From the NCBI GenBank assembly GCA_035221665.1, contig CM069154.1, forward strand, positions 5,146,001 through 5,210,000: 64,000 nucleotides of DNA, in the 5' to 3' direction. Shown piece by piece: positions 1-64,000 of the stretch. The translations under genes were made by a program, and so were the position numbers. The DNA comes from Okamejei kenojei (taxonomy: Eukaryota). Below the pieces are notes generated by a model, which was given only the letters and a program-made list of their open reading frames with translations, did no database searches and had not been told where the DNA came from. Every line of letters begins with the position of its first letter. The first letter of the stretch is position 1.

Positions 1-749
1 AAGGCAGAGATGGATGGATTCTTAATTAGTACAGGTGTCTTAGGTTATGGGGAGAAGGCAGGAAAGTGGGGTTAGGAGGGAGAGATGGATCAGCCATGAT
101 TGAATGGCGGAGTAGACTTGATGGGCCGAATGGCCTAATTCTACACTTATCACCTATGAACATTTTACACAGCAATTCAATTGGTAATAAAGTGAAAAGT
201 TCACATTCTGGAGAGCCAGCTTTGAGTTCTAGTCTACGTACTGCTGTCTTTTGGGTGAATGTCAGGATGTACAGAAGTGTCTGCAAGCATTGGTGCCTTT
301 TTGGCAGTGACTCCGATAAATAAAAAGTTTGGAGCTGAGTTCCAGAGGTCACCCCTCACCCTGCCACTATGTCCTACAGTGGTATAGGACAGGCAGCACA
401 CCCTCCCCACTGACGATCAAGGAGCCTCTGTGTAGATAGATGATCAGATCAATCCAGGTCATGTTCATAAGTTATAAGAGCTGAATTAGGACATTCGGCC
501 CATCAAGTCCACTCCGTCATTCATTCAATCATGGATGATCTATCTTTTTCTCTCGACCCCATTCTCCTGCCTTCTCCCCATAATCCCTGACACCCGGACT
601 AATCAAGCATTTATCAATCTCCGCCTTAGAAATACCCATTGGCCTCCCCATCCTTCGATTGCAATGATTTCCACTTGATTCACCACCCTCTGACTAAAGA
701 AATTCCTTCTCATCTCCTATCTCAAAGTATGTCCTTTTATTCTGAGCCT

Positions 750-1075
750 AGGGCACAGATTCATCACCCTCTCTCTCAAGGGTGTCTTGGGTGACTTACT
801 CAGGCTAACTGGGCCACACCAAGGGCCAGCGTAGACATCCAGCGAAAGGTTAGTCTGTGGCAGGGTGTGGTGGAGATGCCCCTCAAAATAAGGGAAGGTA
901 TTCCACGCCAGTGGGCCACATGAGTGGCGAGGGTGAGGGGTAAATTTGTGTAATTTGTGTAAACAGTATTGAATGTATGTTTCGCCTCCGAGAATGTCGG
1001 ATGGAGTTTTGTAAGGATCATGTATTGTATATATTTATTTGTTGAATAAAGTATTTTTTGAAATTAAAAAAAAAA
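750..1075 (+). mobile_element. Poly(A)-tailed retroelement 3' end (L1/Tx1-like; paralog ~28826-29152)
   Basis: Ends ...ttgaataaagtattttttgaaattaaaaaaaaaa (AATAAA followed by an A-tract). No ORF evidence. Confidence 0.45.
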
Positions 1076-3854
1076 CGGAGTCAGAGTTGTTGGTTCAACT
1101 CCCACTCCTGAAGCCCGAGGACTGATGGAGTGCGGTACTGAGGGAGTTCACCACTGCTGGAGGTGAAGTCACTTTGCCGAGGCATTTAGCTGATCTGCTG
1201 ACTGCTCTGTCCCAAGTCACTGAGAAAGGTCACCTGGAGGTAGTTCGTGCCAGAATAGTGGAGAGTCTCCTTGTTCTGGGGGCAAGAGTTATCCGTACAA
1301 ACCAAGATCAACAAGGCAAGCTGTAGGTAGTTATCTCCCTTCTCTACAGGGATCTAGCTGTGTGCAATTTGGCTGCACATAGCACAACGATAATCGTTGA
1401 TGGAAGTCTCTACTGAAACTAGCGAGTGTTGAGCAATTTATCATTAGCACCTCACCCAGTACAGTGAGGCCCGTGGCTAAACATAATTCAAGGCGCTTAG
1501 TAAATAATTCTAAAGAACAGAGCATTTTATAATGGTTCGCACCAGAATAGTGGAGGATCTCCTTGTTCTGGGGCAAGAGGTATCCCATCAACCAAGGACA
1601 CCAAAGTAATCTGTAGAATAGTTTTTTAAAGGGAGCTTGTTGTGTCCAAATTAGATGCACACAAGACTGCAAGGGCGGAAATGTAGAAACAAGGAACTGC
1701 ACATACTGGTTTATACCAAAGATAGGCACAAAGTGTTGGAGCATCTCAGGGGTCAAGCAGTTTCTCTGGAGGATGGGTAACATTTCGGGATGGGACCCTT
1801 CAGAGTGGTCCTGACCTCCCAACTACCCCATTTGAGACCTTGGAACTATCTTTAATCGGATTTTACTAGACTGTATCTTGCACTGAACATTATTCCCTTT
1901 ATCCCGTACCGGTACCCTGTGGATGGCTTGATTGTAATCGTGTTCAGTGTTTTCACTGACTGGATAGCGTAGAGCAGAAAAGCTTTTCACTCCACCTCAG
2001 TACACGTGACTATAATAGGTTAAACTAAAGAGGTTGCCACAGATTCCTTGAATGCAAACATGACAAGTCATCGTGGTGCTTCCTCATTTCAGAAGCGGTT
2101 GGGTTTCACAAGCTTCTTCTATGTGTGACCTGTGGTCTAGGTTCAACATTTCCCACGCTGTTTCTAGCAGGAGTCCTGTGTGACTTTACCACGCTAACCG
2201 AGCCACACCAAGGCCCAGTGTTGGGTTCTGCAGTGCAAGCTCAGTGGGTGAAAACTATTGAGTGAGTTAGAGAGTTGTTGGTTCAGTTCCCACTCCAGAA
2301 CGCCGAGCACAGAGGGAGAGTTGTACTGAGGGAGCTCCGCATTGGAAACATAGAAGCATAGAAAATAGGCGCTGGAGTAGGCCATTTGGCTCTTCGAACC
2401 AGCACCGCCATGCAATATGATCTTGACTGATCAACCTAAATCAGTATCCAGTTCCTGCTTTCTCCCCATATCCCTTGATTCTGTTTTATCCTAAGCGCTG
2501 TGTCTAAAGTTGCTGGAGGTGCTGTCACTCTGATGAGGCATTTAACTGGCCTGCTGCTCTGCTGCCTGCTCTCTCCAGCCGGCTCTCTCTCTTCAGTGTG
2601 GCACGGTGGTGCAGCGGTTAGCTGCTGCCTCACAGCGCCAGAGACCCGGGTTCGATCCTGACTACGGGTGCTGTCTGTGTGGAGTTTGAACGTTCTCACT
2701 GTGACCTCGTGGGTTTCCTCCAGCTGCTCCGGCTTCCTCCCACATCCCTAATACATGCGAGTTTGTAGGTTAAATACCTCTGCAAGATTGTCGCAAATGT
2801 GCAGGGAATGGATGAGAAAGTGGGATAACAGAACTAGTGTGTACAGGTAGACAAAAATGCTTGAGAAACTCAGGGTTTTTATCTACTATAACAGAACTAG
2901 TGTGTACAAGTGATCAATGGTCGGCGTGGACTCGGTGGGCCAATGGGCCTGTTTCCATGCAGTTTCTCTAAACCAAACTAATTCTACTCTTATCACTTAT
3001 GACTCTATGACAAAATTTCAGCCATCTTTTATTACATTGGATTATTTTAATCATTATTCAATATGCAGGGTTTTACACAGCAATTCAATTGGTAGTAAAG
3101 TTAAAAGTTCTGGAGAGCCAGCTTTGAGTTCTAGTCTATGTACTGCTGTCTTTTGGGCGAATGTCAGGATGTACAGACGTGTCTGCAAACATAGGTACAG
3201 AAGTTAGCCATTTGCTACATCGAGTCCACTTCGCTATTCTTCTAACGTGTGTCCACAGTTCAATACTTGTAATCATTTAACCGTTTTTATATCCCCATTG
3301 CTCAATGGTTCAATGGTACTTTATTGTCTCATGCACATGGGTACAGTGAAATTTCTTTTGCACAGAATTCAGTAAATATCTTACTTTATATAAGCACAGC
3401 TGAAGCTAAGGGACAAGAGTGTATCAATAGCAGATTATATGATACAGTACACAAGAGTTGCCACATTTCTGGCGGTATCATATATTCTTAAAGATCAAAT
3501 TGGTAAAAAGCTATTGTCTTATTTTGGGCTTAAAGGCCCGTTGTCATGGAGACGGCACTGGGTGGGAGTTGCAGGCGTCGGCCTGGTCTGGCGATGTTGT
3601 CGGTGCCTCCACCGCCGCTCCGTGCCGCTGCAGGCCGTGTCCGATCCGCGCGCTCGTCCCCGATTTCTGTGGGACCTCCAGCGGCACCCGATCCACCGGC
3701 TGCTGCAGGGCCTCCAGCAGCCCACTCGCGTTCCTCTCCTCCCTCCACCACTGCCGACCCCATCTCCAAGGTCTCGGCTGTTTTTTTCCTTGAATAACAA
3801 TTAAAACACAATTTATAATCTCTACCATCAAATTTTACCCGAGGAAATGACCCA

Positions 3855-4130
3855 GGGCGGCACAGTGGCGCAGCGGTAGAGTTGCTGCCTTACAGCGCCA
3901 GAGACCCGGGTTTGATCATGACTACCGGTGCTGTCTGTACGGAGTTTGTATGTTCTGCCTGTGACAGCGTCGGTTTTCTCCGGGTGCTCCGGTTTCCTCC
4001 CACAATCCAAAGACGTGTAGCTTTGTGGGTTAATTGGCCTCTGTATAATCGTAAATTGTCCTCCGTGTGTATGATAGTGCGAGTGTACGGGGTGATCATT
4101 GGTCGGCGCGGACTTGGTTGGCTGTAGGGC
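3855..4130 (+). mobile_element. tRNA-derived SINE (V-SINE/HE1-like). Further copies at ~2598-2975, 22397-22705, 24085-24470, 25160-25380, 25600-25790, 26431-26700, 35106-35517, 38468-38765, 40232-40505
   Basis: gggcggcacagtggcgcagcggtagag...gggtt(c/t)gatc with A/B boxes, conserved core gtgggttttctccgggtgctccggtttcctcccaca, (AAACT)n tails in several copies. Confidence 0.8.
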
Positions 4131-5901
4131 CTACAGTGCCCTCCATAATGTTTGGGATAAAGACCCATCATTTATTTTATTTGCCTCTGTACTCCACAAT
4201 TTGATAATTGTAATAGAAAAAATCACATGTGGTTAAAGTGCACATTGGTAGATTTTAATAAAAGCCATTTTTATACATTTTGGTTTCACCATGTAGAAAT
4301 TACAGCAGTGTTTATCCATAGTCCCTCCATTTCAGGGCACCTTAATGTTTGGGTCACAGCAATGTCATTTAAATGAAAGTAGTCATGTTTACTATTTTGT
4401 TGCATATCCTTTACATGCAATAACTGCTTGAAGTTTGGGATTCATGGACATCACCAGTTGCTGGGTGTCTCCTCTTATGATGCTCTGCCAGGCCTGTATT
4501 GCAGCCATCTTTAGCTTATGCTTGTTTTGGGAGCTAATCCCCTTCAGTTTTCTCTTCAGCATATAATAGGCATACTCAGTTGGGTTCAGAATGACTTGGC
4601 CACTCAAGAATTTACCATTTTTTAGCTTTGAAAATTTCCTTTGTTGCAATGTGCTTGGAATCATTGTCTTGCTGTAGAATGAATTACCAGCCTATGGGTG
4701 TTGAGGCATTTGTTTGAACTTGAGCAGATAGGATGTTTCTATACACTTCAGAATTCATTATGCTACCACCATCAGCAGTTGTATCATCAATGAAGATAAG
4801 TGAGTCAGTACCTTCAGCAGCCATACATGCCCAGGGCATAACACCCCCACCACCGTGTTTCACAGATGAGGTGGTATGCTTTGGATCTTGGGCAGTTCCT
4901 TCTCTTCTCCATACATTGTTCTTGTCATTACTCTGATATAAGTTAATCTACGTCTCATCTGTCCACAAGATCTTTTTCCAGAACTGTGGTTGCTCTTTTA
5001 AGTACTTTGTGGCAAACTGTAACCTGGCCATCTTATTTTTGTGCCTAACCAGTGGTTTACATCTTGCAGTGTTGCCTCTGTATTTCTGTTCATGAAGTCT
5101 TCTGCGGACAGTGGTCATTGACAAATCCACACCTGACTCCTGAAAAGTGTTTCTGATCTGTCGGACAGGGTGTTTGTTTTTTTTTTCTTTATTATAGAGA
5201 GAATTCTTCTGTCATCAGCTGTGGAGGTCTTCCTTGGCCTGCCAGTCCCTTTGTAATTAGTAAGCTCACCAGAGCACTCTTTAAATAATAATAATAATAA
5301 TAACTTTATTACGGACTCAAGGTCCAAACAAGGGGCAACATTACATTAAAAATGCATTGCATCTCAAATATCATAAATATATATAAAATCATGGTAAATC
5401 ACATAAAAAACATCATAATTTATATATTTTAAAAAAAACACCACAATACTTAAGTTAAAAATCCAGAGTAAAAAATGATCAATGTCGTACAACGAGACAA
5501 CGATACCAGTGTCTCCACAACTGGGATTCGTAGCGTGTAGTGCTAACCCTTATGTTTGTCAAGGCCACAATAAGCACATTTTTAGAGTAATTTATCCTGC
5601 AAATTAATTTATACATGTGGTGTCTTAGGATATCTTCTAGAGTACTGACTCCTGCAGCCACAAACATATTACTGGCACTACACCATCTTGGTTGCCTTAG
5701 CAGTGTTCTCATGGCATCGTTATATGCAACCTTTAGTCTCTGCATACTTGTCTTTAAATAGTTCGACCACAGGTGCGCAGTGTAGAGGGGTGTGCAGTAT
5801 GCTCTAAATATCGACATCTTCACCACATCTGCACACGCACCAAATTTACGCAAGAGGATATTCGCCTGTATATACAGCATGCGTCGTTGCCTATAAATAT
5901 C

Positions 5902-7553
5902 AATTCTATTCAATTCAACTTTAATGTCATTGCACAGATACAAGTATGGGTACAACGAAATGCAGTTTAGTGACAGTACGAAGTGATAGCAATATATAGA
6001 TAAATACAGATAAATAAATACAGATGTGGAAATCTATCGGCGGGACTCCGAGTTCAGCAGTGCGATGGTGTTATTATAGAAGCTACTCCTCATCCTGCTG
6101 GTGCGGGACCTGAGGCTCCTGTACTGCCTCCCCGATGGTAGAAGGGCAAACAGTCCATGGTTAGGGTGGGAGGGGTCCTTGATGATCTTCCCGGCCCGTC
6201 TCAGACACCGTTTTCGGTGGAGGGCATCCATGGCAGGGAACGGGGCACCGATGATGTACTGGGCGGTTTTCACCACCCGTTGTAGTGCCTTCCTGTCTGC
6301 TACGGTGCAACTGCTGTACCATACCGTAAAGCAGGTGGTCAGGATGCTTTCAATGGTACAGCGGTAAAAGTTGGTCAGGATCTGGGAGCAGGTGGGCTTT
6401 TTTGAGCCTCCTCAGGAAGTAAAGGCGCTGCTGCGCCTTTTTGATCAGCTTGAAGGTGTTGAGGGACCAGGACAGATCCTCCGAGATGTGTACCCCGAGG
6501 AATTTGTAGTTGGAGACCCGCTCCACCTCAGACCCGTTTATATGGATGGGGGTGCGTCTGCCCCCTCTGTTCCTTCTAAAGTCAACAATGATTTCCTTCG
6601 TGTTCTGGGAGTTGAGGACGAGGTTATTATCGGCACACCAGGTTTTCAGGTGCTGGACCTCCTCCCTGTAGGCTGACTCGTCGTTGTCGCTGATCAGTCC
6701 TACCACCGTGGTGTCGTCGGCAAATTTTATGATGGCGTTGGAGCTATATTTAGGGATGCAGTCATGGGTGAAGAGAGAGTAGAGGAGAGGACTGAGCACA
6801 CAGCCCTGTGGCACGCCAGTGTTCAGTGTTATAGTGGAGGAGGTGAGGTTGTTGATCCAGTGTCCAATTGCAGAGGGAAATCCAGTGTCCAATTGCAGAG
6901 GGAAGTGGAGATGCCAAGACCGCTGAGTTTGGTGATCAAGCTAGCGGGTATGACAGTGTTAAAGGCGGAGCTGAAGTCAATGAACAGCAACCTGATGTAG
7001 GTGTTATTGCTGTCCAGGTGGGTCAGGGCAGAGTGAAGGGCCGCCGATATGGCGTCCTCTGTAGACCTATTGGTCCGGTAGGCAAACTGATGGGGGTCCA
7101 GTGTGGGGGGGAGGCTGGCTTTGAGGTGAGCCAAGATCAGCCGCTCGAAGCACTTGGCGATGACAGGGGTGAGTGCCACTGGCCGGAAATCGTTGAGACT
7201 CTCTGTCGCTGATTGTTTGGGCACTGGCACAATGGTAGATGTCTTGAGGCAAGTGGGGACGACACCCTGGGCCAGTGACAGATTGAAAATGTCAGTGAGG
7301 ACCAGGGATAGTTGTCCAGCACATGCCCTGAGCACCCGCCCGGGGATGCCATCAGGGCCGGCAGCTTTGTGCTCATTCACCTTGCTCAGTGCATCTTGTA
7401 CAGCAGAGGTGGAGAGACTGAGGGGTTGTTCATGCGGGGGTGGAGCAACTTTGATGGCTGGAGTTTTGTTGTCCCGGTCAAAGCGGGCGTAGAAATTGTT
7501 TAGCTCGTCAGGAAGGGAGGCATTGTCTGGGGTGGGGGGGGTTGACTTTATGG
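5902..7553 (-). mobile_element. Rex1/Babar-like LINE fragment nested in the preceding LINE
   Basis: [47 protein letters not shown]. 6-bp TSD aatatc at 5896-5901 and 7554-7559. Confidence 0.88.
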
Positions 7554-7722
7554 AATATCCTCATCATCTGTCATTTGTTCTGTAATAATATGCCCCTAGA
7601 TATTTTATCTTATTACAGACACTAAGATTGTTGTCAGACAATTTAAAATCAGGATATTTTAGGCTTTTATCCTCTTTGGTTCTACAGACCATAACAGCAC
7701 TCTTACTAGCATTATATTTAAT

Positions 7723-8064
7723 AGAAAACATAGAAACATAGAAATTAGGTGCAGGAGTAGGCCATTCAGCCCTTCGAGCCTGCACGCCATTCAATATGAT
7801 CATGGCTGATCATCCAACTCAGTATCCCGTACCTGCCTTCTCTCCATACCCTCTGATCCCCTTAGCCACAAGGGCCACATCCAACTCACTCTTAAATATA
7901 GCCAATGAACTGGCCTCAACTACCCTCTGTGGCAGAGAGTTCCAGAGACTCACCACTCTCTGTGTGAAAAAAGTCTTTCTCATCTCGGGCCCCTTATCCT
8001 TAAGCTGTGACCCCTTGTCCTGGACTTCCCCAACATCGGGAACAATCTTCCTGCATCTAGCCTG
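7723..8064 (-). mobile_element. CR1 LINE 3' fragment nested in LINE
   Basis: FFTQRVVSLWNSLPQRVVEA motif and (TTTCTATG)n-type tail. It splits the host reading YGLEHD|IKYNASK. Confidence 0.85.
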
Positions 8065-10745
8065 GTCATGTTCCAAACCATACACGGAACATGCAGTAAG
8101 GAGCTGCTGGAGACCAGCGCTAGATGGACTAAAGACCGCAAGATCATCTGCATACATAATATGGTTCACTAAAATATTACCAATCACGCACCCAGTGTTA
8201 CAGGCTTTCAATTGTTTAGACAGATCATCAATATATAGATTAAAAAGGTCTGGGGATAAAATTCCCCCTTGTCTAACACCATTGCTATCCCCAAATGGGG
8301 CTGAGACCCTATTGCCCCATTTTATTTGCATAGTCTGGTGGGCATACCAGTAGGCCAGTATTCTCACAATGTATTTAGGCACCCCTCTTTGACGCATTTT
8401 ACCAAACAGCTTTCTGTGATTAACACGGTCAATGGCTTTGGAAGCATCAATAAAGCACATCTTTCTTCTTAATGATGTTTCAAACAGTTGATTTCGGATA
8501 GCCTCATCTTTGGCTGATGTTTCTAACAGTTTTGTCTTGTTTCTCAGCCTCATAATGGCTTCTTTGACTTTCATTGGCACAACTTTGGTCCTCATGTTGA
8601 TTAACAGCAATAAATGTTTCCAAAGGTGATGGAAAGATTGGAGGAAAGACTAGGTGCTGAGAGATTTCTATTACCTGCATTAAGGAGGCAATTAAACACA
8701 CCTGAGCAATTACAAAAACCTGTGAAGCCATGCGTCCCAAACATTATGGTGGCCTGAAATGGGGGGACTATGTATAAACACAGCTGTAATTTCTACATGG
8801 TGAAACCCAAATGTATAAAAATACCCTTTAATAAAATCTGACAACGTGCACTTTAACCACATGTGATTTTTTCTATTACAAATCTCAAATTGTGGAATAC
8901 AGAGCCAAATAAATAAATGAAGGGTCTTTGTCATAAACATTATGGAGGGCACTGTATGTCCACACTTTATCTCTACAATTCTAAAGTAAATTCCCATCAT
9001 TTCCAATTGAATTTAATGTGAACACCAGAGTGAAGAGATTGCAAACTTTTACCTTTTAAAAGTTGTCACACAGCAGATGGAAACCGGGAAGAGAAGCAGA
9101 ACTCCAAAGAGTACCCAGCGTAACACACCCCAAACACGGCAAACATTCAGCATGATGTCCCTGGAAATCCACGGAAATATTATTACTTCCACACAGAGTT
9201 ATCAAAGATCAATGCTGGCATTTTTTTTTCATCATATTGCACACGGAATCATTCAGTGTGATCCAAGGTTGTGGCGTAGACATTGGTGAGATGTTTATAT
9301 CGCAACATGCACCCATTCCTTGGAGGTGTTCCATGACTACATACATTAACAACTTAGATGTTCATGTTGGTGGTCAGACATACAGCACGAAAACATGTCC
9401 TTTGACCCAATTTCCCCACGCCGACCAAGATGCCCTTATCTACACTAGTCCCATCTGCCGGCCTTAGATGTTAATGTTGGAAGTATGATTAACGAGTTTA
9501 CAGATTACACCAAAATTGTATCATTTTGCATAGTACGCTAATCATAAACCACAGAGGGATAAGAAGTAACTGGTATGTTGGGCAGAGTAATGCCAGCAGG
9601 TATTGAACCGTGATAAGTGTGAAGTGATTTGTTTTTTGGCATCAAATAAGGGTAGACATTGACAACGGTAGGGCCACTGGGTGTACTAAGGACAGAGGGA
9701 CTTTAGTCAGGGCCAAGGAGTATTTATCAATGGACTGCAATGTGATCAGCCACACTTTCTCAAAGTACTGGGACTGATTTTACCGACCAATAGGATACGA
9801 TCCTACCGGACCACCAGTGCTGTCAGTACATAGTTTGTACGTTCTCGCTGTGATCGCAAGAGTTTACTCTGGATTCCCCAATTTCCTCTCACATTCCAAA
9901 GACGTACGGGTTTGTAGTAAATTGTCCCTAGTGTGTAGAACAGAACTGTTGTATGGGGTGATCGCTGCTCAGAGCGGACTCAGTGGGCCAAAGGGTCCAT
10001 TTCCACACTGTATCTTTAAATTGAGCTGAATTGAACTTAACTAATTTGTTCTCAGGTGAGGCTGAGTTGGCTCTTCAAGTTACTAACCTGTTTGGAGGTG
10101 TTTGAACCAGGAGACTCAATGGAACTTGCTTTCTTGTTGGTTGGTGCATCTTGAGTCAGGGTGGTGAGAGTGGTTGTGGTGGAAGCCCTTGTGCTTATTG
10201 TTGTAGAAGTGGTGATGACCATGTCTGGGCGGCTTGTTTGAGACCCTTGTGGAGATAAAGAAAATGAAGTTTTTGAACATTAAATGTCTGAAAGCACGTT
10301 CTGTGCCACTTTAGTGGTGTGGGGGGGAGATTCTTTGTTTGAATCCCACTACACATATTTGGGCAAAGATCCTTCTGAGGCCACCATAGATGGACCATGC
10401 CTCTTGATCTAGACAGGAGGCTCACCCATTAAGATGCCACCGGATGGCCGCAAGCATTCAGAGACTTCTTTCATGCCCTTCAGAGTCCCACGGGCTGTGT
10501 TATCTTCCTGCTGCTAGAGTTAGGCACATGTCTTCTACGTTGGAGAAGAACTTAAAGTGGGAGCGGGTGGATTCATGGACTATTTTAATTACGTGGGCTG
10601 AATTGGAAATAATGCAATTAGGTTGGAGGTATCTACATGAAACATTAACTCTCGTTCTCTCTCCACAGATGCTGCCCAACCCGTTGAGTATTTCATCTTG
10701 TGCAGTTTGTGCGGCTCAGTGTAAAGTCCATATCAGTCATCTCAT

Positions 10746-12261
10746 TTTTGTATTTTTTTTATTTAATTTTATTTTCTTTTAAATTTTATTTTATTAAAAG
10801 TAAGTACAGGAATATGGCACCAAGGTGCCTAATATATATTGACGTTACATTTTATGTACAGCTTCTTATTGTTATTCTTTTTAATAATGAAAAAGAAAAA
10901 GAGAGAAAAGATAATAAAAGATAGAAACATGTGATATATAGTGTGTGAGAAAGAAAAAAGTGTGAAAGAAGAAAGTTGAAAAAGAAAAAGAAAAAAGAAA
11001 GAGAAAGAGTAGAAAGTAAGAGATTAAGGAGATCATTATCTATATTCGTGACTATCCCTCTCCCAATCCTGAAACAGTTAGCTTCTACCATTTTGTTGCA
11101 CCATATGCTTCCAAAAAATGGACAAATGGAGACCAACTCGTTAAAAAATTGGTCTGTTTTATCTATTAGGAGGAATCGCGTTTCCTCAAGATGTGCAGTG
11201 TCCAACATGTTTGAAATCCACATTTTAAGCATTAGTATGGCTGTATTTTTCCAAAAGTTAAGTATACGTTTTTTTGCCGTTATTAACCGATAATTAAAAA
11301 ATAAAATTTGAGATGAGTTCAATTTATTCCCATCTGCCATTACTCCAAATACAATAATTTCAGTATTAGGTTCCATTTTTATCTTAAGTAATTTTGTAAA
11401 TATTTCAAAAATATCACTCCAGAATTTATAACGTTTTATGCAGGAGACAAAAGAGTGTGTTATCGTTGCATTTTGGGATAGACATTTATCACAAATGGGG
11501 GAAGTATTTGGATAGAATTTATTCAATCTAGTTTTTGAGTAATATAATCTATGTAAAATTTTTATTCAATTTTATCTTACATTAATTGAACATTTATGTA
11601 TATATATCAAATACGTTTCCCATGTTTCCTTCATAATTTTTATCATTAATTCTCATTCCCACTCTTCTCTAAGTGCCTCTGTCAATGGTAAATCTATATT
11701 TAAAATACTATCATATAAATATGATATTAATTTCTGTGAGTCAGCCTTAATGTTCATTGCTTCTTCCAGTGGATCTAAAGTTGTTTTGATATCTTTGTAT
11801 GTATTTCTTCATGAAGTCGCAGATCTGAAGATATTTAAAATATTGGTTATTTTTCAGTTAAAATTTTAATTGGAATTGTTGGAATGATAACAGATTTCCC
11901 ATTTCATACATATCACCGATCCTTTTAATTCCCATTCTTTCCCATTGATTATATGTTTTATCAATAAGAGATGGTTTAAATGAAGGGTTATTCACTATTG
12001 GCATTAACAAAGATAGGTTTCTTAATTTTAAGGATAATTTTATTTGTTTCCAAATTCTTATTGTATCATGTATAATTAGGTTATTCTTATATATTGTGTT
12101 GTTCAGTTTTATCGGGGAGAAGAGGATCGCTCCTATATTACAAGGAGAACAGTCCTCTTTCTCCATTCTTATTCATTCTGTCTGTTGGGTAGAACTGTCC
12201 AAGCAGTAAATTATTCTTAATATGCACTGCCCTATAATAATACAAAAAGTTCGGAAGATGA
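10746..12261 (-). mobile_element. L1-like LINE 3' fragment, unit-A specific
   Basis: C-terminal CCHC region (CDKC...H...C), A-rich tail, 17-bp TSD catatcagtcatctcat (10729-10745, 12262-12278). Empty site at ~50704-50720. Confidence 0.9.
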
Positions 12262-12300
12262 CATATCAGTCATCTCATGAGGATTCTTCGTTCATAAGTT

Positions 12301-12935
12301 ATAGAAACATAGAAAATAGGTGCAGGAGGAGGCCTTTCGGCCCTTTGAGCCAGCATCGCCATTCATTGTGATCAGGGCTGAACGTCCCCAATCAATAACC
12401 TATGCCTGCCTTCTCCCCATATCCCTTGATTCCACTAGCCCCGAGAGCTCCATCTAACTCTCTCTTAAATCCATCCAGTCATTTGGACTCCACTGCCCTC
12501 TGTGGCAGGGAATTCCACAAATTCACAACTCTCTGGGTGAAAAAGTTTTTTCTCACCTCAGTCTTAAATGGCCTCCCCTTTATTCTAAGACTGTGCCCCC
12601 TGGTTCTGGACTCGCCCAACATTGGGAACATTTTTCCTTCATCGAGCTTGTCCAGTCCTTTTATAATTTTATATGTTTCTATAAGATCTCCACTCATCCT
12701 CCTAAACTCCAGTTTAGAGCCTAGTCTTTTCAATCTTTCCTCGTGTGACAGTCCCGCCATCCCATGGATCAATCTCGTGAACCTACGCTGCATTGCCTCA
12801 ATCATAAAGATGTCCTTCCTGAAATTAGGAGTACAAAACTGGACACAATACTCCAGATGTGGTCTTACCAGACCCCTATACAACTGCAGAAGAACCTCTC
12901 CACTCCTGTACTGAAATCCTCTTGCAATGAAGTTC
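12301..12935 (-). mobile_element. CR1 LINE 3' fragment
   Basis: LYRGLVRPHLEYCVQF and RTRGHSLRI...FFTQRVVNLWNSLP. Confidence 0.9.
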
Positions 12936-15466
12936 ATGTGTTAGGGGAGGAATTAGGTCATTTGGCCCATTTTTGTCTACTCCACCATTCAATCATGGCT
13001 GATCTATCTCTCCCTCTCAACCCCATTCTCTTCCCTTCTCCCCATATCGCTTGACACCCATACTAATCGAGAACCTGTGAATCTTAAAAATACCCAGTGA
13101 CTTGGCCCTCATTGGAAACACGGTAAAAGCTTTTCCCTGTACGTGGGAACAAACGACAACAATAAACTGAGCTCATGAATCACCAAAGTTTGTGAGACAC
13201 AAGGAATTGCAGGTGCTGGAATCTTGAGCAAAACACAAAGTGCTGGAGTAACTCAGCAGGTCCGGCAGCATCTGTGGAAGGAATGAACGGACGATGTATA
13301 GGGTTGGGACCTTTCTTCAGATGATGTGTGTGCGTTGGTGTGACAGTGACGGGCAGGGGGAGAGGGTGAGGGGGCGGTTCCACCCCTCCTGCCCCAGTGA
13401 GGGGACGGCAGAGGTTCTGGTCCTGGAGCGATCGTCTTTGGGGAAATGAGCCGCCAGCAGCAGAACCGCCGGTCCCCGTTCACGAGGTCCCCCCCCCCCC
13501 CACACACACACATACACACACACTGCTCCTTGGACAGTGGGCTCATGGACCCCTGTAAATGTGCTCCCCCCCTTCACCCCGACCCCCGGCGATGTGGCAC
13601 CGAGTCACCGTCAGGACCGAGGCCGGGAATTCCCAGGCTGGAATGTTCACATCTGGGAGAGTGAGGAGAGATAGTCAACGTACCTTCAGAAACCTTCAAT
13701 GAGATGGAGGTCCTTTCATTTGCTTGAAAAGATTCCCTTTTTTACTATCACACACCAGTAGCGTCCTTCATCACTCTTCTCCAGGTTGGCGATGGTTACT
13801 GAAAGTATCCGTTGTGTTTTGTTATCAGTCATCGATGTTCTCCCTTGTCGTGGGTCATCAGTAGAAACCACGGTCTTAGATAATGGCCGGTAATAATAAC
13901 CTTTACTCCATAGCTTCCCATACTGTTGTCACTGTATTCCTGACCATACCGACATTCCACAGTGACCGACTGCCCCAACTCTCTCCTCACCTCCTTTGGT
14001 CCAGTTATTCCCCCTGACCCTGTTGGCACATGAATGATGAAAGATCACTCACACTGCAGCAACACAAGCTGAGGTTTAACAATAAAAAACATGTCATTTG
14101 TGCTGTTCAGACAGGTTCATGGTTTTGCATAGATCATGTGTAGCAAGGAACTGCAGGTGCTGGTTTACACCAAAGATTGACACAAAGAGCTGGAGTAACT
14201 CGGCAGGTAGACAAAAATCTGGAGAAACTCAGCTTTGGTGAGGGCGGAAAGCATCTATGTTGACTTTCAGGTCCCCCTTCTCTCCAGAGATGGCAGATCA
14301 GGCAGCATCTCTGGAGTAAAAGGGCAGGTGTCTCTTTTCGCATAGATCCTGACCCTTTGATGTTTTTTCCCGGTTGTTAACCCCTGTCAACATCCCTTTC
14401 CAGTGCAGTTTGGCCCACACTGACCTGTCTGTCCTGGGCCTCCTCCATCCAGAGTGAGGCCACATGCAACGTTGGAGGAACTCGTACCTGCAATTGTCCA
14501 CGCTCAGCAGGTAGTTTTACACTCGTGACAACGGTTTGAAACGTTGAAATTCTCTAATTTTTAACTATCTTTAAACTCTGCAAGTACCTTCCCGTTCTAT
14601 CTTGACCCCCTTTCTTATTCCCACCTTGGGTGAGGGCCAAAGATAGTTTTCCCCCACCTGGTTCTGGAGGTTCTGGTTAGAATTACGATGGGCTCCGGGA
14701 AAATGAGAGCAAATATAAATGCTGAACCGCGGTAACACGGGATATTCCGTATCCAGAGGGCTGAAAGTTGTCTGAGATCCCCCCCTATTTGACTGCAGGA
14801 GTCCTGCGGGACAGTGGGCCCAGTAAAATGAAAAAAAATGAAACTATCACCACCAACCACCAGAACCCCCCCCCCCAGACCCGTCACCCGACCCCCGTGG
14901 GATGTGTGCAACATTCATTCCATCAGGACTGAGGCCGAAATTCCCCCCTGACCCCGAAACAATAATCCAAGTTTCCCAAAACATTGGGAGCGTGAGGAGA
15001 GATCGTCAACGTACCTTCAGAAACCATCCCTTCTCTCCAATGAGATGGAGGTCGATTCATTGTGTGAATGTTACTCCCTTTTGTGTCTATTTTACACACA
15101 CAGTAGAATCGTCCTTCTTTATGTATAGAAACATCTCACTTCTCCAGGTTTTTTTCTGATGGGATTAAAACTAATTAAATGTGGGAACAAACTAATGCTG
15201 GAAATTGTGTTTTGTCTAAATCAGTTATCGATGTTCATTGTCGTGGGTCATCAGTAGAAACCACGGTAGAAGATGACTGGCAAATCATCACCATATGTCC
15301 TACTCCCGCTGTTGTTAATTTGCTCTATATTTTCGAATCATACAGCTGGACATTTCCACAGTGACCGACTGCCCCAACTCTCCCCCCCCCCTCCGGGTTC
15401 CTTACCCCTTGACCCTGTGGGCACATAATTATGAAAGAATCTCACTGCAGCAACACAAGCTGAGTT

Positions 15467-17425
15467 TAAGTAAGTAAGGTAAGTTTGGATTGGCGAAGTA
15501 TTCACATACAAGCAGGGGGAATTTGCCCTTGTGCTCAGCAGTAGGCCCAGGAACCACGCACGTATATATACAACATGACATACATATATATATGTGTGTG
15601 TGTGTCTACAGTTACGATATCACTCAGAAAATATATAAATAAATATATATAATAATAATAATATATTAATGACAAAACACCATTGATTCAAGCATGTGAA
15701 CCAACAAAATATCACATGTCCATCAAAGTGCTACAGATTTTTGGCATGTTGGTAGAGCAACTACTCGTGGATAAAAACAGTTTTTTATGTGGCAGTACTT
15801 TTGACAATGGAGTCGCCATACTGAGAGAAGTGATTCAAAGAGTTTAGAAACATGGCCAGCGTGAGAGGGGTCAGAGGATGATCTTGCCCTGCTCGCTTCC
15901 TGCCCTTGCAGTGTACAGTTCATCAATGGAGGGAAGGTTGCAGCCAATAACCTTCTCAGTATCGGACGATTCGTTGCAGCCTCCAGGTACGTGATCTTGG
16001 TGGCTGAGCCTCTTAAATATAGCCAATGACCAACCTGATGGAGAAGGTGAGAATTCACAGACTCTACGATGGCCGTGTAGGAATTGGACCATATATGCCT
16101 ATTGTGCTTCCTCATGCCGTAGGATACATCCTTGTTTGTGCCATAAATTTGACTGTGGAGTTGATTGCCCCAAGCAAAGGTTGAGAGGTGATTTCCCAGG
16201 AACTTAAACGACTTGCCAAACGTGAAGCTGGGACGTTGCGCCGTGTTTTGATGGTAAGTGAGGTGAGGGGAGAGTCTGCTGTTACAATCTTTCGGATTCT
16301 ATTCTGCACAGAAAAATGTCTTAAATTTGTCTTTGTGCCGCTCTCCTGGGAGCATTGAACACCCTTAGGGCTTCGCGTTTTGCTCCACCAGGATCGCTCG
16401 CTGTGTACGGCCTTCCTCGGCCAACACGGAGGCCTGATTTCTGAAAACAAAGTACAGACCGCATCATCTTCTTCCGCCCACCCGTCCACGGGTTTCAACC
16501 TTAAAACCTTGGGAATATTTAAAGAATATATTAGGGACATTGGATTGTCTGAAGAAGGGTCCCGAGCAGAAACGCAGCCTTGTGGTGTGTGTGTATGTGT
16601 GCGTTGTGCGTGTGTGTGTGTGTGTGTGCTTTCCCAGTGCTGCTTGTGTGTCAGAAGCTGTGTGATCCACCGTGTTCAGGCACAGTCAACTTGGAAAGTT
16701 TGTGTGTGTGTGTGTGTGTAGCTGTGTGGTGTTGTGGTGTATCCTCGCATAGGTCCCCTGGTGGTCTGTGGATGAAGTGCAGGTTTGACTGCATCATCCA
16801 CAGTGTGTATCTGTGTGTGTATGTTGTGTAATAGATCTGTTGTGTGTTGTTTCAACTTGGTGTTTGTCGTGTGTCTTCATGTGTACAGAGGTGTGTGACA
16901 GGCCTGTAGTCATTAAGTAATCCTTGCCTTTTTGTGTGTGTGTGTAGTGGAGACTTGTGGTCAGGCGGCCGCTCAAAGTTTTGCAGTCACCCGACTGGTT
17001 TAAAATGTCTGTGTGCCGGAGACCGGCGGCCAGCTAATTGGCCACAAGCTAAAACCCATAAGAGTCAATGGGGGAAACATTGGCCATCTCTGGAGATTTC
17101 CCTTTTTTGTCCGGGCTGAATACGCCTCTCCTCCTCACTCAAGTATTTGACCCCATTATTGATCCCATTTGATAAGTGATGTTTAAAATTAAAGCACCAA
17201 GAATGCACACCACGTTATTGGTGTACTGGGTGATTTTGGTGTGAAGTAGGTCCAGATAGGAGGGGGGTGCGGCGTAGAAGGAGCCCAGTCCTTTGTGAAC
17301 ATTGTGGGTGTTATTAAGTGACAGTCTTTTCATACGGAGTTGGCCTCAAGTAGGTGTGAAGTGGTGAATGGGAAGGAGAGGAAGTTGGCCGGTCAATGAC
17401 ATACCCGTCTGGCTCGGTTGGTTAC
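15467..17425 (-). mobile_element. Rex1-like LINE, scrambled counterpart of 57334-59143
   Basis: Same position upstream of D1, (ACTT)n tail, recognisable blocks such as EKVIGCNLPSIDELYTARA, but many indels. Confidence 0.7.
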
Positions 17426-17897
17426 ACAATAAAAAACTTGAATTTGTGCTGTACACAGCCACGAGTCTTTCATGGTACCTCGTGGTTTCAAAGATCATCA
17501 CACCGTGCAGGGCATTAGGATTCCCATTTGCACCGGGATTGTTCCCCACACCAGTGAAAGATAGACACTCCCTGAATCTACTGGAGTTCCTCCTTCCCTT
17601 GTGGGCGTGGCTTGACCTGGTGGTGGTCATCTCTGTGAGAAACCAACGGGTTTCAATCACTCTGACAATGTGTTCAATCTCACTACAACCCACATCCCCA
17701 TTGAACTAGTAGAAACAAGGAACTGCAGATGCTGGTTAATACACAAAAGGACACAAAGTGCTGGAATAAATCAACGGGTCAGGAACTATCTCTGGAGAAA
17801 GTGGATAGGTGACAAATCATAGAAACATATAAACATAGAAAATAGGCGCAGGAGTAGGCAATTCGGCCCTTCGAGCCAGCACTGCCATTCAATATGA

Positions 17898-18497
17898 TTT
17901 TCAATCAAAGACTTTATTGTCATTCAAAAATACACCAACAAATGCAAGTTGGAATGAAATTCCGTTGCATCTGGCTCACCGTGTAACATAAAATAACAAA
18001 AGGATAAAATATATAAAAGATAAAATAGATAAAAAGATGAAATAGATAATAGTGGCGGCACATTATATGGAATTCAAGAGTCTGATGGCTCGGGGGGGAA
18101 GAGCTGTTGCAGAACCTGGCCGTTCTGCTCCTTATACTGCGATACCTTTTGCCCGAGGGCAGCAGAGTGAACAGTCCATGATGGAGATGTGTGGGGTCTT
18201 TTATAATGCTGTTGGCCTTGGACAAGCAACGTTTGCGCGCAATGTCCCGGATTGAAGGAAGAGAAGTCCCGATGATTTTTTCAGCCGTCCTCACCACTCT
18301 CTGCACGGACTTCCAGTCGGAGGCTTTGCAGTCCCCAAACCAGACAGATGCAGCTGGTCAAAATGCTCTCTATGGTGCCCCTGTAGAAAGTGGTGAGGAC
18401 GGGATGGGGAGGTGAGCTCTTATCCGGCGCAGAAAGTGCAAACGCTGCTGTGCTCTCTTTATTAGTGATGCGATGTTTTTGTGACAAGGTCAGGCTG
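17898..18497 (-). mobile_element. Rex1/Babar-like LINE 3' fragment inserted in a CR1 tail (paralog ~59552-60153)
   Basis: QRVVRTAEKIIGTSLPSI...LLPSGKRYRSIRSRT. Confidence 0.82.
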
Positions 18498-19119
18498 TTC
18501 ATGGCTGATCATCCAAAATCAGTACCCCTTCTGCTTGCTCCCCCTATCCAATGATTCCATTAGCCCTAAGAGCTATATCTAACTCTCTCTTGAATACATC
18601 CAGTGAATTGGCCTCCACTGCCCTCTGTGGCAAAGAATTCTACAGATTCACACTCTGGGTGAAAAGGTTTTTCCTCATCTGCCTACCCCTTATTCAGGTC
18701 TCAACCCAAAACGTCACCTATCGATGTTCTCCAGAGATGCTGCCTGACCTGCTGCCTTACTCCCAGCACTTTGTGCTTTACTAAAGCTGAATAGCCAGCT
18801 GCCTGTGGTGTCAGTGGGGACTCAGCAGGTCAGGCAGCATCTGTGGACAACATGGATAGGTGACGTTTCAAGTCTAAGACCATGAGATACTGCCTGACCT
18901 ACAGAGTTACGTCAGCACTTTGTGCCCATTGAACTAAACTTCCCGGCCTGTGGTGGAAGCTGGATCTGCCACTGATGTTTCAAACTCCACGTCCACCTGG
19001 AATAATTATGATGTGTCTTTTTCACACAAAGGCTGGTGGGTGTATGGATGAAGCTGCCAGAGGAGGTAATTGAGGCAGGGACTATCCCATCATTTAAGAA
19101 ACAGTTAGACAGGTACATG

Positions 19120-20123
19120 CAGGGCCGGCCTTAGGAGTTGTGGGGCCCAAGTGTAACTATTTTGGTGAGCCCCAGGTTCCCAGTCAAGGTCTAGATTCAT
19201 AGAAATATAATTAAAGTCTATTCTGGACTTTATATCTCTATGGTAGAATGCAAAGTAATCAACATTTGCACTTAAAAAGTGCATGCGACTTAATGGACCA
19301 AACTGATCTAAGCTACTTTTAATATAAAAATTGCATACATGTAAGCCTACAAGTAACAAAACAAAAATGTGTAGATCACCTCTGAAAAGTACATAGTTAC
19401 AATACCACATGTTTTTGTGACTGTGAAATGATTTAAAAAAAAGTAATTTAATTAAATAGATCCTGGAAAACCAATAACCATTGGTGAAAAACCAATCCAG
19501 GCATTAAATTTTGGGCTTCAGCCCCATCCTACCTTTGGACTTCTACCCCATCCTAACTTAGTTGTGTGTGTTAGTTGTCTGTGCGTGATGTGTGTGTGTG
19601 GAGGGAAGGAGAGAAGGTGAGGAAGGAAGGGAGGAAGGGAGATAGGAAGAAGGGAAGGGAGGGAAGAAGGGAAGGAGAGAAGGGAGGGTGAGGGGCCCGT
19701 GGCGGGAGCTGAGGCCGGGTTCCAGCGGGATGGGTGGAGCTGAGGCCGATGTTTGTAAACGTTGCTCCAACCCCCTGCCCGGCCCACCCTGTATTGATCA
19801 CAGTGTCTCCCCGGGGAGAGAGGGGTGGAGCTGGGGCTGTGTGCGTGAAGCACGGTGACTGGAGGGGTGGGAGCGCTGCCGTGAGCGAATGACCCACCTC
19901 CCCCTCTCCCCCTTCACCCCTTTCTCCATTCCCCCTCACACCCCCCTCCCCATCTACCCCTTTCTTCCCCCTCCATCCCTCTACTCTCTCTCCGACCCTC
20001 TCTCCCCTCTCTCCACCCGGGGTAGATCTACCGAGCCGAGAGTAGATTATTCTGGCACGGGGCCCCCTTACTTGCAGGGCCCAATTGGGAGCAATCGGTC
20101 CAAACGGCTTATGGCCGGCTCTG
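19120..20123. mobile_element. Non-autonomous hAT-like DNA transposon (MITE), unit A
   Basis: TIR cagggccggcctta...tatggccggctctg, 8-bp TSD ggtacatg, inserted in a CR1 3' fragment. Confidence 0.82.
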
Positions 20124-23100
20124 GGTACATGGATAGGATAGGTTCATTCATACTAGGAGCAGAATTAGGCCATTTGGCCCATCAAGTCTACTCTCCTCCA
20201 TTCAATCATGGCTGATTTACCTTTCCCTCTCAACTAAATCCTCCTGCCTTCTATCCAAGACTCCTGACACCAGTACTGATCTAGAATCTATCTATCTCTG
20301 CCTTAGAAATATCTATTGACGGCCTCCACAGCCTTCTGTGGCAATGAATTCCACAGTTTCACTACCTTCTGAATAAATAAATTCCTCCTCATCTCCTTCC
20401 TAAATGAACTTTAATTCTTTAATTCTGAAGCTGCGACCTCTGGTCCTAGACTCTCCCACTAGTGGAAACATCCTCCACCATCCACTCTATCCAGGCCTTT
20501 CACTATTTGGTAAGTTTCAGTGAGGTCCACAAGGCAAGGCAAGCTGTAGGTAGTTATCTCCCTCCTCCACAGGGAGCAAGCTGTGTGCAATTTGGCTGCA
20601 CACAACACGACAACAACCGCTGATGGAAGTCTCTACAGGAAGTGTTGAGCAATTCATCATCAGCTCCCCACACAGTACAGAGAGGTCTGTGGTTACAAAT
20701 AATTCAAGGCGCTGGTAAATAATTCTAAAGAACAGAGCATTTTGTAAAACAACGATTTACCTGGTGTGAGACCAACAGCGACAAGAACCAACAGAGCGAC
20801 TGTTCCCCTGGATCTGGGCCGTTTCTGGTGGGTGAATTCTCCCTGTCCCACTGCCATGTCTTGGTTGCGTTGGATCGGTTTGGACCCTGCACTGCGTTTG
20901 AGTTGTCCTCTTCCTCATTCACAACAGAAGTCAAACAGTCAATGTCCGTTTACTCAGGAAACGACTTTGCAGTGGTTCGAGACTAAAGTTGGTGACTCAC
21001 TTGCCACCTCCCCCAGCCTCCTCACCACGGACAATGCACCTATCAGGAGTGAGCTGCAATGCTCTCCTGTTGCCTGGATTGGAGCATCTCCTCGAAGCTC
21101 TGCTTCATTCTGGTGACGTTTGCCCACTTGACTGGCGCTCTGTCCACCACCGCAAACATTCCCTTGCCCACCCCCTCAACCCCCTCCCCAAATGTGGGCA
21201 CACTGTTTCTGAACTTGTATTGGTTTAGGAGGCGGAGATCAGCCATGTTTGAATGGCGGGTAGACTTGATGGGCCGAATGGCCAAATTCTACTCCTGGAA
21301 TGTGTGAGCATTTTCACAGAAAATTGTGAGTCTGTGGAATCCTCTGCCTCAGAGGGCGGTGGAGGCCGGTTGCCTGGATACTTTCAAGAGAGAACTAGAT
21401 AGGGCTCTTAAAGATAGCGGAGTCAGGGGATATGGGGAGAAGGCAGGAACGGGGTACTGATTGTGGATGATCAGCTGGCTCGAAGGGCCAAATAGCCAAT
21501 CCTGCACCTATAGTTTATTGTCTATTGTCTATTGCCACATGCAATCAGATAAGTCCAGTCATGTCACCAGATAAACTCCTTGAAGGACAATTTACATATT
21601 TGAGCATCGGAGACCAGGTAAAGCTTAGTTTGAGGATGTGATTCATAAAATCGTAGAGTGATACAGCACGGAAACAGCTTGCCAATGCCGATGAAGATGC
21701 CCCATGTACGCTAGTCCCTCTTTCGTTTAGTTTAGTTTAGAGATACAATACAGAAACAGGCCCTCTGGCCCACCGTGTCCACACCATCCAGTGATCCCCG
21801 CACAGCAACACAAATGTTTACATTTACACCAACCCAATTAACCTATAAACCTGTACATCTTTGGAGTGTGGGAGGAAACTGAAGTTCTCGGAGAAAACTA
21901 TGTACAGACAAGCACCTGAAGCCGGGATTGAACCCGGGTATCTGCCGCTGTTATGCAATGCAAGGCAGCAACTCTACAGCTGCGCCACCGTAAAAACCAG
22001 GCCTGCATTTGACCCCTGTCCCTACAAACCTTTCCTATCCACGTTCCATGTCCTAATGCTTTTAAATGTTGTTAATAGTACCCGTCCCCACTACCTCCTC
22101 TGGACGTGCTCCTTCCATGTACCCATCAGCTTCTGTGAGATAACATTGTTGAGGTAGGATTAGGGTTGTGTGAGGGAGAAGACAAAGGAGATTGCATATA
22201 CTAGAATCTGGAACAATAGGCAGAACACCTGAAAATCTCAACGGGTCAAGCAGCATCTGTGGAGGCAAAAAGTGCATGTTTGTATTCCGGCCGAGACACT
22301 ACTTCCTGACTGAGGTTGAAAACTGGATGTTTACCAATATATGGCAGAACAAAGAGGAGATGGGTCAAACGCGGGCAAGTGGGACAAGTGGACTAGGGCG
22401 GCACGGTGGCGCAGTGGTAGAGCTGCTGCTTTACAGCGCTTACTGTCGGGTTTGATCCTGACTATGGGTGCTGTCTGTATGGAGTTTGTACGTTTTCCCC
22501 GTGACCGCCTGGGTTTTCTCCAAGATCTTCAGTTTCCTCCCACACTCCAAAAACATATAGGTTAGTTGGTTAGTTGGCTTGGTATAAGTGTAAATAGTCC
22601 CGAGTGCGTGTAGGATAGTGTTAATGCGGTGGGATCACTGTTCGGTGCGAACTCGGTGGGCTGAAGGGCCAGTTTCCACGCTGTATCTCTAAACTAAACT
22701 AAACTAGTTTAGGTTTAAAATAGAAATGCATATGCTGGAAAAATCGATGGTAGACAAAAATGCTGGAGAAACTCAGCGGATGAGGCAGCACCAATGGAGC
22801 GAAGGAATAGGTGATGTTTCGGGTCGAGACCCTTCTTCAGACTGATGTGGAGGTGGGTCTGCGGGGCGGGAAGAAGAAAGGAAGAGGCGGAGACAGTAGG
22901 CTAATTGGCTTCTGTAGGTTAATTGGCTTCTGTAAATTGTACCTAGTGTGCACGATAGAACTAGTGTATGGGTGATTGCTGGTCAGAGCGAACTTAGTGG
23001 GGCAAAGGGCATGTTTCCATGCTGTATCTCTAAACTAAACTAAACATGACAGGAACAAGCCCTCGGGCCCACAATGTCATTGCCGAACGTAATGCCAGGA

Positions 23101-23893
23101 ACCAGGCCATCTCATAGATGAACTGAGGCCCAGGCCAATTTCAATTTCAGAATTTCAAGCAGAAGCCCCTCAATTTTAGAGGCCCCCAAATCAAGATCCC
23201 TTTGAGGCTACAGGCATGAGGCCCATGCCAAATGGCACTCGTTGCCCCCCCTCTGATAGTGCTTGCCCTGAACAAACCCTTATCTGCCTGCACATAATCC
23301 ATATCTCTCCAGCCCTGCATATCCCTGTACTTATCTAAAAGTCTCTTACATCACACTCTCGTGTTCATTTCCAATAGGTTTGAAGAAGCTGTTTGTGAAA
23401 CAGGTGGATATAATTTCAAGCTTTTATATCTTCTGCCTTGATGGAGAGGGAGAAGAGGGGACGGCTGGGGTGAAAAAGGTCTTAATTATGTTGTCTGCTT
23501 TCTTGAGGCATCGTGAGGTATAGATGGCACAATGGTGGGATACGGTGCATCTATAGAATCTATAACATAGATAGGTGATGTTTCGGGTCGGGGTCCTTCT
23601 TCAGACCCGTCAAAATGTAGAAACAAGAAACCAAAGATACTGGTTTACACAAAAGACACAAAGTGCTGGAGTAACTCAGTGGGTTAGACAGCATGCCTGG
23701 AGATCAAATAGAAAAAAAATAACTGCAAAAGCTTGTTTACAAAAAGAGCAAGCAGTTGTGTTTGCCTCACCACATCCACACTTGATAACATTAACAAACA
23801 ATTGTTCCTTCCTATTTTTTCTAAGTTGCTCCATACGTTTATTGTTTGGCCAATAAAATTTAATAATAAAAAATGTAACACATTACATTATGT

Positions 23894-24026
23894 TTAAGAA
23901 AGAACTGCAGATGCTGGCAAAAGCATAGGTAGACAAAAATGCTGGAGAAACTCAGCGGGTGAGGCAGCATCTATGGAGCGAAGGAATAGGTGACGTTTCG
24001 GGTCGAGACCCTTCTTCAGACTTATT
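23894..24026 (-). repeat. Penelope-like-derived short repeat. Other copies at ~1680-1805, 13195-13320, 22725-22845, 23570-23705, 55175-55300, 56120-56290, 62190-62282
   Basis: Recurrent module gaactgcagatgctgg...ctcagcgggt(c/g)aggcagcatct...tgacgtttcgggtcgagacccttcttcagac. The family assignment comes from my recognition plus the hammerhead motif. Confidence 0.6.
23985..24026 (-). ncRNA. Minimal type I hammerhead ribozyme motif
   Basis: Minus strand reads AAUAAGU-CUGAAGA-A-GGGUC-UC-GACCC-GAAAC-GUC^ACCUAUU: CUGANGA and GAAA boxes, hairpin stem II, palindromic ACGU stem III, 6 of 7 bp in stem I. Confidence 0.65.
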
Positions 24027-24554
24027 TTATGGTCAGTATTGCAAGTGGCAATATAAACTGGAAGGTAAAAAAACAAAGCTTCTGCATAGCGGTAGAGTTG
24101 CTGCCTTACAGCTACAGAGACCCAGGTTCGATCCTGGCAATGGGTGCTGTCTGCACTGAGTTTGTATGTTGTCCCTCTGACCACGTGGGTTTCCTCCCAT
24201 ATTCCAAAGACGTGCAGGTTTGTAGGTTTTAATGTAACCCCAAAGACCATATCTTTATATTGTTAGTTGGTTACATGGTTAAATCGTTGGTTATATGGTT
24301 AACTATGTTACAGGTGACAATAAACTAAACTAACATACTAGGTTAGTTGGCTTCTGTAAATTGACTCTAGTGTGTAAGATAGACCTAGTGTAGGGGTGGT
24401 TGTTGGTCGGCGCTGACTCGATGGGCCAAAGGGCCTGTTTCCGCGCTGTATCTCTAAACGTAAAAGTCCAAGTAGAACTAAAACTGACACAAAAATTAGT
24501 TTCTAGCTTAGCTTAGATTCTAATAAATATATAAGGTTTGTGTACAACACATGG

Positions 24555-24885
24555 CCTGGAGAGAATGAATGTGAAGAGGATGTTTCCACTAGGAGATTTA
24601 GGACCAGAGGCCACAGCCCCAGAATAAAAGGATATACATTTAGAAAGGAGATGAGGAGGAATTTCTTTAGTCAGAGGTTGGTGAATCTGTGGATTTCATT
24701 GCCACAGATGGCTGTGGAGGCCAAATCAATGAATATTTTTAATGCGGAAATTGATAGATTCTTGATTAGTACGGATGCCAGAGGTTATGGGAAGAAGGGA
24801 GGAGAAAAGGGTTGAGAGGGAAAGATAGGTCAGCCAAGATTGAATGGTGGAGTAGATCTGCTCCTATCACTTATAAACTTATGAA
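24555..24885 (+). mobile_element. CR1 3' fragment (similar plus-strand fragments at 21310-21530, 27530-27850, 63730-63857)
   Basis: RTRGHSPRIKG...NFFSQRLVNLW. Confidence 0.8.
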
Positions 24886-27800
24886 CGTGAGTTTAAATAT
24901 GTTCCTGATGTGGCCATTTCAATATGATGTATTTTCTAGAATCGAAAGATAAGAGATCTCACAGAGAGGATAACAATGAAACCCAGGTAAGGATGTGAAG
25001 TGTGAAGTGTCTGAATTTTTGAGAATATAGAAACTAATATTATGTAGCATAACACAGGCCATTCAGCCCCACTAGTCCACTCCAGCGTTAATACTAAACG
25101 CCAATCTCTATGCATCCTTCTTCACTAAACCCCATCAACATCAACAAGGGTGGCACTCGGGGTGGGACAGCTTGTAGAGCTGCTGCCTCACAGCGCCAGA
25201 GACCCAGGTTCGATCCTGACCGCGTGGAGTTTGTACATTCTCCCTGCGACCACGTGAGTTTCCTCCAGGTGCTCCAGTTTCCATCCACATCTCAAAGACG
25301 TGTGGGTTTGTAGGTTAATTGGCTTCTGCAAATTGTCCCTTGCTTTTCGCGAGTGGATAAGAAAATGGGATAACATAACATAATTCTTTATGGCTCTAAA
25401 TCACTGAAGTCCGATTAAAGACATCTCAAAGTTTTCCAATGAGGTAGATGAGAGGTCAGGACAGCAGTGAAGCTGATGTGTGGGACATCTTTTACCCAGG
25501 GGATAAAATTCTCCTAAATTACATCAACGATGCTCAGAATTATCTGTCCCTTGCGACAACACATCCTCAGTAAATGCCCCTCTGATCCTTCGGGGTGACA
25601 TGGTGGGACACAACGGTAGCATTACGGCCTTACAGCGCCAGAGACCCAGGTTCGATCCTGACTATGGGTTCTGTCTGTACAAAATTTGTACATTCTCCCC
25701 GTGACCACATGGATTTTCTCCAAGATCTTCGGTTTCCTACGACACTCCAAAGACGTACAGGTTTGTAAGTTAATTGGCTTGGTAAATTGGATAATTGGCT
25801 TGGGAACACGCGGTATCCACGAGGACATGGGGGGCCTTCTGTGAACGCTGGTCGCCGCGGGAGATAGAGTGTTTTGTTGGCAAAGATGGCGATATACTAA
25901 TTTGATGATCGTTTGTTTGTAAATTGTCAACATGAGCAGTCTTTGATTGTGTTAATACTCTGTATGTTTATTTTTATTTTTTGAATAAAAGTATTTACAT
26001 AATAATTAAAGAAACACTTTGGACAGTACTCAGGGCTGAGCTGAGGCCACAAAGTAACTCAACGCGTTAGGCAAAAGATTCTGTACTCTTAAAATTTCAC
26101 CTTTAAATGTCCTCCATTTCTCTTCTCCATCCTTCCCATAAAACAAAATGTCCCAATTCACTCCTTTTAAATCCTTTCTTAAGCAGAGCTGTGCAAAGAT
26201 ACAAAATAGGAACAATATCACAAGATCCACTGGGATCATATTTGCTTTAAAAACAGAAAACTATGGACCTTGAATTTCTTTATTTCATGATCTCCTTCTC
26301 GGGTAAGTGCCTGCAATTGGTCTTGGCTGCATATTGGTACATGCTGATAGATAAATTAGGTTTTAGTGGAACTATGGACAATTGGGAGAGGTTGACTTGC
26401 CTAATGATAAGATTGTTCACATCAACAGTTGGGCGGCACGGTGGCGCAGCGGTAGAGTGGCTGCCTTACATCGCCAGAGATCCGGGTTCAATCCTGACTA
26501 TGGGTGCTGTCTGTATGGAGTTTGTACGTTCTCCTCGTGACTCCAGAGATGTACATATTTATGTTAATTGGCTTAGTATAATGGTAAATTGTCCCTAGTG
26601 TGTGTAGGATAGTGCTCGTGTGCTTAAATCGCTGGTCGGCGTGGACTCCGTGCACCGACGAGCCAGTTTCCGCGCTGTACGTCTACAATAAACTAAACAA
26701 CGTTCGCTTGTATGGATTGGAAATCATTCAGTCTCCATTAACCAACCTCTATAATCTGCAATGTATATTGTTCACAGAAGATCAAACATACCCAACTATG
26801 GGAACTGGTTGGTCGAATCTGAGGGGCCGACCCCTCTTTGTACTTGTGGGAGGTTGATGCTCACAAATCAGTCCTCTTGCCTCCTACATTACGACAGTGA
26901 CTGCATTAAAAACCTCATGATTGTCTGCAAATTGTTTGGAAATTCTCTGACGATATTTCAAGTCATCCTTGTTTCCTCTGCTTTGTGCAGCATCTGTTCT
27001 TGATAGATTGATTTGAATTTTCTTTCCAAATAATTAAAGCCATTTTAAGCATTTTAATTCCGAGCACACTTATCCGTTATCTATACTTTTTAATTGGTTT
27101 CGGCTTCACTAACTGGGCTGGAAGCCAACCCAAAAATGTCGCTTATGCTTCTCCACAGATTCTGCCCAACCCGCTGAGTTACTCCAGCACTTCATGTCCT
27201 GTTCTGAGCCTATCGTGTCAGTATAAGGATGGTTAGGTGATTGGGGAAAAATGTAATATGATATGAAGAATTGTGAAATTATCTATCTTGACATGAAGCA
27301 AGGAAAAGCAGAATATTTTTTAAGAGCTGCCAGAATGGTTAAACTTTGGCATTCCTTGGAATCTCGCTGTCACGTTTGTGAACCCGTTTCAATTATGTGA
27401 GGAGTTCAGGAAGTGAAAAAAAACGTAACTTAAAGCAATATACATATATCTCGGAATGAAGTAAGACATAATATTTTATGCAGCAAGAAATTATGATTTG
27501 CCAGTTTCACATTTAAACATTCAAATGAAACAGATGTCTCTTGCCGAGAGTAGGTGAATTGTGGACCAGAGGACATAAGGTTAAGGTGAAGGGGAAAAGA
27601 TTTAATAGAAATTTGATGGGTAACTTTTTCACATGTAGGGTGGTGGACGTATGGAACAAGTTGCCAGAGGAGATAGTTGAGGCTGGAACTATCCCAACAT
27701 TCCAGAAACAGTTAAACACGTACATGGATAAGACAAGTTTGGAGGGATATGGGCAAAACATGGGCAGTTGGGATTAGTGTAACTGGGACATGTTGGCAAA

Positions 27801-30195
27801 TTGGGCCGAAGGGCCTATTTTCATGCTGTATCACTCTATGACTCTATGTAGGGTGAATTAGAATTTGATGAGAGAAACAATAGACAATAGGTGCAGGAGT
27901 AGGCAATTCGGCCCTTCGAGCCAGCACCGCCATTCAATGTGATCATGGCTGATCATCCACAATCAGTACCCCATTCCTGCCTTCTCCCTAGATCCCCTGA
28001 CACCGCTATCCTTAAGAGCCCTATCTAGCTCTCTCTTGAAAGTATCCAGAGAACGTCTGTGGATATTTTTAAGGCAGAGATGGATGGATTCTTAATTAGT
28101 ACAGGTGTCTTAGGTTATGGGGAGAAGGCAGGAAAGTGGGGTTAGGAGGGAGAGATGGATCAGCCATGATTGAATGGCGGAGTAGACTTGATGGGCCGAA
28201 TGGCCTAAATTCTACACTTATCACCTATGAACATTTTACACAGCAATTCAATTGGTAATAAAGTGAAAAGTTCACATTCTGGAGAGCCAGCTTTGAGTTT
28301 CTAGTCTACGTACTGCTGTCTTTTGGGTGAATGTCAGGATGTACAGAAGTGTCTGCAAAACATTGGTGCCTTTTTGGCAGTGACTCCGATAAATAAAAAG
28401 TTTGGAGCTGAGTTCCAGAGGTCACCCCTCACCCTGCCACTATGTCCTACAGTGGTATAGGACAGGCAGCACACCTTCCCCACTGACGATCAAGGAGCCT
28501 CTGTGTGGAGATAGATGAATAGATCAATCCAGGTCATGTTCATAAGTTATTAGAGCAGCATTAGGACATTCGGCCCATCAAGTCCACTCCGCCATTCAAT
28601 CAATCATGGCTGATCTATCTTTTTCTCTTGACCCCATTCTTCCTGCCTTCTCCCCATAATCCCTGACACCCGGACTAATCAAGCATTTATCAATCTCCGC
28701 CTTAGAAATACCCATTGGCCTCCCCATCCTTCGATTGCAATGATTTCCACTTGATTCACCACCCTCTGACTAAAGAAATTCCTTCTCATCTCCTTTCTCA
28801 AAGTATGTCTTTTATTCTGAGCCTAGGGCACAGATTCATCACCCTCTCTCTCAAGGGTGTCTTGGGTGACTTACACAGGCTAACTGGGCCACACCAAGGG
28901 CCAGCGTAGACATCCAGCAAAAGGTCAGTCTGTGGCAGGGTGTGGTGGAGATGCCCCTCAAAATAAGGGAAGGTATTCCACGCCAATGGGCCACATGAGT
29001 GGCGAGGGTGTGGGGTAAATTTGTGTAATTTGTGTAAACAGTATTGAATGTATGTTTCGCCTCCGAGGGATGTCGGATGGAGATTTGTAAGGATCATGTA
29101 TTGTATATATTTATTTCTTGAATAAAGTATTTTTTGAAATTTTAAAAAAAAACGGAGTTGTTGGTTCAACTCCCACTCCTGAAGCCCGAGGACTGATGGA
29201 GTGCGGTACTGAGGGAGTTCACCACTGCTGGAGGTGAAGTCACTTTGCCGAGGCATTTAGCTGATCTGCTGTCTGCTCTGTCCCAAGTCACTGAGAAAGG
29301 TCACCTGGAGATAGTTCGTGCCAGAATAGTGGAGAGTCTCCTTGTTCTGGGGGCAAGAGTTATCCGTACAAACCAAGATCAACAAGGCAAGCTGTAGGTA
29401 GTTATCTCCCTTCTCTACAGGGAGCTAGCTGTGTGCAATTTGGCTGCACATAGCACGACGACAATCGTTGATGGAAGTCTCCACTGAAACTCGAGTGTTG
29501 AGCAATTTATCATTAGCACCTCACCCAGAACAGTGAGGCGCGTGGCTAAACATAATTCAAGGTGCTTAGTAAATAATTCTAAAGAACAGAGCATTTTATA
29601 ATGCATCACACCAGAATAGTGGAGGATCTCCTTGTTCTGGGGCAAGAGGTATCCCATCAACCAAGGACACCAAAGTAATCTGTAGGATAGTTTTTGTTTT
29701 TTAAAGGGAGCTTGTTGTGTCCAAATTAGATGCACACAGGACTGCAAGGGTGGAAATGTAGAAACAAGGAACTGCAGATACTGGTTTATACCAAAGATAG
29801 GCACAAAGTGCTGGAGTATCTCAGCGGGTCAAGCAGCTTCTCTGGAGAAAAAGGATGGGTAACATTTCGGGATGGGACCCTTCAGAGTGGTCCTGACCTC
29901 CCAACTACACCATTCGAGACCTTGGAACTATCTTTAATCGGATTTCACTAGACTGTATCTTGCACTGAACATTACGGAGGGAGAGCTGTACTGAGGAAGC
30001 TCCGCATTGGAAACATAGAAGCATAGAAATTAGGCGTTGGAGTAAGCCATTCGGCCCTTCGAACCAGCACCACCATTCAATATGATCATGGCTGATCAAC
30101 CTAAATCAGTACCCAGTTCCTGCTTTCTCCCCATATCCCTTGATTCCGTTTGTCCTAAGTGCTGTGTCTAAAGTTGCTGGAGGTGCTGTCACTCT

Positions 30196-33100
30196 TATGA
30201 TGAATATTTTTTATTAGTTGTAAATACATATTAATAAAAAATACTTCTTACATACATTCATAATATTATTAATATTAATATTAACATTTAAGGCTTTATA
30301 TTTCTATACATTAAAAAAAAAATTTATAAAGTAAGAAAAGATAGAGAAAAATAATATAGAAAATAAGGAAGTGAATGGAGTATTAAAAAGTTATCCATCG
30401 GTGGAGATATATCCATGATTTATTATACGTAATTCTTCATCCATTCTATCATTCAGGCCTCAGTCAGGCTCTCGCACTGAGCCACTTTGACCCTGTAGAT
30501 ATTCAATATATGGAGACCATATCCCTCTGAAAAGATCCAACCTGTTCATTAGGACAAGCCTCAATCTTTCCAGATGGAGTGTTTCCGACATTTCTGTATT
30601 CCACATTTTGATTGTGGGGGATGTAGGACCTTTCCAGAATTTTAATATTAATTTTTACCCAATTATTAAACTATAATCAATAAAAATTCTTTGATTTGTT
30701 GTTATTAATTGATCTGTTTCCAGTATTCCCAGTATTATTAACTTTGAGTCAAATATCAGGTTCATATTAACCACATTCGAAATTATCCTAAACATTTCTA
30801 TCCAAAATTTTGTAATTTTTACACAATTTGTATATGAGTGTGTCAGATTAGCTTCTAACCATATAACCATATAACCATATAACAATTACTGTCTCGTTGT
30901 GCCGACCATTTGAGTCATCTACCTGCACTCAGACCATACCCCTCCATTCCCTTCACGTCCCATATACATCCACTTTACTTTTAAATGTTAAAATCGATCC
31001 TGCCTCCCCACCACCTCTGCTGGAAGCTCATTTCTGAGTAAACATTTAAAAACTTCTGTAATTCTCATGTCATGCCCTCTTGTTTGAATCTGTCTATATC
31101 ATTTTAAGACCTCAATCAAGTGCGCTCCAAAGAATTAACTGTAACATAGTTGCTGTAGTAAATCTCCTCTGTACTCTCTCTATTTTGTAGTTGTACACCA
31201 TAAGAATTGAGTGTTTCTTTACCACCCTACATGCGATTCCACCTTTCAGGGACGCACAGTTATTCAGTTCCCTGGTCCTATTTTGTAAGATGTTGCACTT
31301 ATCAGCATTAAACTCCATCTCATCCAAAAGGCATCTCTCACTTCTGGTCTGATCATTGATTACATGACCTGGACCCATTCGTGTTTCACCATGTTGTTTT
31401 GGATTGTCTATATATTTCTGTTAATGGGACTTTCATCATTTTGGTCCAATAGGATATTATTGGTATGATATCATTTTTTCTGTGTTCGGGTGTTTATTTA
31501 GACATTCATCTAAAATTTTGTCTTTCTATTTATAAATTCCTGTGTGTTTGCTTTTACATAGTCTCTGATTTGTAAGTAACTAAAATAATCTTTGGAATGT
31601 AATCCATAAATTTGTTGTAAATCTTGAAATGAAAGGAATTTTTCCCTGTAGAGATCGCCCATCTTATTAATTCCCTTATTTTTCCATTGTAAAAAGCCAT
31701 TTAATGTTTTAGAAACATAGAAACATAGAAATTAGGTGCATTTCAAGCCCTTCGAGCCTTCGATTCAATTTATGGCTGATCATCAACTCAGTAATACCCT
31801 CTGATTTATCCAACTCACACTTAAATATAGCCAATGGTCAACTACCCTCTGTGGCAGAGAGTAGTGTGTGATATCTCGGTCTTAAAGGATTTCAATGTTT
31901 GTCCTGGAATCGTCTTCCTGCATCTAGCCTGTCCAACCCCTTAAGAATTTTGTAGGGTTTCCAATCTCCTAAATTCCACCGAGTATTCCAGTCTTTTCTA
32001 AGACAGTCCCTACATAGGGTTTACTATAGACCAAACTGCACGCAATTTTGTGGTCTTACCTAAATTGCTCCTGTACTCATATTGGCAAATATTATTGAAA
32101 AACTGATTTCGAAAGGAGAACAATCTTCTTTTTCCATTTTTAACTACAATTGGTTGGTTATCTGTCTCTACTAAACAAAAAATTCATATTTTTAATATTA
32201 ACTGCCCAGTAATAAAACATAAAGTTTGGTAGTGCCAAACCTCCATTTTTAATTTATCATAAATGTTTTTTATTTATTCTATGGCTCTTATAATCCCAAA
32301 TAAAGTTAGTAACTAGAGAGTCCACCTTCCTAAAAAAATTTTTTAGGAAGATATATCGGAATTAATTGGAAAAGATAAGTAATTGCGGAAGAAAAATCAT
32401 TTTTATACATTAATTTTACCTAACATTGAAATGGGTAGAGTTTTCCAATATAAAATGTTCTCATTTAATTTATTCAATAATAGTGGGAAGTTGGATTTAA
32501 ATAAAGAATCAAATCTTTTTGTTACATAAATTCCAAGATATTTAATTTTTTTTGTTTGTTATCTTAAAAGGAAATTGTTGTAATATGTGTAGGTTATTTA
32601 CCATTATTGGCATAAGTTCACTTTTATTCCAATTGATACTATATCCTGAAAAAGATCCGAAATTCAGTTATTAATTTTAATACATTTTGGATACTAATTT
32701 CCGGTTTTGTGATATAAAGTAATACATCATCCGCATATAAGGAGATTTTATTTTTAGTATCTCTAGTATCATACCCATATATTTCAGGATGAGATCTCAC
32801 CCATCTGAGCTAATGGTTCTATTGCAAGTGCAAAGAGTAGTGGGGATAAAGGGCAACCTTGTCTACAGCCTCGAGATAAACTGAATTTAGTTGATAGCAT
32901 TTGATTTGTTATTATTCTGACTGTTGGGTTAGTGTATAATAATTTGACCCAAGTAATGAACTTCTCTCCCAATTTAAAAGTTTCCATAACCGAAAACAAA
33001 TAAGACCATTCCACCTGATCGAAGGCTTTCTCCGCATCTAACAAAATAACTACTAGATCTTTTTTAATACCTCTTTTCGAATATATAATATTGAATAAAC

Positions 33101-35021
33101 GTCTCAGATTATATGAGGAATACCGTTTTGGTATAAAATCCTGTTTGATCGGGATGAATTAATTCGTTAATAACTATGCTTAGCCTTTGTGCTAATATTT
33201 TAGTTAATATCTTTTGATCAGTATTTAAAAGAGCTATAGCTCTAAATGATCCTGGTTCATCCAGATCTTTGTTTATTTTAGGTATAAGTGTTATAAATGA
33301 TTCATTTAACATTTCTGGTAGTTTCTGCTGTGTATATATATATATTCATATAATGTTTTCAGGCGTGGTGAATCTGATCATAAAATGTTTTATAAAATTC
33401 CGAGCCAATACCATCTGGTCCCGGTGTTTTACCATTTTTTAATGATCTAATAGATTCTTGGATTTCTTTTACTGAAATTTCAGCATTTAATGATTCTCTA
33501 TTTTGTGAATCCAACCCATTCAGATTACATTTTTTTTTTAATGCTTCTGTTCCTATCTTGTTTTCTGTTGTTTTAGCGGTGTATAAGTGTTTATAATATT
33601 GCAGAAATCTCTCATTAATATCTTTAGGTCGTATTAAAAGTTCGCCATTATGTGATTTAATGTACCGGTGAATATCTCCAAAGGAGCATTCTCGTCCAGT
33701 TGGATTTTTCTACTCTCCAAACATCTTTAATATTAGTAGTTTCCATATATGCATTTAATACGTCACTGGAATGGGATTTGATTTTCCTTTGTCTTGTAGA
33801 TCTGTCTAAGTAAGGATCTAATGTACAATTTAAATCTCCTCCAATTATTAGGTTATATTGTGTTATTTCCGGGATATTGTTAAATATTTTCTTGAAAAAC
33901 AATGGACTATCAAAGTTTGGTCCATATACATTACCAAAGATCATTTTTTGTGCATTTAATTCTCCTATTACAATAATGTATCTGCCATCGTTATCAGTTA
34001 TAGTTGATGTATGTTTGAATAAAATGCCTTTACGAAATAATATTGCTACACCTCTTGATTTGTGTGTAAAAGAAGAATGATACGTTTTATCTATCCATTT
34101 AGCTTTCAGCCTATGCGCAGCATCTTTTTTTAAATGAGTTTCTTGAATAAAAATTACATCAGCTTTAATTGCTTTGAAATGTGCTAATACTTTACCTCTC
34201 TTAATTGGTTCATTAATACCTTTAACGTTCCAGCTGCAAAACGTTATTCCTTTATTCCCCGTATTCATTTTTAAGTCTTGCATCTTTTGTCTATGGGGGT
34301 CTGTAATAGAGCCAATGGTTCAGCCCGACAGAACCGACCTTGCACCCGAACACCGAATAGATGAATTTTAAGTCCCTTGAATGCCTCTCACGTGTATATC
34401 TCCTTTGATCCAATATATAACTCCATTCAAACTGAAAAAAACAACAATAGTTTATAAAAGAAAAGAAGAGAGGATAGATTAAGAGGTTAGTATAGTGCAC
34501 AAAGGGGGTAAAAACTACATCTAGTATTATTGTAGTTAGTGCTAGCCATACTAGCATGGCTAACCATCTACCGACTTCCGTAGTTGATGTTACTAACTTA
34601 ACCAGCTCCCTGGTTTTTTGGAATTATTATTCCATAATGATGTTTTACCGGGGATATTAAATTAAAAAATATTCGGATTATAATAATCGAAAATGTGAGA
34701 ATACATATATTTAAAACTTATTTGAAAATCTAATTATAAAAAAAACACACGAAAAGAAAGGAAAACAAGAAATAAAAATGAAAATTACTGGTACAAAATA
34801 AAAGTTTCCAAAGGGGACAAATGACATCAGGCTCTATATTTGACTCTAATCATTCCAATATAAATGAACATTAGTCATTAGTAATAATGATTAATTCTAA
34901 TTAATAAAAATGATACAGTATAATTTTAATATTTATTAGTTATTATATTAGTAGTAAAATTAGTGATTAATGAAAATACCACAGTATAATTTTAATATTT
35001 ATTAGTTGTTTGTATTACTGG
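30196..35021 (-). mobile_element. L1-like LINE covering essentially all of ORF2, unit-B specific, defective, with nested CR1 fragments
   Basis: APE endonuclease (SWNVKGIN, IQETHL, GGDLNC; 33657-34283) and RT (DAEKAFD, GCRQGCPLSP). 18-bp TSD tggaggtgctgtcactct (30178-30195, 35022-35039). Empty site at ~2514-2531. Confidence 0.92.
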
Positions 35022-36071
35022 TGGAGGTGCTGTCACTCTGTTGAGGCATTTAGCTGGCCTGCTGCTTTGCTGCCTGCTCTCTCATGCCTGCTCTCTCTCT
35101 TCAGAGCGGCACGGTGGTTGCAGCGGTTAGCTGCTGCCTCACAGCGCCAGAGACCCGGGTTCAATCCTTACTACGGGTGCTGTCTGTGTGCAGTTTGAAC
35201 GTTCTCACTGTGACCTTGTGGGTTTCCTCCAGGTGCTCCGGCTTCCTCCCACATCCCTAACACATGCGAGTTTGTAGGTTACATACCTCTGCAAGATTGT
35301 CGCAAATGTGTAGGGAATTGATGAGAAAGTGGGATAACAGAACTAGTGTTTACAGGTAGACAAAAATGCTGGAGAAAGTCAGCGTTTTTGTCTACCTTCG
35401 CTTTTCCAGCATCTGCAGTTCCTTCTTAAACACAGTGTGTACAGGTGATCAATGGTCGGCGTGGACTCGGTGGGCCAATGGGCCTGTTTCCATGCGGTAT
35501 CTCTAAACCAAACTAATCTTTCTCATAGCCTACATGTTATCCTGGCCTGTTCCTACATCAAAATTAATTTAAAAACATCCATTGACCTCCACATCCTCCG
35601 ATCTGCAATAAGTAGCTATATGAACCATATTACCTGATACAGCACCCCAGGTATTGTATAAGCATTGTATAATCACTTGCATTTTGGATAGAATTATGCC
35701 AAACAGCAGAACTGGTTTTGTTTAAAAGGCTCTTTATTAACAAACATATTTTATTGGTTAACCTAAGCTGCTCTTGTCATTAGAGGTGAGTAATTAGTGA
35801 TCAATTGATATAATAACCAGATGGGTCTTTCAAAAGCATCGTGTTATAGGAAAGATGTTGTCTAGCTGGAAAGGGTAGAGAGAAGATTTACGAGGATGTT
35901 GCCAGGATTACATGGTCTGAGCTATAGGGAGAGGTTGAGTAGGCTGGGTTTCTATTCATTGGAGCACAGGAGGATGAGGGTTGATTTTATAGAGATGTAT
36001 AAAATTACAAGAGGAATAGATCGGGTGGATGCACAGTGTCTCTTGCCCAGCGCAGGTGAATCGAGGACCTG

Positions 36072-37766
36072 ATATAGTAGTGGCCAGAGGATCTGGGGTG
36101 ACAGAGGAACTGAAGGAAATCCACATTAGGCAGGAAATGGTGTTGGATAGACTGATGGGACTGAAGGCTGATAAATCCCCAGGGCCTGATGGTCTGCATC
36201 CCAGGGTACTTAAGGAAGTGGCTCTAGAAATCGTGGATGCATTGGTGATAATTTTCCAATGTTCTATAGACTCGGGATCAGTTCCTGTGGATCGGAGGGT
36301 AGCTCATGTTATCCCACTTTTTAAGAAAGGCGGGAGAGAGAAAAACGGGGAATTATAGACCAGTTAGCCTGACATCGGGGGTGGGGAAGCTGCTGGAGTC
36401 AATTATAAAAGATGAGATAGCCGCACATTTGGATAGCAGTAACAGGACCAGTCCGAGTCAGCATGGATTTACAAAGGGGAAATCATGCTTGACTAATCTT
36501 TTGGAATTTTTTGAAGATGTAACTAGGAAAATGGACAAGGGGGAGCTAGTGGATGTAGTGTACCTGGACTTTCAGAAAGCAATGATAAGGTCCCACATTG
36601 GAGATTAGTGGGCAAAATTAGGGCACATGGTATTGGGGGTAGAGTGCTGACATGGATAGAGAAGTGGTTGGCAGGCAGGAAACAAAGAGTAGGGATTAAC
36701 GGGTCCCTTTCAGAATGGCAGGCAGTGACTAGTGGGGTACCGCAAGGCTCGGTGCTGGGACCGCAGCTATTTATAATATACATCAATGATTTGGATGCAG
36801 GGATTCAAAGTAACATTAGCAAATTTGCAGATGACACAAAGCTGGGTGGCAGTGTGAACTGTGAGGAGGATGCTATGAGAATGCAGGGTGTCATGGTGAG
36901 GTTGGGGGAGTGGGCAGATGCATGGCAGATGAAGTTTAATGCAGATAAACGTGAGGTTATCCACTTTGGTAGCAAAAACAGGAAGGCAGATTACTATCTA
37001 AATGGCGTCAAGTTGGGAAAAGAGGAAGTACAACGGGATCTGGGGGTCCTTGTACATCAGTCTATGAAAGTAAGCATGCAGGTACAGCAGGCAGTGAAGA
37101 AAGGAAATGGCATGTTGGCCTTTATAACAAGAGGAATCGAATATAGGAGCAAAGAGGTCCTTCTGCAGTTGTACAGAGCCCTAGTGAGACCACACCTGGA
37201 GTATTGTGTGCAGTTTTGGTCCCCTAATTTGTGGAAGGATATTCTTGCTATTGAGGTAGTGCAGCGTAGGTTTACAAGGTTAATTCCTGGGATGGCGGGA
37301 CTGTCATATGCTGAAAGAATGGTGCAGCTGGGCTTGTACACTCTGGAGTTTATAAGGATGAAAGGATATCTCATTGTAACATATAAGATTGTTAAGGGCT
37401 TGGACACGCTAGAGGCAGGAAACATGTTCCCGATGTTGGGGGAATCCAGAACCAGGGGTCACAGTTTAAGAATAAGGAGTAAGCCATTTAGAACTGAGAC
37501 GAGGAACACTTTTTCTCACAGGGAGTGGTGAGTCTGTGGAAGTGTCTGCCTCAGAGGACGGTGGAAGCAGGTTCTCTGGATGCTTTCAAGAGAGAGCTAG
37601 ATAGGGCTCTTAAAAATAGCGGAGTCAAGGGATCTGGGGAGAAGGCAGGAACGGGGTACTGATTGGGGATGATCAGATATGATCACATTGAATGGCGGTG
37701 CTGCCTCGAAGGGGCAAATGGCCCACTCCTGCACCTATTGTCTATTGTCTGTTGTCTATTGTCTAT
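36072..37766 (+). mobile_element. CR1 LINE (RT region to 3' end) nested in an older CR1 fragment (~35845-37915)
   Basis: KSPGPDGLHPRVLKE, NYRPVSLTS, GVPQGSVLGP, KFADDTK, VRPHLEYCVQFW, (TATTGTC)n tail. Confidence 0.93.
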
Positions 37767-39903
37767 TGACCATAGGTGTAATGTGAAGGGGAAAAGATTC
37801 AATAGGAATCTGAGGGGTAATGTTTTCACTCAAAGGGTGGTGGGTGTATGGAACAAACTGCCAGAGGAGGTAGTGAGGCAGGGACTATCCCAACGTTTAA
37901 GAAAGAGTTAGATAGGTTAAGTCAAGTCAAGTTTATTCGTCAGATACACATACGGGATGTGCAGTGAAATGAAAAGTGGCAGTGGTCGCGGACTTTGTGC
38001 AAAAGAACAAACAAACAAATAACGAACAAACTACAAACAGGGGATTGGGGAAGGTTACTTGGATAGGACAGGTTTGGAGGGATATGGGGCAAACGTGGGC
38101 AGGTGGAACTAGTGTAGCTGGCCTGGGACATGTTGGCTGGTGTGGGCAAGTTGGGCTGAAGGGCCTGTTTCCACACTGTGTCACTCTATGACTCTATGTG
38201 TATGGCAATTATTTTGGAAAAGAGCTTCATGAAAGCATTTCACGGCATTTCTACTGTTAAACCAGGTAATGGGGGAGAATCGAGAAGTTAACCCTCACTC
38301 TTGTTTAGTGCAGTTACCCCTTCTACTCAAGTAGTGTCACAGTACACTAATGTGAGGCATTTATCTGTTTACAATACTGACATTAGGATGGCATAGTAAT
38401 GCAGCGGTAGAGTTGCTGCCTCACAACGCCAGGTCAAACGTGGGCAAGTGGGACTAGTGGACTACAGTGGCACGGTGGCGCAGTGGTAGAGTTGCAGTCT
38501 CACAGCGTTTACAGTCGGGTTCGAACCTGACTACGGGTGCTGTCTGTATGGAGTTTGTACGTTCTCCCCGTGACCGCCTTGGTTTTCTCCGAGATCTTCA
38601 GTTTCCTCCCACACTCCGAAAATGTATAGGTTAGTAGGTTAGTTGGCTTGGTATAAGTGTAAATAGTCCCCAGTGCATGTAGGATGTTAATGCGTGGGGA
38701 TCGCTGTTCGGTGCGGACTCGGTGGGCCGAAGGGCCAGTTTCTACGCTGTATCTCTAAACTAAACCCTTTAAGAATTTTGTAAGTCTCTATAAGATCCCC
38801 CCTCAATCGTCTAAATACTAGCGAGTACAATCCGAGTCTATCCAGTCTTTCTTCATATGAAAGTCCTGTACAGGTGTGTACAGGTGATCAATGGTCGGCG
38901 TGGACTCGGTGGGCCAATGGGCCTGTTTCCATGCGGTATCTCTAAACCAAACTAATTCTACTCTTATCACTTATGGCCTTATGACAAAAATTCAGCCATC
39001 TTATATTACATTGGATTATTTTAATCATTATTCAATATGCAGGGTTTTACACAGCAATTCAATTGGTAGTAAAGTTAAAAGTTCACATTCTGGAGAGCCA
39101 GCTTTGAGTTACAGTCTATGTACTGCTGTCTTTTGGGCGAATATCAGGATGTACAGACGTGTCTGCAAACATAGGTGCAGAAGTCGGCCATTTGCACCGT
39201 CGAGTCCACTTCGCCATTCAATCATGGATGATCTATCTTTCCCCCTCCATCCCATTCTCCTGCCTTCTCCCCACAACTTTTGTCACCCTGAGTAAACCTG
39301 TCAATCTCCAATTTAAAAATATCCATTGACTTTTTAAATTGGAGATTGACAATTTAAAAATATCCACAGCCGTCTGTGGCAATGAATTCCACAGATTCAT
39401 CACCCTCTGGCTAAAGAAATTCCTCCTCAAGTGGTCAACGTATATTGGACATAGGTGGAGTGTGGTGATGCTGTATGGTCAAGGTGATGAGATTTGTACA
39501 TCTCCATCTGGTGAACACCCTCTCTGGCCCTGAAAATCTAAACGATGATTATTGGGCGTCATTCCATCAGAACAACAATATTAATATAACGATTACCCTT
39601 AATTTTTATCTTATTCTTCTAACGTGTGTCCACAGTTCAATACTTGTAATCATTTAACCGTTTTTATATCCCCATTGCTCAATGCTTCAATGGTACTTTA
39701 TTGTCTCATGCACATGGGTACAGTGAAATTTCTTTTGCAAAGAATTCAGTAAAAATCTTACTTTATATAAGCACAGCTGAAGCTACAAATAAGAGTATTA
39801 ATAGCAGATTATATGATGCAGTACACAAGAGTTGCCACATTTCTGGCAGTATTTTATATTCTTAAACATCAAATTGGTAAAAAAGTAGATTCTTATTTTG
39901 GGC

Positions 39904-40165
39904 TTAAAGGCCCGTTGTCGTGGAGACGGCACTGGGTGGGAGTTGCAGGCGTCGGCCTGGTGTGGCGATGTTGTCGGTGCCTCCACCACCGCCGCTCCGT
40001 GCCGCTGCAGGACATGTCCGATCCGCACGCTCGTCCACGATTTCTGTGGGACCTCCAGCGGCACCCGATCCACCGGCTACTGCAGGGCCTCCAGCAGCCC
40101 ACTCGCGTTCATCTCTTCCCTCCACCACTGCCGACCCCATCTCCAAGGTCTCGGCTGTTTTTTTC
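39904..40165 (-). CDS. Copy B exon 6 (probable): Gly/Ala-rich cytoplasmic tail ending TTGL*
   Basis: Acceptor ttttaattgttattcaag in phase 2 gives TFK-R-KKTAETLEMG... The frame is open in both copies with only a 3-nt indel. AATAAA lies ~200 nt downstream (39697-39702, minus strand). Confidence 0.62.
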
Positions 40166-43100
40166 CTTGAATAACAATTAAAACACAATTTATAATCTCT
40201 ACCATCAAATTTTACCCGAGGAAATAACCCAGGGCGGCACAGTGGCGCAGCGATAGAGTTGCTGTCTTACAGCGCCAGAAACCCGGGTTTGATCATGACT
40301 ACCGGTGCTGTCTGTACGGAGTTTGTATGTTCTGCCTGTGACAGCGTGGGTTTTCTCCGGGTGCTCCGGTTTGCTCCCACAAACCAAAGACGTGTAATTT
40401 TGTAGGTTAATTGGCCTCTGTATAATTGTAAATTGGCCCTCATGTGTATGATAGCGCGAGTGTACGGGGTGATCATTGGTCAGCGCGGACTTGGTTGGCT
40501 GTAGGGCCTACAGTGCCCTCCATAATGTTTGGGATAAAGACCCATCATTTATTTTATTTGCCTCTGTACTCCACAATTTGAGAATTGTAATAGAAAAAAT
40601 CACATGTGGTTAAAGTGCACATTGTCAAATTTTAATAAAGGCCATTTTTACACATTTTGGTTTCACCATGTAGAAATTACAGCAGTGTTTATTCATAGTC
40701 CCCCCATTTCAGGGCACCATAATGTTTGGTACACAGCAATGTCATGTAAATGAAAGTAGTCATGTTTAGTATTTTGTTGCAAATCCTTTGCATGCAATGA
40801 CTGCTTGAAGTCTGCGATTCATAGACATCACCTGTTGCTGGGTGTCATCTCTGGTGATGCTCCAACAGGCCTGTATTGCAGCCATCTTTAGTTTATGCTC
40901 GTTTTGCGGGGAAGTCCCGTTCAGTTTTCTGTTCAGCATATAAACGGCATGCCCAATTTGGTCCAGAATAACTTGGCCACTCAAGAATTGACCATTTTTT
41001 CACTTTGAAAAATTCCTTTGTTGCTTTTGCAATATGTTTGGAATCATTGTCTTGCTGTAGAATGAACTGCCGGCCTATGGGTTTTGAGGCATTTGTTTGA
41101 ACTTGAGCAGATAGGATGTGTCTATACACTTCAGAATTCATTATGCTACCACCATCAGCAGTTGTATCATTAATGAAGATAAGTGAGTCAGTACCTCCAG
41201 CAGCCATACATGCCCAGGCCATAACACCTCCACCACCGTGTTTCACTAATGAGGTGGTATGTTTTGGATCTTGGGTAGTTCCTTCTCTCCTCCATACTTT
41301 GCTCTTGCCATTAACCTGATATAAGTTAATCTTCGTCTCATCTGTCCACAAGATCTTTTTCCAGAACTGTGGTAGCTCTGTTAAGTTTGAAATAAGTTTA
41401 TTCATGGATAACCCCTTGAGATGAACAGTCATCTCGTTTTCGAGGGGGTCCAACATAGAACATACATCACAAGACATAACATACATGGATGCTCTCATTG
41501 ACCCACCTACCCACACACCAATCCCAAAACCCCTCCATCCCCACTTGTTATAGTTTATGACAATTGTTAATTGACTTTACATATCCAATAATAATAAGTT
41601 ATGTGTTACAGCATAATGTTGATGCATAATACCATATACCACCTATCATACATCGTACGTTAGGTGGTACGTTTCCGAGGGGGTCCAACATTATTACATG
41701 ATATATTATTTCATAGTATTGTGACATAATACAATATGACCTTGTTACACTATGCAATACAATAATACATAAGTGTAATGGCAATGCGAGCGTGGGGGGA
41801 TAACCAGTTTAGAGTTTCGTACATAGAACAGTGGCGAGTTAGATATGGACACCTTAAAATAAATCTGCAGAGACTATTATAAACTACATTCAGGGGTTGA
41901 AGATGTGTGTCAAATGTATTCTGATAGACAATATCAGCATAATCCAGTGTTGGTAATAGTAGTTGAGAGACAATTCTTTTTCTCATCTGAAAGGTGAAAC
42001 AATTTATATGGCGGTAAAGAATAGCTAGATTACAGCTAAGTTTTTTAGTAATCGTCTCACTATGCTGCGTAAATGAAAGCGTTGGGTCGAGCCAAACACC
42101 AAGATATTTGAAGTTCAATACTTGTTCTAATGGTGATCCTTTATTAAATGATATAGTCAGATCTACACAATTACCAAGGCCTTGTCTGGTACCAAATAAC
42201 ATACTGCATGATTTATTTTTATTTAAAATTAATTTGTTAAATAATAGCCATTTCTGAACAGAAGTAAGATCTGATTGAAGGGATCTTTCAATTTCAGACT
42301 TGTTAGTACTAGATGTATATAGCACTGTATCATCAGCATATAGTTGTGTTTGACAGTCAGAACAAATATTAGGGAGGTCGTTTATGAAAATAGAGAAAAG
42401 GAGTGGTTCCAAAGACGAACCTTCCATTAAAGGTAACACATTTGCGTCTGTTATGAAGGTATGAGTTAAACCACAGTAGATTGTTTTGAGAAAGACCAAT
42501 TGTGTAACGTTTATCAAGCAGTAGGTAGTGGTCAACAACATCAAAGGCCTTGGTTAAATCAAGAAAGATGGCACCGGTGAGTTTACCATCCTCAGAAGCA
42601 GTGAACACATCGCTGGTGAGTTTTAACAGCGCTGTAGTTGTGGAGTGATTAGGTCTGAACCCACACTGACATGGAGATAGAATGTTGAAAGTTGAGACAT
42701 AATGTGATAGCTGGTTGAACACTAGTTTCTCAAGGATTTTAGCCACCGAGTTGATAATTGAGATGGGGCGGTAATTGTTAATAGTAATATTAAACGAGAA
42801 CTTACCAGTTCGAAGTTTGATCGTTATGTTATGAGGAGTAACGACGAGGGATTACGTGAAGAAGCCCCGCCTGGCGCTGGAACGGCATACTTCAAAGCAG
42901 CGGCATGAAAAACACAGAACATAATAGCCGGAGTAAGATAGTAAGGCTCAACATAGATTTAGAACTACCAGATGATCATTTATTTTATGAGGGTCGGGAG
43001 TGGAGGGCACGTAATCCCTCATCGTTACTCCTCATAAAATAACGATCAGACTTCGAACTGGTAAGTTCTCGTTTAATCTTACTATTTTACTTCGGAGTCA

Positions 43101-46100
43101 CGTGAGTGACTACGTGAAGATTTTGAAGCTTCTGTGTTTTTTATGTCGTAGAGTCATTCCATATGACAGTCCGGCTAGGTCAACACATACATGAGTAAAT
43201 AACCTTTTACCAGATCAGTTTTAGTTTATTTTCATAAATCTTTTAATGATAAAAGAACAAATAATAACCCCCTTTTTTACATCTGGGAAAAATCATTACA
43301 AAGTGATAAAATATATAAGTGATAACATAATTGATAATATAAATCGATAGTGAAACAAAGCAGGTGATTATAGTGAACCCAACACCGCGTGTCCAAAGCC
43401 TGTCATTGTGAGAACAGGTTTATCGTAGAACTTTGAACCCTGCGGTTTCTAAAATGTGTTCGAGTGGCACGTCCTGTAACTTCGCCACGGACGTAGCTGC
43501 TGCCCTGGTGGAGTGAGATTTAAACACATCAGTGTCTACTCCTGCTAAAAGTAACACCCGTTTTAACCACCTTGAAATTGTTTGTACTGATGCTTTTGTG
43601 TGTGGTTTCTTATGCGTAATCATTAACGCTTTTTCATCACCTCGAAGAGTCTTGGTAACTTTTATATATTGAGTCAAGTGTCTAACTACACACAACGTTG
43701 GATCAATAGGGTAAGCTTGAAACATTACCTTCGCTCCAGTTCTCCCTGGTCTGCTTTGTTTGATCAGATCGTAAACGTAAAACACAATGTTATCTGAAGC
43801 CACATGCATACAATCTAAACATAGCATTTGTAATGTTTGCACTCTTTGTGCTGATACCAACGCCATTAACATTACTAATTTAAATGTTAACTTTTCCAAT
43901 GATATAACTTCGCTTGGAGTCCATTGCCTAAGCAAAGTAAGTACAATGCTGACATCCCAAATTTCTGTATATCTTGGTTTGATGGATTTTTGTTAAAGAT
44001 TCCTTTCATAAATCTGGATATTAATGGATGAGATCCAATTGATTCATGGTCAGAAATTTGTCCTAAATAGGATGATAAAGCACTACGCGCACTATTAATG
44101 GCACTATAACTTAAGTGCTGCTCAAAATGCAACTCAGCAAGGAACTCCAATATGTTTGAAATGTTCACAGTATGATAAGATATATTTGATTGTCTACAAA
44201 AAACTTCCCATTTCTTTATATGTGTCATATATTGTCTCTGAGTGCTATCTCGCCATGATGAGACTATGACATCCATAGTTCTATCCGACAATCCAAGCCC
44301 TTGTAGTGGTCTGGTCAAAACCTGCAGATTAACAAATTCATATAAACATGTAATGGATGAATTTCTTTTGTTACTGGTTTTATTAACAAATCACTGCAGC
44401 TAGGAATTGACATATATGGTTCCTTAATCATATTTAACATCAACGGGAACCATGGTTGTGTCGGCCAATTTGGAATCACCAATAGTCCTGTGGCAGAATC
44501 TTCTATTTTCTTCAGACATTGCTGAACCAGAGCAAATGGAGGGAAAGCATAAAAGAACATATTCCCCCAATGTAGTGAAAAAGCATCTACTGCTACTGCA
44601 TCTGGATCGGGTTCCCAAGACACATATTTAGGCAATTGATGATTTAATCTTGATGCAAACAGATCAATGTCTGGTAACCCATACCGAATAACAATTTTAC
44701 TGAAAACTACTGGGTTCAACATCCATTCTGTGTTGTCTTTAAACACCCTTGATCTGTTGTCTGCCACCACATTGTCTTTACCTGGGATATAACTTGCTGA
44801 AATCCAAATTTGGTGCTTAATACACCATTACCATATCTGATTGACCAGACAATCACATGATACCGATCTTACTCCACCCATGTGATTAATATATGCAACA
44901 GTTGTTTTATTGTCTAATTGTATCTGTACATGCAGATTCTTTTTTGTAGAACAATAGGCTTTTAATCCATAAAATGCCCCCAATAACTCCAAATAATTAA
45001 TACCATATGTTTGGAGAAACATTTCCTCTTGGATGGTCCGCCTTCCCCCACAGCAGGTAAATGTATCTGTCACCCCCCCATCTGAGAGCATTTGCATCTG
45101 TTTGTAAAAATACTTCAGGCTGCTGTATTAAAATGTTTTTAGCAGCATGTGGAACATTTTCAATCCACCATTGCAATTCCAATAAAGCTTCTTTTGTTAA
45201 TTGGATAGGCCTATCGAAATGGCCTGCTCGCTTTTTTAGAGCTCGTATTTTGTCCCTTTGAAGGTTTTGGTAATGTAATGGACCAAATTCTACTGCAGGA
45301 AATGCTGCTACTAGTTTACCAATAACCTTCGCTACTTCTCGGGTGGAGGGATAAGGTTTGTGAATGAGGCCCCAACATACCGTTGAAATATCAACAATCT
45401 TGTCCGTTGGCAAAGTTACTAACATGGTAACTGAATTAATCACAAAACCTAAATAGTTAATTGACTGTGCTGGCTGCAGCTGGGACTTAATTGGATGAAT
45501 CAAGAATCCTAATTTTTCAAATAAAGTTTTAGTTGCTGAAACTGATTTTCCAGCTGATTCCTGATTATTACTGACAATTAAAATGTCATCCAGATAAGCC
45601 ATAATGATGTGCTTTTGTGCTCTTAATTGCACTAAAGCCGGTTTCAACAGTTTTGTGAAGAGCCTGGGAGCTGAACTTAAGCCATTTGGTAACGCTTTAA
45701 ATTGCCACAGCTGTCCCAGCCAATTAAATTTTAAATACCTTCGAAAAAAATTGATGTATTGGTACTGAATAGTACGCAACCTTTAAATCAATTGTAGCCA
45801 TATAACAACCTGCTGATATCAAATGTCTTGCAGTGTTGAACGTATCCATCTTGAAATGTTTATACTGGACAAATTTATTAAAGTTTGTAAGGTCCAGAAT
45901 AATTCTGCAACCACCATTTTTTTTATTTCTCGGAAAGATATTTGACACAAATTGGTGTTCATACTCAATAGTTTTTTTCAATAACACCTTTTTTAAACAA
46001 TTTGTCAATTTCCACATTAATTTCTGCTTCCTCAATAGCAGAGAACATGAAACCATAAGCAGGTTTATTTTGTACCGGAGAATTAACACCTTCTTTAAAT

Positions 46101-49100
46101 GTTATTGTAGCTCCTGAAACTGTTTGTAAAATAAACCGATCAGATGTGATGGAAAGCCATTCATCATAAAACATTTGTAACCTCCCACCAACTGGAGATT
46201 CGTCCACAGTTTCTTTAAGAACAGAATAAAGTTTTTGTACCTCTCCATATGAACATGGTGGTCTCCTTCTCCCGTATACGGGTGAACATTAGGCTGTGTT
46301 GGATGGTAATATTTTCTTACCATATTCCTGCCTCTGTTTCCAAAATCAAATCCCCTTCTTGACGTAAAATACCTTTTTTGTCCAAAAACGTAGGTCTCAT
46401 GTAGCTAATAGATTTAGCCTCTTCATCCATTCCTCTTATTTGTTTAGGCAGGTTTTCTCCAAATAGATAACCAGGAGCTTGAACACCACTTGATCGACAC
46501 AGACCTGCAAATCTCGGATGAAATATGGGCCGAATCACAATTTTCCTCATGCAATTAATTTGCACAATAAGCCCAATGTATCTCTTTGGATTTTAACCAT
46601 TTCCGACCCTTCCATTTGCTTTCCAAAAGCAGTAATGGCAGCTGAAATCAGTTTGAGGATTCTTTGAAACCTTATTTCTTGTCCTCTCATGACTGATGTC
46701 ATAGGTGTCCATATAGATGGATTAACCGTACGTACCTTCAATGAGGTGCAATTTTCCGGTGTTTTATATAATTCTGCTGTGTCAGCCATCACAGAATCTT
46801 GAAGTTGGTGAGATAGCATATAATTAATACTGGCAGCTAGGTTTTCTTCCATAGTCTCACCACTTCCTTCAGGGAAAAGCAAAATCTCTTGCCATATCAG
46901 GCACATATGGCCTTTTCTTTTTTATTTGTGGTGTGCACTCATAATCCACATCACCACTTTCAGGGTCTGACTTTTGCAGCCCTGATACTCCTGGAACTTC
47001 ATCAAATAAGACTTCCTCCACCCTTAATCCTGGGTCTGGAGTTTCAAATTCCCAATTTGGCACATAGCCATATTCTGGATATTCAAACCCCTCAGGGTCA
47101 GTTTGGGAAAGTTCTGGGTACTTGGACCCTTGTCTCATAATATTTTGGAGTACTCTCTCCATATGTTCCATTTTAAGCCATATAGCTTTATTATCCGGAG
47201 GACTTTCATTATCAGAGTCATCATCAGAAACCACAGGCCTCACAGATTTCTTTTTACTTTTCCCAGGAACATTTTCCTCCGTGGTTTGTGTTTCTGGAGA
47301 AATTATAGTCTCACTACCAGGTGAATCAACGGCCACCGGTATTGGAACCGGCTCCGCACTAATCTCTTGTCCCGACTCTTTAGCTTCTCCCCGGGACGAT
47401 CTTTTAACCCGCGAAATCTTCCTCTGAGACTTCTCCATTTAAAATTTTTTATTACCTAAGCTGGATGAGTACGCCAGCGTGACTCTGATTTTTTGAAATT
47501 TTTACTTTCATTTTTGCTGGTTCTACTTGCCAGCGTAATGTCTTTTTTAGAACGTCCCCTAAAAATTTCATTGCACTTACCTGCGGGTCCGTTCTGACCG
47601 CTGAGAGGAGCTGCACTCTGCAGCTCTTGCTTCTGCCGTCAGCGTCGACGTAATGCCGTTCCAGCGCCAGGCGGGGCTTCTTCACGTAGTCACTCACGTG
47701 ACTCCGAAGTAAAATATCGTGTGGGTCGCCTCCCTTATGCAGTGGAGTAACATTGGTACACTTCCATGCGGAAGGGAGGGTACAAGTTGAGAAGGACAAA
47801 TTAAACAGGTCGCATAGTGGGTACATTAGAATATTAACTCCTAACTTAATGAATTTAGTCTCAATACCAGCTGGTCCAGATCCACAATCATCCTTTAATT
47901 CATTAATAGCATGTTGAACGTCAACAGGTTTTATTTTTTGAAAAGAAAAAGAGCTTCTACACGTAGAGGTAGCTGGAAAGTCACAAGTACTTTGTTGCAA
48001 ACTGTAACCTGGCCATACTATTTTTGTGGCAAACCAGTGGTTTGCATCTTGCAGTGTATCCTCTGTATTTCTGTTCATGAAGTCTTCTGCGGACAGTGGT
48101 TATTGTCAAATCCCCACCTGACTCCTAAAGAGTGTTTCTTATCTGTTGGACAGGGTGTTTGGGTTTTTTTTTTTATTATAGAGAGAAGTCTTCTGTTATC
48201 AGCTTTGGAGGTCTTCCTTGGCTTGCCAGTCCCTTTGCGATTAGTAAGCTCACCAGTGCTCTCTTTCTTCTCAATGATGTTCCAAACAGTTGATTTTGGA
48301 AAGCCTAATGTTTGGATGATGTTTCCAACAGTTTTATTCTTGTTTCTCAGTCTCATAATGGCTTATTTGAGTCATTGGCACAACTTTGGTCCTCATGTTG
48401 ATAAACAGCAATGAAAGTTTCCAAAGGTGATGGAAAGACTGGAGGAAAGATTAGGTGCTGAGAGCTTTTTATACCTGCATTAAAGAGGCAATTAAACACA
48501 CCTGAGCAATTACAAACACCTGTGAAGCCTTGTGTCCCAAAATGTATGGTGCCCTGAAATGGGGGGACTATGTAAAAACACAGATGTAATTTCTACATGG
48601 TGTAACCAAAATGTATAAAAATACCCTTTAATAAAATCTGACAATGTGCACTTTAACCACATGTGATTTTTTCTATTACCAATCTCAAATTGTGGAATAC
48701 AGAGGCAAATAAATAAATTATGGGTCTTTGTCCCAAACATTATGGAGGGCACTGTATGTCCACACTTTATCTCTAAATTCTAAAGTGAACTCCCATCATT
48801 TCCAATTTAATTTAATGTGAACACCAGAGTGAAGAGATTGCACAACTTTTACCTTTTAAAAGTTGTCACACAGCTGATGGAAGCCAGGAAGAGAAGCAGA
48901 ACTCCAAAGAGTACCCAGCGTAACACACCCCAAACACGGCGAACATTCAACACGATGTCCCTGGAAATACAAGGAAATATTATTACTTCCACACAGAGTT
49001 ATCAAAGATCAACGTTGGGGAATTTTTTCATCATATTGCACACGGAATCATTCAGTGTGATCCAAGGTTGTGGCGTAGACATTGGTGAGATGTTTATATC

Positions 49101-52100
49101 GCAACATGCACCCATTCCTTGGAGGTGTTCCATGACTACATACATTAACAACTTAGATGTTCATGTTGGTGGTCAGACATACAGCACGAAAACATGTCCT
49201 TTGACCCAATTTCCGCACGCTGACCAAGATGCCCTTACCTACACTAGTCCCATCTGCCGGCCTTAGATGTTAATGTTGGAAGTATGATTAACGAGTTTAC
49301 AGATTACACCAAAATTGTATCATTTTGGATAGTACAATAATCATAGACCACAGAGGGATGAGAAGCAACTGGTATGTTGGGCAGAGCAATGCCAGCAGGT
49401 ATTGAACCGTGATAAGTGTGAAGTTATTTGTTTTTGGCATCAAATAAGGGTAGACATTCACAACGGTAGGGCCACTGGGTGTACTAAGGACAGAGGGACT
49501 TTAGTCAGGGCCAAGGAGTATTTATCAATGGACTGGAATGTGATCAGCCACGCTTTCTCAAAGTACTGGGACTGATTTTACCGACAATAAGATACGATCC
49601 TACCGGACCACCGGTGCTGTCAGTACATAGTTTGTATGTTCTCCCTGTGATTGCAAGAGTTTACTCTGGATTCTCCAATTTCCTCCCACATTCCAAAGAC
49701 GTGCGGGTTTGTAGTAAATTGCCCCTAGTGTGTAGAACAGAACTGGTGTATGGGGTGATTGCTGCTCAGAGCGGACTCAGTGGGCCAAGGAATCTTTTAA
49801 CTGAGTTGAACTGATCTTAACTAATTTGTTCTCAGTTGAGGCTGTGTTGGCTCTTCGAGTTACCAACCTGTTTGAAAGTATTGAACCAGGAGACTCAGTG
49901 GAACTTGCTGCCTCGGTGGTTGGTGCATCTTGAGGCAGGGTGGTCAGAGCCCTTGTGCTTATTGTTGTAGAGGTGGTGATGACCATATCTGGGCGGTTTG
50001 TTTGAGACCCTTGTGGAGATAAAGTGAATGAAGTTTTTGAACATTAAATGTCTGAAAGCAAGTTCTGTTCCACTTCAGTGATGTGGGGGAGATGCTTCAG
50101 TTGGGAGTGCTCTTGCTCTGTGTGGAGAGATTCCTGGGTTCAAATCCCAAACCAGTGTGGCCCCATGCAGCGGATTCCCCCTACCCCCTTCTCACCTCCC
50201 ACCAAACACCCCCCTCCCTCCCCCATGAACCCCCGGGGATGTGGCACCGAGTCACCGTCAGGACCGAGGCCGAGAATTCCAAGCTGGAATTTCACATGTG
50301 TCGAATATTCGTGGTTTGAATCCCACTCCATACATTTGGACAAAGATCCTTCTGAGGCCACCATAGATGGACCAAGCACCTTGGTCTAGACAGGAGGCTC
50401 ACCCATTTTTAAGATGCCACATGATGGCCGCAAGCATTCAGAGACTTCTTTCATGCCCTTCAGAGTCCCACAGGCTGTGTTATCTGCCTGCTGCTAGAGT
50501 TAGGCACATGTCTTCTACGTTGGAGAAGAACTTGGGAGCGGGAGGATCCATGGACTATTTTCATTACGTGGACTGAATTGGAAATAATGCAATTTGGTTG
50601 GAGGTATCTACCTGAAACATTAACTGTCATTCTCTCTCCACAGATGCTGCCCGACCTGTTGAGTATCTCATCTTGTACAGTTTGTGCGGCTCAGTTTAAA
50701 GTCCATATCAGTCATCTCATAAGGATTCTTCGTTCATAATTTATAGGAACATAGAAAATAGTTGCAGGAAGAGGCCATTCGGCCCTTCGAGCCAGCACCG
50801 CCATTCACTGTGATCTGGGTTGAACATCCACAATCAATAACCCGTGCCTGCCTTCTCCCCATATCCTTTGATTCCACTAACCCCTAGAGCTCTATCTAAC
50901 TCTCTCTTAAATCCATCCAGTGATTTGGCCTCCACTGCCCTCTGTGGCAGGGAATTCCACAAATTCACAACTCTCTGGGTGAAAATGTTTTTTCTCACCA
51001 CAGTCTTTTTTTTGTTTTTTTGTTTTGTTTATTTTATTAGAAGTTAATACAGTAAAAAACAATACAGTGGCACCTAATTTTAGGTGACAACTATGTCATA
51101 ACGTAATACATTCTATGTACAACCTCTAGTTTTATGTTTTTGAAAAGGAAATTAAAAAAAGGCAAGAAATAGAGAGAAGAAAAAGAGGAAAAATAGATAG
51201 TAGAAAATAGAAAAACCTGAAGTGTGCATATAAGAAAAGAAAACATAGAAAGTAGAAATAGGAGAAAAAGAATTTTCAAATCTTTGTTCGGAGATGTAAT
51301 TCTACCCACGACCTGAGCTGAAATCAGTAATCTTAACGGTACTGCTGCATCACATGATTCCAAAAAGTCGATGAAAGGGGACCAACTCCTTAAGAATTGG
51401 TCATATTTATCTATTAGGCGGAGTCTCATTTCTTCAAAGTGAGCTATGTCCGTCATATTACAAATCCACATTTTAATAGTTGGTATAGCTGTATTTTTCC
51501 AAAATTTAAGTATCAATTTCTTTCCAATTATTAACCCATAATTAAAGAATACTTTTTGGTCTTTGTTTAACTTGATATCTTCTACTATTATTCCAAATAT
51601 AATCCATTCCGTATTTGGTTCTATTCTTGACTTGAAGAGCTTTGTAAATATATCAAATATATCGCTCCAAAATTTATTCAACTTTATACATCCTACAAAT
51701 GAATGTGATATATTGGCATTTTGAAACAAACATTTATCGCATCTAGGAGAAACATTTGAGTTGAATTTATTTAACCTCGTTTTTGAATAATATAGTCTAT
51801 GTAATAGTTTAAATTGAATTAGATTATGTCTTGCATTAATGGAACAATTATATGTGTTCATCAGATACTTTTCCCATTTATCTTTCGGAATCTTTATCAT
51901 TAGTTCATGTTCCCAATCTTCTCTTAGTGCCTCTGTTGAGGGTAATTCTCTATTTAATATACTATTATAAAAATAGTTTTTGTGAATTTTATCGGTGAGA
52001 ACAAGATCGTTCCTATATCGTACGGGAAACACTCCCCTTTCTCCATTCTTATCCACTCCGACTGGTGAGTGGAGTTATCCAACCAGTACATTATGTTCTT

Positions 52101-55100
52101 TATATGCACTGCCCAGTAGTAATACGTAAAGTTAGGTAATGATAACCCCCCAACTTCTTTAGGTTTACACAGATGCTTTCGTTGAATTCTGTGTGCTCTA
52201 TAATCCCATATAAAATTAGTGATATTAGAATCTAGTTTTTTGAAAAAATATTTTGGAATATATATTGGGATCGCTTGAAACAAATATATTAATTGTGGTA
52301 AGAAAGTAATTTTTATAGCGTTAATTCTACCTATCAATGACAGCGGTAGCGTTTTCCAAAATTTAATCATAACATTCAGTTTATTTAATAGTGGCATAAA
52401 ATTAGCACTAAATAATGATTTGTGTCTTCTCGTAATTTGAATACCCAAATACTTGAATTTTTCTGTTGCAATTTTGAAAGGAAATTTTAATAAGTGTCTC
52501 ACATCCTGTGGTTTCAAAGACATAATTTTGCTTTTATTCCAATTTATTCTATATCCTGAAAAAGAACCAAATTCCTCGATCAGTGTTAATAAGGTGGGGA
52601 TACTCGTTTGTGTATTAGTAATATATAAAAGAATATCGTCAGCATATAATTAAATTTTATTCTTTGAGTCCTTAGTATTATATCCGTGAATATTTGGATG
52701 ATTTCTAATCCTTTCAGCCAGCGGTTCTATCATAAGGGCAAATAGCAATGGTGATAAGGCACATCCCTGCCTATTACCCCTTGATGAATACAATTTTGGA
52801 GATAACATATTATTAGTCAATATTCTTGCCGTAGGTTTATCATAAAGCAATTTAACCCATCTAATAAAATTCTCTCCCGTGTTCAATTTTTGGAGTACCT
52901 TATATAAATACTGTCATTCTACCTGATCAAATGCCTTCTCTGCATCCAATGTAACGACTGAAATATCTTCAATGTGCTCTTTGTGAGAGTACATTATATT
53001 GAAAAGCCTTCTCGAGTTATTAAGTGATTGTCTTTTAGGTATAAATCCTGTTTGATCCGGGTTTACCAATTTGTTAATATAATTATTCAGTCTTCTTGCT
53101 AGAATCTTTGCTAAAATTTTCTGATCCGTGTTTAGAAGTGATATAGCTCTGTAAGAACCTGGTTCCTCTAAGTCTTTATCTTTTTTTGGTATAAGCGTTA
53201 TTGTTGATTCAGCTAAAGTTTCTGGTAGTTTATTTTCGGTATAAGCCTGCGCGTATAAGTTGAATAATCTTGGTACAATTGACTCCTGAAATTGTTTATA
53301 AAATTCATTGCTAAATCCATCTGGTCCTGGGGTCTTCCCATTTTTCAATGAGTTTATTGTTTGTTTTATTTCTTCACTAGTAATCCGTGCTCCTAATTCC
53401 TCTTGTTCTAAACTATCCAATTTAGAGAGATTGCAATTATCTAAAAAATTTGTAATTTTACTATCATCTGTATTTATTTTAGTTGTGTATAAATTATGAT
53501 AAAATTGGGCAAACCTTTTATTAATATCCTTTGGTAGTGTTAGAAGCTCGCCCTTATCAGATTTAATTTTAGTGATAGTATTTTCCTTTTCTTGTTGCTT
53601 CAGTTGCCTTGCTAATAATTTATGTGGCTTATTCTCAAATTCGAAGTGTGCGTGTTTTGTAATTTGGAATAGTCTTATTACTCTTGCCGATAATATTCTA
53701 TTGAGTTTATATTTCAATAAAGTTATCTTATTATGTTTATCTATGGTGGGTCATTTGCATTGTCCAGATCTAATAATTTTATTTCCTGTTCAATCCTCTG
53801 AAGTTCTCTTTTATTTTCTTTATTTTGAAAACTTTGATAAGAGATTATAACACCGCGGATGTATGCCTTAAAGGTTTCCCATAATAGCGATACAGAAATA
53901 CCCGGCGTCTCATTTATCTCTAAATTTTTTTTTGTTTGTTTTTTTATATACTCATAACCTTGTGGGTTATTTAATATTTGTGCGTTGAATCTCCAAAAAG
54001 GTATTATATACGGCATTCCCTCGATTTTAAGTATAAAAGTCAGTGGTGAATGATCGGAAATAATACTATTATGGTATGATGGTTTAGTCGTATACGGGAT
54101 TAATTTTGTATCCAATAAGAAATAGTCAATTCGTGAGTAAGTTTTATGAACCGATGAGTAAAACGAATATTCCCTTCCAATTGGGTTTGCTATTCTCCAG
54201 ACATCAGTTATGTTATTATTTTTTATATAAGTATTTAAGAATTCACAGGTCTTAGTTTTAACAAGACGCTTCCCTACCTTTATTGATTTATCTAAATATG
54301 GGTCGATAACACAATTGAAATCTCCCCCCATTATTATATTTTGATAATTATGCTCTGCAATTATATCTACTATTTTCTTAAAAAATTGGGGGTTATCAAA
54401 ATTAGGTGCGTAAATATTTATCATAGTTAATGATGTATTATAAATTTCTCCTGTGACTATAACGTATCTTCCCTCTTTATCAGATATAGACTTCTTTAAT
54501 TTAAAAGGTTAAATATTATAATTGCCGTACCTCTTGCTTCAGTCTTAAATGGCCTCCCCTTTATTCTAAGACTGTGGCCCCTGGTTCTGGAGTCGCCCAA
54601 CATTGGGAACATTTTTCCTTCATCGAGCTTGTCCAGTCCTTTTATAATTTTATATGTTTCTATAAGATCCCCACTCATCGTCCTAAACTCCAGTTCAGAG
54701 CCTAGTCTTTTCAATCTTTCCTCATATAACAGTCCCGTCATCCCAGGGATCAATCTCGTGAACCTACGCTGCATTGCCTCAATCACAAGGATGTCCTTCC
54801 TCAAATTAGGAGACCAAAACTGGACACAACATTCCAGATGTGGTCCTACCAGACCCCAATACAACTGCAGAAGAACCTCTCCACTCCTGTACTGAAATCC
54901 TCTTGTAATGAAGTTCATGTGATAGGGGAGAATGAGGCCATTTGGCCCATTTTTGTCTACTCCACCATTCAATCATGGCTGATCTATCTCTCCCTCTCAA
55001 CCCCATTCTCTTCCCTTCTCCCCATATCGCTTGACACCCATACTAATCGAGAACCTATGAATCTTAAAAATACCCAGTGACTTGGCCCTCATTGGAAACA

Positions 55101-58100
55101 CGGTAAAAGCTTTTCCCTGTACGTCGGAACAGACGACAACAATAAACTGAGCTCATGAATCACCAAAGTTTGTGAGACACAAGGAATTGCAGGTGCTGGA
55201 ATCTTGAGCAAAACACAAAGTGCTGGAGTAACTCAGCAGGTCAGGCAGCATCTGTGGAAGGAATGAACGGACGATGTATAGGGTTGGGACCCTTCTTCAG
55301 ATGTTGTGTGTGTGTGGGTGTGACAGTGACGGGCAGGGGGAGAGGGTGAGGGGGCGGTTCCACCCTCCTGCCCCAGTGAGGGGACGGCAGAGGTTCTGGT
55401 CCCGGAGCGATCGTCTTTGGGGAAATGAGCCGCCAGCAGCAGAACCGCCGGTCCCCGTTCACGAGGTCCCCCCCCCCCCCCCCCCCCCCCCAAACACACA
55501 CATACACACACACACTGCTCCTTGGACAGTGGGCTCATGGACCCCAGTAAATGTGCTCTCCCCCTTCACCCCGACCCCCGGCGACGTGGCACCGAATCAC
55601 CGTCAGGACGAGGCAGGGAATTCCCAGGCTGGAATGTTCACATCTGGGAGAGTGAGGAGAGATAGTCAACGTACCTTCAGAAACCTTCAATGAGATGGAG
55701 GTCCTTTCATTGCTTGAAAAGATTCCCTTTTTTACTATCACACACCAGTAGCGTCCTTCATCACTCTTCTCCAGGTTGGCGATGGTTACTGAAAGTATCC
55801 GTTGTGTTTTGTTATCAGTCATCGATGTTCTCCCTTGTCGTGGGTCATCAGTAGAAACCACGGTCTTAGATAACAGGTAATAATCACCTTTACTCCATAG
55901 CTTCCTGTTGTCACTGTATTCCTGACCATACCGACATTCCACAGTGACCGACTGCCCCAACTCTCCCCTCACCTCCTTGGGTCCAGTTATTCCCCTTGAC
56001 CCTGTTGGCACATTAATGATGAAAGATCACTCACACTGCAGCAACACAAGCTGAGGTTTAACAATAAAAAACATGTCATTTGTGCTGTTCAGACAGGTTC
56101 ATGGTTTTGCATAGATCATGTGTAGCAAGGAACTGCAGGTGCTGGTTTACACCAAAGATTGACACAAAGTGCTGGAGTAACTCGGCAGGTAGACAAAAAT
56201 GCTGGAGAAACTCAGCTGGTGAGGGCGGAAGCATCTATGGAGTGAAGGAAATAGGCGACGTTTCGGGTCAAGACCCTTCTTCAGACTGATGGCAGATCAG
56301 GCAGCATCTCTGGAGTAAAAGGGTAGGTGGCCTTTTCGGGTCGGGACCATTCTTGATCTCCTGGTTGCCAACCCTGTCAACATCCCTTCCCATTCCCACA
56401 CTGACCTGTCTGTCCTGGGCCTCCTCCATTGCCAGAGTGAGGCCACATGCAGGTTGGAGGAACCGCACCTCATATTACGCTCAGGTAGTTTACAACCCAA
56501 CGGTTTGAACGTTGAATTCTCTAATTTTAACTATCTTCTACTAACCTGCGCCCTCCCCTTCCCCCTTGACCCCTTTTTCCACCCTGGTGGGTGAGGGGCC
56601 GGTTTTCCCCCACCTGCCCCAGTGAGGGGGCGGCAGAGGTTCTGGTCCCGGAGCGATCGTCTTTGGGGAAATGAGCCTCAGCAGCAGAACCGCCGGTAGC
56701 TGGGACCTTCCGTGGGGCTGGTGTCTGACATCCCCCCCCTATACTGCTCCTGGGACAGTGGGCCCTTCATGTGGCTCCACGGGCCGGGAGCCCAGTAAAT
56801 GATGTATGCACCACCACCACCCCCCCCCCCCCCCCCCCCTGTCCACCTCGACCCCCGGGGATGTGGCACCGAGTCACCATCAGGACTGAGGCCGAAATTC
56901 CCAGGCTGGAATTTTCATATCTGGGAGTGTGAGGAGAGACCGTCAACGTACCTTCAGAAACCATCAATGAGATGGGGGTCAATTCATTGTGTGAATGTTT
57001 TCCCTTTGCTATCACACACCAGTAGTGTCCTTCATCACTCTTCTCCAGGTTGTCGATGGTTACTGAAACGATCTGTTGTGTTTTGTCATCAGTTATCGAT
57101 GTTCTCCCTTGTCGTGGGTCATCAGTAGAAACCACGGTAGAAGATGACTGGTAATCATCACCTTTACTCCACAGCTTGTTGTAATCTCTATATTTCGAAT
57201 CATACTGACATTCCACAGTGACCGACTGCCCCAACTCTCCCCTCACCTCCTCGGGTTCAGTTTCTCCCCTTGACCCTGTGGGCACATTAATGATGAAAGA
57301 TCACTCACACTGCAGCAACACAAGCTGAGGTTTAAGTAAGTAAGTAAGTAAGTAAGTTTATTGGCCAAGTATTCACATACAAGGAATTTGCCTTGGTGCT
57401 CCGCCCACACGTAACAACATGACATACAGTGACAGTTACGAATCACTCAGAAAATACTAAACATTAATAATAATAAAACATTAATGACAAAACACCATTG
57501 ATCAAGCATGTGAACCAACAAAATATCAGATCAAAGGGAGGCTACAGATTTTTGGCTGTTGAGTAGAGCAACTACTCGTGGATAAAAACAGTTTTTATGT
57601 GGCAGCTTTGACAGCCCGGAGTCGCCTTCCAGAGGGAAGTGATTCAAAGAGTTTGTGGCCAGGGTGAGAGGGGTCAGAGATGATCTTGCCTGCTCGCTTC
57701 CTGGCCCTTGCAGTGTACAGTTCATCAATGGAGGGAAGGTTGCAGCCAATAACCTTCTCAGCTGATCGGACGATTCGTTGCAGCCTCCAGGTGTCGTGCT
57801 TGGTGGCTGAGCCAAACCAGACCATGATGGAGAAGGTGAGAACAGACTCTACGATGGCCGTGTAGAATTGGACCATCATTGCCTGTGGCAGATTGTGCTT
57901 CCTCAGCTGCCGTAGGAAGTACATCCTCTGTTGTGCCTTTTTGACTGTGGAGTTGATGGTCGCCCCACACTTAAGGTCCTTGGAGGTGATGGTTCCTAGG
58001 AACTTAAACGACTCCACAGATGTGACTGTGGTGTTGTTGATGGTGAGTGGGGTGAGGGGAGGGGGAGCTCTCCTAAAGTCTACAATCAATTCCACTGTCT

Positions 58101-61100
58101 TAAGAGCATTGAGCTCTAGGTTGTTGCTACAGCACCAGGATGCCAGCTGTGACACTTCCTGTCTGTAAGCAGATTTCTCCCCATCCTGGATCAGTCTAAT
58201 CAGGGTTGTATCGTCCGCAAACTTGGGAAGTTTGGCAGAGGAGTCTGTAGAGGTGCAGTCATTGGTGCAGAGAGAGTAGAGGAGAGGGGAGAGTACGCAG
58301 CCTTGCGGTGCCTTGCTGAGCGTTTGCGGGTTCGAGGTGCTTTCCCAGCCTCACATGCTGCTTCCTGTCTGTCAGGAAGCTGGTGATCCACCGACAGAGG
58401 GGTTCAGGCACAGTCAACTTGGAAAGTTTGGAGTGTAGTAGCTCTGGCACAATGGTGTTGAATGCAGAGCTAAAATCAATAAACAGGATCCTCGCATAGG
58501 TCCCCTGGTGGTCTAGGATGAAGTGCAGGCCCAGGTTGACTGCATCATCCACAGATCTATTGGCCCGATATGCAAATTGCAGAGGGTCCAGCAGGGGGTT
58601 TGTGATATTTTTCAGCTTGGCCAGCACATGCCTTTAGAGTGTCTTCATGACTACAGAGGTCAGTGTGACAGGCCTGTAGTCATTAAGACAAGTAATCCTT
58701 GCCTTTTTGGGTGCAGTGACAATAGTGGAGACTTTGAAGCAGGCAGGGACAGTACATATTTCCAGGGACTGGTTTAAAAATGTCTGTGTAGACCGGTGCC
58801 AGCTGTTTGGCACAGAGCTTATGAGTCGAGGGGGAAACATTGTCAAGTCCTGGAGATTTCCGGCTTTTTTGTCCTCTGAAATGCCTCTCCTCCTCCTCTA
58901 TTTTTATTGTTGATATTTGATAAGTTATGTTTTGCAGCACAGAGGGTGTGGGTGATTTGGTGTGAAGTGGTGATTGGAGGGGGGTGGACGTAGAAGGGCC
59001 CAGTCTTTGTGAGTGGGTGTGAAGTGACAGTATTTTTCATACTGGAGTCTTGCCTTAAGTAGGTGTGAAGTGGTGAATGGGAAGGAGAGGATGCCGGGTC
59101 CATTCTTTGTAGACTGGGGTCTGGCTGGGTTGGTTGGTTGGTTAACAATAAAAAACATGTAATTTGTGCTGTTCAGACAGCTTCATGGTTTCGCAAAGAT
59201 CATGTGCAGCAAGGAACTGAAGGTGCTGGTTTACACCAAAGATAGACACAAAGAGCTGGAGTAACTCAGCGGGACAGGCAGCATCTCTGGAGAAACCGAC
59301 GGGTTTCAATCTCACTACAATAGTGTTCAATCTCACTACAACCCACATCCCCATTGAACTAGTAGAAACAAGGAACTGCAGATGCTGGTTAATACACAAA
59401 AGGACACAAAGTGCTGGAGTAACTCAACGGGTCAGGAACTATCTCTGGAGAAAGTGGATAGGTGACGATTCATAGAAATATATAACCATTGAAAATAGGC
59501 GCAGGAAGTAGGCAATTCGGCCCTTCGAGCCAGCAGTGCCATTCAATATGATTTTCAATCAAAGACTTTATTGTCATTCACAAATACACCAACAACTTCA
59601 AGTTGGAACGAAATTTCGTTGCATCTGGCTCACCGTGCAACATAAAATAACAAAAGGATAAAATATATGAAAAGATAAAATAGATAAAAAGATGAAATAG
59701 ATAATAGTGGCGGCACATTATATGGAATTCAAGAGTCTGATGGCTCGGGGGAAGAAGCTGTTGCAGAACCTGGCCGTTCACTCCTTATACTGCGATACCT
59801 TTTGCCCGAGGGCAGCAGAGTGAACAGTCCATGATGGAGATGTGTGGGGTCTTTTATAATGCTGTTGGCCTTGGACAAGCAACGTTTGCACGCAATGTCC
59901 CGGATTGAAGGAAGAGAAGTCCCGATGATTTTTTCAGCCGTCCTCACCACTCTCTGCACGGACTTCCAGTCGGAGGCTTTGCAGTCCCCAAACCAGACAG
60001 ATGCAGCTGGTCAAAATGCTCTCTATGGTGCCCCTGTAGAAAGTGGTGAGGACGGGATGGGGAGGTGAGCTCTTCTCATCCGGCGCAGAAAGTGCAAACG
60101 CTGCTGCGCTCTCTTTACTAGTGATGCGATGTTTTGTGACAAGGTCAGGCTGTTCATGGCTGATCATCCAAAATCAGTACCCTCTTCTGCTTGCTCCCCC
60201 TATCCCATGATTCTATTAGCCCTAAGAGCTATATCTAACTCTCTTGAATACATCCAGTGAATTGGCCTCCACTGCCCTCTGTGGCAAAGAATTCTACAGA
60301 TTCACAACTCTGGGTGAAAAGGTTTTTCCTCATCTGGCCTTCCCCTAATTCAGGTCTCAACCCAAAACGTCACCTATCGATGTTCTCCAGAGATGCTGCC
60401 TGACCTGCTGCCTTACTCCAGCACTTTGTGCTTTACTAAAGCTGAATAGCCAGCTGCCTGTGGTGTCAGTGGTGACTCAGCAGGTCAGGCAGCATCTGTG
60501 GAGAACATGGATAGGTGACGTTTCAAGTCAAGACCATGAGATACTGCCTGACCTACTGACTTATGTCAGCACTTTGTGCCCCATTGAACTAAAGTTCCCG
60601 GCCTGTGGTGGAAGCTGGATCTGCCACTGATGTTTCAAACTCCACGTCCACCTGGAATAATTATGATGTGTCTTTTTCACACAAAGGGTGGTGGGTGTAT
60701 GGATGAAGCTGCCAGAGGAGGTAATTGAGGCAGGGACTATCCCATCATTTAAGAAACAGTTAGACAGGTACATGCAGGACCGGCCTTAGGAGTTGTGGGG
60801 CCCAAGTGGTAACTATTTTGTTGAGCCCCAGGTTCCCAGCCAAGGTCTAGATTCATAGAAATATAATTAAAGTCTATTCTGGACTTTATATCTCTATGGT
60901 AGAATGCAAAGTAATCAACATTTGCACTTAAAAAGTGCATGCGACTTAATGGACCAAACTGATCTAAGCTACATTTTAATATAAAATTGCATACATGTAA
61001 GCCTACAAGTAACAAACAAAATGTGTAGATCACCTCTGAAAAGTACATAGTTACAATACCACTTGTTTTAGTGACTGTAGAAATGATAAAAAAGTAATTT

Positions 61101-63181
61101 AATTAAATAGATCCTGGAAAACCAATAACATTGGTGAAAAACCAATCCAGGCATTAGATTTTGGGCTTCAGCCCCATCCTACCCTTTGGGCTTCTACCCC
61201 ATCCTAACTTAGTTGTGTGTGTTAGTTGTCTGTGCATGATGTGTGTGTGGGAGGGAAGGAGAGAAGGGAGGGAGAGGGCCCGTGGCGGGAGCTGAGGCCG
61301 GGGTCCGGGCGGATGGGTGTGAGCTGAGGCCGATGTTTGTAAACGTCGCTCCAACCCCCGGCCCGGCCCTCCCTGTATTGTTCACCGCGTCTCCCCGGGG
61401 AGAGAGAGGGGTGGAGCTGGGGCTGTGTGGGAAGCACGGCGACTGGAGGGGCGGGAGCGCTGCCGTGAGCGAACGACCCACCTCTCCCTCTCCCCCTTCT
61501 TCCCCTCCTCCGTTCCCCCTCCCCGTCTACCCCTTTCTTCCCCCTCCACCCCTCTACTCTCTCTCCGCCCCTCTCTCCCCCCCTCCACCCGGGGTACATC
61601 TACCTGAGCCGAGAGTAGATAACTCTGGCGTGGGGCCCCCTTACTCGCGGGGCCCAATTGGGAGCAATCGGTCCAATCGGCTTAAGGCCGGCCCTGGGTA
61701 CATGGATAGGACAGGTTTGTAGGGACATGGACCTAACATGGACAGGTGGGACTAGTGTTGCTGAGACATGTTGGCCGGTGTGGGCAAGTTGGGCTGAAGG
61801 GCCTGTTTCTACACTGTATCACTATGACTCTAACACATGTGAAACTCTGCAGATTCAGGATCTGGGATGGAGACACATGATCAGATCAGTCCAGGTCCGC
61901 TCACAAGCCACAAGACAAATGCCTTGAAGGAGAACTCAGAGGCTGGGGAAAGCACAGTGTGGAGAACAGCTCGAGCAGCAGAGTCTGTAAAGCAGCTGTT
62001 TTTTTCTCAGGAGAGATTACCTCAACTTCTCCAAATGCTAAATTGGACAGTCACTCTGGTGCTTCCTCATTTGAGATGCCCACCTGTTCCCAATGGCTGG
62101 CTCTCACAGGTTTTTTCTTTGAATGTGCTAAGATTTAGATTCAACATTTCCCATTGCAGTGCGTGGAGGGAGTGCCGTGTGTCTTTGATGGACACTAAAT
62201 GCTGGAGTAACTCAGCGGGTCAGGCGGCATCTCTGGAGAGAAGCAATGGGTGATGTTTCAGGTCGAGACCCTTCTTCAGACCAACAGTCAGCGAGGGAGG
62301 AAGTCAAGAGATATGCAAGTGGTAAAGCATTTAGCTGATCTGCTGTCAAGTCACTGAGAAAGTTCACCTGGAGATAGTTTGCACCAGAATAGTGGAGCAA
62401 ACTCTCTGGTCCAGGGCAAGAGTTACCCCAACACCCAAGATCAACAAGGCCAGCTGTCGGATCATTTTCTACAGGGAGTTAGCTGTGTGCAATTTGGCTG
62501 CGCACAGCATCACAACAGTCATTAGTGCAGGAAAGAACAAGTCTGCAAGCACTTTATCTTTAGCAGCTCGTAGCCCAGTAGTCTGCTCTGTGGCTCAAAA
62601 TAATTCAAGGTGTTAGTAAATAATTCTGAAGAACAGATCATAAGTTAATTAGTACTAGGAGCAGAATTAGGCCATTTGGCCCATCAAGTCTACTCTCCAC
62701 CATTCAATCATGGCTGATCTATCTTTCTGTCTTCTCCCAGGACTCCTAACACCAGTACTGATCAAGAATCGATCTATCTCGGCCTTAGAAATATCTATAG
62801 ACAGCCTCCACAGCCTTCTGTAGCAATGAATTCCACAGATTCACCACCTAACTAAAGAAATTCCTCCCCATCTCCTTCCTAAAGGAACGTTCTTTAATTC
62901 TGAGGCTGTGACCTCTGATCCTAGACTCTCCGCAAGTGGAAACATCCTCCACCATCCACTCTATCCAGGCCTTTCACTATTTGGTAAGTTTCAGTGAGGT
63001 CCACAAGGCAAGGCAAGCTGCAGATATTCAAGGCAATGGTATATAATTCTAAAGGACAGAGCATTTTGTAAAACAACGATTTACCTGATGTGAGACCAAC
63101 AGCGACAAGAACCAACAGAGCGACTGTTCCCCTGGATCTGGGCCGTTTCTGGTGGGTGAATTCTCCCTGTCCCACCGCCAT
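39904..63181 (-). CDS. CD300/CMRF35/pIgR-like type I membrane receptor, copy B, 6 exons, 419 aa, apparently intact
   Basis: Exons 63085-63181, 56952-57275, 55675-56001, 49868-50009, 48853-48960 and 39904-40165 all have GT/AG boundaries with compatible intron phases (1,1,1,2,2). Lengths 97+324+327+142+108+262=1260 nt, with no internal stop. Confidence 0.85.
41387..47984 (-). mobile_element. 5'-truncated L2/CR1-group LINE inserted in Tc1 and itself split by DIRS
   Basis: PLHKGGDPHDI|NNYRPIS, FLDLTKAFD, YADDT, KYLGVWLD. aagt duplicated at the junctions. Confidence 0.85.
42780..47716 (-). mobile_element. Full-length DIRS1-like tyrosine-recombinase retrotransposon (frameshifted)
   Basis: Gag-like 46317-47438; RT/RNase H 44828-46207 (LPNGLSSAPRLFTK, YLDD, INYLELL); methyltransferase-like 44315-44770 (DLFASRLN, YAFPPF); YR 43420-44318 (AQRVQTL, HSTRAAATS). 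36-bp inverted repeats 42853-42888 and 47653-47688; ICR 43008-43120. Confidence 0.95.
48853..48960 (-). CDS. Copy B exon 5: transmembrane segment with an intramembrane Arg
   Basis: RDIVLNVRRVWGVLRWVLFGVLLLFLASISCVTTFK. Acceptor atttccag, donor AG|gtaaaa, 108 nt, phase 2-2. Too short to appear in the ORF track. Confidence 0.85.
49868..50009 (-). CDS. Copy B exon 4: Ser/Thr/Pro-rich mucin-like stalk
   Basis: GSQTNRPDMVITTSTTISTRALTTLPQDAPTTEAASSTESPGSILSN. Acceptor tttatctccacaag, donor AG|gttggt (gttagt in copy A), phase 1-2. Confidence 0.82.
51008..54539 (-). mobile_element. L1-like LINE (most of ORF2), unit-B specific, inserted in a CR1 fragment
   Basis: NIYAPN, GGDFNC, SRIDYF, SDHSP, KTPGPDGF, DAEKAFD, RQGCALSP, CDKC. 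TSD cagtctt. The host CR1 is uninterrupted in unit A (~12559). Confidence 0.92.
54540..54915 (-). mobile_element. CR1 fragment (continues 50745-51007 across the L1)
   Basis: LVGPHLECCVQFWSP...RTRGHSLRIKG. Confidence 0.88.
55675..56001 (-). CDS. Copy B exon 3: V-set Ig domain D2
   Basis: ITGPKEVRGELGQSVTVECRY...KLWSKG...RTSMTDNKTQRILSVTIANLEKSDEGRYWC, a typical CD300/pIgR-like V domain. 327 nt, phase 1-1. Confidence 0.93.
56250..56288 (-). ncRNA. Minimal hammerhead ribozyme motif in the D1-D2 intron, sense to the gene
   Basis: Minus strand reads AGU-CUGAAGA-A-GGGUC-UU-GACCC-GAAACGUC^GCC. Core intact, stem I weak. Confidence 0.5.
56952..57275 (-). CDS. Copy B exon 2: V-set Ig domain D1
   Basis: GQSVTVECQY...KLWSKG...SVTIDNLEKSDEGHYWC: B-strand Cys, C-strand Trp and DxGxYWC motif. 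Acceptor cccacag, donor G|gtacgt, 324 nt, phase 1-1. Confidence 0.93.
57334..59143 (-). mobile_element. Rex1/Babar-like LINE, 5' truncated, in intron 1
   Basis: [39 protein letters not shown], (ACTT)n tail. It splits the intron motif gaggttt|aacaataaaaaacatg, which is contiguous upstream of D2. Confidence 0.9.
60775..61696. mobile_element. Non-autonomous hAT-like DNA transposon (MITE), unit B
   Basis: TIR caggaccggcctta...taaggccggccctg, 8-bp TSD ggtacatg (60767-60774, 61697-61704). Confidence 0.85.
63085..63181 (-). CDS. Copy B exon 1: signal peptide MAVGQGEFTHQKRPRSRGTVALLVLVAVGLTS
   Basis: ATG in gacATGg context, basic n-region plus hydrophobic core, donor CAG|gtaaat in phase 1 matching the Ig exon. 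Confidence 0.85.
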
Positions 63182-64000
63182 GTCTCGGCTGCGTTGGATC
63201 GGTTTGGACCCTGCACTGCGTTTGAGTTGTCCTCTTCCTCATTCACAACAGAAGTCAAACAGTCAATTCCCGTTTGCTCAGGAAATGACTTTGCAGTGGT
63301 TCGAGACTAAGTTGGTGACTCACTTGCCACCTCCCCCAGCCTCCTCACCACGGACAATGCACCTATCAGGAGTGGGCTGCAATGCTCTCCTGTTGCCTGG
63401 ATTGGAGTATCTCCTCAAAGCTCTGCTTCATCCTGGTGACGTTTGCCCGCTTGTCAGGCACTCTGTCCACCACCGCAAACATTCCCTTGCCCACCACCTC
63501 AACCCCCTCCCTCAAATGCGGGCACACTGTGTCTGAACATGTATGGGATTAGGAGGCAGAGATCAGCCATGCTTGAATGGCGGAGGAGACTCGATGGGCC
63601 GAATGGCCATATTCTACTCCTGGAACGTGTGAACTTGTGAACTATTTGCCCACCTCAAAATGCGTATCACTAATTTGTCCAGCCTTCCTCAGCTTCTCAT
63701 GGTTTGAAACGTTACCCGGGAGAAATAGGGCAATGAGGAAACATTTTTTCACACAGAGTGTTGTGAGTCTCTGGAATTCTCTGCTTCAGAGAGCGGTGGA
63801 TGCCGGTTCTCTGGATACTTTCAAGAGAGAGCTAGATAGGGCTCTTAAAGATAGCGGGCTCTTCCAGATGACTTTCTCATGCACTTACTATCCTATCTAA
63901 CTCTCTCTATTCTTCTTATTCTTCCTCTTCTTAAAATATAAAATAAGGAGTGGTACAGGAAATGTATTATGTTATTTTTGGCTTATATCATTGTAATGTA

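Follow-up and report, generated by a model that had tools for sequence, protein, structure and literature searches.

A two-V-domain CD300/CMRF35-like receptor gene, probably intact and most likely activating, in the skate Okamejei kenojei

We report a six-exon gene (unit B) on the minus strand at positions 63181-39904 of a 64,000-nucleotide stretch of Okamejei kenojei DNA (hereafter, the window), which in our judgement probably represents an intact skate gene for an elasmobranch CD300/CMRF35-like type I receptor, most likely of the activating kind. The comparisons laid out below demonstrate its gene structure, its fold, its family and the lineage-specific multiplication of its domains. Sequence searches place unit B in a family of which other skates, rays and sharks already have annotated members.

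Read from the DNA, the gene begins with E1 (63181-63085; 97 nt), which carries the ATG and the signal peptide MAVGQGEFTHQKRPRSRGTVALLVLVAVGLTS and ends in phase 1 at a GTAAAT donor (GT at 63084-63083). E2 (57275-56952; 324 nt) and E3 (56001-55675; 327 nt) each encode a V-set Ig domain (V1 and V2, respectively), are bordered by a CAG acceptor and a GTACG donor, and run from phase 1 to phase 1. E4 (50009-49868; 142 nt; acceptor AAG, donor GTTGG; phase 1 to 2) encodes a Ser/Thr/Pro-rich stalk, E5 (48960-48853; 108 nt; acceptor CAG, donor GTAAAA; phase 2 to 2) a transmembrane (TM) segment with an Arg, RDIVLNVRRVWGVLRWVLFGVLLLFLASISCVTTFK, and E6 (40165-39904; 262 nt) the cytoplasmic tail, i.e. 86 residues followed by TAA. 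Together, the exons amount to 1260 nt, or 419 codons plus a stop, with junction phases of 1, 1, 1, 2 and 2 and GT/AG borders throughout; reading through the donor of E5 without splicing meets a stop after KR. The sequence-only reading had proposed this six-exon, 419-residue model, and it was borne out when all exons, GT/AG sites and phases were re-read from the DNA (proteins were compared exon by exon, and the joined length is a matter of arithmetic). E3 is a tandem copy of E2, with 88% nucleotide identity and a period of 1274 nt, and high-copy repeats lie beside the V exons at 56110-56535 and 57317-57500. No flanking marker genes were found within the window.

That the exon set goes beyond chance is confirmed by annotated skate proteins, which match all six exons in the same order. 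When the window was searched by tblastn with XP_055510911.1 (= P0002), P0157, P0159, P0155 and P0156 as queries, E1 was matched at 88-97% identity (E about 1e-13 to 6e-15), the V exons at 60-77% (E about 1e-40 to 1e-55), E4 at 58-69% (E about 1e-9 to 1e-13), E5 at 72-78% (P0002 and P0155; E about 1e-7 to 1e-11) and the start of E6 at 59-67% (E 4e-4 in unit B and 6e-6 in unit A, the neighbouring copy).

Unit A (3518..20869, minus strand) is a collinear paralog of ~92% identity, its E1 to E6 lying at 20869-20749, 15426-15004, 14031-13674, 10257-10078, 9168-9044 and 3800-3518. E1, E5 and E6 are intact, the last retaining the open frame seen in the tail of unit B. V1 contains stops and insertions, V2 has insertions of 5, 3 and 1 nt that put the central part of the domain out of frame, and E4 carries a +1 shift. 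The earlier statement that the six exons recur in unit A thus holds for their number and order, but the copy is broken. Unit A is a pseudogene and, therefore, birth-and-death turnover is active at this locus. Unit B might be silent or decaying too, i.e. a young pseudogene like unit A whose frame is open by chance, and we consider this unlikely. In its favor are the disrupted V1, V2 and E4 of so similar a neighbor, the retroelements with which the introns of unit B are packed, and the loss from its tail of a stop that is conserved in other skates. Against it, all six exons of unit B are open and its ten splice sites are all canonical.

RNA evidence bears on the same question and lends unit B partial support. 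Contigs from four sequencing runs were compared with the window; none of the runs listed as containing this stretch is recorded as RNA. Those of X3 (97-99% identity; run type not on record) cover E2 and E3 and skip the intron between them, and they keep to the limits of E2, one stopping at 56951, the E2 donor, before continuing into 18 unmatched letters. This again speaks against decay, and the continuation beyond the donor indicates that E2-type exons are spliced onward. The contigs of X4 and X5 (844 and 378 nt) align with E3 as far as 56004, next to its acceptor, where the match breaks off; since their identity is only 94-95%, they stem from a paralog or another species. Of the five junctions singled out for checking by the sequence-only reading, the E2 donor and the E3 acceptor coincide with contig ends, but none of the contigs listed for the four runs, whose joint tables were swamped by repeats, joins unit B exons, including E2 to E3, as would be expected of a decaying copy. 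We presume that the gene gives rise to a full six-exon transcript.

The mRNA of unit B could instead usually contain a single V exon, through skipping or mutually exclusive use, and so encode a one-domain receptor of the CD300 type, a possibility that we hold to be quite unlikely. Both V exons begin and end in phase 1, so that the frame would survive skipping, and two members of the A. radiata "CMRF35-like molecule 3" set (P0159, P0177 and P0178), namely P0177 and P0178, are one-V models with TM and tail as in unit B. Besides, the break in the X5 contig, three letters into the intron, suits an upstream exon ending in CAG (E1) over one ending in AAG (E2), and only 126 further letters lie beyond it. 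On the other hand, the X3 contig runs on past the E2 donor, and the relatives in RefSeq include models with 2, 3, 4 and 5 consecutive V domains.

All of the closest proteins returned by database searches come from skates and rays, which bears out the earlier reading of the source as a probable cartilaginous fish and narrows it to a skate, and RefSeq holds near-identical architectures from L. erinacea, A. radiata and R. longicauda. The L. erinacea protein XP_055510911.1, named "polymeric immunoglobulin receptor-like" in RefSeq, shares with unit B the leader, the stalk, the exon order, an Arg-containing TM (RDIVLNVRRVWGVLRWVLFGILLLF) and the start of the tail, where KKTA(E/K)TLEM is common to unit B and the skate RefSeq models. 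It has three V domains as opposed to the two of unit B, whose stalk is 5 residues shorter and whose tail is ~60 residues longer, the conserved stop being read through. The V domains of unit B and the skate RefSeq models are 60-85% identical, V2 reaching 85% with the third domain of L. erinacea X2. Unit B had previously been described as hidden, which applies to its going unrecognised within the window but not to its architecture, given the RefSeq entries from three batoids. Nor is the two-V form new: A. radiata P0159 is already annotated with two V domains, although its TM is uncharged, as in the ITIM-type paralogs.

The assignment of both domains to the CD300/pIgR/TREM group, made beforehand from sequence signatures, agrees with Pfam, PDB and fold comparisons. 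E2 and E3 match the Pfam V-set at E 3e-15 and 2e-13, respectively, and the top single-domain sequence match in the PDB is mouse CLM-1/CD300lf (63-66 bits), compared with 40-48 bits for D5, the pIgR domain closest to unit B. An AlphaFold model of V1 (pLDDT 88) ranked CD300lf first (TM-score 0.87, rmsd 1.6 Å, 36-37% identity), and the first 11 chains listed by Foldseek comprised ten of CD300lf and one of human CD300A (TM-score 0.85-0.88). By sequence and predicted fold, the V domains are thus nearest to mouse CD300lf, followed by pIgR, TREM2 and NKp44. Mammalian CD300/CMRF35-like proteins (CD300lf/CLM-1, CD300A, CD300C) also share the wider layout, with a stalk and a single TM followed by either a charged TM residue or an ITIM tail, and are encoded by clustered multigene families; they have, however, one V domain per chain, whereas unit B has two serial V exons. 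Phosphatidylserine, phosphatidylethanolamine and ceramide are among the ligands of CD300 proteins. The second, C-C' disulfide of CD300 is absent from unit B, which has Ser at both positions (KLWSKG...SSS or LSK). Both of these cysteines are present in rodent P0048 and horn shark P0081, and one in A. radiata P0178. Between V1 and V2, dN was 0.155 and dS 0.074 (ratio 2.1; 35 versus 5 changes), and a test for positive selection between the two domains was not significant (Fisher p = 0.15).

In a tree of 103 V domains (support given as SH-aLRT), V1 and V2 fall into a skate-only clade, where 18 other skate domains join them (98), nested within an elasmobranch clade (97). The V1 and V2 types each join counterparts in Amblyraja and Leucoraja (84-92), and for this reason their duplication probably predates the unit B gene. 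As judged from the tree, V1 and V2 derive from a duplication within skates. Domains group by lineage and not by position in the chain; batoids thus arrived at their domain number on their own, separately from teleost pIgR. The pIgR family (4-5 domains in tetrapods, 2-3 in teleost pIgR/PIGRL) likewise has serial V domains of the same superfamily, one exon each, but D1, D2 and D3 of bird and axolotl pIgR fall into clades of their own, a long way from V1 and V2. Rodent CD300 domains cluster with caecilian sequences rather than elasmobranch ones. Phylogenetically, then, the multiplication of domains in skates is separate from that in tetrapod pIgR and in teleosts, and the clade structure upholds the prior suggestion of a lineage-specific expansion in which the two-domain form arose independently.

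In the tree, ray-finned PIGR-like domains and the last domain of tetrapod pIgR together form the sister group of the elasmobranch clade, a weakly supported grouping (SH-aLRT 81). The elasmobranch family could perhaps be a co-ortholog of the lineage behind these two, a relationship we regard as doubtful. It would make the pIgR lineage older than bony fish, in conflict with a survey in which sharks yielded no pIgR homolog (PMC4016189), and some multi-V members could then bind polymeric IgM, though unit B, with its Arg-containing TM, probably would not. That unit B itself is the cartilaginous-fish counterpart of pIgR, carrying polymeric IgM across epithelia, is very improbable: the weak sister grouping, the RefSeq names of its relatives and the highest summed PDB score, which goes to pIgR with D5 as its best domain, point that way, but the naming is automatic, CD300lf tops the single-domain and fold matches, neither V domain joins pIgR D1 in the tree or groups with D1-D3, bird pIgRs listed among the matches of XP_055510911.1 reach a query coverage of only 68-83%, and pIgR combines an uncharged TM with a long sorting and transcytosis tail, unlike the Arg-TM and the tail of unit B.

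The membrane-proximal features instead fit a CD300/CMRF35-like receptor of the activating type. In a hydropathy scan, the Arg falls in the hydrophobic segment of E5, although it may be located at the outer membrane edge instead of in the interior. The Arg-TM motif of E5 recurs in A. radiata P0177 and P0178 and in catshark P0089, and TMs of this type are present in skates, Narcine, Hemitrygon and catshark. The tail of unit B is conserved over its first ~20 residues only (KKTAETLEMGSAVVEG), has neither a Tyr motif nor a Pfam match, and extends in low-complexity sequence for ~60 residues beyond the stop conserved in L. erinacea and A. radiata; the tail of XP_055510911.1, KKTAKTLEMRSAVVEEGEEQRR, matches the start of E6, as does that of A. 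radiata P0178. Relatives with ITIM-like tails (VIYTTV, VVYATI) are P0157, P0156, P0078, P0081 and P0168, so that the division into charged-TM and ITIM-tailed members known from CD300 is found in this family as well.

We propose that the protein runs from the signal peptide through two CD300-type V domains, products of tandem exon duplication, and a stalk of the O-glycosylated type to the Arg-TM and a short tail devoid of signalling motifs, and that on leukocytes it most likely provides the activating half of a paired activating/inhibitory system. Its V domains would bind the ligand, and signalling would fall to an ITAM-bearing adaptor, an acidic residue of which would pair with the membrane Arg. 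One survey found no FcR gamma chain in sharks (PMC4016189), which counts against the adaptor step, and a literature search on the adaptor in cartilaginous fish yielded nothing usable. The inhibitory half would be supplied by paralogs with similar ectodomains, uncharged TMs and ITIM-like tails; a search for inhibitory-type TM and ITIM exons across the window gave matches at chance level only.

A similar arrangement exists in the modular domain immune-type receptor (MDIR) family of the clearnose skate. A paper that cites Cannon et al. 2006 (Immunogenetics 58:362) portrays MDIR as multigene activating and inhibitory Ig receptors resembling CD300, TREM, FCAR and pIgR, and gives ABC86796.1, ABC86797.1 and ABC86799.1 as example accessions from MDIR1-5 (PMC3031540). 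MDIR proteins reportedly have one to six domains, said to be of the I- or C2-set, with a charged TM residue in MDIR1 and ITIMs in MDIR2 and MDIR3. By these descriptions, MDIR domains would differ from the V-set domains of unit B. No Raja eglanteria protein was among the matches returned by our protein database searches.

With this family annotated in many elasmobranch genomes, and the similar MDIR described in 2006, unit B opens no new question. It illustrates how members of the family come by their number of Ig domains, namely through tandem duplication of a V exon along with flanking intron sequence. Units B and A add one intact activating-type member, on our preferred reading, and one pseudogene to a large, fast-turning skate receptor cluster, and may be of use in annotating the skate genome and in work on how cartilaginous fish gain and lose paired immune receptors.

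Reading the minus strand at every proposed exon confirmed gene B, the receptor gene of unit B, as a six-exon open frame, with borders and phases taken directly from the DNA. E1 (63181-63085, minus; 97 nt) carries the ATG and a hydrophobic leader and leaves one codon base before the donor GTAAAT. E2 (57275-56952, minus; 324 nt), encoding the first Ig V domain (V1), follows CAG and breaks off after the first base of a codon, at the donor GTACG, and E3 (56001-55675, minus; 327 nt; second domain, V2) has the same borders. The stalk exon E4 (50009-49868, minus; 142 nt; after AAG) and the transmembrane (TM) exon E5 (48960-48853, minus; 108 nt; after CAG) each break off after the second base of a codon, at the donors GTTGG and GTAAAA, respectively, and the tail exon E6 (40165-39904, minus; 262 nt; after AAG) ends with TAA. 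Phases are 1,1,1,2,2, and the exons sum to 1260 nt, i.e. 419 codons plus stop; similarity searches were done exon by exon, the protein length being this exon sum. A hydropathy scan found E5 to be the sole hydrophobic open segment in the 9.6 kb separating E4 from E6. The exons encode a secretory leader, two V domains of CD300 type, a stalk of Ser/Thr/Pro and a single hydrophobic segment containing an Arg that sharks and skates have conserved; there is also a basic stop-transfer, KRKK, and the tail lacks Tyr motifs. Read through, the E5 donor (48851-48853, minus) gives AAA AGG TAA, a stop directly behind the TM, and a transcript unspliced there would encode an almost tailless receptor.

Units B (39612-63632) and A (3235-21307) are collinear at ~92% identity, interrupted by unit-specific transposon insertions. 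All six exons recur in the same order in unit A, as the sequence-only reading had it, but the copy is not intact: its V1 (15438-14989) contains stops and insertions, V2 (14044-13658) is thrown out of frame mid-domain by 5-, 3- and 1-nt insertions, and E4 has a +1 shift, while E1, E5 and E6 are still open with good splice sites. Because V1, V2 and E4 are disrupted, unit A is a pseudogene, and gene B is the intact copy of the two. Beyond the point where the Leucoraja erinacea and Amblyraja radiata tails end (…EEG(A/E)EQRR), the tail frame of either unit continues without a stop through ~60 aa rich in Gly and Ala, the extensions (unit B, 39904-40110; unit A, 3518-3730; both minus) being one in-frame 3-nt gap apart. 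About 190 bp upstream of each E1 lies an open segment (63369-63527 and 21046-21201, both minus) that shares 72-77% identity with the C-terminal 53 aa of the Rhinoraja longicauda protein P0155. The segment is preceded by CAG, ends TGA TAG and adjoins a common repeat; it may represent an alternative terminal exon belonging to the upstream gene, or repeat-derived sequence drawn into the P0155 model.

The introns of gene B are rich in mobile elements. Intron 5 holds a long retroelement found in unit B only (43420-47438, minus; RVT_1, Pfam, 4e-15), with several further long ORFs lacking a Pfam match; it looks DIRS-like by ORF layout alone. An additional reverse transcriptase fragment lies at 41750-42746. 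Intron 3 contains a largely unit B-specific LINE (51091-54424, minus) with Exo_endo_phos_2 endonuclease, reverse transcriptase and zf-RVT. Upstream of E2, a repeat ORF (57598-58155, minus) matches ALKBH8_N (Pfam, 1e-15), a match that probably belongs to a LINE, since adjacent ORFs resemble a C-terminal LINE reverse transcriptase.

Contigs from four sequencing runs, none on record as RNA (X4 and X5 are guessed to be), were compared with 55400-57500, where two high-copy repeats (56110-56535, intron 2; 57317-57500, intron 1), whose summed contig depths reach 1e5 to 8e6 in every run, swamp the counts of contig joints and loose ends. Just downstream of E2, intron 2 has a run of >20 G (56820-56850, minus); 56749-56819 is without contig coverage in all four runs. 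In run X3, depth was 30-155 over E3 and E2 and 0-5 over unique intron parts, with contigs 97-99% identical to E2; one 93-nt contig matches 57025-56951 and continues with 18 unmatched letters, breaking exactly at the E2 donor. X4 and X5 gave one contig each (844 and 378 nt), 94-95% identical to E3 and diverging from the intron at 56004, three letters from the E3 acceptor. These data show splicing of E2/E3-type exons at these sites for a related gene or species, but do not demonstrate gene B's own five junctions.

The assignment to the CD300/pIgR/TREM-type V domains is supported by three lines of evidence. E2 and E3 match Pfam V-set (3e-15 and 2e-13). In a PDB sequence search with these exons, pIgR, with five domains, had the top summed score, and mouse CLM-1/CD300lf was the top single domain (66 and 63 bits), followed by pIgR D5 (40-48 bits), other CD300 members, NKp44 and TREM2. 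The AlphaFold model of V1 (pLDDT 88) lies nearest to CD300lf (TM-score 0.85-0.88, rmsd 1.6 Å, 36-37% identity), then CD300A and CD300F, then TREM2 and pIgR D1. Unlike horn shark P0081 and rodent CD300 P0048, which keep both Cys of the CD300/pIgR-type second disulfide, and A. radiata P0178, which keeps one, V1 and V2 have Ser at both positions, indicating a secondary loss within elasmobranchs.

A HMMER search with V1 against 1.84 billion representative sequences returned 1998 matches, 67 below 1e-30; among the matches listed, the best were all batoid or shark, and all automatic RefSeq models. These are named 'polymeric immunoglobulin receptor-like' in Narcine bancroftii (5 V), L. erinacea (3 V), R. 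longicauda (4 V), Hemitrygon akajei, Mobula and Heptranchias perlo, and 'CMRF35-like molecule' in A. radiata (1 and 2 V), Pristis pectinata, Heterodontus francisci, Scyliorhinus canicula and Pristiophorus japonicus. Skate proteins match the window in order (E1, 88-97%; V exons, 60-77%; E4, 58-69%; E5, 72-78%; E6, its start). L. erinacea XP_055510911.1 has a leader, three V domains and a stalk, then RDIVLNVRRVWGVLRWVLFGILLLFPVSISCVTTLKRKKTAKTLEMRSAVVEEGEEQRR, which has the TM of E5 and the tail start of E6 and so gives independent support for the junction between these two exons. A. radiata P0178 shares TM and tail with gene B and has one V domain; P0159 has two. The window's own protein was absent from the matches listed, so gene B is not in the protein collection, though its kind is. 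Gene B adds a new member to an elasmobranch family that is known and has been annotated before. In newer genomes, 'PIGR-like' is a name given automatically on the similarity of domains and does not imply orthology to pIgR, a homolog of which was not found in sharks in a 2014 survey (PMC4016189). By description, the family also resembles the clearnose skate MDIRs, presented as a multigene activating/inhibitory family similar to CD300, TREM, FCAR and pIgR (PMC3031540).

A quick maximum-likelihood tree (103 V domains from 35 proteins plus the window; LG+G4, 109 columns, SH-aLRT only), with many forks open, supported the proposed lineage-specific expansion and independent two-domain form. V1 and V2 fall inside a skate-only clade (98) nested in a clade that unites all domains of the elasmobranch family (97), itself weakly (81) sister to ray-finned PIGR-like domains and the last pIgR domain of tetrapods; D1, D2 and D3 of bird and axolotl pIgR were placed elsewhere. 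Domains cluster by protein or lineage (all five of Narcine, all eight of R. longicauda, the Hemitrygon and Mobula set), arguing that domain number was raised separately per lineage. Among the skate domains, V1 clusters with the first domains of A. radiata and L. erinacea proteins (92) and V2 with membrane-proximal domains (84-87), so the V1/V2 split is probably older than gene B. E2 and E3 are 88% identical in DNA (period 1274 nt), and their flanks 98% over 60 nt before the acceptors and 81% over 120 nt after the donors. Replacements between V1 and V2 are concentrated in three loop regions; dN/dS was 2.1, from 35 against 5 changes, without reaching significance (p = 0.15).

Taken together, the observation of the sequence-only reading is confirmed and its interpretation supported, a result of modest significance. 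A pIgR role for gene B is unlikely, judged by its TM and tail. Its relatives end in one of two ways: an Arg-bearing segment with a short tail (skates, Narcine, Hemitrygon, catshark), or a TM without a charged residue and, behind it, ITIM-like motifs (VIYTTV, VVYATI, VTYATV; L. erinacea X2, R. longicauda, Pristis, Heterodontus, Pristiophorus). Paired receptors, one activating and one inhibitory, usually differ in just this way; TM exons in the window are of the Arg type only. Lipids, which serve as ligands for CD300, would be the first candidate ligands. Gene B would encode a leukocyte surface receptor whose membrane Arg may pair with an acidic residue in an ITAM-bearing adaptor, an activating receptor that would oppose its ITIM-bearing paralogs.

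Follow-up and report, generated by a model that had tools for sequence, protein, structure and literature searches.

Likely diversifying selection and loop shuffling in a CD300/pIgR-like skate receptor family lacking the C–C′ disulfide

The window, the whole 64,000-nucleotide stretch of Okamejei kenojei DNA analysed here, harbors an intact CD300/pIgR-like skate surface receptor gene (gene A) carrying two V-set immunoglobulin exons, D1 and D2. The surplus of residue changes in the BC, CC′ and FG loops of these domains is probably the outcome of long-running diversifying selection on the predicted ligand face of a multigene family whose exons probably swap segments. The evidence from the D1/D2 pair is positive but thin, and the variation found in other skate genera extends it.

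Results

Structure and identity of gene A

Gene A lies on the minus strand and consists of six exons (signal, D1, D2, stalk, membrane and tail) with an open frame of 419 codons and canonical splice sites; the model was built by mapping skate homologue proteins back onto the window with tblastn. Exon 1 (63085..63181, minus strand) contains the start codon and a predicted signal peptide, matches the N-termini of skate homologues at 88–97% identity by tblastn, and ends in frame at a GT donor. The D1 exon (56952..57275, minus strand, 324 nt) and the D2 exon (55675..56001, minus strand, 327 nt) each encode one V-set domain; both are in phase 1 with AG/GT ends, and the coordinates are exact outer exon bounds. 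The Ser/Thr-rich stalk exon (49868..50009, minus strand) was placed by tblastn and is in frame with AG/GT ends. It is followed by a transmembrane exon of the RW type, whose hydrophobic stretch has an Arg at its outer end (48853..48960, minus strand), and by the predicted last coding exon, a cytoplasmic tail that ends at a stop (39904..40165, minus strand). This last exon was found by tblastn with homologues P0003 and P0007 over its first 28 residues, and the tail beyond them is predicted from the open frame alone.

The D1 and D2 exons score 56.2 and 50.6 bits against the Pfam V-set profile PF07686 (cut-off 26). The V-set hallmarks C22, W35 and C86 are present, and the AlphaFold2 model of D1 (pLDDT 90.8) shows the A′–G strand order. 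In a Foldseek search with this model, ranks 1–9 are CD300lf and rank 10 is CD300a, with TM scores of 0.85–0.87 and 36–37% identity. By sequence, the best PDB matches are pIgR, with domain 5 at the top, the high pIgR scores being totals across all five of its domains. A search among longer proteins returned seven matches among 116 candidates, all from skates, labelled pIgR-like or CMRF35-like and 69–77% identical. A profile search gave 26 matches, adding rays, sharks and bony vertebrates, and a search at single-domain length gave no match among two candidates.

Among the tails of eight skate homologues, three are ITIM-like, and four of the eight proteins have an RW-type membrane segment. Gene A has no tyrosine after the stalk, tail included, and the window contains a membrane exon of the RW type only. 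The membrane Arg and the tyrosine-free tail suggest that gene A is an activating-type member of a paired leukocyte receptor set. A membrane-segment Arg of this type would be expected to recruit FcR-gamma-type adaptors. Three homologue models (P0001, P0011 and P0033) contain both membrane-exon types, or are two receptors fused; such layouts would fit either neighboring genes of activating and inhibitory type or alternative membrane exons.

No neighboring gene was seen in the 8 of 15 frames of at least 200 amino acids that were scanned, six of which are retroelement domains and two unmatched. Broken retroelement frames with reverse transcriptase or endonuclease domains fill introns at 50900–54500, 57600–58900, 45000–45780, 36500–37530, 41750–42550 and 7820–8650, and a high-copy short repeat lies in the intron at about 56100–56500. 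The intron just 3′ of the Ig exons resembles 50048–50390, upstream of the stalk exon, when translations are compared by eye; this likeness may mark the remnant of a lost domain unit.

Divergence between D1 and D2

The two exons lie in duplicated units that include intron flanks. The unit around D1 spans 56606..57333 (minus strand), as defined by alignment with the D2 unit, and the unit around D2 spans 55366..56059 (minus strand), 1277 nt from the first. An intron block of about 80 nt 3′ of each Ig exon (55366–55463 and 56606–56700) is 97% identical between the units, as against 89% for exon-proximal DNA, and is either a constrained element or a conversion tract.

The codon alignment contains 40 nucleotide differences in 321 sites, with an extra codon in D2. 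The counts given in the original prediction were borne out: 27 codons are nonsynonymous, four synonymous (TAT/TAC, GAT/GAC, CTG/CTA and ATC/ATA) and one an indel, and the predicted protein identity of about 74% comes to 80 of 107 residues (74.8%).

Tests of selection on the pair

By counting, dN is 0.158 and dS 0.070, a ratio of 2.3 without transition bias (Fisher p=0.057) and of 2.6 at a kappa of 2 (p=0.026). Maximum likelihood under the GY94 model with three frequency models places omega at 3.07–3.29 (likelihood ratio test, p 0.014–0.025). Neutral simulations with CpG hypermutability yield 10.3–10.7 synonymous differences expected among the 40, as against five observed by pathway counting, and five or fewer arise with a probability of 0.007–0.025 (3000 runs each). 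CpG hypermutability was rejected as the cause of the synonymous deficit, which persists in simulations that include it. Only five synonymous differences carry the pairwise test, and they show no significant clustering near nonsynonymous ones (p 0.17).

The duplicated intron flanks, proposed with the original prediction as a neutral control, diverge at 14 of 234 ungapped sites, and dS is 5/83; both are 6.0%. Nonsynonymous sites (35/238) exceed the flanks (p=0.0014), but do not significantly exceed the nearest 3′ flank alone (11/97, p=0.27). The three flank blocks are uneven, with 1/58, 11/97 and 2/79 ungapped sites differing (p=0.014), and the first of them includes splice signals.

Multiple hits occur in 8 of the 31 changed codons, and adjacent difference pairs number 12 where five are expected. 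Multinucleotide events inflate selection tests of this kind, according to the portion of 10.1101/165969 available. With the multinucleotide share set to 4%, as in non-coding paralogous DNA, omega is 2.8 (p=0.04); with the rate fitted freely, it is 2.3–2.4 and the excess over 1 is no longer significant (p 0.11–0.14). In single-hit codons alone the excess is likewise not significant (p 0.20–0.35). A two-class site test (2ΔL 16–17) was set aside, its p-value being 0.016–0.054 once multinucleotide terms were added.

The p-values under a free multinucleotide rate, together with the adjacent pairs, would suit a rather unlikely alternative, in which constraint was relaxed and conversion was active: the loops would be neutral, framework and flank differences would have been erased, and multinucleotide events would have inflated omega, all in the absence of positive selection. 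This reading also draws on the uneven flanks, on two exon runs of 45 and 44 nt that are identical between D1 and D2 (permutation p=0.03), and on variants in public contigs. The contigs, from four sequencing runs, gave at least 24 exonic variant rows, these being 24 of the 40 rows listed, with 169 further rows beyond the listing; five of the 24 are synonymous, close to the neutral 23–28%; three of these five are D2 letters on D1 and so are not independent. No contig among those listed spans the stretch. Against relaxed constraint, the freely fitted multinucleotide delta (0.08–0.13) is four to six times the value of about 0.02 calibrated on the non-coding DNA of the window, and conversion would erase synonymous and nonsynonymous differences alike, so that on its own it should not push omega above 1. 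Diversifying selection on the pair is, on these sequence comparisons, likely but not proven.

Loops and variation across the family

Loop boundaries were taken from the AlphaFold2 model of D1 (BC 24–31, CC′ 38–44 and FG 90–96). Changed residues are enriched in these loops (11 of 22, as against 16 of 85 elsewhere; Fisher p=0.004), which agrees with the predicted clustering in the B-C, C-C′ and F-G loops, although under half of all changes (11/27) fall there. A contrast with widened loops (17/31 versus 10/76) is given no weight, the wider boundaries having been drawn with the data in view. The fits yielded no class with omega below 1, and outside the loops omega is estimated at 2.05, not significantly above 1, so the signal is not restricted to the loops. 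The original proposal of positive selection on ligand-facing loops holds in part: the pairwise omega and the pooled flank contrast point to it, and the fits with a free multinucleotide rate and the nearest-flank comparison leave it borderline.

The pair was placed among 18 other domains from seven proteins of three other skate genera. Entropy in these 18 domains is 1.32 at the columns that differ between D1 and D2 and 0.39 elsewhere (p=1.5e-8); by element it is 1.43 in FG, 1.25 in CC′, 1.10 in DE and 0.86 in BC. Across all 20 domains, 10 different residues occur at column 42 and eight at each of columns 43 and 96, and 40 of 108 columns are invariant. The number of columns with at least eight residues, three, compares with a neutral expectation of 0.01 (point estimate) to 1.1 (upper bound); the scaling of neutral tree length is rough, rests on the D1/D2 pair and is indicative only. 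Eight to ten residues per column within so shallow a family count against relaxed constraint. A precedent for binding by such loops exists in mouse CD300lf, in which the CC′ and CDR3 (FG) loops form a phosphocholine pocket and the norovirus site (PMC6166816, in the part available). By analogy, the skate loops could bind as those of CD300lf do.

Ancestry of D1 and D2

The original prediction placed the divergence after the D1/D2 duplication. This is not supported: D2 is nearer to its three closest domains, from Leucoraja and Amblyraja (82–85%), than to D1 (75%). At 17 of the 28 differing columns both states are present in other skate genera; seven columns are private to D1, three to D2 and one to both, and two of the states private to D1 sit at columns that do not vary among the 18 other domains. 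Because so many columns are shared and D2 is closer to other genera, the pair appears to sample an old, shuffled family pool. The order of duplications is left unclaimed, as only 1 of 17 inner branches in the 20-domain tree has strong support.

Among D1, D2 and 10 Leucoraja and Amblyraja domains, of which 10 of the 12 could be classed, each of two BC motifs is found with each of two FG motifs. Short windows give a significant PHI-like test (p 0.004–0.047), but a 20-column window does not, nor is the test significant within Rhinoraja. Gene conversion between the paired CD300A and CD300C ectodomains is described for primates in the accessible part of PMC12447643. The skate loop combinations fit patchwork conversion among exons, and recurrent mutation could also produce them.

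D1 groups, with weak support, with mostly N-terminal domains, and its end branch in the 20-domain tree is 0.30, as against 0.06 for D2 and a median of 0.16. This long branch and its seven private states, as against three in D2, lend something to a second alternative, in which D1 alone changed function or lost constraint and D2 keeps a basic GFCC′ face and does the binding. The acidity of D1, taken up in the next section, points the same way. We regard this reading as quite improbable, since D1 retains its core residues, frame, splice sites and confident model (pLDDT 91), and its FG and N-terminal motifs are common to the first domains of Amblyraja and Leucoraja proteins. A shift specific to D1 can nevertheless coexist with family-wide diversifying selection.

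Charge difference

The predicted net charges, −8 for D1 and +4 for D2 (K+R−D−E), were reproduced, and the corresponding pI values are 4.8 and 9.2. The charge gap itself is real and larger than the simulations yield (P about 0.005–0.01), but a charge reversal on the loops is not supported: the changes sum to −2 inside the loops and +13 outside them, sums that leave out the extra Lys of D2. A gap of at least 11 arises in 0.4–1.0% of simulations, 14 of 17 charge changes run in one direction (p=0.013), and among 190 domain pairs (mean gap 3.4) none exceeds the 12 units of this pair; the pair was chosen for its charge gap, making these p-values post hoc. D1 is the most acidic of the 20 domains, the other 19 ranging from −5 to +4. 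At 12 putatively outward-facing GFCC′ positions, placed by strand alternation and chosen after the differences had been seen, charges sum to 0 in D1, +5 in D2 and −1 to +4 in the others. The charge changes include five putative outward positions on this sheet, which is basic in most family members, most strongly in D2, and neutral in D1. These values support a gap that stems mostly from D1 having turned acidic, its lineage losing basic and gaining acidic surface residues outside the loops.

The size and direction of the gap would also suit charge complementarity, with acidic D1 binding basic D2, either within one ectodomain, which would fold back on itself, or between receptors in a head-to-tail arrangement. 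We consider this very improbable: acidic and basic domains follow no constant order in five multi-domain skate proteins, CpG-type transitions account for 4 of the 17 charge changes and another change creates the D2 glycosylation sequon, and the p-values carry the post hoc limit given above. That single N-glycosylation sequon lies in D2 codons 63–65 (window 55812–55804) and is absent from D1; 12 of the 18 other skate domains have Asn at this place. The charge gap may shift ligand preference, and it is not the main signal.

Gene B and the tandem duplication

Window positions 1–21300 and 28000–63600 form a tandem segmental duplication of the whole gene. The paralogue, gene B, spans 3788..20857 on the minus strand, counted from the signal exon to where the tail exon begins, and lies about 36–42 kb from gene A. 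Its copy of D1 (15015..15414, minus strand) is very noisy, with many small indels, and its copy of D2 (13684..14019, minus strand) differs from that of gene A by five substitutions, one 3-nt insertion and two frameshifting insertions. Both the D2 exon and the stalk exon have lost the reading frame, and gene B is either a pseudogene or poorly polished sequence; its pseudogene status is uncertain because window 14200–17200, with dense small indels and GT/AT repeat runs relative to the paralogue, looks typical of unpolished consensus.

Non-coding DNA differs between genes A and B at 278 of 6508 sites, a mean of 4.3% that varies from 0.7 to 7.8% by block, and this spread suggests patchwork conversion between the two genes. 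Kappa in the same DNA is 2.3, and the CpG transition rate is near seven times background. Between the two genes the D2 exons show just five substitutions in 327 nt, which, set beside the mean non-coding divergence, indicates no acceleration since that duplication.

The gene B copy of D1 has the D1 letter at 36 of the 40 differing sites and its copy of D2 has the D2 letter at 39 of 40, so the D1/D2 differences are real and predate the A/B duplication. The proposal that consensus errors of a poorly polished long-read assembly made the differences, prompted by the visible noise at about 14200–17200 and the several gene B frameshifts, is largely refuted by this repetition, by the open 419-codon frame of gene A and by the 17 of 28 columns whose states recur in other skates.

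Absence of the C–C′ disulfide

A second disulfide, linking strands C and C′, and a YWCR motif define CD300 domains, according to the available part of PMC3031540. In mouse CD300lf this disulfide, Cys36–Cys44, floors the pocket and Asp98 binds the metal, as given in the accessible text of PMC6166816. D1 and D2 have Ser at both C–C′ cysteine places. A census of domains with aligned C22 and W35, drawn from 490 aligned pieces, found both cysteines in none of the 18 other skate domains (17 of which have neither), and hence in none of the 20 skate domains overall. Both are present in all 15 stingray and mobulid domains, in 2 of 4 named shark domains, in 13 of 14 other named domains and in 243 of 255 unnamed representative domains. 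They are paired in none of 18 Narcine rows, which are isoforms rather than independent cases and keep one Cys, and in neither of two Pristis domains; a Scyliorhinus domain has neither cysteine. This patchy spread suggests more than one loss of the disulfide among elasmobranchs (skates, sawfish, electric ray and a catshark domain). The column that seems to correspond to the metal-binding Asp98 holds Asn in D1, D2 and 11 of the 18 skate domains, and Asp in 62 of 105 non-batoid domains. Loss of the disulfide could have freed the CC′ loop to vary.

Discussion

Mechanism and significance

Under long-running diversifying selection, exon duplication would multiply binding domains and gene conversion would shuffle loop variants among the exons of the family. 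The loops, by analogy with CC′ and CDR3 of CD300lf, might recognize ligands of microbial or altered-self origin; turnover would then be driven by pathogens exploiting or evading the loop site, and selection would favor new loop residues. A bolder proposal, offered as an unlikely extension, is that skates made the CD300 lipid pocket into an open, unbraced three-loop surface and maintain it as a germline repertoire through duplication of exons and shuffling of loops. Multi-domain paired innate receptors would result, with a separate specificity for every domain, and a receptor with an acidic D1 and a basic D2 would be bispecific.

Rapid loop evolution is expected in paired Ig-type receptors, so on its own the selection signal adds only modestly to what is known. 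The results also mark a skate family without the second disulfide usual in CD300, pIgR and TREM, in which the loop that this disulfide would brace ranks with the most variable segments. Should the ligand have moved from lipid head groups to variable microbial surfaces, a conserved sensor fold for apoptotic cells would have become a diversified pathogen sensor in a cartilaginous fish. Residues 42, 43, 45, 83, 96 and 99 (alignment numbering) are candidates for loop-swap experiments.

Comparison with known systems

The closest relatives are the pIgR-like or CMRF35-like RefSeq models of Amblyraja radiata (XP_032898103-105) and Leucoraja erinacea (XP_055510911/916/917) and those of Rhinoraja longicauda. 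They share with gene A 67–85% identity per domain, the exon layout, the stalk, the RW-type membrane segment and the missing C–C′ pair. The homologues carry one to four V domains and gene A two, and its D1 is the most acidic of the set; their names are automatic labels, and the proteins are unstudied. A literature survey that covered few subscription papers found no study addressing selection on these skate genes or the loss of their disulfide.

The nearest described family, by description only, is that of the MDIRs of clearnose skate. The original MDIR paper is reportedly by Cannon in 2006. As described in the part of PMC3031540 available, MDIRs are multigene activating and inhibitory receptors of skate and zebrafish that resemble CD300, TREM and pIgR. 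Among the named matches of the homologue searches, in which the profile search scored 7998 candidates, none is named MDIR.

Relative to pIgR and teleost PIGRL, the likeness lies in the best PDB sequence matches and in the multigene nature of PIGRL. According to the accessible text of PMC9321927, the pIgR-like genes of zebrafish form a multigene family found in both lymphoid and myeloid cells, and teleost pIgR is single-copy with dad1 and lrrc24 as neighbors. The available part of PMC4279169 contains nothing on pIgR of cartilaginous fish. In contrast to pIgR, the skate form is multicopy and rapidly varying, and has no tail tyrosine and no C–C′ disulfide; the two tandem gene copies in the window argue against the single-copy status that is a feature of pIgR.

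The mammalian CD300 proteins (CD300lf, CD300a and CD300c) have the closest fold among solved structures, and like gene A they are type I membrane proteins with a stalk. Both the skate family and CD300 include forms with and without ITIM-like tails, and conversion among ectodomains is described for CD300 (PMC12447643, in part). The differences are two V domains in gene A rather than one, no YWCR motif, no second disulfide, and Asn in place of the presumed metal-binding Asp. Gene A is accordingly filed as CD300/pIgR-like only: it lacks two defining CD300 features, and nothing links it to Ig transport. The mode of evolution proposed here is already known; what is under-described is a skate variant of a known receptor family that is loop-shuffled and has lost the C–C′ disulfide.

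Follow-up and report, generated by a model that had tools for sequence, protein, structure and literature searches.

The C-C' disulfide is widely used as a hallmark of CD300, pIgR and TREM domains. A gene of the skate Okamejei kenojei carries serine at both cysteine positions of this bond in each of its two V domains, which raises the question of how the bond was lost and what its loss did to the receptor. An earlier note on this DNA proposed that a paired Cys-to-Ser change freed the C-C' loop and could define a distinct subfamily with a different ligand surface. We analyzed the gene within the window, i.e., the whole 64,000-nt stretch of DNA, together with related domains from other species. 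Our reading, to which we give a probability of about 0.58, is that the bond was lost stepwise, and that it was likely dispensable once the FG loop of the subfamily had left the calcium/lipid site known from CD300lf. Recurrent loss was likely tolerated rather than founding one subfamily, and the predicted ligand groove is likely altered.

The gene, referred to as gene B (Table 1), is a skate CD300/pIgR-like receptor gene with an open frame, and its product is predicted to belong to the activating, adaptor-coupled class. When spliced, gene B gives a single frame of 419 residues, and its inner junctions are all AG/GT. Both domains match the Pfam V-set family (E 8e-14 for D1 and 3e-12 for D2) and have the B-F disulfide and C-strand Trp of the V-set fold, while the C-C' disulfide (CxnC) of CD300/pIgR/TREM-type V domains is present in neither. 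All seven matches of a first protein search were skate proteins named pIgR-like or CMRF35-like (71-77% identity). No match came from a search restricted to proteins of comparable length, and an atlas search gave generic V-set/pIgR-like clusters only. Matches of sequencing reads to the gene were swamped by an intron repeat and contained no splice joint.

The assignment to the activating type follows from a charged residue in the membrane segment (Arg) and a tail with no ITIM, the last 110 residues containing no Tyr. Known Arg-type receptors couple to ITAM adaptors, and by analogy the membrane Arg of gene B may recruit an FcR-gamma-like one. Skate and shark paralogues have either the short-tail form or ITIM-like tails, which is the layout of paired receptors. 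An ITIM-type exon was not found in the window, where both gene copies, A and B, are of the short-tail type. The Arg-Trp motif of the membrane exon (48853-48960 and 9050-9165) recurs in shark, stingray, manta and sturgeon paralogues.

Table 1. Features of gene B and its tandem copy A, in window positions.
Feature	Position	Strand	Remarks
Gene B exon 1, leader	63085..63181	-	97 nt, phase 1; tblastn with skate homologues 88-97% identity; GT donor
Gene B V domain D1 exon	56952..57275	-	324 nt, AG/GT, phase 1-1; B-F Cys kept, C-C' positions Ser/Ser
D1 Ser1 codon AGT	57166..57168	-	C-strand Cys column, equals CD300lf Cys36
D1 Ser2 codon TCT	57142..57144	-	C'-strand Cys column, equals CD300lf Cys44
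Gene B V domain D2 exon	55675..56001	-	327 nt, AG/GT, phase 1-1; also Ser/Ser
D2 Ser1 codon AGT	55892..55894	-	
D2 Ser2 codon TCT	55868..55870	-	
Gene B Ser/Thr/Pro-rich stalk exon	49868..50009	-	
Gene B transmembrane exon, short-tail type	48853..48960	-	Arg near outer end, hydrophobic stretch
Gene B last exon	39904..40165	-	tyrosine-free tail and stop codon
Tandem copy A of the gene	3530..20857	-	six parts as in gene B
Copy A leader	20761-20857	-	
Copy A D1	about 15013-15410	-	many small indels
Copy A D2	about 13670-14020	-	WS..S too; frameshifted as assembled
Copy A stalk	about 10085-10250	-	
Copy A transmembrane	about 9050-9165	-	
Copy A tail	3530-3790	-	

The window contains the two gene copies and repeats only. 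The whole gene region is tandemly duplicated (1-21307 and 28071-63632, ~85-96% identity in shared blocks), and copy B carries several retroelement insertions of its own. The last intron of gene B holds a retroelement (43420-47438) with reverse transcriptase, RNase H and recombinase-like frames recognized by eye, which we take to be a DIRS/tyrosine-recombinase-like element. Aligned to copy B, the 1.25-kb stretch that holds the D1 of copy A opens 121 gaps and has 75 mismatches, whereas the flanks open 3-20 gaps per block. In blocks of ~0.8-1.25 kb across 14229-17600, copy A opens 121, 56 and 89 gaps against copy B, with few mismatches. Such dense gap openings, unlike the flanks, make copy A look like an unpolished long-read consensus; its broken D1 may be an assembly error, and the copy was left out of the analysis for its apparent poor consensus. 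Within gene B, the intron sequences just upstream of D1 (57276-57335) and of D2 (56002-56061) differ at 1 of 59 bases and the exons at 40 of 324. Near-identical introns beside diverged exons suggest either gene conversion or a recent shuffling of exons that encode older types of domain.

The substitutions themselves are real. On the minus strand D1 reads KLW-S-KGDDYQS-S-STVV and D2 reads KLW-S-KGDYYLL-S-KTVV, which confirms the WS-x7-S reported for both V exons, and the serines fall in the Cys columns when aligned with pair-keeping orthologues. The core B-F pairs are retained as the earlier note stated, and their residues (55/119 and 163/227) are the only ectodomain Cys of the spliced gene. 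Three other skate species show Ser/Ser as well, in 14 of 18 domains. Both D1 serine codons are matched by a run X14 contig that spans 57109-57236 and has one differing letter, listed at 57206; for D2, the comparison with reads covers part of the differences. The serines are therefore not an assembly error.

For the spread of the loss, 81 distinct domains were cut from named species and 62 were kept, comprising an elasmobranch clade of 52 (support 100/100 against the sturgeon outgroup) and 10 sturgeon and paddlefish domains as the outgroup; 19 were dropped (bichir, echidna, rodent and more distant shark paralogues). The tree uses 110 columns with the two Cys columns excluded, and many of its forks are weak. 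Gene B is nested within the elasmobranch clade, where 22 domains carry the pair, and thus descends from pair-carrying domains. The residues at the two positions are C/C in 22 of the 52 domains, S/S in 16, C/S in 7, R/S in 4, and T/S, R/A and C/R in 1 each, so that 30 lack the pair. None of the 20 skate domains keeps it, and 16 of these are S/S. The first Cys alone remains in four electric ray domains, in sawshark and sevengill shark, and in one domain each of catshark and Amblyraja, and both are absent in sawfish, one horn-shark and one catshark domain; which residue stands at position 2 hinges, for sawfish and sevengill shark, on a one-residue gap, and it is non-Cys either way. Both are kept in stingray and mantas (13/13), white shark, zebra shark, smooth-hound and cloudy catshark.

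These states require at least five changes inside the subfamily, and six when the sturgeon and paddlefish outgroup is included. The tree of 62 domains did not confirm that WS-x7-S is confined to one clade. A topology that unites the 30 pairless elasmobranch domains in a single clade is rejected (p-AU 8.6e-7), as is one that unites the 20 S/S domains, four of which are sturgeon/paddlefish D2 (p-AU 4e-6). Three or more losses in sharks arose independently of the gene B lineage. The motif occurs in 4 of the 10 sturgeon and paddlefish domains, all of D2 type, and judging from the sequences it arose there independently. Each such domain adjoins one with both Cys. The change was not a paired one either, since Cys1-only domains number eight and Cys2-only domains zero, and position 1 can also be Arg or Thr; the eight-to-zero excess points to stepwise loss. 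In the domains with a lone C-strand Cys, this residue may be free for dimer formation, or tolerated as buried.

One part of the earlier account stands. The skate domains form one clade (100/97) with D1-like and D2-like groups inside it, and as none keeps the pair, the disulfide was lost before the D1/D2 duplication, as had been proposed. The tree joins the skate domains with those of electric ray and sawfish, which also lack the pair (91/80). The species tree groups sawfish with stingrays and mantas. This grouping is not rejected for the domains (p-AU 0.24), and the batoid loss may therefore be one event with a regain, or several.

The bond had also been described as family-defining, which is too strong. 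It is absent in 37 of 396 other family domains, and a preprint on zebrafish NILTs reports 39 of 127 domains without the CxnC motif (10.1101/2022.04.21.489081), while the x7 Cys pair is described as typical of teleost pIgR (PMC9321927). The loss rate is higher in the subfamily (5 changes over 10.1 tree units) than outside it (13 over 199.6; ratio 7.6, p 0.001), with the two sets sampled differently. With representatives only there are 3 changes over 6.0 units (p 0.01), and p is 0.07 when the gene B lineage is discounted.

Our data give no indication that the loop was freed by the loss. The variability of CC' relative to the domain mean is 1.6 in 20 bondless skate domains, compared with 1.8 in 13 stingray and manta domains and 1.7 in 9 shark domains that have the bond. 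The claim that C-C' is among the segments differing most between D1 and D2 was overstated; the segment does differ (3/7 residues), but it ranks third after BC (7/10) and FG (6/12). The model of D1 has a mean pLDDT of 91.9, rising to 94-95 over residues 31-50, with strands at 31-36 and 44-48, and its best match is mouse CD300lf (TM 0.87, rmsd 1.8, 36% identity). Several of the 15 aligned sequences on which it was built carry the Cys pair, and its ordered loop is thus partly inherited from bonded relatives; a single-sequence model of D2 reached pLDDT 50. Human pIgR D2 is described as having no C-C' bond and a similar C/C' strand orientation (Stadtmueller et al., PMC4786434), while mouse pIgR D2 has both Cys in our alignment. 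Together, the D1 model and human pIgR D2 suggest that the fold and the C/C' hairpin would stay in place without the bond. The F-strand Trp (CD300lf Trp89) is kept in all 34 bondless domains and in 9 of 28 bonded ones; the 19 replacements are in stingray, manta, white shark and smooth-hound. A link between this Trp and bond loss was not significant, as only five independent pairs were available, and neither was one with the aromatic content of the loop.

The possible consequence for ligand binding can be read from mouse CD300lf. Its phosphocholine cleft is described as lying between the CC' and FG loops with the Cys36-Cys44 bond as its floor, and its Asp98 as helping to hold Ca2+ (PMC6166816). 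The idea that the disulfide belongs to the ligand surface is thus borne out for mouse CD300lf, whereas that of a single subfamily defined by WS-x7-S is not. We mapped the CD300lf numbering via rodent CD300, aligned to the G strand. At 91 and 98 the gene B domains carry Val and Asn, so that by alignment they have neither the FG-loop Ca2+ site (Asp98) nor the disulfide-floored cleft of the CD300lf type. In the subfamily as a whole, 51 of the 52 domains have another residue in place of Gly91 and 48 in place of Asp98, which is Asn in 40 domains, and neighbouring shark paralogues keep both Cys and a CD300lf-like FG loop (C-G-I-x3-G-x-D). Across the wider family, bond and Asp motif are unlinked (161/198 against 14/23, Fisher p 0.49; independent pairs not significant). 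All four subfamily domains with Asp98 are bondless, and sturgeon/paddlefish D2 lost the bond and kept Asp98 (4/4). The stingray and manta domains (13/13) keep the pair despite Asn98, which indicates that the bond is not free to go everywhere. A link between cleft remodelling and bond loss has moderate support and is offered as a hypothesis, given the sampling, the missing family-wide Asp link, the sturgeon D2 and the stingray counter-cases.

The sequence of events we propose begins with the FG loop, which would have moved away from the CD300lf calcium/lipid site in the subfamily and left the C-C' bond dispensable. The bond would then have been lost because it was likely already dispensable in the elasmobranch subfamily, with the C' Cys probably going first and the C-strand Cys, by then an orphan, afterwards. 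The CC'-FG cleft would acquire a polar floor, and the Ca2+-dependent phospholipid-headgroup site would be altered or gone. Ligand choice would be set mainly by the variable BC, FG and CC' loops, with or without the bond.

A different explanation is that loss was selected, with bond removal reshaping the cleft floor for a new ligand during pathogen-driven diversification of paired receptors. In horn shark (Heterodontus francisci), an ITIM-tailed protein is C/C and a short-tail paralogue with a membrane Arg is R/S, and of the five domain residues that differ between them by eye, two are the Cys and one is the next residue. However, quick removal of an orphan Cys accounts for this pair without a new ligand, and the near-identical proteins fit either process. 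Losses do recur faster in the subfamily than elsewhere, and the changes that separate D1 from D2, 35 of them non-synonymous and 5 synonymous (pN 0.141, pS 0.071), cluster in the BC, FG and CC' loops, but pN does not exceed pS significantly (Fisher p 0.15). A lone Cys1 also persists in eight domains, and loss does not track receptor type, as ITIM-tailed skate, sawfish and electric ray proteins are pairless too and a catshark short-tail protein keeps the pair. These same counter-examples rule out that bond loss is tied to activating versus inhibitory type. Overall we regard selected loss as unlikely, if worth keeping in mind. We are slightly more doubtful of a bolder version, in which the C-C' disulfide of sharks and rays is a repeatedly flipped switch on the cleft floor, an ancient subfamily having abandoned the Ca/phospholipid site and then shed the bond at least five times, wholesale in skates, in favour of a new ligand class.

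Plain drift of a non-essential bond, unlinked to the FG loop or cleft chemistry and with the excess of losses due to sampling around the query, would be consistent with the missing family-wide Asp98 link, with bond absence in other family domains, human pIgR D2 and zebrafish NILTs, and with a loss-rate excess that is weak after correction. Yet the pair persists in 91% of the domains outside the subfamily, across 200 tree units, compared with 42% inside, across 10, and the shark losses independent of the query lineage also speak against it; we consider drift improbable. Lower still is our confidence in one paired Cys-to-Ser event from which a separate subfamily arose with a loop both freed and more variable, which appears very improbable. 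The uniformly pairless skate clade and its pairless electric ray and sawfish neighbours agree with it, but the rejected single clade, the motif shared with sturgeon and paddlefish, the Cys1-only intermediates and a loop no more variable than in bonded relatives do not, and D1 and D2 are further apart in BC and FG than in C-C'. As a family-wide account it is largely refuted, and it remains only in the sense that S/S is the usual skate state. Stepwise loss of a bond that had likely become dispensable is the reading we retain.

The nearest known relatives are elasmobranch pIgR-like and CMRF35-like proteins (XP_055510911.1 and XP_055510917.1 in Leucoraja, XP_032898103-105.1 in Amblyraja, XP_078276461.1 in Rhinoraja), which are 71-77% identical to D1 and share the leader, stalk, membrane exon and pair loss. 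They differ in having 1-4 domains and, in some, an ITIM-type tail, and their names come from automatic annotation. Mammalian CD300 (mouse CD300lf/CLM-1, human CD300a, c and f) offers the best fold match and shares the V domain, F-strand YWC, stalk and paired forms. Unlike CD300, gene B lacks the Cys36-Cys44 bond, has Gly91 changed to Val, Asp98 to Asn and a longer FG loop, and combines two domains instead of one with an Arg-type membrane segment. The pIgR of human, mouse and trout gave the best PDB sequence matches, and pIgR shares tandem V domains and, in human D2, the missing bond; however, gene B has tandem near-copies of one domain type and belongs to a family with paired signalling tails, and its pIgR name is automatic annotation only. 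The D2 of sturgeon and paddlefish CMRF35/pIgR-like proteins has the same WS-x7-S but is a separate lineage with Asp98 kept, and the "atypical" zebrafish NILT domains that lack CxnC are a separate lineage as well. The MDIRs (modular domain immune-type receptors) of clearnose skate (Cannon et al., 2006) are described in PMC3031540 as an activating/inhibitory multigene family and likened there to CD300, TREM and pIgR, with MDIR2-4 cited as ABC86796/7/9. Among the named matches of our protein searches, no protein was named MDIR. Our literature search, which covered a minority of subscription papers, found no paper on this loss in skates or sharks, and Cannon et al. (2006) may already show the serines.

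Collectively, the skate-wide, recurrent loss of a typical but non-essential disulfide is real, while loss of the bond as such was already known from human pIgR D2 and zebrafish NILTs. A skate family without the bond, together with repeated losses in sharks, shows that at the base of jawed vertebrates this hallmark is readily lost, and cautions against relying on it for family assignment. The natural pairs with and without the bond can serve to probe its role in stability and ligand binding. In particular, the C/C inhibitory and R/S activating-type twins of horn shark, five residues apart, are a natural experiment on the bond.
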